A program made the position numbers and the translations under genes. Positions 1-64,000 of a stretch of 64,000 nucleotides of DNA are shown here, piece by piece. Position 1 is the first letter of the stretch; the number at the start of each line of letters is the position of its first letter. The notes below the pieces were generated by a model that was given only the letters and a program-made list of their open reading frames with translations, made no database searches and had not been told where the DNA came from. Origin of the DNA: Vermamoeba vermiformis (lineage: Eukaryota). Where the stretch lies: the NCBI GenBank assembly GCA_045837725.1, contig JBEWZL010000008.1, positions 124,001-188,000 of the forward strand, in the 5' to 3' direction.

Positions 1-2325
1 AGACGATTCTGTTCTCGATGCAGCTTGGGAATACTTGAGCAAAGTGCCTGAAAAAGAATTGAGTGACTTTTTGACCTTTTTAATTGAGACTTGGGTCGAT
101 AGTCTCGGTACGTTTAGTGTATAATAATATATATATACCTATATGTATATTAACGATATTTATGGCACGCAGCTAGCGGACAAAAGAACACTGGCAAGAC
201 ATCCAAGTCGTCGATGATTGGTACGCAATGTGAATTCAATTAGAAATTAATATGCGAGGTGCATTATAATAGGCATAGTATTAATATGGACGTATTTGGT
301 ATTATAGGCCTCGGTATTCAAGTGTTGATGGACGTTATTTTGCGTCACAAACCTGAATTGATTGCTGGCGACAAATTCATCACTGACAAGTTCAAAAAGA
401 AATATATGCAACAGTACGTAGTCTATTAGCTCATAATAATATTTCCTCCTATTAATTTAGTGCAATCAAACCAAACGAAAAAATTAATATTTTTCAATTC
501 AAAATTCAATTGAAATTAGGCTTGTACAGTGCTCAATGCTTGATTTCACTTGATCAATGTAATCGATATTAATATTCATATATAGAGCCAATAACGTGCA
601 CTTGTTGAATGGCAAGACGTACGGCCATCAGATCTTGTACATTGCTGGTCAAACTTTGAAGTCAAATCAGCCTTATGTAGCGCTCTATTGTGAGTGAATA
701 ATATACACTGAACTATATATATACTAATACTATTTATTAGTGTGGTTCAAGCTGTTGTTGCCGACAATTTATGCCTCCAAGTCACTCGACACTCAGATCG
801 ACAAGGAAATTTTGTCCTTTGGCGAATTATTAGCTGCCATGTACGTACATAATATCGTTGTTATAATATAGCCAATAATTAATTATGGTATTAGTCCTAA
901 GGCCAAGTTCCGTTCGAGCGGATCTAGCTCCGAATATGCCTCACCGCGCGCCATTGAAATGTTGATTGAACTGCATTACAATCGCAACATTGCTTCCACG
1001 TATCCTTATTCACATTAGATATTATACTGCAACATGATTATGAATATTCATCATAATAATAACCACGCCCCTGTTATTCCTTAACATGACATTTCCAGCG
1101 ATGCCAAAGCCAAGTTAGAAGCGCTGTACAATCACGTGATTGTAAGTCAATTTGAATACAATAGCGCGCCTTATATAGGCAGCACCTAATGTTACTATAA
1201 TTAGAGCGTGGCCTTATTTGGCGATGACAAGTCCCCGCGTCGTTATTTCACCACACTGATGCGTCACGTGACTGAAGATCAGCCCATTCGTGAAGTTGTA
1301 AGTCACGCAGTCTTTGCATAAATTTCAGCAATCATTACCACGCCACGATGCCTTGCTGACACGTGTACTGTGCAGATCTCAGAGCTGTTGGTCAAGTCCA
1401 TGCTGCGTGACGGCGGCTGCAGCAAAGTGTGGCGCGAGCACTATCACGAGATGATTCCGCAATCGAACAACTTGTGCTTGTATTTCTTGGAGAACTTGGA
1501 CAAGATCAAGGGCGAGGTACGTGTCAATTCTGCGTGCTCGACGGGCACTGCTTCTGAATACATATATCGAGTATATATATACATACTCTAGTATTGTATT
1601 CTCATCGGTATTTATCGTTAGAAACGCGGTGCCAATTTGTTGCGCGAGACCTATGAGAACGTGAAACATTTCATTGAAGTCAACGAGGCCCTCAAACAAG
1701 GCACGCACACCGTTGTCAAGGACGGCAAGACTGTCAAGGTATGTACTATATTAATAGTAGCATCAAGATCAGCGGGCCAGTTTAGATCTGGGATGTGGAT
1801 CTTTTGCACGGCTAGACAAATTTTTTTCGATTTGAAATCAACAACAGGCCTTAGTTTAGTGGTAGAACGGAGGGCTGTAGTCCCTTAGACGTCGGTTCAA
1901 TTCCGGCAGGCCTGAATACCCTGGTCAATTTCTTTTTTTTGGTTTCTGTTCATTTTCCCGGATCCAGATCTTTTCGCTTTAATCGTGTCTACGAGGTACC
2001 TAACGCTGCTTTTTAGATTATTGTTGATCAAGACGAACTTGCTCGCTGCGACGCGACCTGCCACGAGTTGTCCCGTGCCCTCTACAAAGCAGGAGTGCGC
2101 AGCGGCAAGGACAAGACAGCGCGCGGAGGCTCAGGACTGTTCGTGTTCTTGTTGCTGTTGGTGCTCGTGCTCGGAGTGCTCGTCTCACTCGGCGGTGTTG
2201 GTCCTTTGGCACCTATCGCCGACAAGTACGCCGTTCAGTTGGGCATCACTCACGCACAACTGAAACCGTTGCGAGATCTCGTCGCTCGTTTGCTGGCTGC
2301 TGGCAAACCTTGGATCAAATTGTGA
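1..2325 (+). CDS. TMEM214: TMEM214-like membrane protein, multi-exon, 5' end outside window
   Basis: Spliced peptides (VWFKLLLP; KLEALYNHVI..ALFG..RRYFTTLM; CSKVWREHYHEMIPQSNNLCLYFLENL; LRETYENVKHFIEVNEAL) resemble TMEM214/DUF2359 as recalled. C-terminal hydrophobic helix (LFVFLLLLVLVLGVLV); stop at 2323-2325. Confidence 0.7.
1845..1915 (+). tRNA. trnY-GUA: tRNA-Tyr(GUA), intronless, inside intron 1739-2017 of the TMEM214-like gene
   Basis: Full cloverleaf: acceptor CAGGCCT/AGGCCTG plus discriminator A, D stem GTTT/GAAC, anticodon stem GAGGG/CCCTT with loop CTGTAGT, T arm GTCGG-TTCAATT-CCGGC. C1-G72 and A73 are Tyr identity elements; T-run terminator at ~1929-1940. Confidence 0.95.
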
Positions 2326-2388
2326 AGAAATTACGTGTGAAAAATATCAAAAACTAAAACAACAATTATTTATCAGTACAAACCTCGT

Positions 2389-3905
2389 TTATTGTTTTTG
2401 TTGAGGCACGCAGTTCTCATTGTACACGACACTCGTCATATTTACAGTGATTTCGAGTGGTTGGTCGTGCAAGTCTTTCTTAGCATCGCTCTCACTGGGC
2501 AGAATGGGCGCGAGAGTGAGTGGTTTGACATCAGGCTGGACCCACGAGCTCAGTGCTGTCGGCGTGAAGATGACTGCAGGTGTGTAGTACTCGAGGTGCA
2601 GTCGTCCGTTAGTGAGTTGCGGATGTCGTGCGACAAAGTGTTCGAAAGATTCAGCTTGTGATTTGTTCTCGTTCAAACACTCGCGGATGATGGTCACCCA
2701 GAATATCGTCATTGTTAAATGGAACGGTTTGGTATTGCTCACTGCTGCGTTGTAAGTACGAATACCTATCATATGAACATTAACATAATTCTCTAATGCA
2801 TAATTCAGCCGTACCATTGATAATTTTCTGTTGCGCGAGGACCGGATCTTGGAACAACGTCAAATACAGCCACGCTACTCGTAAGTGATTCTTATGCCTC
2901 CATTGTGGAATAGGCTACAGGGATGTTATATAAATGTATTTGGTATCATATCACATGTGCTGCACGTACCAGCATAGTGTCTTCAAATGCCTTCAAGAAC
3001 ACGACGTCATCTTTCAACTCTTCGTCTGACGGTAATTTAACGAGGTCTTTGCTCTTATCTCCATCAGTCTTATTGTTCGTAGTATTATTATTAGTGCTAG
3101 TCTTGTTCTTAAAGAACGGATTTAATCGGTTCAACAAGTTCCAGCGGGATGTGCCTTGATTACTCTCCTGCTTCAACGTTTGTCCTAGCCAGTCCAATCC
3201 TTCATATAATCCATCGCCAGATGTTGCAGAGCTGGGTTGAATAAACCACTTCCGTCCATCTAATTAATGTAATTAGCATATTTTCCGTTAAGGCAGTTTT
3301 TTCGTACTTAACACTTGATCCAGGCCTAAAACTGTTGTAATCTCCTCAATGGTCATAACGTTGGGCAAATCCATCTTATTGGCGAATATTAAGAACGGAA
3401 TTCCCTTTAAATCCTCCTCTGCAGATAATTAGAGAAAAGTTAGATGTGGTAATGTACTTGCCTTCAACTAGCTTTTTCATTTCGTAGTCGATAGTATCAA
3501 ATTTCTCCTTAGCAGAAGCATCAATCACGAATACAACGGCTGAAGTATTTTGGAAGTAATGGCGCCATAACGGTCGAATCTGGTTGGAAAATTAAAATTC
3601 AATTCCGAATTATTATTCATTTCAAATAATTTAGGCCACAATTATTTTGAACAAATTATTAATACCTTATCTTGACCACCCACATCGAATACAGTGAATG
3701 ATGTTGTTTGATAGTGTACGGTCTCTACACAGAATCCAATCACGGGCACATTTTCGGTGATGTCGCCCAATTTTAATTTGTACAATATCGTGGTCTATTA
3801 ATTATTAGCACGGAATAATATAATTATTGCTTCTAGTACCTTTCCTGCTCCATCCAGACCAACCATCAAGACTCGATCTTCTCTCTTTTTGAACGCGTTA
3901 CCCAT
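2389..3905 (-). CDS. Arf-family small GTPase fused to a C-terminal uncharacterised domain (multi-exon)
   Basis: MGNAF N-terminus (myristoylation type), [45 protein letters not shown]. Frame continues through exons encoding [14 protein letters not shown]...FHLTMTIFW...EYYT...WVQPD to the stop at 2389. Confidence 0.85.
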
Positions 3906-4534
3906 TGCGTGTTGTTTTTGCTTTATTGACTAGTACGCTATGTAGATTGCTCGTGCCAAGTGTTTTGTTTTAACTTTAATTTTCATTGAAACAAAGACGT
4001 CAGCAACTTTTTTTTTTAGCTTTATTTGGACTTGGTTCTCATTTTATTACTCAATGAATATAATAAATATAAAAAGGAGAAGTATTCAATGTGATGTCAA
4101 TAGGCAAAGTAATAAATTAACGCAATGAGAGAACAGCAGGCCCCGTGGTTTACCTTTCTTCCTTATTCAGAGCAAGCGAGTACACATGATTCAGCTTCAT
4201 AATGTATACTCGCTCGAAGAACACATCAAAGACATTTCACCCGAGGTGATCGTCACTGGTGTGCGTGGCAAACCAACGGGCATTGACAATCCAGCGACGT
4301 TCATTGCTGAGCCAATAGCAGGGCCCATGAGTAGTTCCCATCAGCTCGTTGAATCTGCCTCCGTGCTGGCTTTGTTGCTGGTACCTCTATTGTAATTCTA
4401 TTGCTAAAAAAGGAAATCAACAGTATTCGAATGTCGAACATTTACTGTGCTATAATATATTACTTTGTACACCTCGCACGTCCATATGAAGACTAGACTA
4501 TTAACAACAAAATCACATTCAAAATGTGCACTGC

Positions 4535-6735
4535 TTAATTCACGCGCTGTGAGTTGGCCATGAAACGATGCACGGTGAATGCAGCCACGAGACCCAACAC
4601 AGCCACTGCACCGACCAACATGCTCTTGCCTGGGCACGAACACAATTAGTACTATGTTAATCGAACACCTTCTATTTGAGTACTCACCAGTGGAAACAGG
4701 CTCGTCATTGTATTCAACTTCTTCGGGCTCATCGCTCTTCTGTGACTTGACTGACTTGCTGCTGGACTTCAACTACGATAATAATATCATTATTAACATA
4801 CTTACACGAAAGAAAATTAGCACTCTATTTGACTTACGCTCTTGCCTTTCTTGGCTTTGGGGTCCTTTGTCGCGCCAGACTTTCCTTTTTTGGTATCTGC
4901 CTTGCTCTCTTCAGCGGCACGAGCAGCACGGGAGTGTTGTTTGTCTTGTTCGGCAATCAATCGCTCCATCACGTCTTCAGCAGGCACGTCATTTCTGAGT
5001 GCAGGATTGAGTTTGACAGCTGCTCTAAAGTGATCACGTGCTCGTCGCAAGTCTATGTCACGACCATCGATCTTCTCGCCCTTGAGCATCAACATGCCGA
5101 GCTGTATCAATGGTAATTAGTCTCAGCGAATCACAATGCATCCCACTCCGTACCTGCACGTGAGCTTCAGCACAGTTGCGGTCAGCTGCTTTCTTCCACC
5201 AGCGAATGGCGTTCTCAAAGTCACGCTTCTCTTTCACGTACAAGTTGCCTATTTTGTACAATCCAAATGGCTCGCCTTTGCTAGCTGCCTCGTTGTACCA
5301 TCGCTCTGATTCTTCGATATTTTTAGCTACGGTGCCCAGACCTACGGAATAAATATCGCCCAACTTGAGCATCGACCACTTGGAGTTGTGTTGTTCAATG
5401 GCCATTCTGCAAAGATGCAAATTAGAATCGGGTAAATTCAATGAACTTCAAGGCCAGTGCGTATAATACGTACTTCAAATATTTAACTGATGCGTCAGCG
5501 TCGGGTGTGACAACAGGCGGTTCATTTTGTCCAAAAATGTCAAGGCCTAAATATATTACAGCTAGTCGTTTTTGTGCCTACAGCAAGAGCGTTAGATCGG
5601 ATCCACACAACTTTAAAAATCATCATTAGAAGTACCTCTAATAGACCCGTGTTAGCGGCATTAATGTAATGTTGCAAACTCTTCTCTAAATTCTGCATCA
5701 ATGAGGTTTCAAATAATTTGCCGAGCTCGTATTCAGACTTGGGATCGATGTCAGTCGGATCCACCCGACCCTCTTTGACAAGTACAGCCCAGAACTCATG
5801 CTTGACCTTCTCTAAATGTATCGTCACTGTACTTGTGGAGCTCTCTATTTGCCACAACGAATCAAATCCATTTATAACTTCATATAATTTGCCCTAATTT
5901 AGAAAAGTCAGACAAACAACATTCAAAAAAGTAAAAAACCGCACAATAGTATTAATAGTATCAATAAATAGCATATAATATCATTATAATTCGCAAATTA
6001 TCGATTTCTTGCATTAACATGATATTGCAAATAAAATTTCGTCAGTGAGCTTAACGAGTGTCAGTCAAATATTTGCTGAAAATCTTTTGGACGAGCTTAA
6101 ACTCGTATTTATGGATTTAATTTAATAAACTAATAGTATAATTATGCTATTAATTGGCGCTACTATCTTACCTCGACATTTGGTGCCTTGCCGCGAATAC
6201 CAGCTTTAATTGTTGTGTTTGTCAACTGAATATCAAGATCACGCTTCGTGGTTCCGGCTATTATATAGGAATATTAGTCATATATACGCTATAAAATTCA
6301 ATTTGACGCTAGATCGCGAAGTAACTGTTCAGTGAACAGCGAAGGACCTTTTTCCGAACAATCTTTAGAAACGAAATATGACAGTGATATTATATTAGCA
6401 TATAATTTATGCATTATTATAATCAAGATTAATTGCTAGCGTTGGCATTTTGGCGAATTGTTAAGAGATCTAGCTTTGCAACATCAATTAACTCACCGCA
6501 ATTTCAAATATTTAAAAGAAAAATATTAAATACTATCGGCGCAAATATTTAGACGCGGTTGTTACTCGAATTATTTGCCGGTTAATTTAGCCAAATTAAA
6601 ATAAAAATAAAAATTGAGATCGAGCTTACCAGGAACTTTAAATGTGACTGTAACAGAATCTAGTGTTTGAATGAACGAGTAAATGCCTTCTTGGTCCTCT
6701 TCCGGAAAATAGGCAACACCTGTTGTTGGATTCAT
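4535..6735 (-). CDS. CS (p23/NudC-like) domain + Sel1-like repeat protein with C-terminal TM anchor
   Basis: YSFIQTLDSVTVTFKVP...SLWQIE...TIHLEKV..EFWAVL (CS domain); Sel1-type repeats (LGDIYSVGLGTVAKNIEESERWYNEAA; AIRWWKKAADRN); terminal MLVGAVAVLGLVAAFTV; canonical GT-AG junctions. Confidence 0.8.
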
Positions 6736-7243
6736 GGTCTACTTCAGCTGATCTCGCAATGCAAACAAGGCAATATACAAATTAATAAGCCACAGATATA
6801 TACACCAGTAGTGGACTTATAAGCAATCAAAATAAACAGAGAACAAGCTGGGCGAATCAATGCCGCCAAAAGTGAGTTCATTATTTTTTGTCCGTCAAAC
6901 TCAATTCAAGCACAACTGTTCTATTTTTGCGACGCAAGCGATTGTTATATCAGCATAAATATCATTGTACTGACGAGGTAATCTGACTTGATGCACACGT
7001 TAATGGTTTGTTTTTTTTCCGATCTCTCGGTCTTGTTCGGTCTTTATTAATTATCAAGCAAGTAAGAATAGAATCGAATTTAGTGTTAAAAATAGCAGAT
7101 TGACAGGCACCCGTCCTTCCGCTAAATTTCTCAAAACTCAAATTTAAATATTTTTGATCGCGATCCTAACACACATTTTACGTTTTTGATCTCTAAATGG
7201 ACAACGGAGTTATAATTGACAATATTTTAAACACTATTAACAT

Positions 7244-10200
7244 ATGGAAGCGAATATCTATGATTTTGCGGAGAAGAATGGCAGGGCGCTGCTCAAGGCA
7301 AAGCTAACCAGGTCAGATTCGGCGCAGAGCCAGAAGAACAACTTTGCCTCCTACTGCTTCATATTGGACCAGTCGGGGAGCATGGCAGGAAGACCATGGG
7401 ACACTATTAAGAAGATTATGGCGCAAGTTGAAGTCAGTCCTTTCGCGCATCTGACCACAGCCATTACTTACGCCGACAACTCACTCTTGTTCGAGCCACA
7501 TCGCCTCTCTGACGTTCAAAAGCAAGGCACTCTCGGCTGCACTAGCTTCGAATCTGCGATCAGAGAAATGCAGCGCTGGATGGTGAACCAAGACCAGACC
7601 AAGCCCTTGCACTTCTTTTTCATGACTGACGGTGAGGACAACGCGAGCAGAGATCTCAAGGGCGCGCAGAACTTGCTCAAGCGAACCATTGAAGAGTTCA
7701 AGCAAGACGTCGTCATCAACGTGATTGGCTTCTCGCGGGCCCAAGTGTCATTCTTGGATGAGCTGCGTCAACTCGGCAAGACCGACGGATTTCTCCGTTA
7801 TGCACTGGAGAACGAGGCCTTGGAGACCAAGTTGAGCGAATTGTTGGACTTTATTGAAGTCTCGATGCCCGTGACTGTACACTGCTCGTGGTTGAAGGAT
7901 CCGATCGTCACTCAGGCCACCGCCAGTGCCACCGAACCAAACAGCTATTCCATCGCTGAGTGGATCGACGTCATGCCACCAAAGTTTGACGAAGATGGCG
8001 ACGAGTCTTTGAAGCCGAAAGGTAAGTCTAACAGTGTTCCCTTGCGTTACTAGTCTTTGCTAATGTCATGTATTGCAGTCACTTTACTCGCAGGCAATGA
8101 CACCGCAATTGAATTGCCAGTAAAAGTGTGTTTGCCATCGATATTCGAGTACCTCTTGGAGCTTGAGCATCGCAAGGTCGATACGCTTGAAGACGCCAAG
8201 CACGTGTGCTGCGAGCTCGGTCAATTGCGTGCCTCCTCGTTCAGATTGCGCAACATGGCCATGCGCATGGAGTTCGAGGTCGCGTGTCAGGACTTGATGG
8301 AGAGAACCAACGAGTTCATCAAACTCAGCGCTGACTCTGCGCTATCAAGTGTCGCCATTACTGCGCTGAAGAAGGACTTGCAATACGACACCAAGTTCTC
8401 CAAGATGCGTGTACAGCGCAAGATGAACGTTCGTATTGCTGAGAACGCGCAAAGATTGTCCACCTTGGACGTAGACTTGGAGAAGTGGAAGAATGATTTG
8501 CAGCCTGAAGACATGGTCGCTGTGCCGTTGGATGGTTTCAACGAGGAGATCAAGTGTGAAATTTCGTGGAACTCCTTGGAGGAGATTATGAACGATCCGA
8601 ACGACTTGATTGGATTTGGTTTGCTCGTCGCACGTGGTGAGCACTTGCTCGACGCACCCACCACCATCAAAGTCGAGTCCATCAGCACCACTCTGATGAC
8701 CCGCTTGACCTTCGAAGAGTCATGGTTGCACCACTTGAACAACGCCGCTAGTGACCCTGGAGGTGGTTTCTCAGGCGAGGCCAAGCCGATGGTTGTAGGC
8801 AAGTCCCGCGAGCCAATCAACGCTTGGTTGCCGCTCTTCGTCAATCCAGCTCACGCTCGCAAAGCTCGTATTTTGATGCCAGTCTTGTTGGGTCAGTTGG
8901 TCATGTTGAACCCGTTCGGCTTTGACAAGTGGCAGAGCCGAGTATTGTACACCATTCAGGCTTCACTCATCGCGCAGCTCGCTGACAATGATCGGTCTCG
9001 TTGGATTGCCGAACAATTCACCATGTTGTGCACTGAACTGTTGCCGGCTCTGCAGCCAGTGATTTTCAGCGGTGACAACAGCTTGCAGAAGTTCATCTCC
9101 GATCCGGCCTTGCGAAACAAGACTTCGTGGCCAAATTTGTTGACTGTTGCCGGCCTAGCCATGTGCAGCACTCCAAAGAACGAGTGGATGTCGCGTGTCG
9201 TTGGAGATTTGTACCCAATCATGTGGCAAGAAGCACTTTACCGCAATGTCCGTGAGCACTTCAAGGGACAGCCAGCACTGCTCGTTGACCTGTTGAAGAA
9301 ACTCGTCTCATTGCAGCCTGATGAAGTACGTGAGATGACGCTCAAAGGTGAGGTCAAGGACGAGGTCTGGTCCTCGTGGTTCGAAGAGGGCTGTGACGCA
9401 TTGAAGATGCCTTCATATGTTGTCGAGGTACGTTATACATTTATTTCCTATACATTTATTAATTATTAATCTCTTTTGACAGGGATCGACCTTCGTTGCT
9501 CCAATCATGCGTGAATGGAACGAAGACACTGAGAAAATGTTCAGCGCTGAAATGACTGACAGAAAGTTGAGACCGTTCTACTTGGAGAACTCGATATCTA
9601 ACATGCGTCACTTGGCACCGAACATCAAGCACAAGGCATACAGATTGCCGCGTGAGTTCCAGTGGATGACCCTCGCGCACTGTCTCTACCGCGAGATCAC
9701 TGCGTCGATGGAAATTCCAGCACCGAAGCTTGAAGTGCCTGAGAGCTGGAACGACTGTCACGCGCAGCTCTTGTCGTGGATGATTCGTCGCTTGGAGGAC
9801 AAGAACAACGACAACCAAGTCTCCATCGAACTGATCGCGAAGCGTATTCTCGCCACTGATGATCCGATTGCATTTGCAGCCAAGTTGCGCCGTTACGCCC
9901 CGTTGAGATCCGGCAAAGTCTTCGAACAGATCGAAGAATTGCTTTCAACTGCTGACAACTTGCACTCGAAGCTTGAAGTCCTGTTGACGAACACTGTCGA
10001 TGCCCCGCACTTAGAGGCCAAGAACAGACGAGCTCTCTTGCTACACACCGTGTGGACTCCACCTTTGCACGTGTTCAAGCTCGCCGTTGCCACTCTCGGC
10101 AAGGCACGTGTGAAGGAGATTGAGCGCCTGTTCATTGACCAGCACATGATGGTCGGCCATCTCTATCGTGAGAGCGACATACCCAACAGACACGGTCACT

Positions 10201-10268
10201 GCAACTCACGTCCGAACTCGTCTTTGTCGTACAGATTCACTGGCTACCCGCATCCGTACGACGCTTAG
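7244..10268 (+). CDS. large vWA-domain protein (3 exons)
   Basis: MIDAS motif FILDQSGSM, T (GCTSF) and FMTDG. Three long ORFs joined by short introns (~8022-8078, ~9428-9482); ends with HLYRESDIPNRHGHCNSRP. Confidence 0.85.
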
Positions 10269-10838
10269 AGCAAAGCAAAATCTTCTTAGAGGGCAATCAA
10301 TGTGTATGTAAGCCCTTGTATAATGAACACTTTTGTTCCGAATAAAACGAGTTTATTTCGGTCATTTTATGTACAAGAGTCAAAACAGACAATTACAATT
10401 ATTTTTATCGGCCGATCCTGCTAAGTAGTATTTACAATTTTCATAAAGGTATTAATAAACAAAAAAAGGGTATTAAGTGAGTCAGAGTGATAGAGAGAAG
10501 ACAAGCGCCCAGATCTGCGCTACCGCCACCAGCAAATTCCGAACAAAGCTGCATCCAGAATGAACTATGACACAAGAACTGACCCGGGGCGTAAATCTAC
10601 TACTAACTCTACTAAATTAAAAGAGAGACTCAGTTATCTCTACCAAGTCCTCCCGTCACACTTTCAAGTTATCAGTAAATTTACACTCGATCAGCCACAT
10701 CAAGCCACCGTCCACTCGAGACACAGCTCGTTCTTTCAAAACCGATGTGATAAAGCAAATTGATACTTACTTATACTTCTCTATCAAACTCCTTGATATA
10801 AAACTATTCACAGGTTATTAGCGGATGTAGCACGGGAG

Positions 10839-11966
10839 TTAATCGTCGTAAAGATCGTCTTGCACCTTCAAAAACTCGCTCGTAGGTGTAGCTCTGAAGA
10901 ACTTGAAGCAGCGAGAAGGTGGGTACTTGACTATGAACAAGCTGTGGTTCTCGAATTGCTTCAGATCCTTGTACTCTTTCGGCAGATTCGACAATCGATT
11001 GCCCGCAATGATGAGACCTTGCAGGGCTTGCAGCTTGTTGATTTCGCTGGGCAGTGTGCTAATCTTGTTGTTAGACACGTCCAGGAAGCGCAGAGTAGTG
11101 AGCGAGCAGATCCACTCGGGCAAGACACGCAGCTGGTTCTTGCTCAAGTTGATTCGCTCAACTCGATCTAGATGCGACAGAGACTTGGGCAGCTCGCGCA
11201 ATTCGTTGCCTTGTAAGAAAAGTTCGCTGAGGCTGTTGAAGATGTTGCCAAAGTTCGTTGGAAGCAAAGCCAATTTGTTCGCATCGAGCTCGAGCTTTTT
11301 CAGACTTGCAAACGCGGCGTATCTTGAACCACTTTCAACTGCTGAGCCGATTGACGCGTCGATATCGAGCTCTTCGATGCCATTCTGCGATAAAGCAAGC
11401 TCTTGCACTCGAGGAAGCAGCTTGGTAACAGATGGAAAAGCAGTGAATCTGTTGTTCTTGAGGTTGAGTTTCAGTAGGTTCGACATGTCCTTCATGCCAT
11501 TCGGTAGCATAGACAGGAGGTTGCCGCTGAGGTCCAACTCTTCTAACTGGTTCAGACGTCCGATTTGTTCGGGCAAAGTAGCAATCTGATTGTTGGCCAG
11601 ATTAAGCTTCTTGAGATGCGAAAGGTTCTCTACAAACGCGGGCAACTCCGTCAGCTTGTTGCCGCTCAGATCCAGTTCGACGACTTGCGAGAAATGTTGC
11701 AAAGCCAAAGGAACTTCAGTCCATCCCATGTTCGCCAGATTCAGCGAGATTTTGCGGGAAGCAGCGAGAGGAATCAAATCTTCTAAGCCATGAATATTTT
11801 GAGTGCTATCGGCAGCACTTTCTACAACGTTCAACGGATATGAGTAAGCCCGTCGACGATGATCAATTGAAGCCCCCCTCACTGGGGGCAAGGGTATATG
11901 CGGGATTTCGCCTTCTTCGTTATTATCCATCATCAGTATAGAGACAAATACTGTCGTATTGAGCAT
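10839..11966 (-). CDS. leucine-rich repeat protein
   Basis: 375-aa ORF with about 11 LxxLxLxxNxLxxLP repeats; true start may be the MMDNN ATG near 11933. Confidence 0.9.
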   Translation of the reverse strand: MLNTTVFVSILMMDNNEEGEIPHIPLPPVRGASIDHRRRAYSYPLNVVESAADSTQNIHGLEDLIPLAASRKISLNLANMGWTEVPLALQHFSQVVELDLSGNKLTELPAFVENLSHLKKLNLANNQIATLPEQIGRLNQLEELDLSGNLLSMLPNGMKDMSNLLKLNLKNNRFTAFPSVTKLLPRVQELALSQNGIEELDIDASIGSAVESGSRYAAFASLKKLELDANKLALLPTNFGNIFNSLSELFLQGNELRELPKSLSHLDRVERINLSKNQLRVLPEWICSLTTLRFLDVSNNKISTLPSEINKLQALQGLIIAGNRLSNLPKEYKDLKQFENHSLFIVKYPPSRCFKFFRATPTSEFLKVQDDLYDD

Positions 11967-13031
11967 TGGCTAGATAGAATTCGTTAGATTGAGGGAAAAC
12001 TGAATCAAAACTAGAAAGTCTAAAAATTGAGTAAAACTTGGCAAACCGAAATCATAATAATTAATATGTTATTTGACCTCGATAGTAGTGTTAAATTTAA
12101 CTCTAACCAACTTCTCGCATTTAGATTAACTTTTCCGACAAAGCTTGCCCGAACCGTCGTTTATTTTTAAAAACATGAAAAAATAATTCTAATATTATTA
12201 AATAATATGATGTGTTCATAAGATTGCATCGGGCAAGGTTACAATCGTTCTTGAAATTGAAATCGAGCGGACTTACCTAAAAAATTGAGCAAGGATTTCA
12301 CCATTTACGTCCAAAAAACTCAGAACCCCCCCTTCAATGGTAGTAAGTTGAGCTTGTGGCCGTTGACTTGTTGCAATCAAAGGATTTATGATAGGAATAA
12401 AAGCAAAGCAAAAACGAAAAAATTTTTTATGCGGCTCCACGTGGCCCTACAAAATCACAAGTAACCGCTTTCAATGAACATTTAGATTCTGCTTAGCACA
12501 CTTAACACCACCAAGCCTTAAAGGGTCGTACCGCGGTAACATGCACATCTAGCGAGTACCATTAGATCCAGTTTAAAATCACGAGATCTCGCACAAATCT
12601 TCGCGTGTTTCTCCAATAGCAGCGTGAGCGCAGGTAAAATTAGTCCGTCTCATGATCGAAGGAATTTCGGTGGGTAAGTCGCAAGTTGCTTAACCAAAGC
12701 CAGACTCACCATTGAGATGAACTCATAATAACCGTTATTCTGATCTCAGCAGCAAAATTACTAAAAAAATGCAGCGACATATATTGTGCAAGCAGAGCCT
12801 TCGGTGCTTCTTTATGCATCGTAAAATTATGCGCCGTGCCGAAGTTTATTTTAATTTTACCGTTGCAGAGCGTTATTATTTTTTGACCGAGGCAGGTCTG
12901 AAGTAGCAGCTGCGCTTAGAGCTAGGCACGCAACGGGCAGAAAAGATGTTGGATAAGAGCCGGCATATCATAAATAAGACTTATTCTTTACAGGAGGTCA
13001 CTAATGTGCACATGAAAACGAATATCAATTA

Positions 13032-15966
13032 TTACAAATCATCGTAGCTGCCAGTGCCAGTCGATGTGGCTGTCTGCGAGTAAAATTGTCGCAAAGCTTC
13101 ATCACGTGGCAGTCCTCTGAATTTGGGTCGACCATCAGCCTCGTGCTCGCCGTAATATTGCATAATCTCTTGGAACTCGAAGCGCGAGTGTAAAAAGTCC
13201 GGCAATGATTTCTTCGGGCCCATAATATCGTCGTCTTTAATCAAATAATTTCTGACTGCCTTTTGACCGACTAATTGTTGCGGATCCATTCCAGGCATTG
13301 GCGGGATCTGACGCGATTAGTGGATGAACACAACGACAGTAACTTAAGAGCAAACTTACTCTATAGCCTACTGTTAGCGAGCCAGGACTTGATTCACTGA
13401 ATCGCAGTAAAAACGAGCCAGGATTGCAGTTAATAAGTGTTCGTTGGACCAGATCTCGGTGCAAAAATCCGTAGATGAATCTAAATGCCACAATGAGTAC
13501 AAGTATTGATGGTAATAATAATAACTACATACCCCATCTTCCACATGGTGCACAAGTTCTTTTGATATCGCAATTCGCGCAACACTTTGCCGAACCAGTC
13601 CCAGAATCGTTCAGCGTTCTTTTGATTGACAGACGTCGCGCTGCCAAAGAAGTTTTGATGAATATAATGCAAGTCCAGCAGTGACAAGCCGCGTGTAGGT
13701 CTCGTTTGATCTTGTTTCGTTGCTTGAATAAAATATCTTTGTACTTCATTGGCGAAGTAATTCCACGTTATCTCGCCCTACATCTCGTTATGAGCACGTG
13801 TTTACATTACGCGTAAGAATCAGGTACTTACAACATTAGCAAACACGTCCTTCACGAACATAATCTTCAATGCATCACCGTATTGTGACTCGTTAGTCAT
13901 CACGAGCAATGGCTTCGAGAATTCACTTTCAAGTGTCACGGGGCCAGCACCGTAGTCGACTTGAACGCCAAAGCGCAGATTGGCAATGTCTTTGCGCGTG
14001 CCCTAATAAGTGTTAGTTAATGACATTTCACCGGATCCAAAACAAAAAGTCACCGGTCAATAATGTTGACTAGGCAAAGACTAGAGAAAGAAAGTATAGA
14101 ATATACTGGTAAAAAGCAAAAAAAGATAAGAGCACAACACCTCCGATTCCCAGGTAGTCTCCTACCCCAGTACTAAGAAGGCCTGAACAAGCTTAACTAT
14201 CGCTGATCGGACGGGAAGCGGTGCATTCTTGTTAGTGTGGTCGTGCCCGAGACGCCTCGCGACATCGTGTTCGGGTCACTACTTTCTGCGACCAAAAAAG
14301 ATCGTGCAACGCGCTTCCTGTCCGGTCGACATAACTAGAAAAACTGATCACTTACTGATTGGAAAGTGAATTGGAACTTGGCAGTTTGTGACATCAAGTC
14401 AATGGACGACGAGTCTGTGTCCAACACGGGCTTGGGTTTCTTAGTCTAGGTGAAAAGAGGTGTTAAATCGATGCACGCACGTGATTATTATGCATCAGAA
14501 GGTACCTTAGAGTTGTACGGATTGTGACAGACGATTGCAGCTTTAACTTGTGACAAGACCTTGGTCTCGATATTTGATGCCTTCAATATTTTAACGTGCA
14601 CAATCTCTTGTTCGATGAGCTGTTTCTTTTTCATGAAAATTGACGGGAAGGGTTGATTGATAATGTACAGGGAGGCGAGACTAGTGCAATGTTAAGAATA
14701 TTCATTTTAGAGTAGAAATACTTACGGCAATGATTGTGGTTGTCCAGTAAGTGTTTCGCGTTCTCGAATGAACAGATCTAGTTGTGCCTCTTGAAAAGCG
14801 AGGTCATTTGTAAGCAGCGTAATCTTGTGCAAGTCATGAGGACTCAACAAATATGTGTCGCGTAGTTTTTTACTGAAGTGGCTCGTGTTAGCGAAATGAA
14901 GGCGTCAACATATTATTACGAGCACTTACAGCTCTTGGACGTAAGCCACATTAGCCTGTTTCATTTTAGTTTGTTCGGCGTACAGTTGGTTGAACGCTTC
15001 TTGCGATGGTTTTTGCATTAATGCTTTTTGGAACGTCCTGAGAGGCGATTAGTCGATATCAAAGTGTCATTTAGTTGAGTTGTAGTACCTCATCTTTTCG
15101 ATTTGTTCTGCGTGACCGACAAGAGCTTTCTCGATCTCTAGTACCTCAGGCAAGTAGTGCAAGGGAAGCACTGCAATGGGTTGTGGTTGTTGCTGCACAG
15201 CTTTGATCGTCTGCTTGCCATTAGCGGCTTTAGTCGAGGTATCCTCGAAGTTGAACAAACTCGGGCCGACGTTAGGCTTGAGCACTTGTTGCGCTAAGAT
15301 CGGAGTTTGGGGTTGAGGAGAGCTCTGTTGCGGGTACACGAATGGCGAGGTGGGTGTTGTGGGCTGTGGCTGTTGGTACAGATTCGTGTTCGCGGGTTGA
15401 TTGATGTGCGCTGTTGGCTGCGAGTGTAAGAACTGTACGCCCGTATTAAAGCCCTGGGTATTTTGCATGCCGGGTGGGAAGTATGAGAAAGGCACTGAGC
15501 TGTCCGTGATCGGATTGGCAGGCACATCCAACAGAAAATCTTCGTCGTACTCGGGTAATGGCATATCGCTAAATAAAATTATTAATAATTAAGCAATAAT
15601 TAGATGATAATGAAGTCCTTATTGAATTGATTTAAAGGCGTATTAGCGAACCTGAAAAAATGAGAAATTTCGATCAGAAAGAAGCAAGCGAGATTTTAGC
15701 CTTTAAAAATAAAATATTGAATTACGTTCGCATAAATATATTAGAATAGGAAATATTAGACGATCACTAGTAATTACACAAAAAAGACTGAATTTTGAAT
15801 TGTTTAATTTCGTAGTCAATCAAGCGAGCAGCTAGCAGTTGATTTTAGCATTATTTGTATTACAATATTTGTTCATATTTTGAAAATAATTAACGGTTTT
15901 ACGAGTGAGCACTTACCCTGTTCCAATTGAATCTACAAAACTATGTATATCAAAATCTCCAGACAT
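13032..15966 (-). CDS. STAT: STAT transcription factor, Dictyostelium-type (Q/P-rich N-terminus, coiled coil, DNA-binding domain, SH2, C-terminal Tyr)
   Basis: LYIINQPFPSIF; FQSGTRKDIANLRF; ESEFSKPLLVMTNESQY; FWDWFGKVLRELRYQKNLCTMWKMG; SH2 FIYGFL..PGSFLLRFSESSPG; terminal GSYDDL*. Confidence 0.92.
14128..14248 (-). rRNA. 5S rRNA gene (copy 1, 121 nt) in STAT intron 14003-14355
   Basis: Reverse complement reads GGGCACGACCACAC...CCCGTCCGATCAGCGATAGTTAAGC...TTAGTACTGGGGTAGGAGACTACCTGGGAATCGGAGGTGTTGTGCTCTT followed by T-runs; typical eukaryotic 5S motifs and terminal helix. Confidence 0.96.
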
Positions 15967-17015
15967 GCCGAGGTTAGTCATTTTCAATATGTGCTAAATA
16001 TACAAAATATACAGCTAATAATTTAATTAGGTGGAGTTCAGATGCAGATTTTGCAGGAAATTTGGGTTTGCTGGTTCTACTGCCACAACAAATGCTAGTA
16101 ATTCGGTGGTCGAGATGAACTAGTGCAAGGGTCCAAAAAAAATAATGGGACCTATGTTGTGTTTCCTGCTGAGTTCGAAGCGGTTTGAATTTTTGTGAAG
16201 TCCGTTCAAAGAAGCACACGTGCCCCAAATATCTCCTTTCCTAAGCACAAATCACTTTAATAATAATAAGGCCTCGTAATGTATCAGAAAGGTGGTAGTG
16301 TTTGCTAAATCATATGAAGCAGATTCAGCAAGAGATGCAGGTTCATTTGCGAGCTAGAATATTGAATTAATATTCTACGCACATAAAATCAATTCAACTC
16401 ACACAAGTGAGGGCCAAATGCCATTTAGGTAATTATTATGATTATTCCGGCCGAAATAACAATTCCAAACCTTGATCTGACTTGTATATTGATAGAAACA
16501 ATGCCTAGTCGTCGATTTGGTCAATTAAAAATGCAAACTTGCAACCTTTAATCATGGCAACAGTTCATTTGCAGGTAAATTTGGCAGGACTTTTTAGACG
16601 CGTCTTTTCAGTCCATTTTACTTACTCTTCAGTAGAAGAAGGCACACGAGGCATATCTTATAGCTACTCCTTAATATATCTCATTCTTTGTTATTTGAAG
16701 TAAGTCAGAGGTTACGAATTCTCGATCTCGATCGCGTAGCTACAAATTATTTCCTTTCAAAACTAATCAATGTTCAATATATATGCTTATTTTAAGTAGC
16801 TATAATTTGGTGCGTAAAAACAATTGGCTTACGATTAATTTGAAAGCTTAGTATGTAAATTTTCAAGCGGATCGGGTCTGCAAATAACTCTCTTTTGTTT
16901 TGTTTATTTTCGATCTTACTTAATAATATCATAACATAATATACACTATTTATCGAGTGCTTTTTTATTATTACAACGATTTTGACATGTCATATTTGCA
17001 GCTTCAAACATTACA

Positions 17016-17906
17016 ATGGACTGGTCCGTTCCTCTGCAAGCTGCCCTTCAAAAGATCAACAACAATGATTACCTCGGGGCACTCTCCGACCTCGAGTACG
17101 TCATGCAACTCTCGCCCACCAACGTCACGGCATTCAAGTGGCGCGGGGTCGTCAAGTATCATCTGGGCCAGTACTACGACTCAATCGCAGATCTCAACAT
17201 GGCCATTCAATTCTCCGAGCAACAGAGCTCTAGTGTGCTCAGATATCGTGCTGAGGCCAAGAAAATGATTGGTCAGTACGACAGCGCCAAAGACGACTTG
17301 TTGCAGGCGTTGAATTTGAAGCGCAATCACAAGACGTATCAAAGCCTTGGCGACGTGAACAAGTTGATGGAGCGCTACGACGAGGCACTGTGCAACTTGA
17401 ACATTGCCGATCAGTTGCGTCCTAATGATCCCTACACCCTGGCACTCCGCGGTGAGGTCAAGATGATGCTAGATCTCGGTGGCGAGGCTCTCGCTGATCT
17501 CAATCGCGCACTGAGCCTCAAATCCAACGACGCGCATGCGTTGTGCGTGCGAGCAGAACTGTGCAAGTGCATGAAACGATACAACGAGGCCTTGTTGGAC
17601 TTGGACATTGCCGCGTCGATTGAGCCCGACAACCAGCACATCATTTCACTGCGCAATGAAGTCAGGTCAATGATGCCCGCGAGTCTTGTCATGTCTTTCT
17701 CGCCATCACGCACGCATCAGCCATCTCTGCATATTCCCGTACCAGCACTATCTAACAATAACAATGCACTGAGTGCACCGATTGTGGAAAATAATACTAA
17801 TATAGATAGCACTATGGATGAGCTCAACGACACTCAAGAAGAAGCTCATCATGCTTCGAGCCAGTCAGGCACTGCAGATCCGAACAACAATTTGACAAAG
17901 AACTAG
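17016..17906 (+). CDS. TPR-repeat protein
   Basis: 296-aa ORF with about 6 TPR motifs (e.g. AFKWRGVVKYHLGQYYDSIADLNMAI) and a low-complexity tail. Confidence 0.9.
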   Translation: MDWSVPLQAALQKINNNDYLGALSDLEYVMQLSPTNVTAFKWRGVVKYHLGQYYDSIADLNMAIQFSEQQSSSVLRYRAEAKKMIGQYDSAKDDLLQALNLKRNHKTYQSLGDVNKLMERYDEALCNLNIADQLRPNDPYTLALRGEVKMMLDLGGEALADLNRALSLKSNDAHALCVRAELCKCMKRYNEALLDLDIAASIEPDNQHIISLRNEVRSMMPASLVMSFSPSRTHQPSLHIPVPALSNNNNALSAPIVENNTNIDSTMDELNDTQEEAHHASSQSGTADPNNNLTKN

Positions 17907-18103
17907 CCCCCGCTTGTTGTACTTGCACTATCGTGCGCGATTTGTATAGATGTATCAATACTAATAAATTAATTACCATAAAAGTCCTCGTGCTTTGATC
18001 CAGATAATTCGCATAAATTCAACGAACAAGTTGTTGGTCACCAACAATAAAAGGTCAATATTCAATCAATGAAAAGATAACGAGACAATAGGAAAAGTCA
18101 ACG

Positions 18104-18807
18104 ATGGCAAACGGCGAGGTCTATGTTTGGGAAGGAAATCAGATCGAAGAAGGAATCTGGTTAGGGAGCGAAGAATCAGCACATTGTGAGCTTTCAGAAT
18201 TACAAGCGAAAAATATAACACATGTATTAACGGTTGGTTTGGGCATTCCGATGCCTCACACTGGCGTAAGTAAATCCGTTACGAATATTATTTTTTGAAA
18301 ATCACGACTAATTATTATAAACAGAAATTACAATACCTGCACATCAAAGCAATTGATCTGCCTCTATATAATATTGTTCAACATTTTTCTGCGTGCTATG
18401 AATTTATCGAAGCAGCCCGTGCATCTGGCGGTTCAGTCTTGATTCATTGGTAAGTTGGGATCTCACAATACAACAATAATAAACATTTATCAACGGTGCT
18501 AATGCAATATTTCCAGTGCTCGCGGCAAATCTCGCAGTGCATCGGTCGTTATGGCCTACTTGATGAAAAAGCATAAAATTTCATTTGCTGAGGCGAAACA
18601 TCGCGTCAGGTGAGTCTAAGCATAATATATTTGCACTTGTAATGATATATTAACACGATTTGGTACTCCAGATCTGCTCGTCCTATAATTGATGTGAACG
18701 AAGGATTTCATGCTCAACTCACTTTGTACGAACGAATGGGCTGCGACACCAACGGCGATACCAAATTTCACGAAGAATATCGAACGACGTACAAAATCAA
18801 GAAATAG
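18104..18807 (+). CDS. atypical dual-specificity protein phosphatase (4 exons)
   Basis: IEEGIWLGSEESA; ITHVLTV; IKAIDLP; spliced catalytic loop VLIHCARGKSRSASVVMAYLM; RPIIDVNEGF. Confidence 0.92.
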
Positions 18808-18949
18808 TGTTAGCTCTATTATTCAAAATCATGTACAAAGTAAATATTTTTGGCAAAACCAACGCAAAACCGGAGAAGAAGAACAGTTATAATGCTCGAA
18901 ACTAACATTCGATGCTCCATATATTAAAAGATTATACATTCACTGAGTT

Positions 18950-20015
18950 TTACAGGGCTGCGACTTCTTTTTCTTTTTGAGTTCCTTATCATTGTTTTCG
19001 TTAATGTTTTCAACGTCACTCTGCATCTATTATATTATCAATCAATACAATGGCTTGATAAATGGCAATATTGTTGGTATTACCGAGAACAAATTTAGCA
19101 TTTGCGGCCAAACTTTATCCAGTCCCTGAACATCTTCTCCATCTACTTCGATATACGTGATGCCCATCATTTGACAAAAGTACTATAATACGATTAATAT
19201 GCAACGTGGTTGACAAAAGAGGTATTAAATATGCAGGAGAGGGTACGAACCTGAGCTTGAAATTTTTGAACAGCCCGGTCTTTGTCAGCAAATACGTATC
19301 CAATGAGTACATAATGACGAGGGTATTCGTTGACAGCGCGTTTTTCTGTTATAATGTAATCGATCCATGTAAACACGTTCCAAAAGGAGTTGACATCCGA
19401 CGTGTCATAGACGAGCAAGTATCCTGCAACAGACCTCATAATGCTCATTGTTGAAAAATAGCCAAACTTCAGAGTGATAGGTACGTTCTACAATAGGCAT
19501 TATAATAAGGATTGAGGATTAAGGTAGCTATCGATTCTTACAACTTGGATTTGATTGCCGTTCTCGTTGTACGGGACCCAAGCAGAATCTAGGTATTGAT
19601 AGCGAGTGCGTAATAAATTCAACAAGTGCTCGGATACAACGAGGGCTAATAATCTTAATGATTTGTGACTGGGGCTGATAAAGTCTTTCGTCAGTTCAGG
19701 ATCAAACCCGGCAACGCCTTTGTGCTCGTACAATTTGAGCATTCCCGGCAAATCTAAGTAAAATGAGTACCGTGATATTCGAAAATAAGGGTAATTGTAG
19801 TTACCTTTGATATGAGATTCAATTTCGGTCTGAAATAGGGCAATGTGTTTACGAAACAAGTCGCCAACATTAGATCTGAAGAAGTTGTTGATAAATTGCA
19901 GCTGTAATAGATCTTCAATAGAACAATATTCAATAATGAGGTGCCAGAGCTCTAGGGGAAGTTCGCTGGTGCTTTGATCTTGAAATTTTGATTGAATATC
20001 CTTGTTCCTCTCCAT
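18950..20015 (-). CDS. F-box protein with a degenerate Rab/Ras-like C-terminal region
   Basis: ELPLELWHLIIEYCSIEDLLQLQFINNFF (F-box). Later exons VAGYLLVYDTSDVNSFWNVFTWIDYI, YVLIG, ITYIEV resemble the small-GTPase core; no P-loop seen. Confidence 0.7.
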
Positions 20016-20550
20016 AATTATAAGCAATCTAACTACGACAAAACATTAATTATATATTAATTAATTGTATTCTATTGTGCAAAAAGCAAATCAAAGGCAT
20101 TTCGGTCTCGATCGATGTCGCGAGTTTCCAACCCCTTCGTGCTAGCTGCATATTTGCTTACATTTTGTATACTACTCTATATAATGCATGTAAGCGTAAC
20201 AATTATTGTTTCAACTATTCGTGTTGAAGTTACTGGCAGCAAATTCGAAATGACTATTCAATTATTCTCACTTTACTACCTTTATATGGAAGAGCACAAG
20301 CACACGTGATTTATTTCATGAACATCAGCAGTTAGTAGGATAATCGTCAAAAGGGTAAGTATCTGGGATTAATTTGAATTCAATGTAAACCGTTTTCGTG
20401 ATCTCGATCCACACACCAGCAAATTGAAATAAATTAATTAAATAAATATTACAAAATTGTCATTAATAGTTTCATAATATTATTACACATCACCAATTTT
20501 TTTTGGCCGATCGGAATTAACTTTGCCGTTATTTTATCGTAGGTTTAACA

Positions 20551-20931
20551 ATGAGCAGTTATAAGAGTTTTAGCGACATAGAGGAAGAGAATAATGGTTT
20601 GGAAGATGATCTTGTGGTGAGCAAGCCTAAATCCGGTCAAACAACTATTAGAATGCCAGTTGGCCTCGCGTCTTTCGATGACGTGATCGATTATTCAATT
20701 AAAAGAGATCTCGGCGAAGACATTGATGACGAAGAAGAGGAAGAGTTCATTGCTAATTCAGATACAAAGGACGGATCGAGATTTTTGAAAAAATACATCA
20801 ACGGCGATGAAGATCTGACTGAAGAAGAGAGAAGGCAATGTCGTATGCACAAAATAATACTATTACTGCTTGCTGGCGGCTTGACATTGTTCGCACTAAT
20901 CTTAGTGTTTGTACAACACGGCAAAGATTAA
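20551..20931 (+). CDS. small acidic protein with C-terminal TM helix
   Basis: 126-aa ORF with D/E-rich body and terminal IILLLLAGGLTLFALILVFV; preceded by a probable 5'UTR intron. Confidence 0.7.
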   Translation: MSSYKSFSDIEEENNGLEDDLVVSKPKSGQTTIRMPVGLASFDDVIDYSIKRDLGEDIDDEEEEEFIANSDTKDGSRFLKKYINGDEDLTEEERRQCRMHKIILLLLAGGLTLFALILVFVQHGKD

Positions 20932-21041
20932 TACTTGTATTTTAGATCTGTAAATAGCTGTACATTTTGAAATTGTGGCTAATGTATGAATCATAAGTTA
21001 GTTTAAAAGTTTAACGGTCTGTCTAAGGCTTTAAAGGTAAT

Positions 21042-21224
21042 TTAACCCTTTAGTGACGGGAATACCTACTACCGACGACCGAATATATATTATATTCGTG
21101 GTAATTGGCTCGAAAAATTTATCGATAGAGCCTAGACCTAGATATAAAATTAATTCTTTATGAAATTTCGTAGAAGTTAAACTTCGTCAACGTCAAGCTT
21201 TCCCCTTAATAATTAAAGGGTCAA
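21042..21224. mobile_element. possible degenerate piggyBac-like MITE
   Basis: Left end TTAA-CCCTTTA and right end TAAAGGG-TCAA (one mismatch from TTAA), intergenic; inverted repeat is only 7 bp. Confidence 0.3.
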
Positions 21225-21331
21225 CCATTTTCAGATCTGAAAGAATTTAAGAAAAGAAGTTGAAAAGCACTGCTGTGACTTAACACCGCACGAACAATTT
21301 TATTAATTATTCAGCATTAACGCTAAGCCAA

Positions 21332-23279
21332 ATGGATGATACTCCCTCGCTATTCTCCTTACCTAGCGATATCACGAAGGAAATCTTTTCGTTGGTAGTC
21401 GGATCAACACAAGAAGCCATTAGGTAATTAAACAATTAAACAATTAATATTAATCAATAATATGCTGGATATTCGTATGACAGTACTGTCGTAAATGCGT
21501 AATTTTACGCAAAAATAGAAAATAGAAAAAGAATTTTAAATGCTAGTTTACAGGATTCAAGCCACGAGCAAAACCTTTCAAAACTTGGTTTGGAAATCGA
21601 TGACTTATTTTTCTGACGTAATCTTGTTTGATCGGTTGCGCACCAAAAAAATCTTCGAGCGGATCAACAAATTGGCCATCAAGTACTTAGAATTAGGTAT
21701 TAATCATTTACATTTTCTTAATATTAATTCTCTTTCGTCTAAATTTCCTTTCACTAGTTCCATTGCCTCCCTCGCCTTCAAACGACAACTTTGAATTAGA
21801 TCTGGCTGAGTTCTCGTCCTTAGAGTATTTGTCAATCGAATCAGATTTACTCATACCCACGCTAAACAATCCTAAACTCAAAGACGCGTTCATGAAACAC
21901 AAAACTTTGACATCTGTCAAATGCATCACTCCACCGCATGCACCACTCACCAACGACCTCGTTCATGAAATAAGTCAATCGAAGAAATTGTATCTGATTG
22001 GCACGTCTAATGGCCACACCTCGCCTACGGTAACCTATATGACCAATGCGCGCAAGTTCACGGTCAAACTCGAGCACGTGATTGGTGGATTTGATGGCGC
22101 GGCGACAGCAGGCAATGCGGCGAAAGATTTCGTGTTGATTGGAACTGACAGCGGTACCGTCACTGTGTTGAAACAAGAGGGTGAGCGGTTGATTTTCAAA
22201 CACTCAGTCAAAGCTCACACCGGCCGCATCAATCACGTGCACACTCATCCTGCATTTCCAAAGAAGGTTATTTGCGTGGCATCGGATGTAAGTTGATACG
22301 ACCGAGTTTGTCATTCCGTTCGTAATAATCAAAATTATCAGGATGGAACAGTCTCACTTTGGGACGTTGGAAATAACTACGAAGAGCCGCGAGTGGTGTT
22401 GAAGTGTGGCGAGCCAATCTACCAAGTCTGTGCGCGCATCAACAAGACTACGGGGCTCGTCATGGCTGCTGGCAAACGGACAGCGTACTTGTTCAACATT
22501 GACAAACGAGAGTTGATTAAGACTGTGCCTATTGACTCGGACATTATTGGTACGTGTCATATTGAGCGCTATTAGTGGTTTACTAACGCGAGTGCAGTGC
22601 TGGACGATGACTCGTTGGACGCCAAGAAAGGCTTTGCAGTGTGCACACATCACGCAGTCCACATATTCAACGATCACGGCGACGAGACAATGACCTACAA
22701 AATGAACTTCGTGAAGCCATTCTGCGTCACTTCTGAGCACACGTAATGTCATGTTTGCACGACAAATAATGATACTTTTTCTGACTTTATTTATTTGTTC
22801 AAGTTTGCACGTGGTTCCTCACGACGGCTATGCAGAAGTACGACTCAAAAGTGCTACAAAGGACGCGTACTACGACAAGGAAGTGTTGACTACATTTGTT
22901 GGCCAGTACCACTCGAAGCCATATACTGGCGCATTTGCCGATAAGCAGCAAGTCATTGTGCTGTCAACTGATTACGGATTCGATGTGCTGGTGAGTTAAA
23001 TACGATAGCTTATTCTACTGAATACAGATTAATATCATATTGATTTTTTTTTAGGATTTCGTTTCAGAACAACCTGTAATGTCAATCGGCTTGCCAGTGA
23101 CAAAAAAGGAAATTGCGACGAGAAATTTCAAGCAAGTCATGTGCTTATTTATTCAAGAGAAGTACTGGCACGTGATCGGATCTGACGGCAAGCTCTATTC
23201 TTGGCGAGTTTATGGCAAAGATCATGTCGAGTCTCTGTCCTTCAGCTTTGTGTTTGCTGAAAACTTTGAAAAGTTCTAA
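21332..23279 (+). CDS. F-box protein with WD40-like beta-propeller (multi-exon)
   Basis: SLFSLPSDITKEIFSLV..RIQATSKTFQNL (F-box); KAHTGRINHVHTHP..VICVASD/DGTVSLWD (WD40). Confidence 0.75.
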
Positions 23280-23390
23280 TGTGCCTGTTATTATCGATTT
23301 TAACGTTTATTTACATAATAAATAATAATTGAGGCAAAGCACCCGAAAAATCACAAAAATTGACGTGGAGATCTTTCTTCGGTTGCATAA

Positions 23391-23676
23391 TTACTCTGAT
23401 CCTCCGCCGCCAAATATCAAAAGTGCTATTATAGTAAGCACTAAGCTAAGTATTGACAGGCCAATTATAAGTGCGTAGTTGTTGGTGGCACACTTAACGC
23501 ACATCTGCGCTTGGTCTGGTTCCCAACAGCAGGTTATCGCTAGTGTAGCCTCGCGCACGTGTTCGGGGCATATACATTTGTTGCATTTGTAGCATCGAAT
23601 GCCTCGCCTGATGAGTGCACGCCTCCATCTGGCACACCAGAATTGTAACTTGAGTTTCTTCTGTATTATTACTCAT
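23391..23676 (-). pseudogene. Cys/His zinc-finger + TM protein with a 1-nt frameshift at ~23604
   Basis: Removing one base gives VCQMEACTHQAGIRCYKCNKCICPEH...CVKC...LIIGLSILSLVLTIIALLIF, collinear with the gene at 28181-28564. Pseudogene or sequencing indel. Confidence 0.65.
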
Positions 23677-23925
23677 CTGTGGTGATTGTTGCGATTAGTT
23701 AATGGATATAAGAGATATTTAATGCGATTTTATTACCCATGGCGGTTGTGTTCCATTCTCTGATTTCTAAAACGCAAAATCGAAAATCGCATCCGTCTTC
23801 CATTTTAAAGGAAACTGCGAGTGAAGGTGAATAAGTAATGCAACAAATAGCCTTCATTCTTGCAAAGCAGTATGCAACTTAAGCAAAGTCGTTGGCTGTA
23901 CCAAGCAGCGAATCTAGGACGGTTC

Positions 23926-24690
23926 TTAAGGTGCATGACCGCTGTTTATATCAAATCGGCTCTCTTCTTGTTCGCCATTCATATTGTTCGGAAATAGCGG
24001 CAGATTTTGAATTAATCGCAGTATGGGCTCGAGATCTCTCATCTCCTCCTCTGTAGCGTTATCTAAATTCTCTACAATATTCCGGTACACTTTTTGCGCT
24101 CTATCTAACGCTCGTGCTTGCTCCACATTGTCATGTAAAATTTCGTAACAGAAAACGGAGTAGTTTAGACAAAGACCGAGTCTGAGCGGATGTAGCAATG
24201 ACAGACTCTCGACGAATTTAAATGCCGTATCATAACCGTTTTGTGACCGTTCAGTTGCATATTTCTTTGCCTCATTTGTTTCAATTTCTGCTATGTATCG
24301 CCAATAATCGCCTTGCATTTTAGAATAAAAAACTTTGGCTTCTGGATCTGGTGCATTTGGTATCAAAATATTTTCTATAATATCAAGGAACGTTTGGATA
24401 TGGTGGCGAATTTCATTTTCTATTTTTTCTCTGTATTTTTGGATGCGCACGATATTTTTCTCGTTATTTTGTGACATTTCTTTAGCCTCTAAAGATGAAA
24501 TAATTCTATGGGAGGCTCTAACGTGCCCTATAATATTTTTGAATGCTACTGATGATAAGTTTCGTTCTTCTGTTGTCAATACTGGATGTTGATGCACAAG
24601 TTGGGTCATAGCTGCGAGCATGTCATCGTATTTTTCAGCTTCTTCGCTTAGATAAGCTGAAAATATCAGATCTTCACGAGATAGTTCCAT
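23926..24690 (-). CDS. 14-3-3-like protein, intronless, divergent
   Basis: EERNLSSVAFKNIIG; KVFYSKMQGDYWRYIAE; HPLRLGLCLNYSVFCYEIL. Confidence 0.93.
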   Translation of the reverse strand: MELSREDLIFSAYLSEEAEKYDDMLAAMTQLVHQHPVLTTEERNLSSVAFKNIIGHVRASHRIISSLEAKEMSQNNEKNIVRIQKYREKIENEIRHHIQTFLDIIENILIPNAPDPEAKVFYSKMQGDYWRYIAEIETNEAKKYATERSQNGYDTAFKFVESLSLLHPLRLGLCLNYSVFCYEILHDNVEQARALDRAQKVYRNIVENLDNATEEEMRDLEPILRLIQNLPLFPNNMNGEQEESRFDINSGHAP

Positions 24691-24807
24691 TGTGGTCTTC
24701 TTCGTTAATTAGTGTCACAATTTCAATTGAACAACGGGACACAAACTCGGTAAGTTGCTCGCAATTGCGTGCATTTAATAAAGTAATTAACATCGGAATT
24801 ATTAGCG

Positions 24808-27800
24808 ATGCAGAAAGAGCAGGCCTCATTGGAAGTGTTGCAAAAGTATTTATTGGATCGGGACTGGAAAGCAGCAGAAACTTTGTTGAGCTCGGATGAC
24901 TTCAAGGATGATCGTAAATACGCTGCGGAATATTTATGTATTTTGTCGATTTATTTAACCACTTTTTAGGCAATTTCTCTTTTGAGGACGTCGAGTTTGG
25001 AACTGTTACTCCATTAGAGCTGCTTATCATTTTCAATCAGCCCGATCTCATCGATCTCTTGTTGCCAAAGACTACTAGTCTGATATTGAGAAACCAAAAG
25101 AAGTTGTAAGAATTTAATTAGAAACCGAATCCAATCTAATTGAAGCAGATCACTTCGCTATTTGATCAAAAAGTACGGCGTTCGCCTGAATGATGTATCA
25201 AAAATCATTTCTAAGATAATTCCGGAGAGCCAAACGAGACGACAATATTACAAGCCCCTTTATGGTTCAGATCTTGCTAATGCAATTATTGAAGGTTATG
25301 CAGAGGTAAATATAACAATAACGTGTAGATAATAGGCTAATAGACGTATTGTCGTATAGATTGTAAAAGAAGAGTTGAAGCCAAATATGCAAGTCGAGAT
25401 AGGAGTTCCTTATTTCTCTCGAACCTATCTACAAATAGCCGCCATTTCTGGCCGTAGTGAAATCTGCAAGATGCTACTTGAGCATCCAAAGTTTGTGGTA
25501 GGCACCTATTATGCGTTACGTTCATATCGTACTGAATGACTCATTAGGATGCTATCGGCGCGTCTGACAAACTAGGCACTGGCACTGCTTTGAACACCGC
25601 GGTGAGACTCGGACATGCGCAGGTCGTGGCGCTGTTGCTAGAGCATAAGGCAGTGGTAGACACTATAAACGATGTTGCACTCGGCACGAACTTGACATAC
25701 TTGGCCCTTGCTGTCAGGCTCTTGCATGTGGATGTAGTGCAGGTGCTGCTCAAGTACGGTGCTGACGCGAACATGTAAGTGAGTTTTTCTTAACCAATGA
25801 TCATTTAATAACTTTTTTGCTTAGTAACACCCCTCGCACGTTATTACAAATAGTGCTAAGCAAGTAAGTTAGAGCCACAAGTCATTTTTTTGTACTCACG
25901 CTTTTGAAGGGAGTCTTGGTTACGTGCTCAATACTTTGCAAGCACGTTTGATGTAGAAAGAATAGCACTGTTGTTGACACAAGCTGGGGCACCTGTCGAT
26001 GGCTTAAATGATGAACAACAAAAACTTCTAGACCAAATTGTGCGGCGTCAAAAAGAGGCCATCGCTACTTCACACGATTCACCACCTGCCGCAGATGGGT
26101 ATCATTTAGACGTTATTCTAGACCACCAAGATATTATGAATATCATTTTCAATAAGTTGTACCTGCGAGAGTTCGCAATATTTATACGAGCCTCGAAGAA
26201 AATTCACCGTGCAGCGGAGCAATGTAACATTTGGAAGAAAAACTTGCGGTGCCATTATAAAGCAAGCAACGGCAAGTCAATCAAAAGTTTCACACCGCAG
26301 ACTATCTGGACACGCGTACAACAGTTGACTCTCGTGATGGATTGGAAAGAATTGGAAGAACTCAATCTCATAACACGGTTTCATCAGCTAAGATACCTCG
26401 ATGCCTCGCCGGCTGCCAAATTATCAGCCAAGCTTTTCCAAGAAATTCTCGCGCAATGCCGTCACTTGCACACGCTCAAAGTATTTGCCATGCCACTAGC
26501 TCTGCCTGACTCCTCTATCTGTTCCACGAGTTTAACACGTCTTGACAGCATGTCAGGGGACGAGAAGGACGAAGATACTGTCAACGTGTTCAAAGCAATG
26601 CCAAACCTCCAACGGCTCAAACTCGACGTTATCAATTGGAAGTTAGAGACGTATTTAAAGGCCATTGAAAGTGTGCAACAATACTGCACGGCATTGAAGG
26701 ACTTACGCGTTACGACGTACAATCTCTCGAATGTCACTGAAAATCTCCTCAAAGGGTTCGCTCATCTTGAAAGTCTAGCATTCGCGTTCAATTCAAATTC
26801 GCTCGAAATTGTGGCACACCATTGTTCGAACTTGACAAAGCTTGTTATACAAGGCAGTAGTGACTGTTCAGACTATCTTAATCGTCCGAACAACGCAGTC
26901 CTCCGATTGACACGTTTGACGTCCTTCACCTTAGAACACATGGGACAGAGTAAGCGATATAAACGTGTTTTATTATTGAATAATTAATGATATCTTGATT
27001 AGTGCCAAATGATGAATTTGTGGCGAAGTTACTAATAAGCAATTCGAAATTGCGAAAGTTGGACGGCAGTCTCATTTCAGCGAACATTTTTGAGAGCCTA
27101 AGTCAATACAACGGCAATCTAACTGTACTTAAACGTAAGTCTAGGGACCTATTATTAACGGCACTAACCGAATTCAGATTATAACCTTATTGTATCTGGA
27201 AATGTTTCGCTGAAGTCGACTCCTCGGGCGTTTTTTGGTCTGAAAAAACTGCACCTTGCCAAGGTAAAAATCAATTTTCTTAACGTATCCATTGTTAATA
27301 ACTGAGTCTTTTAGATAACGCCGCAACATTTTTATATGATTCTCGATGCTTGTCCGCAGCTAGAATACGTTTCGGCAACTTTATCGGATGAAAACACCGC
27401 GGAGGATGCAGAGCCCAGTGAAGTTGATTTCGGTCAAATATTTTCTCGAGCACCGAATTTAAAGGAACTTTCTCTTCGTGCGACTTTTAATCGTTCAAAC
27501 TTTGGGTCAGTAACAATGTCTATATGCATAACTTACCTAATGATTTTTCTTAGCGATCTGGTCATAGCGCCGAATCTTGTCTGCCTCAAATTAGAATTTA
27601 TGGCCCAATTGGACCTCATTAGCGATGCCTTATTGTTGTATTTGGCGCAATGTTGTCCGATGCTTGAACGTTTGAAATTACCGTACAGCATGCTTTTTTC
27701 GCAATGTGAGTTACTTGGGGCATCCTATAATGCACTATCGATTAAATATACGATAACAGGTGTTGCAGTGTATTGGCGCAGATATTTATTATTTAGAAGA

Positions 27801-27890
27801 TATTGAATGCTCGAACTGGAACGATATTCAGCCCTGGATCCGCTCTGAAAGAACAAACGGTGTCAAAACGTATTATAGCTGGGTTTAGCA
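24808..27890 (+). CDS. ankyrin-repeat + F-box-like + LRR protein (multi-exon, 3' end approximate)
   Basis: Ankyrin motifs (TALNTAVRLGHAQVVALLLEHKA; VQVLLKYGADAN), F-box-like ILDHQDIMNIIFNKLYLREFAIFIRASKKI, then cysteine-containing LRRs (HCSNLTKLVI, CPQLEYV, CPMLERL). Confidence 0.75.
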
Positions 27891-28180
27891 CTTTGTATCA
27901 TACGTCACATTGCCAGCATTTATTGTGCAATTCGAAGAAAATCACGTGGTCCCGAGTTGCGGCAGCTCTAATTCGCTTTTGTCTTTTATTAGTTTAACTC
28001 AGTTCGGAGATGAACTAATATTAATATACGATGTATCCTGGCCTCACTTTTGAAAACGCTGGTGCCGATCCAGGGGGGCAATTAAATTGGATATTTAATC
28101 AAAAAAAAAATAATTAGAAGGGTACACGAAAGAAAAAAGACTATTTACATTTATTATTTACAATCAGTAATATATTAAAA

Positions 28181-28564
28181 TCAACGCGTTAAAAAGAAAA
28201 TTGAGCTGGCTAGTATTGCAAATAAAAAAATAAAGAGCAGGCACAACATCATCGCGCCTAACTCCCTGCAAGCTTCCTTGGGGTCCTTGAGTCTAGTGTC
28301 GCAGCGAGGGCACACAAACATTTGCGGTTTCCCGTAGATCGAGCACTTGATCATGTGGCCAACGCAGATCATGCTCTCGCACGACATGCACTTGCTTGTA
28401 GCTTGGTATTCGCAGCCATCAAAGTTGCAACGATGTATTTTTAAGCTAGTATCGCCATTTGGAGTGGGCGTTGACGTCAAATCTGAGGTTTCCAGTTGGA
28501 CGACTGTTTCAGGCTTAGGAACCGAAGTAGTTCTTCTTAAAGTAGTCATTTGCGTGTTGTTCAC
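28181..28564 (-). CDS. small zinc-finger (B-box-like Cys/His) protein with C-terminal TM helix
   Basis: RCNFDGCEYQATSKCMSCESMICVGH...CPRC then MMLCLLFIFLFAILASSIFFL; start codon uncertain. Confidence 0.7.
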   Translation of the reverse strand: MNNTQMTTLRRTTSVPKPETVVQLETSDLTSTPTPNGDTSLKIHRCNFDGCEYQATSKCMSCESMICVGHMIKCSIYGKPQMFVCPRCDTRLKDPKEACRELGAMMLCLLFIFLFAILASSIFFLTR

Positions 28565-28941
28565 TGTAGTAATATAGAATAATGATAAGGCAGATATTTA
28601 TATAGTGCCACATCGAAAAAGTAAAAACGAAAAAACGAAAAAACAGGACGAGTTGCAGGGCCACAATTTTTTTGCCTTTATTTCGCAATCGAAGTTAGAA
28701 ACCTTGCTAAAACCAGCAACGGTTTTGAAGGTTCAAGCAATAAAGTCAGCAGATTCGGGCGAAAGGACCAGTTCTGTAACCTCGAGTAAGTACGGATGTT
28801 TTTTTTTTTTTTGATCACAAAAAATTGCAGTTCTAGAGCCAGAAAAAACGGAAGTTTTGTTCAACCGGAGCAAAATTTGCATCCATTCATATATATTATA
28901 ATAATTATTATATTATATTATTAATGGCATATTTATTCAGT

Positions 28942-30440
28942 TTATTTTTCTGTCTTCGTAGCTAAGTTATTGTTGATGACTTGCGACTCAAAATTAGATC
29001 TGCCAGCGGTGAATGTTTTTCTTCGCATTTTGCATCTGTAACGCACTTCATTGACATCTTCAAAACGAATATAGACGCCTTCTTGCGTCTCTTTGCCGTA
29101 ACTCGACGGCTGATCCACTAACTTTTTCAACTCGGCTCCTAACTTCGATTGTTGCATATCCTTAGACTAACAATAGAAATACTATTAATATACATTAATA
29201 GTAAGAATTATTATCGTTAAAGTAGCCTTTCGAAAAATATCTGTGAAAAATTTGATTCACGTGAAAAAATCAAAGATATTTTTAAGGGTTGTGAACGTAC
29301 CGTGAATCGTTTGACCAGCGGAACAACTGTGAATTTTCCGTCGATTAATTTGACTAATTGATCGTACGGCACAAATTTGTTGGTTGTTTTGTCCAAAATG
29401 TCAAACACGATGAAAAAGTCTGGTAACGCGTCATAACCAACACTGTGTTTGCACCACAGCCATTCTCCGAATAGGCAGTACCTTCATATAAACAATTAAT
29501 ACGAGAATTGTAAAGGGGTTGAACGGTGTGACCAGATCCGGCTGTAAAAATTTAACAGCTTGATCCAAAATTGCAAATACGTACTTATTTGTTAAGATAT
29601 TCCATAATACTTCCATATGTTGATAAATATAGTCTCTGTATACGTTATATTGAGGTTTCTCTCCGTTACCAACAATTCCTAAGACGAGATCTTCGATTAG
29701 AATTGTACTTTTTAAAAAGGACTTTTACTGACCAGACCGTTTTTGAATAATAGGCTGCCATTCTTCCTTGAAATGTACTGACACATTGGCTCCTATAAAA
29801 TCGATTATTTTAGCGAAGTGCAGCGGAATTGAATCACGCGTCTCAAAAATTGAGAAAAAAAATGTAAAATAAATTTGTAATATTGTATTATTGTTAGCCC
29901 GATTCAAATCCCCCCCCTGTGCATTTTAGGAATTTTAATTCGAATTTTTAAAAAAGTTGAGGAATTTATTTTGGCGCTCAGTCGACACCCAGCCGCCTGG
30001 TTCTTAGCGGCAGCGATAGCATATATATCCAACTATATTATTGTTGGTATGTCGCTGTTATGGTTGGTCTGGGGTAACGACTACCACGCCCAGAAAACTG
30101 ATAATTATAATTTTTAAATTCGTAATTCACACAAGGGGGGGATTTGAATCGGGCCAACAATAATGTGTAATTGAGTTCTAGTATCTTAAATGGTTAAAAT
30201 TGCAGGAGAATAATTTTAAAATTTAATTAACAAATTTTGGGTCTTTAACGGTTGTAAATCTGGATCTGTCCTGTATTATCACGTACCATCGACTTTTTCT
30301 TGCACAATAACATTAGTAATATTATATGACTTGATCATGGAGTTCATTTGCTCTTCGGTAATAACTTCATCGTCATCCACGACTTCAGATCCAGCCATGT
30401 GCGGTGTGCGAGGAAACTTGAAAAACGGTTGTTCTTCCAT
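28942..30440 (-). CDS. RNA ligase-type covalent nucleotidyltransferase (multi-exon)
   Basis: FKFPRTPH; motif I QEKVDG/ANVS split by intron 29793-30286; LFGEW; HSVGYDALPDFFIVFD; QEGVYIR; RCKMRRKTF. Confidence 0.88.
29887..30164 (-). repeat. 35-bp inverted repeat enclosing a GC-rich nested hairpin, within the RNA ligase intron
   Basis: 29887-29921 ATTATTGTTAGCCCGATTCAAATCCCCCCCCTGTG versus the reverse complement of 30130-30164: 33/35 identical. Inner stems at 29973-30090. Confidence 0.92.
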
Positions 30441-30740
30441 TATTAGAATTTAATATGTGGTGATTGTTCTATTGTACAATTTTGATAATTTAATAATATC
30501 GTTTCAACGAACAAATTGATTTTTGTTTTATCAGTCACGTGCTCGATCTGCTTTAATTCGCAGTTCGGTTCGTGCAATGTTACTAGCCTAAAAAATACGA
30601 ATACGTGTTGTATTTATTACATTCTATAGCAATTACATTAATTTGAGATCTGCTGTGGACAGATCCAGCCCCAACAAAATGCGTTATTTAAATACAAGTC
30701 TTATTTAACAATAGTAAATCATTTATTTTAGATTGTTTTA

Positions 30741-33700
30741 CTACGAATTAAATCGCACTTTATCGAGCCACTGATTGAAGTACTCGACGTTAATATTCTT
30801 CGGCAACACTTCCAAGCTCGTGACAGCTGTCAATGGCTTATCAATCTGTTCTAAATATAGACTCATTTCACGCTCAAAGTCATCGTTAATTTCTTCGTCT
30901 TTTCGTGAAAATTCTAACGCTTTGTTGACCGCGTTAAAAATATCCGTTGAAACAGTCTCTGGTAGACTTTGCTGCAGTTCTTTTAAGCACGTGATTACTA
31001 TATTTAGTATATCGACCAATTTTTGCACTTCGAGAGGCTGATTATTGCTATTTTTGGCATTTTTCATTTTTTCTTTTGCCTTGATCCGCTTGACTTGGCT
31101 GACAATATAACCCTGGCACTGTGCCAGCAATGCATTATTTCTGCAAATATTTGCTGATGAATTGTTCCGCAGGTCAGTCCATAGTTCGTGTTCGTAAACC
31201 ACTGAGATTTTTCCGTCGGTTTGTTCTTTGAATAAATTTTCGATTAAAACGCTCAGATCCAGTCTGGTCACGTGATCCAAAAACTTCCTTATTTCTATAA
31301 TAGTATATTTCACTGAATTTTGAGGCTCGATCTCGACTTGTTGTGAAATTTCAGGTTTGTTCTGATTGGTCGTCAATAACTCTCGTTCTTTCAATTTAAA
31401 TTTGTTGATTTCTTTTCCTTTTTTAGACTGGACTGGGCCCTTTTGCGTCTTATTTTCATTTGCAGGCGCTGAACTGATCAAATCGATCTCGGTCCATGGA
31501 TTAGTTCCCGCATTGGGTCTGATCAGTGACTTGACTAACAATTCAATATTCGCTGCATAGACTCCAAAGTACTTGTTCTCAACACTGCAAATTAATCGTT
31601 ATTATTATGTAAATTAATAATGAAATAATTTTTCGTTCGATGAAATTTCGGATGTGGATCGGATCTGACTTACTGATTGAACGTTAGGAATAATAACCGG
31701 CCTTTAATAAGGTCATCCATATTAATGTTATCGAATAGCTCTTTGTTCTTGATAAATCTAGCTTCATATTTGCTCGAGTAAGGTGCAAGCAGATCTGCTC
31801 ATAAAAATTAATTAACGCCCGAACTTAACCTTAATAATAGTAGAACTTACTATTATCCTCGTATGTTTGCCTTAAATGGAAATACCAATCTTTGCACATA
31901 TCTAATCGTTTTTGCGTATCCAGATCTTCGTCTTGAAACGTTTCCAAAGCCTTTTCGACAATTTCGACTTGTTCAGTGAATTGTTTGTTCAATTCTTCGT
32001 GCGTGAATTGACAGCCACGAACTTTCAATAAAAATTCGCGGTCTTTTGAGCCATTAGGCAGCCATACTTCGATGTTTCTAGTCGTCGCGGCTGTTTGAGT
32101 TTAATTTAAGAAATTTCCTTATTTGGAAATAATGGTGTAGTACCTTGTTTTGCATGCACGAGACAGCGGAATAATATGTACCATTTTTTCATTAATTTCT
32201 TTTCCAATTCTTCGATAGAATCTTCTTCGTTTTGGAACTCATCCACATGTTTCTTAAAAAAGGAAATAAAATCAGTATTTAGGAGATAGTTTATATAATA
32301 ATATACTCACACTATCAGTGTCGACTATCATCGCGTCGCGTTTTCTTTTCTCCTTTAACTGACTGATTTTTTCGTGCATTTTGAGCACCATCCTTTGACC
32401 TATTAAAATCAATCAGGACCGTAGTCAATAACAACAATATAAGCACGAATATGTTACCCTTGTTGCCCATGACTTCGATCATATACTTATTGATCGCTTG
32501 CTTCGTCAGAAACACGTTTCTGAAATTGTTTTTGAGCTCGATCCACAACGGATCTTCGTAGTGCACGTGTTCAGTGGCTTGGAATAGCGACTCAATCGAC
32601 TTAGTATCGCCTTCGAGCACTATTTGTAGGAAGTATTCGATGCCCTGCAATAGTATTGCTCCGTTAGTATGACAAATTTCATTGCAAAAATTTCTTGCAG
32701 ATCCGGACTTCTAATAATAATAGAGGGATATGAAAGTATAGAATAGAGTGGCAAAAAGCAAAAAAGATAAGAGCACAACACCTCCGATTCCCAGGTAGTC
32801 TCCTACCCCAGTACTAAGAAGGCCTGAACAAGCTTAACTTCGCTGATCGGACGGGAAGCGGTGCATTCTTGTTAGTGTGGTCGTGCCCGAGACGCCTTGC
32901 AACTCAGAGTTCGGGTCACTACTTGCTACGACCAAAAAACATTCGTGCAACCCCTTCGTCTGATCAGCAAATATTCAAGCATTCAATTTTGTTTTGGATC
33001 CACGTGTCATCGTCAAATTTCGTAAGCACCCAACGGTAAGGCAATAATATATATAATACATACGTAAATAGTATAGTCAGGTCTGATTCCATCGGGATTT
33101 TTTATGCTCTGTGCAAACGGTGAAAATCCAACGAGTTTTTTGACCGGCGATAAAATGACAATGAACATGTCTTGGTCACTGCCCTAAGTGATCATATTAG
33201 TATTATTTAATTATAATATGATATATTACGTACTTGCACGTTCAAATTATACCGTTTAGAGCCCAAATAAGTCGCCATCAAAACTTTGCCTAAATTCGTT
33301 TCAATGTGTTTCAACAACATGGCCCATAACTCCGCTGAACTCATTTGTTCTTCAACTTCATCGTCTAATATAAAAAATGTCTTGTCTTGTTTCAACCTAC
33401 GCAATAAATTAAATAAATAAAATTGAATTAAAAAATTAAGACAAATTTTTTTCGCCGTGGTGGAATTGATAATTCAACAATAAATTTAGTATTATAAGTT
33501 GTTATATGATAGTATTATAATAATTTTATACGTACTTTTCAAGTTCTAATCGTTTCTTAGTATCTTCCTCGTGTTTTTTATCAAATTCTTGATCGATCAG
33601 TGCACACAGTTCTTTACCGACTTGAGCGGAAATTTCCTGGCAATTTCGACTCAAATTGACCGGTGAATTGTTCGTTAATTCGTTCATCAAATGCTTTGTT

Positions 33701-34376
33701 TTTTCAAACGGCAATCCATCGCTAAATTTTTCACGCCTAAAAAAATATCTTGTCAGAAGCAATATTACTCAATATAGAAATATAAAATCGATAGTATAGA
33801 TCGTACTATTAATTAAAATATTAGTATAATTGCGAGTATAACGTTAGAAAGTAGATCTAAGTCAAAAAGGTCGGTCCAAATTTTTTTCGCTCGTACTTTT
33901 TGAGCCATTTGATTTTGAACGGCGGTGCTAATTGGCGGGAAAATCCTTCGTTATCTTCACTCGTGTCTATTGGCAAGAACACAAAATCAGCTGGGAATTG
34001 GATCTTCGAGGCCATGAAACCGTAGCCTTGATACGACTTGTGGCCTGATACTGACACGATAAATATGACTCGATCGCATGTCTAATATAATTAATATTAA
34101 TATTAATAACGAAAATAAGTGGATCTTACGTCGTACGCTGAATTAAAAATTTCGTGCGGCTGTGGGGGTAATGCACGAATGGTCGTGGCCCTATAATAGT
34201 AATCAGAATATACTAAATACAGTAACAATATTGGAATTGAATGGAAATTAGGTTGATTAGTAAATTTAAATTACAAAAAAATTAACGTAAAATTAAACTG
34301 ACCAGTATTCATCGGCAAATGATTTCTTTAAATTATCCAAATCATGTGACTTCAAAATAAAATATTTGCAATTCAT
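30741..34376 (-). CDS. YTH-domain protein with long uncharacterised C-terminal region (multi-exon)
   Basis: KYFILKSHDLDNLKKS..EYWAT; RVIFIVSVSGHKSYQGYGFMAS; FKIKWL; LPFEKTKHLMNELTNNSPVNLSRNCQEI..VGKELCALID. Confidence 0.85.
32769..32888 (-). rRNA. 5S rRNA gene (copy 2, 120 nt) in YTH-gene intron 32645-33063
   Basis: Identical to copy 1 except for a 1-nt indel (GCGAAGTTAAGC here); T-run terminator follows on the minus strand. Confidence 0.96.
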
Positions 34377-34576
34377 CTGCGAGTATCTGTTGGGTTGAAC
34401 CACTAGTCTTTGATCTCAAATCCGTTTGCAGAGTCCCACTGTTGGCTAATCAAATCTACTCGGGCCAATAAAGTATTAACTCTACTTGTGTGGTGTAAGA
34501 AAGATTTTTTTTGGGCAATACAAACTCCGTGGCGAGATAAAATTTATTGTTATCAAATCAATTGAACGAGAACGCC

Positions 34577-35329
34577 ATGAATGAGGAGCGCGAGCAGTGT
34601 TTATTAATAGCCACAATAGCACTCGAATGCGGACGGTATTTAGAAGTGATAGAGGCATTACGACCGATCTTTAGTCAAAAGATCGAACTGACATCTGCTG
34701 AGCGACGATTGCTTGGAGAGGCATTTCAGAAAATACCCATTGATTTGAGATTCAGTATGTATAGCATCCATAGTCTGCTTAAAAAGGCGGAAGAGGAAGA
34801 CAACGAGCCTCGAGTGAATTTAATCCAAAATTATTATCAGAAATTAGAACACGAATTCAGACAACGACTTAAGGAGTGTTCAAATATAATACACGAATAT
34901 TTACTGCCATATACGAATAATCCTGAAGCTCAAGTCCATTATTTGTTAATGCAGATTCATTATTGGATGAGGCTCAGCGACTTTGCTAGAGGTCCAGAAC
35001 AAGTCTCTGCAATATCAAATACACATGCACTATTTAAAAAAGCTAAAGGCATTGCAGACGCGCATTTAAAAGTCACAAATCTACTTGTTCTCAAAGTAAT
35101 TTTGGGTTACACAACGTTCCTGCATGCACGACTTGATAAACCATATGAAGCGGCGACACTAGGCAGACAGACCTATTTGGCCGTGGTGGAGCACATAGAC
35201 GAGGTCACGGAGGCAGAATATTCCGAGATTTCACCGTTGCTCCGACAAATCGAAGACACTTACCGCCACGCGAGTCATTTTGTGCCTGATGATACCGAAG
35301 AGACGAATAGAACTGTTGCTAGCACTTAA
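34577..35329 (+). CDS. highly divergent 14-3-3-like protein, intronless
   Basis: EREQCLLIATIALECGRYLEV; ELTSAERRLLGEAF; NPEAQVHYLLMQIHYWMRL; HLKVTNLLVLKVILGYTTF; YSEISPLLRQIEDT. Confidence 0.85.
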   Translation: MNEEREQCLLIATIALECGRYLEVIEALRPIFSQKIELTSAERRLLGEAFQKIPIDLRFSMYSIHSLLKKAEEEDNEPRVNLIQNYYQKLEHEFRQRLKECSNIIHEYLLPYTNNPEAQVHYLLMQIHYWMRLSDFARGPEQVSAISNTHALFKKAKGIADAHLKVTNLLVLKVILGYTTFLHARLDKPYEAATLGRQTYLAVVEHIDEVTEAEYSEISPLLRQIEDTYRHASHFVPDDTEETNRTVAST

Positions 35330-35824
35330 ATAGTCTCTAAGAGCTCTTGAAGACCAGATCTGAGCCAGTACAAAACGCGATCCGAAGAACAGCCTTGCCT
35401 CCGCTTGCCACACGCATTATCTCCAGCCCAATAGATACAATTCCATTTTGCACCGAGAGCCAAGCAACGAGTATATTGCATGGTTGTTATTTTCCAGAAA
35501 AGGCAAGCACGATCGGCTTACATCCAGAAGATGCATTATTTCTATTATTATTGACCTTTTGAATAATAATAATGTGTAAGTAGATACCACTCCTATCACG
35601 CACGAGATGAAGCATTTCTGGCTGGCATTGCAATTGGATAGTGAATCGTAAATGCACCGGATGCGTAATAAAGGTAATATAGAAGTATTGGTGTATTAAC
35701 GCGTAATGTATTAATATATCTATTACCTTAGTAATATACACCACGATATGAGTGCTAGTCTCGCTCTTAATGCCGTTATGACTCAAACAAATATTTATCT
35801 CTAGTCTCGTACGTCAGGTTTACA

Positions 35825-36761
35825 TTACAAGACTAACAACGACACTACTGATACCACCAACAAACTAGCTTTCATGCCCGCACTAGCACTGGACTTCTTA
35901 GCAGGAGTTTGTACCGGTGTGGATGTGGATGGCGCGGAGTTGGCTTGAGGAGCGGTGTTGACGACAGGAGCAGCGAGCGGGGCATCGGCTACTGGTGTCT
36001 CAGGGACGAGTGCGCAGTACGCTTTGAAGTCCGTGTCGTAGTTGACGACGAACGTGCATTGTTCACTCGTGCTGGTCACATTTTTCATTGCAGTGCCGGC
36101 CACACATAGACTCGTAGTGTCGAAAAATGATGTTTGGAGCTCGTTGTTCACGCATTGGTGAAATTTGGTAATTGTTCCATCAACTCCTGCGAAGCACGTG
36201 TCGACTGGAGCTAAATTTAAAAATTTAAAAAATTAGATCTTGAAAAAAAATATATTTTAGTACTGACCAGCAATTGCATAAGCGTAAGGCAAGGTTTGGT
36301 CTTTCAGCGTACAAGACGTATCCGTGGAAGTGTAGTAATAGCTGCGCGCAAAGCTTGTGTTGGAACTAATGGCCACCATCGGATCTTCAGTTACGCATTC
36401 GCCCAAGATGTACACGCCGTTCATAGTACCGCAGTTAGGATAAGGATTGCTACACGACTGACATATATAATCATTTTAGTGCTTAATATTTGTTGTTGGA
36501 GCAAATTTAAATTTTCGAACCTAAATCCAAAAAACTAAAAAAATGATTTAGCGGCACTTACCGAGAGGGGTTGCGAGTAAAATCCGCCATTGGATTCGGT
36601 GCATTGAGAATCCGTATAGGTGGTGATTTTGAGATAAGTCACTTGAGCCAAAGCAATATTTATCGCGACGAGCAAGAAAACGAATGCGCTTGTAAGTCTC
36701 ATAATATTCTATTGATAATATATAATTATGCTCTTTATATTATTAGCTATTGACTTACCAT
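35825..36761 (-). CDS. secreted/GPI-anchored Cys-containing surface protein
   Basis: ATG-only first exon, signal peptide RLTSAFVFLLVAINIALAQ, Cys-spaced domains, P/T/S stalk (QTPAKKSSAS), hydrophobic C-terminus. Confidence 0.75.
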
Positions 36762-37323
36762 GGCAGAATTGAGTTCTTGTGTGGTCGTCGGTTTTTTTAA
36801 CGGTCACTTTTTAGTTTTGTTGTTTTGTTTTGGCTATTTCCTTTTTCGGGCCGAAAATAACCTAGTATGACTTCTCAATCATCGATAATTGGTTGAACCC
36901 TAAAGCGAAGTTCTAAACATGGTAACGCAGATGAGATGAAATAATACAAAACTTTACTAATTTGGAATTGTAGATCATCGCATCACGCTGGATTCACTCC
37001 GACACCATCACGAAGTCCGTCTGTCCTTTGTGGACACTAAGCGAAGGATTCTACACACGTTCGTCGACCGCGATCAGTAAGCTGAAGAATTGGCGCCAAT
37101 TCTTTGTATTCAGAAGGTAGTTTGTTAGCGAGTAATGACTGATATGCTATATATATTATGGATATCTATCCAATAGTAAGCCAATTTTAGCTGTCATTAT
37201 CAGTTTGTGATCTAATTCTTGTGAATCGTCAGAAATTTCCGCCGCTACGTTACCATTGGTCAGTCCAAATAATGTGTGCGTATCTGTGACAGTTATTCAT
37301 TAATTCGGTTACAGCATGCAACA

Positions 37324-39812
37324 ATGAATAGTGCAGTACAATATGTAGCCTGTCGAAGAAATCGGTACATGTGGGGTCTGATTGCGTTGACCATCTACGT
37401 TGTTTTAATATTTTCTTTATTGAATAATCCTTCCTATTGGAATAAGTAAGTTATATTTCGGATAGTACTGATTGGTTCGATTTATTTTAAAAGTAATTAA
37501 AATGGATGGATGGAATATTCACTTCAATGTATCGGTTTTATCTTTGCTCATCGCTAATTATCTCCCACTGGAGCCACATATTTATATAATTTAAGAAATG
37601 ACCAACTACTGCGCACTTCTTCTTTTGGAAAAACTGATTATTTGCTTGTAGGCACAGATCGAGCCTAACGGAGGAACAAAAATCTTTTATTGCTTCAATA
37701 ACACACAGTAGTACGCGCTGGTGTCAAGTTGGATTTAATCCAGTAGCTATTCGAGAGTTTCTCGAGATCCAACGACAAGTATGTGATCCATCTGGCAAAC
37801 TGTCAATTAGCTAACAATAGAGAACGATATGAAATAACTTTTAATATTCATTATAACCTAATTTATGCAATTAGGCGACCGTATTCGGCTTTGAAACGTT
37901 TTTTGACGAGCGAGAAAGGAAGATCGCTACAGCGCTCACAAAAGAAACTAACGGGAAATTTGTTATGATAGCCGGAAATGTATTGCATAATATTAGAGCC
38001 CTATCAAGAGAATTCAGGTAATGGGCACATAAATTTCGTTTTTTTTCTGTTTTGTTTCCGATTGTTAATTAGATCTCATTTAGTCCTAACGGCTTTGCCA
38101 TTGGTCCTAAGACTACACCTCTTAAGGAACAATTTATTAAGAGAAAAGGCTATGCGACATTCCGAGACCTATTTATTGACGATGAAATCGGATTCGTTTG
38201 CGAGGTGATTCACTTTGAAGGTAGTACTGATTCTGTATATTATTATATCATTACTGATGAATAGATTCATCTATTAGCTGGAAGTTACGAAGACCTGCTT
38301 GCAGCAGCATTGTTATCGAACGAAAACACGAAAATATTTTCAATTAACAATCATGAAGCATTTGACCAGGCCCTGCAAGACAAAAGTAACATATTTGCAT
38401 CGTTTACATATGTGTTTATCTATATTCATATTGCTTGCAGCTGTTCTTCGGCTCAACGACGATAATTCCGTAGCTGGATTGAAGATCGGAACTTTTGCAA
38501 GGACTTATGGCCACACGAAGCTCAATGACGGACAGTTAAACACCGATGGACCACGTGACATTAGTGATTTAGTTCGTGAATTAAGGACATCGCTCAACAA
38601 CAGTAAGCTTGAACAAAAAAATCTCCGAGACCGAGATAGATTGACACGTGTCAAAAGGTTTGGCCCAAGTTGCCAGCGCGAACAAAATAGTCATATGGAT
38701 TCCAGTAGGCAATGCTCATCGCCGATATTTAGACATTTTGTATTGTTCACTGAAAAAGCACAAAGTGACCAATTACCTCTTCTTTGCACTCGACGAAGAC
38801 GTGTACCGCTATTTAATTTCGCAGAAAAGAAATGCTTATTATAATCCGCTGTGGTACGTACCACGAACTCAAATTCACACCTTCTAATCGTAACAATAAC
38901 TTTAAGGTACACGAGAATGGACGGTGGGCAAGGGTATCACATGTTCAACTATAACATCGTTATGCGCGAGCGATTTTCGATATTTTTGGACGTACTAGAA
39001 TTGGGCTACAACATTTTGATGCACGACACAGATATTTTTTGGGTAACCGGTAAAGCCGCATTAATCGGGTCATTATGTGAAATATCGTTATACTCACGCA
39101 AGCTAGACGTACTTCCTGATTTGGAGCGTGATCGCGCGGACATTGTGGCGCAACAAGACTCTTGGGAGATGGATGAATGGACTCGCGTCGTGTGCGGCGG
39201 ATTCGTGCTCTACAAAAGCAGGTCAAGTAAGTATCTCTATAATTAGCAACTATTATTGTCGAACATACAGGCGATAAATTTGTCTATAGACACTCACCAT
39301 AACGCGTTTTTACTTCTCGTAAATTTGACCTGGATGCAGATCCAGAAAAAAAAAACGAAATCTGTCTTCAAATATTGCATATTGATCTCTTAAACAATTA
39401 ATTATTACTATATGTTCCTTAGTTACCCTCGTTCGCCGTAAATAAGAGCGAAATCTGACGGCTAAATTTAGATGTCATTCAAGCAGTGCACGTGATGCAA
39501 CAAATGGCGTTTTATTTGCCCGAACAAGAAGACCAAGAGCTCAGCAACATGTTTTTCCACTCTGAAGACACGTGTTTGGTGCCATCGAGATCTACACTTG
39601 AAGAAACGTGTCCTGCGAGCAAAGGACACAAAATTACGGTGCAGTTCAAGGATATTAGAGAGTACGTTAGTGGTCATAATTACTGTAAAATTCACGAGCG
39701 ATGGGCCGCAGCTAATGTCGCGCCAAAAGTAATTCATCTTAACGGATCGAACAAACCGAAGTGCATTGCTGACTCGAAAGAGTGGGGCATTGAAATGTCT
39801 GGTCGCTGTTAG
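37324..39812 (+). CDS. type II membrane glycosyltransferase (nucleotide-diphospho-sugar transferase/GT77-like) with N-terminal extra domain
   Basis: N-terminal TM (WGLIALTIYVVLIFSLL); NYLFFALDEDVY; VLELGYNILMHDTDIFW (DxD); ADIVAQQD; VCGGFVLY; KVIHLNG. Confidence 0.78.
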
Positions 39813-39849
39813 ATAACTTGTACATAAATATAAATACCTATGTTGCCAA

Positions 39850-40112
39850 CTAAGACTTTCGACTTTCGACCTCGATCGCGACTGGTGCGTCAGTTACTGG
39901 CGATGTGACTGGTGAAGCGGCTGGTGGTTCAACAGAAGTGCGATAGGAGCAATAACTGGGCACGTTGCTGTAAAGTCTACAGCGGCCTTGGTGCATTGGC
40001 CAGAAGGACATCCAACGCCACAAAGTTTGGCGTTGCAGCACCACTTGGCACGTACTTTATCGGATACAAAATGCTCGTTGAGCGCTACAGCACCACATAT
40101 AAAATTTTGCAA
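39850..40112 (-). pseudogene. possible frameshifted fragment of a Cys-rich, P/T-stalk surface protein
   Basis: Cys-rich frame (WCCNAKLCGVGCPSGQC..TCPVIAP) shifts to a PPAASPVTSPVTDAPVA frame resembling the stalks of neighbouring genes; no clear start. Confidence 0.3.
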
Positions 40113-40191
40113 CCTTCCAACAAAAATAAATTTGAATTGCCTTTATAGTAAAATCCGACTTCAAGAGGATCCGACCGTCGTAGTGACGCAT

Positions 40192-41081
40192 CTAAGCCAA
40201 CATCAACAATACTGGAACCAATACCATAGAACTGACCACCACGTGCACAGCTGGACTAGCTTTCTTCGCGGGTGTTTGGCTGGGCGTGGATGGAGCAGGG
40301 CCTGATTGGCCTGGAGTTGAACCAGTTGGTCCAGAAGAGCCGCAGAGCACCTTAATATCGAATGTAGCATTGCCACACTCGCCGCTATTGTATTGTTTAA
40401 TGCTGGTACTGTCGTTGGCGAGGCAAGTGCTCAAGTTAGCGTAGATCGCGAGCGAAACTTGATTATTCAAGCAAGTGCCGAAAGACGTGATAGCAGAGAA
40501 GTAGCCAGAAAAACAAGTCATTGGCGGAGCTGTCGTGGCAAAGATTAACCAGTGAACTTGCTTGAAAAAAAAACGGCAAAACCGATCCCATCGAATCTAA
40601 ATTTGGCCGATTGAATTTTAAATCAACATACCAACCAATACGTTGACGTAACCTTGTCCAACAGTGCAAGTGGTATTAGTAGACTCGTAGTAATATTGGT
40701 AAACAGTTCCAGCAGGAAGGTTATTCGGATTGAACGGATCTGCATCAAAACATTCGTCGTTGATGTAAAGACCATTTTGCTCTGGAGAGCATCCTACAAG
40801 CGAATCCCTGCAGCCCTACGGAAGAAAATAAATGAGTTATAATTAACCAAATATTTAAAAATTAATATTAATTTATAGTTCTTACAGGACCTCGGGTAAT
40901 AGCGTAACCGCCTGTCGCATTTTTGCAAAACTCGTCGTAGTAGGACGTAACCTTCTTAAATTGGCCATACGCAGGCGCGATGGCCAAAAGCAAAAGTAGT
41001 GCGCAGCAAAGAGCTTTAAACTGAAACAAAATGATTAGAACGCAATCGTTTATCGCGATCGAAAAGATATAATATTACCAT
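40192..41081 (-). CDS. secreted/GPI-anchored surface protein, paralog of 35825-36761
   Basis: ATG-only first exon, signal peptide FKALCCALLLLLAIAPAYGQ, TSYYDEFC..TGGY (cf. TTYTDSQC..NGGF), TCFSG (cf. TCFAG), QTPAKKAS, hydrophobic tail. Confidence 0.75.
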
Positions 41082-41443
41082 TTTGAATACTGGGTAGTAG
41101 TTGAGTGCTGCAATTGAGATGAAAAATGTCCAACCGAAAGTTTTGGTACACTTTGAAACTTCTAAATTTAGCCTAGGAATTTAAAATCGCGTTGATCGAG
41201 CAACGATTATTCATTAACATTGCACTATACTGTAGTTGCGAGCACCAGACTATCGGATGTGTTTGTTGGTGTTCAGTAGCCTCGTCGATTAATTAAGGAA
41301 TCGTCCTTGTGTGGCACAAATATATGTATTTGACGCCGAATCTAATGTAACAATAGATATGCCTCGTGCCTAGTATATTCGTTAAAATAATTATTTACTT
41401 ACAAAAAAGAAAAACTCGACATAATTTGGCGCGATCTGAACTT

Positions 41444-42560
41444 CTAATTTTCAGCTTCAATGCTCTTAATCGAGGTCCTAAGAGGTTCTAATGCACCCTT
41501 CAATTCATCAGCGAGCGATAACAGCACACCACAGTTCGCATCTGGTTCAGCCAATAGGGTAATAATCAGAGGAGTGTGGTTAATGTGCACGAACAGTCTG
41601 TTGTCGAAGAATGTTGTCAACGTCTTGTTCTTGCCGAGGCCGCACTTGCTTGCCTAATTAGGAAATAAACGGTTAGTACTGCGCTTTGAATTATTGGTCC
41701 AAACATTGACACGAGCAGATCGAATAATTTCCGATTTTTAAGTCAGGTTTGATTGATTATGCGAGCTCATACGCACATAATAAGATATAATATTATATAG
41801 CAAATATTATATTATAATTAAGCAATATAAGCGGTTCAATAATAAGACCAACGCAAATCCGTAATTTTGAAAGATCTAGATATTTGGCTTTGATATGATG
41901 TTATTACCTGATCAGCAGCTGTTGCAAATACGGTGCATAATGTATTTTCTGCATTCAATTCTTCTCCTGCTCCTGATTGCGCTAATGTGGTGTTAGTCGA
42001 TCGTTTTCATGATTAATTGATCTTTCTGGCCTAATTATTATTGTTATAATCGTACTATATCATTGCGCGATACAACATCTTATTAACTAAATTAATAGTG
42101 AGGTTTAGATCCGCGGCCTCATTCGAATGATGCCAAATTTAATAATCATCATTTATATTGCTTTGTATTAATTATTGGTGTGCTTTAGATAATTTTTGAC
42201 CTTACCTGTCAGCAGGGAAACGCCATCACGATCTGAAACTAAAATTGCTTGTAATCCTTGGACTCTATATTTGGAATAATATTATTAAAAATACAAACTA
42301 TTTATAAGACAGTGTTTTATAGGAGCCAGAATGTAACAGGAGTATAGAATGGGATAAAAAATAAATAAAATTAATAATCAAAAAATATCTAGCGATGCCT
42401 TCACTTAACACTCATAATAGTCCTAGTCGTTAGGATAATTACCTTTCGATAACCTTTTCTAAAAATAATTGAATATCGTCATTGTTTCCCTGTGAAACAA
42501 AACAAGATCAGATCTCGATCAACTGCGAAAATCCAAGCCAACTACCTTTCGCTCCTCCAT
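41444..42560 (-). CDS. LAMTOR3: Ragulator subunit LAMTOR3 (MP1)
   Basis: VQGLQAILVSDRDGV; FATAADQASKCGLGKNKTLTTFFD; HINHTPLIITLLAEPDANCGVLLSL..ELKGALEPLR. Confidence 0.9.
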
Positions 42561-42776
42561 GATTATATATTATGTACACTATTATGATTTAAATACAGAT
42601 AACTGACAAAAAATTGACGCGGACATAGCCCGTCGAGATTTCCTTTAGTTACATGCTACGCAGACTGTTTCAAAGATAAAACGCCAGACGTCTGTTCCCT
42701 TTTGTATCGTCACAACATCCACACTAACAACACAAAAGATCTTTATTTAATCTACAGTTGTCAACTTTGTGCCAGG

Positions 42777-44612
42777 ATGGAGGGACGCAACAAGACAAAA
42801 GAAGAATCCGCTATTTGGTGGACAATCGTCCTCGCCTGTATCAGATGGCTTTCCCTATCTCGCTTCGTGCTCGTTAATTTTGATGATGGCGGGGCCGAAT
42901 GGGGCTCACTTAGGCAGTAAGTGTCAAAAGTCAAATCTGTTTTGAGATTCGAAAAAGAAAATCGTTAGTACTAACGATTTTATTAATATTGTAAAAAATA
43001 GACGCTTCCGAAGACTTGGCGTGCATATTTTTACCGTCGACGGCGTCACCATCTTTCAATTAAGCCGAAATCCGGCGGCTGACCTGTTGGCCAAAGGCAA
43101 AAATGCTAAAAGGCAAATACAGCTCTGGGGTAAGTCGATCAACTTCGATTTTTCAAACACTACTAACTTATTAAAGAATACGGCCGTACCGAGCACCCTT
43201 ACGAAGGCGAGGTTTGGATTGAAGAAGTCCCTCATCTCACTGCCGATGAGAAACGAGTTCTCACTCAAATTCGTAGCGACTCGAAAGATACAAAAATCTT
43301 TTGTAAGCTTGGCAAAGAAAGAACCAGCGAAAAGCAGTACGTGTTCCGAAAGGTGATGGATCAGGAGAGGGTAAACACCTTGGAGCCCTCTGAAGCTGAA
43401 ATACCCTCCACGATGCGCAACACAGCTACTACTAATTTATCCGGCCTGTCTCGCGGCGACGGCACGAGGCCTTTACATTACATCGCTTCGACTCCTAGCT
43501 ACTGTTCTGGCCCTCTTCACCCCTCGAATAACTCCAACTGCCGCACGGTAACTGCTGGCACGGAAATGACGAACAATAGGCCGGTCAACTACACGCCAGT
43601 CCAAGCCAGTAGTCCGTACTACAGCGCGCCCCCACAATACTCTACTTACGCCCCCGTACCGCATGCCAACGTTAACAAGCCAACACCGCAAGCACATCGC
43701 AACACAACAGCACTCTCACACAGCATGGAGGTCAAGGTGAGTGCACCACCAAGCACTCAAGTGACACCTGTCAACACTGCTCCAGTGCTGTTAGTCAAAG
43801 AACGACCTGTCAACACCTTGCCGTCACAACACTCTACTACTAGTGCTGCCGTAGTGCCGCGTGTCAATGCCACACCTGCAACACAACCACTGCAGTCCAT
43901 GACTCGTGGAATGGCCATCAAGCGTCGTATTGTAGGCACGGACCCGAACGACTTCCTTCCAAACAAGAAAAGAAAACTGAACCCAGACGAGAACACTCCT
44001 CCCAACAGCGCTACTCAGAGCAGCAATGCTCGCGGAGGCTCTGTCCAACGAGCTACAAAGCGAAAGTTGGACGCGCAACAAATTAAGGCCTTAGTTGCCA
44101 GACCACCCGAATCTCGTTCTAAGCCTCAGCCTCAAGCAAAAGCCACTGTACTTAGTTCTCAACAACCAAAGGAGGGCTCACTAATACGTGAGCATGTGAC
44201 GTCCACGCCGTTAACTCACTATGCCGATCCGAATCCAGTGAAGTACGCGCGAGATATCCTTGACACAAAGTCGCAGAACACTAGTGCCGAAGTACACTTA
44301 GTCGTTGACAATAGCCTGCTACAAGAATACTTCAACAGCGACCTGTTCTTGCAATTCCCTTCCAGCCCGCCCAACACTCACGTCGAGCAATCTATTGAAG
44401 CCGTCCACGAGGGCCATGCTCGAGTGGAGGAAGCAGGGAATATGCTATTTAGAACAGGATCTCAATTGCCAGATACTGAAATACCGAATAACGGAGTGTA
44501 CGTATTCTTACTTCTTTGTTAGATCCGAATAACCTTATTAATATTTTGTTAATAGACTAAGCGACTCCGAATATTCGGAACTCGGTGCAAATGCATCAGA
44601 GTTTGACCAACG
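42777..44612 (+). CDS. uncharacterised S/T/P-rich protein with NLS-like motifs; 3' end runs into the C-rich region
   Basis: Exons join in frame into the 393-aa ORF 43341-44522; PNKKRKL and TKRKL motifs. Confidence 0.6.
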
Positions 44613-44699
44613 GTACGAGCTCATGTGAGCCGGTTAAAAGCTCAACCTTTGATGGATGCAGGCCTGCAAGATACTAGTGTTAAAATACTACGCTTGCTG

Positions 44700-45215
44700 G
44701 AATGTATTCGCAGAGGTTTGAGGTAACCGAAGCTCATCATTAACAATCGAACACTTATCAACACCACTTAAGAGGCGAGGGGGGGGCGTTACACCACTAC
44801 TCTTATGAATGGAGATTGCACTCCACCTAACAACCAAATCTCAGAACTTTTTGTCGAATGTTCTAAACAACTCATCTTTTTTCAAGTCATTACAACTATC
44901 AACAACACTCACCTGTAAATATTGTGCACAACATCATTTTATATGCGAACCGAGAGGCGGCGCGAGGCCGGTACAGGGGCCCCGCGCGGCGCGGCGATCA
45001 AAAATCGCCCCCTAACACCCCTTCTAGACCTACCAGCCACGTCCTAGCCCCCCCCTCCCCCCCCCTCCCGCCCAACTCGGAGCCCGCACCCCGCCCTCGA
45101 GCGAGCCCCTCCGCGCCCCGCCCTCCCCCCCGGCTACCCACCGTCCCCCCCGCCCCCTCCACCGCCCCCCGACTCCCCCCCTCCGCCCCCCCCCCCCCCC
45201 CATCGGCGCCAACGA

Positions 45216-45247
<32 letters not shown>

Positions 45248-47800
45248 CACCCCCCCCCCCCCCCCCTCCACTACTTCCTATCTTAAATTTACTAATTCCT
45301 CGCCCCCCAACACTCTTTCCTATACCCCTCCCCCACCCCTCGCTCCGCCTACTGCCTTCCCCCCTCCCCCGCGCCCCCCCACTCTCACGAACCCCCCCCC
45401 TTCCTCTCTCCCGACCCCCTCCCCGCGAAATACTAAAACCCATCCACACCCCCCCCTCATATCCTATGAGAATTATCGCTTCTTTACTCTTCCCCCCCCC
45501 CCACGCTCCCCCCCCCCAAAAGAAGATACCTTGACCCCCCCCCCCCCCCCCCCCCCCCACTCCAATATTCACCCCCCCCCCCCCCCCCCCCCCTCCCCCC
45601 CCCCCCCCCCCCCCCCTCTTATTCGATCCCCATCCCAGGCCGGCCAGCCCCCCCCCCCCCTCCCCCCCCCCCCCTCCCCCCCGCCCCTCACCGCCCATTA
45701 AAGGATACCGCCGGCTGGATGGCTCCGCCCCCCCCCGCCCCCCCCCGCCCCCTTCCTCGAGACCCAACCGCTCCCCTCCACCACCCCCTTCACCCCGCCT
45801 CCCCCCCCCGACTCCAAAAATGCCTACCGGAGGAGAAGCAGGCACGTACTCCAGGCAGATATATCCGTGGCGCCCTCCCCGCCCGGGGCGGGCGCCCTAT
45901 ACAATTGAACCAACCTCCCTTGGGGCCTTATCTCTCCTGGTCCGAAACCGGCTCCGCCGCAGAAGAAGTCCCTACAAACGCCCTCCGCTCACCCCCCCCC
46001 CCCCTCAACGCAAACACCCCCCCCCCAAGACTCCTCCCCCCAACCAGGCCCAGATATACTCCCTGCGCGCCACCCTCCCCCCCCCTACCTCCAAACCCGC
46101 ATGACCAACCGCCCCCGAACCCCCCGTTTATAAACCCAACCCCCCCCCCAACCCCCCGCACCCCCCTATCAATATCCCCCGCCCTCCTCCCCACCCCCTT
46201 CCAATCACTACCCCGAGCATCCCCCCCCCCCCGCCCCCCCCCTCAAGCTCCCCCCCCCGCGCAAGTCGGAAGACGCCCCCCCCCCCCAACCCCCCCCCGG
46301 CGCCAGCTCCCGCCCCGGGACCCCCCCCCCCCCGATCCCCCCCCCCCCCGGACCCCCCCGAGGAAACCCCCCCCCTCCAAACCCCCCCCGGAACTCCCCC
46401 CGCCCGCCCCCCCCCCGCCCCCCCCCCCCCCCCCCCCCCTCCCCCCCCCCCCCGCCCCCCCCCGCCCCCCCCCCCCCCCCCCCCCCCCCCCCACCCCGCC
46501 CCCCCCCACCCCCCCCCCCCCCCCCCCCCCCCCCCTCCCCCAATGCCCGCCCCCCCCGCTGCCTCCCCCGCGGGCAACCCTCCCCTCTATAGCCCCTACA
46601 CACTAGCCTGAGAAATCGACCCCAGCATCAACCCCCCCCCCCCCCTATCCCCATGCCCCCCGGCACGCGGACGGCCCTCCCCCGCTACGCCCCCCTGGTC
46701 GTCGCTCAATACGCCAAACACCCCGGATCCCCGTAGAAATCCCCCCCCTCCCGAGCCGGGCCCCCCCCGCGAGCCCCCCAATTCAGACCCTATCCCCCCC
46801 CCCCTTCGGCACGTGGAGAGGCCGTATCAAAAAGAGCTAAACCAACAAAATCAAATTTACCGCGGCCGGGAGACACCCCCGCGGCCCGCCTCTCGGAGCC
46901 AGAGAGCCAGCACCCGCCTATGGGGCGAAGGCAGCAGCGTGGCGTGGGTATATTTATCTTAATGCCTTTCACCATGAACAGAGTCCGTCGTATGAAGCTC
47001 AAGTTTACCGGGGCGAGAGATGGCACGAACCACCTAACCTCCACGAGGAAATCCAAGCCCTCCTCAACATCGCCAAAACTTAGCGGAGGCGAAACCTTCC
47101 TCAGCCGGAAAGCAATTTCTCGCGACGTTCGTTCGGACTAACCGATGCTGCTCTGGACTAGGCCTCGAACATCGCCTGCTGAAATCCCTGACGATATGCC
47201 AGAGTCCCCCTTCTTCCCCCCCAATCCTCAACACATTCTTCATCCGGCCTGCCTTCGCCCGCAGCAACGTTTATGACCCTGCCCGCTCTGAAACTCGCGA
47301 CGTTACGCCCCGCCCCCTACTCAGAGCTTTGCAACAACATTGCTCCGCGAAAGGCCAACGCCCAGGAGAGCAATCTTTGGTGAGAGAGCGCTAGAAGGGG
47401 GGGGAAGACTCGGATTATCCCTACGAGTGATTGCCCCTCTTACCAAATTTTTGGTGCCCTGGTGCCCAGAGATGACATTTTTCTCTTTTATGGTGGCCCT
47501 CTCCGGCCAAACCCTTATTTAATTGGCCTGATGACTTTGCTCTTTTTAGATTCTGGCTCCCTCTGCCCTCCCCCAACAACAACAACGATATATCTTGTGG
47601 ATCGATATTTTTCTATTTTTTATTTTGGTCGTTGCCGACAGGCAGGAGTGATTTATAGATGAGATTTGAGTGGAACCCCTAAAGGGTATGTATTGAATTT
47701 TGGCATTTTAAAGGTTTTGATTAGTCCTCCCCCCCATACCCCCTATGATGCTTTATAGGACTTTTATTTCATTGAGGCTCTGTGTAACGTCCCTGTTAAT
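44700..47800. other. C-homopolymer-rich low-complexity segment, probable low-quality assembly
   Basis: Irregular poly-C runs without periodicity, extreme strand bias, composition unlike the rest of the window, gradual degradation at both edges. Confidence 0.75.
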
Positions 47801-47957
47801 CGTTTCTAAAATGAGATTTTCTTGTGTTTTGTATTAGCTTTTTGAAAATTTCCGAATAAGAATGATACAGCCAGCGGCATTTTTTCGTTAGCAACAAACT
47901 ACCAACAACTGTAAATACAATATTTTTTTTTCTTTAAAACAAAAGTGTAACCAGTAG

Positions 47958-49901
47958 ATGTCAGTAAAACCCACAGAATTATTATTACTGCAAGAGCATT
48001 TAGAAGCAAAGACACCTGATTCTCCTAAATTATCTCCTGCTAACGATGTAGGTTTATAAGCTATAACTGCTGCAACAATACCAAAAATCTTAATTTGATC
48101 TCTTTCAAAAATTCAAATTAATTCTATTAATTCGATAAATTATGTTACGAACGATAGTAAATTGTTTATTATTGATGTGCACCATAATTCTAATTTTTGA
48201 ACCAAAAGGAACCTCGGCCGTCAATTTCAGGAGAATGGCAACGCGCTCAATTAGACGCAGTTAATCCAAATGCATTATTTTTGAAAGGAAATAATTTAGT
48301 TAAAGAAGTAGAACACGTTAAAGGTAATTTCAAAGCAGAACTTTCCGATCTGTCAAATTGATCTTCGCTCTAATTAATTTTTTAACCTTCCCATATTGAC
48401 GAAATTGAACTCGAATTATATAATAATATACGAAATTATTCTTCCCAAGATCTTATACTTTTGAAAACAATCTAATCGTGTATGTCCCGCACTTTAGAGG
48501 GCACTCAATCAATGCTAGTCGTGAATGGAATAGTTTGGATAGGCTGTTGCGATGGTACTCTAGCTCTATTTGATATACGCGTAAGTTCTGGTTCGTTAAT
48601 TAATCTAGCAAGCCAAGCCAGATCTCCAAAAGATCCGGATCAACGCAGCTTTGCAAAATTCAATACCGGGTACTTGTGGTAGTATTAATGCCAATTTTAT
48701 TATAGAGCGGCAAGAAATTAGGATCGCGTCAAGCACATAAAGGAAGAATATTTGCAATGTGTCTCGTTAATTCAGCTGGAAATGATTTACAAGTGTGGAC
48801 TGCATCCGACGACAATAAGATCAAAATTTGGAATTATAGAGCTATGCTAGTACACCAGATTAATATTCCAATTAGGTACGTATTTAATACTAGTTTTTTC
48901 CGGATCTGAAATAACTTTTTTTCGAAGAATGTCATGCCTGTTACATTTTCATGAAACGGAAATTTGGGTGGGTGCCATCGACTCGTGTATAAATATCTAC
49001 GATACCAAGGTAAATTTTAAAAATCTACGTTTTTCTCGTGCAATTTGCTGATCCATTGTAACAACAGACGTTCGAACTGAAAACACAACTGAAATTCGAT
49101 TCATCAATTTCTATTCGTCATTTATTCAAGCACAAGCACTTAATATGGGTGTGCACGGAAGATCACGTGATCAGAATTCATAGCAGGGCAAGTATTGAAA
49201 ACACTTTCACGATGACTTGGACACGATGCTGATCGGTTACTAAATAACTCCTTATAAATTTGTTTATTATTTTATATTAAGGCCGCAAAGCCTTAGTACA
49301 AATATCAAAACTAATGTATTTCGTTAATTATAGACGCATCAAACAGTCGGTGAAGTTGACGGATCAAAAGTGAATAAAATAGTGCAAGTCAGTTCCACCG
49401 AACTCTGGGGCGGTAGTTCAGATACAACAATTAAAATATGGGACGCGGAAGTACGTAACATAATATGCAACTCTAATTTGATTATTGTAAACTTACGGTA
49501 TACCCCAGACGGGACGCGTGAAAAAAGTTATTCAAGCACACGACGGCCACGTGTTCTCGCTGCTATATTTCAATGGATTCGTTTGGAGTGCCGGATGGGA
49601 CAAAACTATGCGAATATGGAACACTAAGGTAATATTACTTATTAGTTTGTGGTGATTGAAGATCCGGATCTCGGGCTTTTTTTTGATCTGACCAGCTATT
49701 CTAACGCCTTAATAACACTAGACATATGAAATGGTCTCGCAATTACAAACCAAACACGATGTAATTAGTTCAGTGATATTAGTCCCGAACAAAGTTCGAG
49801 TCAGATCTGCCGAATCAACCGCAGCAGCACAAGATGAATACACTGATTTGTATACTATTTGGTCGGGCTCTTGGAACGGAAATGTATTTATTTGGTTGTA
49901 A
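47958..49901 (+). CDS. WD40-repeat protein (multi-exon)
   Basis: VWIGCCDGTLALFD; VWTASDDNKIKIWN; LWGGSSDTTIKIWD; AHDGHVFSL..VWSAGWDKTMRIWN; IWSGSWNGNVFIW. Confidence 0.88.
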
Positions 49902-50316
49902 TAGATTGAATACTAAGTAGTTAGTTAACACTTAACGTAGTTTTTGCGATCGACGGATCCTTCGGACTATAATCCACAAGGACAAATTAATTTTATTTTA
50001 CTCGGGTTCTTCATTTTATTTTGCATCACTAACACACCACAAGGTGCATCTAGTTCGTATAAATCTCATTCGGGTCGGAAATATGACGTTTTGGTGCGAA
50101 GAAGTTGGTACATTTCTGGTCAAGTAAACCAGCGAAGCTTAGAATATTCTTTGCCTATCTTATTTAAAACATACACAGTGTTTTACGCAATTTGGCAAAT
50201 TCGTGCCGAAGAAATATTTGGCCGAAAATTTATTGGGATTGCCAAAAAAAGATCCGTACGAAATTTTTTCGTTTCAAACTCAATAATTTTCCAGAACAAC
50301 ACAACTCACTTCAAAG

Positions 50317-50601
50317 ATGGGCTCTGGATCAAGTTCAAACACTAATTATCAAGTTGTTAGCAGCTCTGGAATTCACCCTTGGGGGAACGGCGACGGTACT
50401 GGTGACACCGGTTTTACTCTTGCCTCTGGCAATGACACTGGTGATGGTACTTCCAACGAAAACGACAACATTGGAACGCGAGAGGACCCTAATAGTAGAA
50501 CTCCCGGTGCCACGAGGTACTAAATCCGTTTTTCAAAAAAACGAGGATTTAAGACTCACCGAGTCAAATGTAACATTAATAGATACTTGTATAAGGCTTG
50601 A
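50317..50601 (+). CDS. small putatively myristoylated G/D/T-rich protein
   Basis: MGSGSS start, GDGT repeats, plausible intron 50517-50582; no recognisable domain. Confidence 0.4.
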
Positions 50602-52048
50602 CGCCAATTTTGTAATAGTACACCCAAATAAACGGACTCTGCACGAGTACATCCGCGAAACTAATTTGTAACGGGATTCCGAAAACGTTCAAACTCGCTG
50701 TATTTTGCATTCCGTAGCGTCCTTCTTAAGAAGCACATTGTACTATTATGGTCCTATAGTGGATTAAGACGTTATTTTGCGCTTGAAGTACCTCCGCATC
50801 GATGCGTAAATCATTGCGAGTTTGACTGAAAAGATAGGCCAAATTGTATTAACAATTGGGATGCAATAATGTGCATGAAGTAATTATAATATATGACAAC
50901 CAACTCTAACGGAATACGAAACAGACTACAGATAGCGATTGATCGATGCGGCTGGTACAAATTACTTAATTGTACAATAATCACTTAGGCGGAAGAAAAC
51001 CTCTTAAATACGTGCCCATATAAAAGGAAGTAAGCAATCATTCATATACAATTCACTGCAACTGATAGTTTAGAAACAGTTTTGATCGGCTGCGTAGTTT
51101 GTAAATTTCGAACCAAACGATAAATATGCTATCATTAGATGCACCCTTAGTGTTACTTCATGGGTATTATTTGCGCGTGATAGAACAACTTATTCACGAA
51201 GAAAAACTTGGCCCGAAAAATTTCAGCGTAGTCACGAGAAATTGACGGCCGTTAAGTACGTACTTACACGATAATTGACGAACCAATTATTAGTAGAAAA
51301 GAGGTCTCTAATCGTTGTGGTGCGGAATTCAAATAAATGAATTACGCTCGCTCACTGCTGGCTAGATCTATTTCTCCGTCTTGAATCGTGTTGGGAAACG
51401 ATTTTACCTTACTTTTCTGCATCCGTCGACAGAAAGGTAAAACTGAGAACTTGCTCGATGACAAATATATAATTATTCAGATTACCCTACCTTGTTCTGG
51501 TGACCTTCAGAATCTACGAGAAACAGTTCCATCTAGTGAGCTCAATGACTGTAGAAGCTAAATTGAATTAACAGTATTTATTTACATGAAAAATTTATCA
51601 TACAACTGAATAAGATCTTTACAAAAGATTTTGAATTGAATTTAATTAAAAAAATCAGATTTAATTAATGAAAAAATTCTAGTGTTCTTAGACGAGCTCG
51701 AGTACCGTCCATATTACTTCTGATATTAGTCCTTGCGTCGTTGTGCCTCCCAAGCCTTGAATTTTGCCCATTGCTGTTGCACTGTCTTTTGCACATTCGG
51801 CACTTGGTAATTTTGAGCAATGTAGACGCCTGACACGATGCCAACGCTATAAGTAAATAACACTCCGAATATACCAGCCATAGTGTGTTGTTCAATGCGT
51901 AATCTGTAGATTTTGTAATTGAATTGAATTGTGATTTTTTCTTGGGGTAAATTCTGGAGGGAAAATCTTAATTTTTATTCTTGAACAGCCATAACTCTGT
52001 TAACGAACACAACTCATCCTATATCATTATATTGATCCCTCGTTAACA

Positions 52049-53674
52049 ATGGTTTCGTATTTGCAGCTGATCTTCTTGGCTGTAGTTTACTTCGTGTGCA
52101 AGCATTACTACGCCAAATACAAAGTAGAGCATGGCAGAAAGAATTTATCAGGTAATGCTCTCACTATAATATAGCGTGGTCAATATATAGGCTATATTGC
52201 GATGTAACGCCGCTATTTTTAAATTACATCCAAGTCTTCGTCAGCATCCACTAGAAATTTCAAACAAAGCGCTAATTTATTTAATATTTAAGTATTAATA
52301 TTCTTGCGCTCGTGAATTAATGAAATTTGTTGATTAATATGCAGTTCGCTCTCGGAACAAAATTTAGTACGAGATCGCGAGACGCAATATAATTACCCTA
52401 TCAAACTGACTACGGCTCTAATAATCATGCCAAATATTATATTAATTCTTCGTCCTATTTTCGATGAATAGCAGTTAATTAATTCACTTAACAAGGCAAA
52501 ACCGTCGTCGTCACGGGTGCCGGATCTGGAATTGGCTTAGAAATGGCTCTTTATTACCTTGAACTCGGCTGTAACGTTGTTATTGCTGGCAGAACCATCT
52601 CTAAGTAAGCATATCATTTTTAATGATAATTTGTAATTTTCTTAGTGCGTGTCAAAAGATCTGGATTTGCTAACTTTTTTGCTTAAGGCTCGAAGAGTCG
52701 ATCAATGTGTTCAAACAAAAGGGCTATGCTGAGAATAGATACGCTATGGTTCAATGCGATGCTGCCGTGCAAAACGATTGCAAAAACTTGATCGCGCAAA
52801 CAGTTACTAAATTTGGTAAACTGGATGTGCTCACTTTGAACCACGCTTGGGGCCGCGTGCAATTATTTGCAGACGTCACTGAGGACAAACTTGATTCGTG
52901 CTTCTACGACACGTACGAGTCGAACGTCAAGGGCAACATGTACCTGATCTACTATGCTTTGCCCGAACTTCGCAAGACGCAGGGCAAGATCCTTTACGTG
53001 TCCTCGATGTCTGCTTATTATGGCGTGCCTAAGCTCTCCTTCTACAGCTCGACCAAGTACGCCATGCACAGCTTTTTGAACTGTGTTCGTGTCGAAGAGG
53101 CCATGAAGAAGAGCGGTGTGCAGATCACCATTGCTGCGCCTGGTAAGAACTTATTCAATCTCCTATTATACCATTATTATACATATATGATATTATAATA
53201 TAACACATAATATCACATTAATTATCGCTCGTTCAAAAGATCCTTAAATTTTTTCACGGATCTCCGAAAATTTTTTTACGTGCAACTTCTGTGAATAGTC
53301 CCTATTTAAGGATAATATCACTAACCGTCTTATTTATGATAGGTCTTATTGGCACTGACAGAGCCAAGGCCTACGTCAACCCCAAAGAGTTTGAAGGTGC
53401 CATGGCTCCCTCGCGCTGTGCTCGTTTGATGGTCGATGGCTTGTTGGAAGGACAACGCGAGATGAAGATGAATCTCGTGGACAGACCTCCTATTAACGGC
53501 ACTGCTATGTACTACGTTGGCGTTTTATTCCCTGCCTTTGTTGACTGGTTTATGATGCTCAACTCGTCGCTGCAAAAAGAAGGTGGTCTTAAGGACGCTA
53601 TTGAAGAGCACCCATTGAAAAAACTGAAGCAACAACAGCAAGAACAACATGTTGAAGATAAGAAAGACCAGTAA
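52049..53674 (+). CDS. short-chain dehydrogenase/reductase with N-terminal anchor
   Basis: TVVVTGAGSGIG; KFGKLDVLTLN; VSSMS; YSSTK (YxxxK). Confidence 0.93.
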
Positions 53675-53749
53675 TAAATTTCTTTTTTTGAGAACTACTA
53701 GAAAAAAATAGACAAATTTGCATTTGATAATAATATCCAACTAAGGAAT

Positions 53750-55713
53750 TTACTTGCTGTTTCTCTTTCGTAAAAATACATTCAATCCATTGGCTGGGTA
53801 AGTCGTAAACTTAGTGCCTGGCAATGGTGGCCTCAATCGATCAGGTCTAAATTCGAAGTGTTTGAACATGAGTGCCAATACGATTCTGAGCTCTAATAAC
53901 GCAAAATTCATGCCAATGCAATTGCGTTCTTTCAAAGAGAACGGCCACCACTTGAAAAACTGTGCTGGATCTTCTGTATTAGTTTCAACAGTGTGACGCG
54001 TCGGGTCAAACTTGTACGGATCTGGCCAGTACTTCTCGTCGAAATGAATGGCTGCCAGGGCTAATGTGACTATAGTGCCTTTCTTGAACTCGTAGCCGCC
54101 GACGGTGAAGTCGTCGTGTGCTTGGCGTGTCAATGTCGATGTGGCTGGGTACAATCTAAGTGCCTCTTTGATCGCACCGAGAAGATATTTCAACTTTGAA
54201 ATGTCAGCCATTGTGACGTGTTCGTGATCGCCAAGCACGGAAACGATTTCTAACAACATATCAGCATCGTATAGTACGTCGTATTATAGATATTTTACCT
54301 TCGTAAACTTTGTCTTGATGCTCGGGATGTTCGGCTAGTAAGTAAGTGGTCCAAGACATGGTGTGAGCCGTAGTATCATGGCCTAGTTGTAAACATTAGT
54401 AAAATTGATCCTTATATTAATATTACATGCCTGCAAAGAAGAAAGTAATGGCTTGATCAATAATCGCTTCGGTTGTCAAGGCAGGTTGACCGGTCTCATC
54501 GTCCTTCACTTGTATCATCAGATCAACAACATCAGGTCGTCCTTGACGCGCGTCAGGGTTAGCTCGGCGGCCTTCGATTAAATCATGGAAATATCCTCGC
54601 AAAAACTTTCTGCAAATAGAAAAATATTAGTGACAAGTGACTGGTACAAAAGTGTCAAATTGGGTGACAGGTGTCATATTGATAGTTTTGTCAATTATCT
54701 CTAACGCACCTCTGTTGATAAAACTTTCTCAACGCAAACACATTGAGGCGTTCCCACGGCGAAAAGAACCAACTTTGGACAGTCTCAGCGAGAGTATTGA
54801 TTGCGTTCAAAATTGGAACGTTAGAGTCAGTTTGAATGTTCAAATCGAGCGAAAAGAATGTTCTATAAGAAAAGAAGTTAATAATGATATTACTAAGAAT
54901 TGAATAATAACTTTTTGGGACGTACTTGATGATCACATCTGCTGCCAATCGCATGTAATGTTGGTCAACGTCAAAGCTAAATGTGTTATTAATGTCGTTC
55001 ATTTTTTTAATCAATATTTGAGCGGCACTATTCATAGTCTCCAGGAAATCAGCCATGTTCTTTTGGTGGAAGATCTTGCTCAAAGCCGATCGCTGCATTC
55101 TCCATTCTTTGCCACCAATCATGACCAAACTGTTTCGGCCAAGCGCTTCTTGCACGGTTTCGGCAATATCTTCCGCTTTGTACTGGAGAGCGGGATTATT
55201 GACAACCTAAATTAAGCAAATCAATTTTTGGATCTTGAGGCGAAGAAAATTCTCGGGTAATTTTAGTAGTTATTTGATACTGACCTCTTTAGCGTATTCA
55301 AGGTCTGCAACTACAACTTGTGCAATGCCGGCTAATAAGACTCGATATATTGGGCCGTAGATCTTGGACCATCGGTGCGATTGTTCGGACCAATCACTTT
55401 TCATCAAGAAAACGCTCCCTACATTATGCATTAAATTAATTCGAGTTTTATTATTTATTTTAATTTAATTTGTTTGGCGTCACTCGACGGATTTCTTTTG
55501 TCGGTCTCTCCGAATCCCAAATTTTAATCGCTTACCTAAAAATGGAACACCTGGTGGTCCTTGAAGTCTTTTATCCACTCCTTCAAAATAGTCCTTCGTA
55601 GCAATTTGATAAATTTTAAAAGCAATGTAACCAAGGAAAAGCCAGATCGGCAACCATCTTCGCAAGAGAAGACTTGCCGCAATGGATATTAAGAACAATA
55701 GGCGTGTTAACAT
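53750..55713 (-). CDS. cytochrome P450
   Basis: N-terminal TM + GPPGVPFLG; FFFAGHDTTA; KEALRLYP; DPYKFDPTR; heme motif PFSLKERNCIG. Confidence 0.95.
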
Positions 55714-56116
55714 TATGGTGCCTTGAGTACTAATGTTTTTGGTGCCAGACCAAAAAAGATGCGCTCGTGAAAACTGTAATTACGGTGTAAAAATAGTAAC
55801 TCCTTTAACATTTACCCGCGTGATTGGCATAACCAATAAGCTGAATAGGTACAGTAGACTATATGTTCACAATCATTGTGATCCTCCCGGAATGATTTTA
55901 ACAAGTTTGATTCATAATATTTACATTATAATTGGATCCGCCCTTGTCGTGTCAGTATGGATCTTCACCCGCGCCAATTATAGAAGTCTTACTGGTTAAG
56001 ATTCATACGATCGTTGTTTAAATGGTTAATAAAATGACAAGTGGTGCAATTTCAGATGGAATTTTGATTCTTTGGTTCGTAGCCCATATTAAAGCCTTAT
56101 TCAGCATTGTTTATTC

Positions 56117-58645
56117 TTAGAATTTACAATATCCCTTGGCTCTTGGAATTGGAATCAAATCACGAATATTTTCCATGCCAGTAACGAACATTAAGAACCG
56201 TTCAAATCCCATACCTAAGAATTCGATCGAATTAATTCACCAGATAATATTATGCTCAATATTGTAGCACTTACCAAATCCAGAATGAGGTGCAGTGCCG
56301 TACTTCCTAAGGTCCAAGTACCACTGATAATTATCGATGTTCATTTTCAACTCTTGCATTCTGGATCCGGTGTCAACGTTAGAAAATATACTTAAACTTT
56401 GTAAATACACTTAAACTGTTACTTATTATGTATATATTAATCTCTATTATAGCATATTTCGTGCGTACCTTTGTAATAAAATTTCGTGGTTTTCTTCACG
56501 TTGGCTTCCACCGATCAGTTCACCGACATGAGGAATGATCAGATCCATTGCTGCAACGGTCTATAATACAAAAATAACGTTAGCTACTCGGCTTTATAAA
56601 AATCTACCATTTGCGATGAAGTTATAACGACGCTATTATTGTCAAAATTGTACCAGATCTGCTCGAGCAGATCCGCGCACGTACCTTGCCGTCAGGATTA
56701 GCTTTCATATAAAACGGTTTCAATGACTTAGGGTAGTTAATAACAAATACTGGCTTTTTGACGTATTCTTCGCAAATAAATTGCTCGTGTTTTCTGCTCA
56801 AATCATCGCCCCACGTAATTTCCTAATTTATCAAATTAGCAACAATTGCCATTGTACAACTTATATTCCATTAATATATAGTATTCCAATTATTAAATGT
56901 AATATTGATTACTTACTAGGCCGTTCTTTTTGAGCACATCCACGGCTTCAGTGTAGTCAATTCTACCAAACTCGGTGTTGAGCACGTAATTCAATTTTTC
57001 CAGTAATTTCGTGTCAATTCGCTCGTTGAAGAATTCGAGGTCGTCTTTGCAATGCTCCAACAAATCTTTAATACAATACTTCACGAAACCTTCCGCCAAC
57101 TTCATGTTATCTATTATAACAGACCTCTATTAATATATATTTCATAATAAATGTAAAATTTTGTATTAACTCACCGTTCAAGTCAAAAAATGACGCCTCT
57201 GGTTCAATCATCCAAAATTCACTCAAATGACGCGTCGTGTTTGAAGTTTCCGCTCTATTATAAGGACAATTAATACCTTATATTAACTGTTTAAATTAAT
57301 GACAACAAATAAATTCTATTTTTTTGCGTAGATCCGTGCAGGTTGCAAATAAAAATTTTGTTCGAACAGTAGATCCGCTGTGTACCCTTATGTGTATATT
57401 CAAAACGTACCTAAATGTCGGTCCAAAAGTATAAACTCGTCCCAGAGCAGCTGCAAACATTTCAGCGTGCAATTGACCGCTGACTGTCAAATACGCATCC
57501 GGACAGTTGAAAAAATGACTATAATTCTCGGGCTTATTGTCGTTGTTTTGCGAATGCGCCTTAATTTCTTTATCATAAGGCGTTGTTAATGTAAATAATT
57601 CACCATTGCCCTCGCAATCGTTTGAAGTAATAATTGGCGTGTGGATCATTGCAAATCCTTCTTGCTAAAATACCATCATATGAATACTTAGAAGGTCTAT
57701 TATATTAATTATATTATTATTACCTGGAAAAAGTTATGAACTGCCATTTGCGCGCGATTTCTGACGCGCATGACTGCACCAAATGTATTTGTTCGAGGTC
57801 GTAAATGAGCGATTTCTCTTAAATAATCAAATGTATGTCTTTTCTTAGAAATAGGGTACGTCTATAGTATTAAATTAGTATTTAAATCAAATATTTTAAT
57901 ATTTAATTTTAGCGTACTTGATCTGCGGGTCCAATCAATGTAACATTCTCGCATTGAAGTTCTATGTTCTGTTCGGCATGTTCAGGCTTAGTAATAACAC
58001 CTTCGACTGATACACAAGAGCCTGTTAAGATGTGCCTAATATTGGAACAGATCAGCAATTGTTTTAACTTGCGGCGTTGGATCTCGTCATCTTACTGTTG
58101 CAATTTAGCCGGATCCACAACGACTTGTAAATTATTGATAGTTGAACCATCATTAAGCTCGATAAATGATACTGTTTTCTTTGTTCGTAGCGTTTTGACC
58201 CAGCCTAGTGTTTCATGAAATTAGCGACTGAACTCATCCAATAATAATTCCAATTTATTATGATATGGCTCTGATATTAATATATTTGCGTGAGTGCATA
58301 CCTTTAACTTCAATCTTTTCGCCAACGCTGGGGCGTTTCAGGATGTCTACAATCTGCGATCGCGAGATCCTCGTCGTTAGAGACCGAGAGGACCCTTTCT
58401 GAAAATATAAAAATTGTCAGCTATTATAACGGCATGCGTATGAGTTCAGAATTAACGGCCAATGAATATTACGAACCACGGGATCTAGTAGTCCGCAGTC
58501 TGTCGTAGTATTTAATCGCAGAATATGGTTCAAATATTTCCTGAATATTTTTTGTAATATTTCAGTGGTTTTTGCTTGGATTCACGTTTACCTGTCCCAG
58601 ATGTCGGATGCTGCGGATACCGGCCTGTTTGAATACTCCGAACAT
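56117..58645 (-). CDS. NARS2: asparaginyl-tRNA synthetase, probably mitochondrial
   Basis: Basic N-terminal presequence; [85 protein letters not shown]. Confidence 0.93.
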
Positions 58646-58900
58646 TATATATGCCTCTTTTAATATTGTATAACCAATGTCTAGCCAGTTCTAGTCACTG
58701 GCAACAGTTTGAAAGCGAGAAAAAACCCTGGCGCCAAAATGAGGTATTTCCTCCCTGCAACTTCCGACGGATAAATCAGGACAAGACCGAACAAAATCAA
58801 TTCATATTTCCTAAGAGGTCGCCAACAAGCCTATCGACTATATTATTGTATATTTATTTTATTTATTTCTAAATTATAACGGTCGATCCAGGTTGAAAAG

Positions 58901-60217
58901 ATGCCCAAGTCACCTCACTCATCCCAAGGCACCTCAAAGAAAATTGTTGGCGGATCTGCAACAAAGCGAAAGCAAGTGGGTAAAGTAGATACTCCTGAAA
59001 GCTCACCAGAGCGAGGCTACAAGTCAACCTCGCGTCGATCGAGTATGTCTAAACCACCAAGCAAAACAAAGCCAGCAGCAAAAAAAGCCCCTCGATCTGC
59101 AACACCAAAAAAGGTATATTAGTGGTTATTATAATTATTAGACAATTTGGTACTGATTACTAAATTTTTCGGCGGATGAGTGATCCTCAACTATTTCGTA
59201 ATTTTTCTGTTTTCTTGCTCTATGCCATTATTCGATTTTTTTACAATTAGTTTCTTGATATTTTGCAAGGAGACGACTCTTTAAGTATTTTCAGCTCGTT
59301 CGGGCCAAAATAAATATCAGTGGTCGATTATAACGATTTATTGCCCAGGCATTATCGATTGCAAAAATAAAAATTAATTTATATATACTATAACACCTAC
59401 TAACGATAACTGCCATTTAGACTCACCGTTTTCGTCCTGGCACGGTCGCCTTAAGAGAAATCAGAAAGTATCAGAAAAGCACAGACTTGTTATTAAGGAA
59501 ATTACCATTTGCACGTTTGGTAAGTACTATATTGACGCTATTATCGTTACTTAAGCGAAGTGCGCGTAAAGGCAGTAGTACACGTGCAATACACCTTACT
59601 CAACTCAACTTCCTCTTTGTAATCGATTAACGAAACGATGCCACATACACATATTGATAACACGTGCACAATGTCTAATATTACCGCTGCTATTTAGGTT
59701 CGTGAGATCTCGCTAGACCACGTGCGTTTTACTCCAAATGAAGGCATCTTACGTTGGCAAGCAGAGGTAATTTAACGAATATATTGTCCTATTTAATCAA
59801 TACACTCTGTATTGAAGCGAAATCAACGTTCGATCATGCGCTATTAGTTTAAATATCGTAAGTTCTGAGTGTTGACATATGTCATAGGCACTTTTGGCAT
59901 TACAAGAAGCAGCAGAAGATTATTTAGTGCATTTATTCGAAGACGCGTAAGTACACATAATGATGATTGATATGCGCGTCATGTAACACGACCTACCCTC
60001 AAGCAAATTGATGCAAATGTAAGACGCGTACCTTTACTAACATTAATTCTCGACAGGAACCTTTGTGCTATTCACGGCAAACGTGTCACTTTGATGGTTA
60101 AAGGCAAGTATAATAATAGCTATTATTAACGTCAAGGCGATCAATTCTAACTCAACGTTGTGGCTAGACATTCAATTGGCTCGGCGAATTCGAGGTTTGA
60201 GGGAAGCCTTGTATTAA
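58901..60217 (+). CDS. CENPA: centromeric histone H3 variant (CenH3)
   Basis: Divergent N-terminal tail; [36 protein letters not shown]; extended loop 1 ([17 protein letters not shown]); [25 protein letters not shown]. Confidence 0.92.
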
Positions 60218-60391
60218 AGTTCTTATTTGTGTAATCAAGAGACTCTGCGTTATAAACCCTGTATTGTATATTTTGCTCACCCGACGTACTCGGTCTCAAT
60301 TCAATATCAAAAATACTGAACCGTGTTTTATTTATGAACAACAGCGATCCATGAACACGCTTAAATGAACTACGAATGATTACCGCTAGCT

Positions 60392-60806
60392 TTAGTGAGC
60401 GCTAGATTCAAAATCTAAAGCAACAACATCTTCCTTAACAGGAGCCAAGTACTCATTCATGAATTTGATATGCAGCTCGTGATCCTTGTAAACATTCAAT
60501 GCCTCCTTGTCCTTCATCAAAATATACAAGCCAACATTAAATCCTCGCGATCTCTCGGTGAAGTTGTTACCTTTTTAACCAAATAACCGTTAGATCAAGA
60601 TCAAAAATTAAAAAGGTAACAACCCTTTGAACTCGGTAAAAATATGGATAATTTTCATTGATTATATGCGTACCAAAATCAACAGAAAGGACGCCAGGAA
60701 TATTCTTCAAAGTCTCAAATCCGGCGAACAAATGGTTCATCGCCTCCTTGGTAGCTTCGGCCTTGGTCTTGAACCAAACCATGTGAATAACTTGCTTTGA
60801 TGCCAT
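60392..60806 (-). CDS. stress-responsive A/B barrel (Dabb) protein
   Basis: VIHMVWFKTK...LKNIPGVLSVDFG/NFTERSRGFNVGL..ALNVYKDHELH..VVALDFE. Confidence 0.88.
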
Positions 60807-61013
60807 ACTGATGTATCGGGTACGTTTTTAGTGAGCAGGAAGCACAATTTTTGTGTCGGCAAAGGAAATTTCTGGCACACTGTATTGCCATTGGTCGAAA
60901 AAATTATCAAATTTAACCTGTCGTGTTTTCTCCCTCCATTCTCGTTCATCTTTGTCGAGGTCACGGTCGCTCTTTTCTCTCCTGTTAGTTCTCGGACGCA
61001 ACACATAATCAAA

Positions 61014-61750
61014 ATGCAAAACGAAGAAGGTGTTAAGGTTGATTTATACATTCCCCGCAAGTGGTAAGTAAAAATGCGCTTCAAATAAGCCATATCTGCT
61101 TTTTTTATTTGTGTATGATTATTTTTGCGGTTGTGTAAGGTCAAATATGTTCAATAATGCATATATGCGTTAATAACAACGTCAAATTAATTTTACTGTA
61201 ATATTACAGTAATAATAATTTTTTTAGATGCGATTAGTTATTTTGCTTACTTTATGTCGTGTTAGCGGCAAGAATATTATATACATGTTATACACTATTA
61301 TTATGATACACATAGAATGGCAATATAAAATATGCTAACACAGGAAGCGAGGATATTAAAATAATAACTGGCGACTGATATTCCGACCAAAATATATCAA
61401 TAATTGTTACCAATTACTTTACACAGCCAGCAATCACTCAATATAAACGAAATACGATCGAGTCGCAATTATTAACGAATTTGTTTAGCTCTGCCACCAA
61501 CAGATTGATCACTGCCAAGGACCACGCCTCTATCCAAATTGCCTTCGCTAACGTCGACGAGACTGGCAAGGCCATCAAGGAGAACACCACCTTCGCTATT
61601 TGCGGTTTCTTGAGAGCCCAAGTACGTGCCATGCATAATTTGTTTGATCGATCCAATAATTAATAATTTTCAACTCAGGGTCGTAGCGATGAAGCCCTCA
61701 ACAGATTGACCACCGAAAGCGGTCTTTTGAAGGAGACTTACAAGTTCTAA
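61014..61750 (+). CDS. RPS21: 40S ribosomal protein S21 (eS21)
   Basis: [34 protein letters not shown]...TTFAICGFLRAQGRSDEALNRL. Confidence 0.97.
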
Positions 61751-61940
61751 GCACCCTTGTCGATAAATAAAAAATTATAAAATAATTAAAAGCTACGCAG
61801 ATGCAGAAGGATTTTAGCTAAGCTTTATTGTTTATAGAAGTACAAGTACAGAAACAGCTGAATAATTGAAGAAAGAAAATTGCTGTCTCACCATCAAAAT
61901 TTGTTGGATATATAACGCTAGTTAGGCAACGGCTCAGGCC

Positions 61941-64000
61941 TCAGTGCGCGTACATGTCAGGGCTCGATCCGCGTGGAGAGAGAATGGCTATTTCTTCTTT
62001 CTCTAGCAATCTATTGTCTCATTAGTGTCTGTGCGCACCGATTACAATAATCCTTACGATTTGTAGAGCTCTTCCAAGTGCTGCAATGTCGATCTGCGCT
62101 TGATCAAAGGGATGCCGGTGGCTAACGGGAGAGTAAGCATTTATCGATTTCATTCACCTTAGTTACTTACTAGCTACTACTTTCTGATAGTATTGAGATC
62201 TCAGGAAGTTTGGCAAGAACTCTGAGCGCACCATCGTGGTAACGAGCTCCATCACGCCGCTGAACAACTCGGGATCTGCAGCTTCAACACCTTGCAGTAT
62301 AGTCTATTTAACGTGTTAGATAGCCACGCGGCGACGGCGGGAGTACGTACCTGATGATCGACTTGTGTAGCATCAAATCCAAGCCCGTCTTCGCTTTCTG
62401 GATCTATGTACTTGTTGTACAAAAGTGGTGCCATAATTTTGCGCTTATCTGCTTGAGAGTGCTTGTACAGTTCTAAAACAGGATTGTACGGTAAGTACAT
62501 ACTACATTTAGGCTATGTATTAATTTTACACGTACCAGCACTGACCAAGAAGGAGAACATAGTGTCCGCGTACACGCTGTACAAATATTCTCTGAAGGCC
62601 AAGGTAATGTCTCGTTGGAACAGTAAGTCCGCGATAGTAATTGTCTTGGTTCTAATTTTGACTTCGAGCACTTTTCTGCTTGATTTGAGCTCGTTTTGTT
62701 TGAACATCGTTGTGTTTTGTCTGAATACGCAATTGTCGTTAGCAAAGCGGTTGTGACTGATCGTTATTAGAATAGGGGACTTACTTGAGTTGGGTCAAGT
62801 TATCGAATAGAGCCAAGGCGTTACGGACGGAGTCGCTAAGCGTGATGGCCTCCATGTGCGCCGCTAGGTCAGCTGAAAGAATGAACTGCGGAAAGTGTCT
62901 CAGATTCATCATGCGGAAGATGTAGTTCGTAACGTCTTGGAACGTTGTCTTGGTAGGATTATCGTGCACCTCACGCTCGAAAGCCTAGGGTAACGTAATC
63001 TAATTAGTTTCAAGGCCTTTAAATTGACAACCACTTCATTCGTAGCTTTGAATGACTTACAGATTTGTTTATCAACTCAGGAACAAGAGATGGATTGGGC
63101 GTAATGTACTTTTGATAAATGTTAACAGCTCTTGGGGTGAGTGAAGTCTCGGTCGCCAAACGGTAAATTTCTGCAACGAATTCGTAAATTTCAGATGAGT
63201 ATTGCCACGTTAATTAATCAATTCTAACGTACCAATCTCAAACGCTAGGAGAAGAGCGTCTATTAATTTGATTGATTCAAGGTAGCTTGCGAATCCGGCG
63301 CACAACTCCTTGTTGTAGAACACATCGCTGTAAGAGAGTTCGTTATCTTCCACGATATCCATGGTAGCCCGCTTAGATAAGAATTCATTGAGCTTTTCCA
63401 TGGTACCAGCTTCGATCGTAGGTATTAATGCCAAATTCCGGATTTACAACCTAGAACTTTTTTGCATGTACTTACCTCTACCCTTTCTAGTTTCGATTTC
63501 CTCTTCACTCGAAGCTATATACGATATCATTAGATACCTTCCACAAGCGTACCAGGTACATACAATCGACGATCTCTTGGAAGAACTTGGACTTCTTGTA
63601 GCCAGCCCAGCATTGCATGGAAAGAATCGCCCAAAGCTGTTCTTGCACTTCGGAGAAGGTGTCCTTCTGAGGATTCTCGAGTGCCTTCTTTCTGAGGTCC
63701 TAAAACCAAATTGAAACTCCGATCAGATGCGTTCAAATTCGGTTTGAATTTTCCTACCTCGACGTCGAAGTTATCTACATAGAGATAGTACTCGCTGGAT
63801 TCTTCGAAGTACTTATGGAATATTTCTTGAGCTCGTTTTTCTCTTTGAGCGAGCGAAACCATCGAGTACAATTCTAACGGGTTCGATCAGATGCGAAAAT
63901 TGGCGTATTTTCGGATAAAATACCTGCTTCGAGCCAGAATGATAATGTTTCGTTGGCGTGGATACTATGAAGATATTTTCTGAAGCTGGCCATGACAATC
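61941..64000 (-). CDS. multi-RGS-domain protein, 5' end outside window
   Basis: Repeated RGS-like units: RAQEIFHKYF; FASYLESI..LLLAFEI..AVNIYQKYI; AFREYLYSVYADTMFSFL..LLYNKYIDP. Confidence 0.75.

Follow-up and report, generated by a model that had tools for sequence, protein, structure and literature searches.

Dispersed 5S rRNA gene families are known from filamentous fungi, fission yeast and Acanthamoeba, in which tens of single copies with unique flanks are present, and these dispersed copies have been described as intergenic. In Yarrowia a linked arrangement is found, with tRNA-5S fusions. Animals are known to have nested Pol III genes in the form of tRNA genes. In Drosophila melanogaster, 46% of the cytosolic tRNA genes sit inside introns that belong to protein-coding genes, the passage of the source that gives this figure being silent on orientation (PMC9249942). 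An intron-derived tRNA-like RNA, GUT15, is present in Arabidopsis (PMC6152437).

In the 64-kb stretch of DNA analysed here (the window) and in contigs of a related organism, 5S genes occurred as scattered copies, neither in a tandem array nor linked to rDNA, as in the fungi and Acanthamoeba, but they were mostly intronic. Where a tRNA gene accompanied a 5S gene it was located upstream on the same strand, as in Yarrowia, while the two looked like separate units instead of fusions. Like the Drosophila tRNA genes of the cited passage (PMC9249942), the genes appeared to be autonomous Pol III genes nested in protein-coding introns; in contrast, 5S genes were the main passengers here, sense orientation was uniform, and one intron could be home to several Pol III genes. 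Intronic snoRNAs and GUT15, as far as the cited part of PMC6152437 describes it, are likewise small structured RNAs in sense orientation inside a host intron, but they arise from the Pol II transcript and lack a promoter, whereas the 5S units had both a conserved upstream motif and a terminator in the form of a T-run. In the main text of CC-licensed papers, 5S genes were nowhere found to be placed in spliceosomal introns, the sole apparent match being unrelated, and a 5S family mainly intronic and strictly co-oriented with its hosts seems undescribed so far. The preferred reading, with a probability of about 0.6, is that of a dispersed 5S family whose copies are mostly nested sense-wise in host introns as self-contained Pol III units, have spread by duplication and are kept in orientation by selection.

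Three Pol III genes and no others were identified across the whole 64 kb by ARAGORN and Rfam, the Rfam scan being run at gathering scores and repeated at E<=1 (Table 1). The tRNA-Tyr(GTA) gene matched RF00005 with 65.7 bits over model positions 1-71 of 71 (gathering score 29 bits), and A-box-like and B-box-like stretches were recognized in it by reading only. Both 5S copies were full-length matches to RF00001 (model positions 1-120 of 120, gathering score 38 bits). An earlier note on this DNA had claimed that all Pol III genes of the window are intronic and in host-sense orientation, and this was confirmed for 3/3 by ARAGORN, Rfam and protein alignments. The boundaries it gave for the two 5S introns were right, while its tRNA intron, 1739-2017, was one base too long and ends at 2016. 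The window's own genome thus offered a sample of three Pol III genes, and 3/3 intronic is weak alone since the three host genes had 33-45% of their span in introns.

Table 1. Pol III genes, hosting introns and flanking exons in the window
Feature	Position	Strand	Evidence or remark
Host exon 5' of tRNA intron	1622..1738	+	Open frame, P0002 coverage, codon score 15.6
Spliceosomal intron of TMEM214-family gene, houses tRNA-Tyr	1739..2016	+	GT..AG, CTAAC branch-like site, phase 0
tRNA-Tyr, anticodon GTA, 71 nt, without tRNA intron	1845..1915	+	ARAGORN; Rfam RF00005
T8 run, Pol III terminator-like	1933..1940	+	18 nt 3' of tRNA, read from sequence
Last exon, TMEM214-family gene	2017..2325	+	P0002 residues 510-610, 88% identity
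STAT exon 3' of 5S-A intron	13832..14002	-	Pfam STATa_Ig 87-122 of 122; P0001 coverage
Spliceosomal intron of Dictyostelium-type STAT gene, houses 5S copy A	14003..14355	-	GT..AG, open frame over join
T7 + T5 runs, terminator-like, directly 3' of 5S copy A	14111..14124	-	Read from sequence
5S rRNA gene copy A, one additional base at 14199	14129..14248	-	RF00001, 99.9 bits
Upstream motif AAGTAGTGACCCGAAC, -36..-21 of 5S copy A	14269..14284	-	Conserved
STAT exon 5' of 5S-A intron	14356..14445	-	P0001 coverage
YTH-gene exon 3' of 5S-B intron	32453..32644	-	P0003, 90% identity
Spliceosomal intron of YTH-domain gene, houses 5S copy B	32645..33063	-	GT..AG, ACTAAC branch site
T6 + T5 runs, terminator-like, directly 3' of 5S copy B	32753..32765	-	Read from sequence
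5S rRNA gene copy B (common sequence)	32770..32888	-	RF00001, 104.7 bits
Upstream motif AAGTAGTGACCCGAAC, -36..-21 of 5S copy B	32909..32924	-	Motif match
YTH-gene exon 5' of 5S-B intron	33064..33183	-	P0003 coverage

The three hosting intervals were identified as spliceosomal introns by their GT..AG ends, by open reading frames across the joins and by transcript-sized proteins that skipped them exactly. These public proteins (P0001-P0003) were 82-98% identical to the host genes and aligned without gaps over each hosting interval, and the contigs encoding them were too short for unspliced genes. Residues 357 and 358 of P0001 (STAT, 627 aa) fell at 14356 and 14002, respectively, and residues 201 and 202 of P0003 (YTH protein, 735 aa) at 33064 and 32644. 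The alignment of P0002 (TMEM214 family, 610 aa) ran to 1738-1747 and was picked up again at 2017, and a colinear piece of a contig from run X5, possibly of RNA, stopped at 1736 with 278 letters unplaced. Dict-STAT-coil, STATa_Ig, the EF-hand_12 linker and SH2 placed the STAT host in the Dictyostelium type, through Pfam matches of its exons and the families precomputed for P0001, the SH2 domain being identified by reading only. From this domain set the lineage is probably amoebozoan, while a protein atlas yielded no taxon for the STAT gene.

RNA reads spanned two neighbouring introns of the TMEM214-family gene (joints 413>586 and 1514>1620), and the joints 1738>2017 and 14356>14002 were not among the 15 of 61 joints listed for positions 1-20000. 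These reads came from a diverged strain, with 1274/1365 and 1503/1577 placed reads only 95-99% alike, and from cDNA libraries of total or poly(A) RNA with low depth over the host genes, so that their evidence on these two hosting introns was indirect.

A related organism gave a larger sample, in which the same 5S was present on 32 metagenome contigs, 30 of them unique. Among 40 unique 5S flanks, 33 were sense coding, 4 antisense and 3 unclear; for 33 against 4 the binomial probability was about 1e-6, with two flanks per locus being non-independent. The flank labels were made partly by eye and mostly sense ORFs went to Pfam, the codon-score tally being the unbiased one. A sense exon ended at a splice-like boundary beside the 5S gene in 21/30 unique contigs, and 18 of these 21 were supported by Pfam or PDB matches starting or stopping mid-domain. 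The domains cut beside 5S included thymidylate synthase (25-167/266), UCH (103-223/254), M24 peptidase (44-94/208) and patatin (23-76/191), and the proteins cut in the same way included CTF18 (residues 251-298/975) and exportin-4 (residues 854-934/1113). In contig L022 the intronic position was proven on both sides, with NUDIX_2 positions 124-147 before the 5S gene and 144-188 after it. No antisense intronic 5S was observed among the 30 unique contigs. Introns were thus borne out as the usual site of 5S and adjacent tRNA genes in this lineage, with some copies intergenic, and the sense bias suggested by the earlier note also held. Its appeal to genome compactness as the cause did not, for several stretches of 1-3 kb in the window were without coding signal, with little RNA-contig depth at 16-20 kb.

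Two pairs of these contigs (L021/L030 and L002/L015) were probably mis-joined across the 5S repeat, so flanks were assessed one by one. Automatic donor-acceptor pairing, which found the three window introns, performed too poorly on the contigs of the relative and was replaced by the per-flank Pfam/PDB matches, while a strict regex intron finder missed known introns and was discarded. STAT, YTH and TMEM214 were on none of the 32 contigs, and a 35-nt 5S word had no match in the genome-contig and viral-contig collections scanned.

Four tRNA genes were present on the relative's contigs, all in the same introns and on the same strand as 5S, so that the tRNA part of the pattern comprised n=5 genes. 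In L003, L011 and L016 they were located upstream of 5S at about 240-280 nt, and the 5S upstream motif was repeated inside the tRNA-to-5S spacers, by which they appeared to be separate units. tRNA-Gln, tRNA-Ile and 5S occurred together in L011, and tRNA-Ile with 5S recurred in different hosts, a histidine-phosphatase gene (L011) and an M24 peptidase gene (L016). Intergenic 5S copies were found 119 nt ahead of a start codon (L025), between tandem genes (L001) and between convergent genes (L002 and L015). In addition, L021 and L030 had a common upstream flank facing a divergent gene, and downstream flanks were common over the first 70-100 nt in L012/L030 and L017/L031.

The motif at -36..-21 had exactly two matches in the window, each upstream of one 5S gene, and was also kept in the 5S copies of the relative; a T-run followed every 5S copy in both. 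With this conserved motif and a T-run terminator on each copy, the 5S copies look like autonomous Pol III units rather than RNAs processed from introns, as far as sequence features can tell. In DNA contigs of other 5S copies the similarity to copy A broke off at about -36 or -1 on one side and at about +17..+19 on the other, which makes motif, gene and terminator the repeated unit. The two 5S introns of the window could be aligned only in the 5S region, between about -70 and +40, and the distance to the donor varied by copy from -75 to -783; since the intron ends differ among copies, the introns housing the units are unrelated. Acceptors followed the 5S end within a fairly narrow span, about +73 to +165.

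If the intronic position were a matter of chance and space, introns being a large share of the non-coding DNA, three intronic genes would be unremarkable. With introns at 33-45% of the host-gene span, 3/3 intronic would be expected at about 1 in 20 and 3/3 sense at 1 in 8; the independent and larger sample of the relative, with 33 against 4 flanks, 21/30 contigs intronic and none antisense, makes chance hardly credible. The uniform sense orientation, seen in 3 cases in the window and 21 contigs of the relative, would be obligatory if 5S and tRNA were cut, in the way of snoRNAs, from the host pre-mRNA or from the intron after its excision. In principle, any precursor could have a tRNA freed from it by RNase P and RNase Z. 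RNA reads did extend from 5S to both flanks, with loose ends at 14250 and 14120 for copy A, and poly(A)-type reads joined 5S to the upstream flank (n=19) and to post-terminator sequence (n=26), by which Pol II transcripts do carry 5S copies. However, neither a fixed-distance upstream motif nor an immediate T-run would be needed for intron processing, and both were present on every 5S; copies of the same anatomy were also intergenic (L001, L025, L002/L015), and a pathway trimming longer Pol II transcripts to the 5' end of 5S is not known. The 5S genes are set apart from snoRNA-like intron-processed RNAs by having a motif and terminator to themselves and by the intergenic copies, and release from excised introns, which the earlier note had named as possible, is therefore unlikely.

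Sense orientation would be forced as well if a mobile Pol III cassette brought splice signals with it and made an intron upon insertion into an exon, as introners do. The host genes that differed between the two organisms, the multi-gene cassettes recurring in different hosts (L016 and L011), the narrow 5S-to-acceptor distance and the downstream flanks common for their first 70-100 nt all point in this direction. Against it, the intron ends were non-homologous with widely varying donor distances, and intergenic copies were present, which leaves such an origin unlikely. Whole-intron homology with target-site duplication, by which an introner-like mobile intron would be recognized, was not found, as homology was limited to about -70 to +40; on reading the three window introns, the exon end was not seen to recur at the intron 3' end. 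It is likewise doubtful that the cassettes (5S alone, or tRNA-Gln/tRNA-Ile with 5S) are carried along by a duplication process that seeks or makes introns, with their expression tied to Pol II passage. In that case 5S and tRNA supply would be wired to the transcription of scattered housekeeping genes, and host introns, once spliced out, could be a source of some of the mature 5S or tRNA.

In the preferred reading of self-contained, co-oriented Pol III units, the 5S genes of this lineage would be dispersed in roughly 25-30 copies, most of them, often beside tRNA genes, inside introns of single-copy housekeeping genes that are unrelated to one another, and always host-sense. Each copy would comprise the -36..-21 motif, a 5S body with an internal control region and a T-run terminator. 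The RNA would most likely be made by Pol III, while Pol II would read through co-directionally and the spliceosome would remove the unit. The different hosts in the two organisms suggest that further introns are colonized in the course of time by duplication of the cassettes. Selection would then remove all but the co-oriented copies, as inversion would bring head-on polymerase conflict, let abundant 5S RNA or tRNA pair with the host pre-mRNA, and put A-rich runs into the host transcript. The location in a transcribed gene may also hold the unit in open chromatin.

With such a family, each genome would provide some 25-30 natural and independent cases of Pol II/Pol III overlap, in which the passage of Pol II past stable TFIIIA/B/C complexes could be studied, as well as whether selection really acts against the head-on arrangement and by what route dispersed 5S families spread. 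In annotation, these hosts will be broken by gene callers that mask rRNA/tRNA genes or bar long introns.

Some minor observations were made on the introns and the 5S flanks. De novo 6-mer enrichment downstream of 5S gave no word that survived multiple testing, and RGATCY, a word picked post hoc, was present at +40..+120 of 5S in 9/20 flanks. A 14-nt word common to the tRNA-Tyr intron and the relative's L018 may be a chance match that builds on the branch-site consensus. The additional base of copy A was absent from 51/51 and 25/25 RNA reads and from 25099/25752 of the DNA depth.

The tRNA-Tyr gene and two full-length 5S rRNA genes (copies A and B) are every recognisable Pol III gene in the 64 kb (table). 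ARAGORN and a permissive Rfam scan of the 64-kb window (E<=1) yielded no further Pol III genes beyond those three, in agreement with the earlier note. Each gene was located within an intron on its host's strand (3/3), which bore out the host-sense orientation proposed before, and the exon frames flanking the three intervals remained open once joined. The interval 1739-2017, taken previously as the tRNA-Tyr intron, was an intron indeed, with its true end one base earlier, at 2016.

One exon of each host gene was searched against a large protein collection, and a single long protein was obtained each time: P0001 (627 aa; STATa_Ig, Dict-STAT-coil and EF-hand_12 families), P0002 (610 aa, TMEM214 family) and P0003 (735 aa, YTH), to which the window was 82-98% identical. 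Their longest source contigs (2605, 2067 and 2712 nt) were shorter than the corresponding genomic spans (2947 nt; 2318 nt, covering merely 422 of the 610 residues of P0002; 3266 nt), thus by sequence comparison P0001-P0003 must be products of spliced transcripts from a close strain or species. In tblastn, P0001 was gapless over the copy A intron (residues 357|358 at 14356|14002) and P0003 over the copy B intron (residues 201|202 at 33064|32644), while P0002, whose alignment restarted at 2017, was gapless over the tRNA-Tyr intron. In addition, the end of STATa_Ig (positions 87-122 of 122) was found by Pfam on the exon directly after the copy A intron. With GT..AG ends, open frames and proteins from spliced transcripts running across all three, the intervals hold as introns, and the observation that the Pol III genes are nested in sense within them stands.

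Read mapping was restricted to positions 1-20000, with RNA runs from a diverged strain (most placed reads were 95-99% alike to the window). The neighbouring introns of the TMEM214-family gene, 413>586 and 1514>1620 (both GT..AG), were confirmed in two RNA runs as well as in one contig set, and the colinear piece of one contig ended at 1736; the joints of the introns hosting tRNA-Tyr and copy A were absent among the 15 of 61 joints listed. Two other long introns, 11970-12276 (307 nt) and 5893-6170 (278 nt), were supported by reads or contigs and had neither an Rfam match nor the 5S motif.

Pol III genes, host introns, tRNA cassettes and matched flanks (L, metagenome contigs of a relative; numbers after domain names, positions of total)
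Feature	Position	Strand	Evidence
tRNA-Tyr(GTA)	1845-1915	+	ARAGORN (single tRNA found); Rfam 65.7 bits
tRNA-Tyr host intron	1739-2016	+	GT..AG, CTAAC-type branch site
5S copy A	14129-14248	-	Rfam 99.9 bits
Copy A host intron	14003-14355	-	GT..AG, CTAAC-type branch site
5S copy B	32770-32888	-	Rfam 104.7 bits
Copy B host intron	32645-33063	-	GT..AG, CTAAC-type branch site
L003 tRNA-Gln + 5S	7998-8431	5S strand
L011 tRNA-Gln + tRNA-Ile + 5S	322-1134	same strand
L016 tRNA-Ile + 5S	13-461	same strand
~54-nt motif repeat	~-60 to -250 from 5S		L003, L009, L011, L021, L022, L027 and others
L003	upstream		UCH 103-223/254
L011	upstream		His_Phos_1 44-106/194
L014	upstream		thymidylate synthase 25-167/266
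L016	upstream		peptidase M24 44-94/208
L022	upstream		NUDIX_2 124-147/188
L027	upstream		DUF4704 5-87/486
L032	upstream		ACOX C-alpha1 5-55/169
L007	downstream		Tuberin 247-328/347
L009	downstream		HOOK 89-205/514
L017	downstream		acyl-CoA dehydrogenase middle domain 40-97/97
L019	downstream		W2
L020	downstream		patatin 23-76/191
L022	downstream		NUDIX_2 144-188/188
L023	downstream		DUF829 177-242/242
L028	downstream		FAD_binding_5 103-127/170
L029	downstream		ADH_Fe_C, weak match, E 0.0035
L030	downstream		VID27 258-301/356
L026	downstream		human CTF18 residues 251-298 of 975
L013	downstream		exportin-4 residues 854-934 of 1113

Because introns account for 33-45% of the length spanned by the three mapped host genes, finding 3/3 genes intronic is about a 1-in-20 event, and 3/3 in sense is 1 in 8; alone, the window is not beyond chance. 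Genome compactness, offered earlier as the setting, did not fit, since non-coding room was not short: several 1-3 kb stretches had no coding signal in the codon-score map, and RNA-contig depth was near zero across 16-20 kb.

A metagenome collection was scanned with a 35-nt 5S word, giving 32 contigs (136.6 kb in total) with 5S 97.5-100% identical to the window's. None of them overlapped the window or encoded the three host proteins; they came from related organism(s). After exact duplicates were dropped (L006 = L004, L005 = L013), 30 remained. The pairs L021/L030 and L002/L015, each with a common upstream and different downstream flanks, were probably mis-joined across the 5S repeat, thus flanks were judged singly (24 unique downstream, 16 unique upstream). 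In a first, unbiased pass, coding segments were called with a codon log-odds score for which long ORFs were the training set, and the nearest one lay on the 5S strand in most flanks; in a second pass boundaries were read by eye and flanking ORFs were searched against Pfam and PDB sequences. Since the ORFs submitted to Pfam were mostly sense, the family matches demonstrate residence in introns only; orientation is based on the codon-score pass and the boundaries.

A sense ORF was cut mid-domain at a GTAAGT-type donor upstream of the 5S in seven contigs (Pfam), and one opened mid-protein downstream in twelve (Pfam/PDB); the 5S of L022 was proven intronic from both flanks. Three more (L004, L018, L021) looked intronic-sense by reading, with no family match. 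Donors were 75-783 nt upstream of the 5S and acceptors ~73-165 nt downstream. Other surroundings existed as well: the 5S was 119 nt ahead of a start codon whose ORF opens like a signal peptide (L025), between two tandem sense genes (L001), facing the 3' end of a convergent gene (L002, L015), or ~700 nt off an antisense response-regulator ORF (L024), while the upstream flank common to L021 and L030 faced a divergent gene; orientation was unclear for L012 and for L023 on its short upstream side. Altogether, 33 of the 40 unique flanks were sense, 4 antisense and 3 unclear (binomial ~1e-6, the two flanks of one locus not being independent). Intronic-sense evidence was obtained for 21/30 contigs, with a domain or PDB match behind 18 of the 21, and no antisense intronic 5S copy was seen among the 30. 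The intronic sense pattern thus exists in the window and has strong support in the relative; the earlier suggestion that introns are the usual Pol III site holds in this tendency, with some 5S copies being intergenic.

The two window 5S introns aligned with each other only from ~-70 to +40 about the gene, and were unrelated outside it, both intron ends included. A 16-nt motif at -36..-21 of both copies occurred nowhere else in the window, and T-runs followed within a few bases 3' of both genes; a T8 run was 18 nt past tRNA-Tyr. Contigs of other 5S copies parted from copy A at ~-36 or -1 and at ~+17..+19, therefore the repeated unit comprises motif, gene and terminator. In the relative the core motif was kept at ~-37..-21, as part of a ~54-nt unit in tandem one to four times versus the single motif of each window copy, and T-runs followed every copy. 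Across the 32 contigs ARAGORN found four tRNA genes, each a short way upstream of a 5S with which it shared both strand and intron. The genes of these cassettes (L003, L011, L016) were ~240-280 nt apart in different host genes; a ~1 kb intron of a histidine-phosphatase gene in L011 had three Pol III genes, and the tRNA-Ile + 5S pair had different hosts in L011 and L016.

From their sequence, the units resemble self-contained Pol III genes that lie within introns and point the same way as the host. RNA reads did link 5S to both flanks, as would be expected if 5S and tRNA were processed out of the host intron; release from excised introns, which the earlier note had considered, is nevertheless unlikely, since the units have a promoter-like motif and a terminator, and intergenic copies are built alike. 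An introner-like origin of the cassette introns is not supported, the intron ends being unrelated between copies. That hosts differ between organisms does suggest continuing duplication into introns. On general grounds, the sense orientation might be kept because an inverted copy would make polymerases collide head-on, let the abundant 5S or tRNA pair with host pre-mRNA, or put A-runs into the host transcript.

DNA-run depth was ~25,750 over the 5S versus roughly 650-1,200 in single-copy bins, which suggests some 25-30 copies, the depth ratio itself not being a copy number. One additional base of copy A (14199) was missing in 51/51 and 25/25 RNA reads (76/76) and in 25,099/25,752 of DNA depth (~97%), so this form is apparently confined to one locus, and it showed no trace of expression. 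At 14127-14198, a few RNA reads had a piece of 5S running into long T stretches (+ strand); these are oligo(A)-tailed 5S fragments, perhaps decay intermediates.

Dispersed 5S families are known in fungi and Acanthamoeba. A search through the main texts of mostly non-subscription papers turned up no description of 5S genes lying in spliceosomal introns; one apparent match was unrelated. tRNA-Tyr genes of eukaryotes usually have a tRNA intron, and the 71-nt gene of the window had none. Its residence in a host intron resembles animals, where intron-hosted tRNA genes are common; according to PMC9249942, 46% of cytosolic tRNA genes of Drosophila are intronic, and 10/10 of its tRNA-Tyr-GTA genes have a tRNA intron.

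The word RGATCY, in many cases GGATCC or AGATCC, was present downstream of the Pol III genes (1960, 14033, 32996) and at +40..+120 in 9/20 5S flanks (background 0.0015 per nt); picked post hoc and failing a 6-mer screen, it might be an additional B-box-like site. An identical 14-nt word containing the branch-site consensus, at 1996-2009 after the tRNA and at 863-876 after the 5S of L018, may be chance. Pfam gave no match for the YTH-region exons (30282-30449, 32450-33400); on inspection alone, the YTH gene ran on into a nucleotidyltransferase-like region, and the gene next to it had a ligase-like KxDG motif. Long C-rich tracts existed at 45100-46600 (GC 0.59, GC skew -0.44), with a proline-rich ORF on the + strand.
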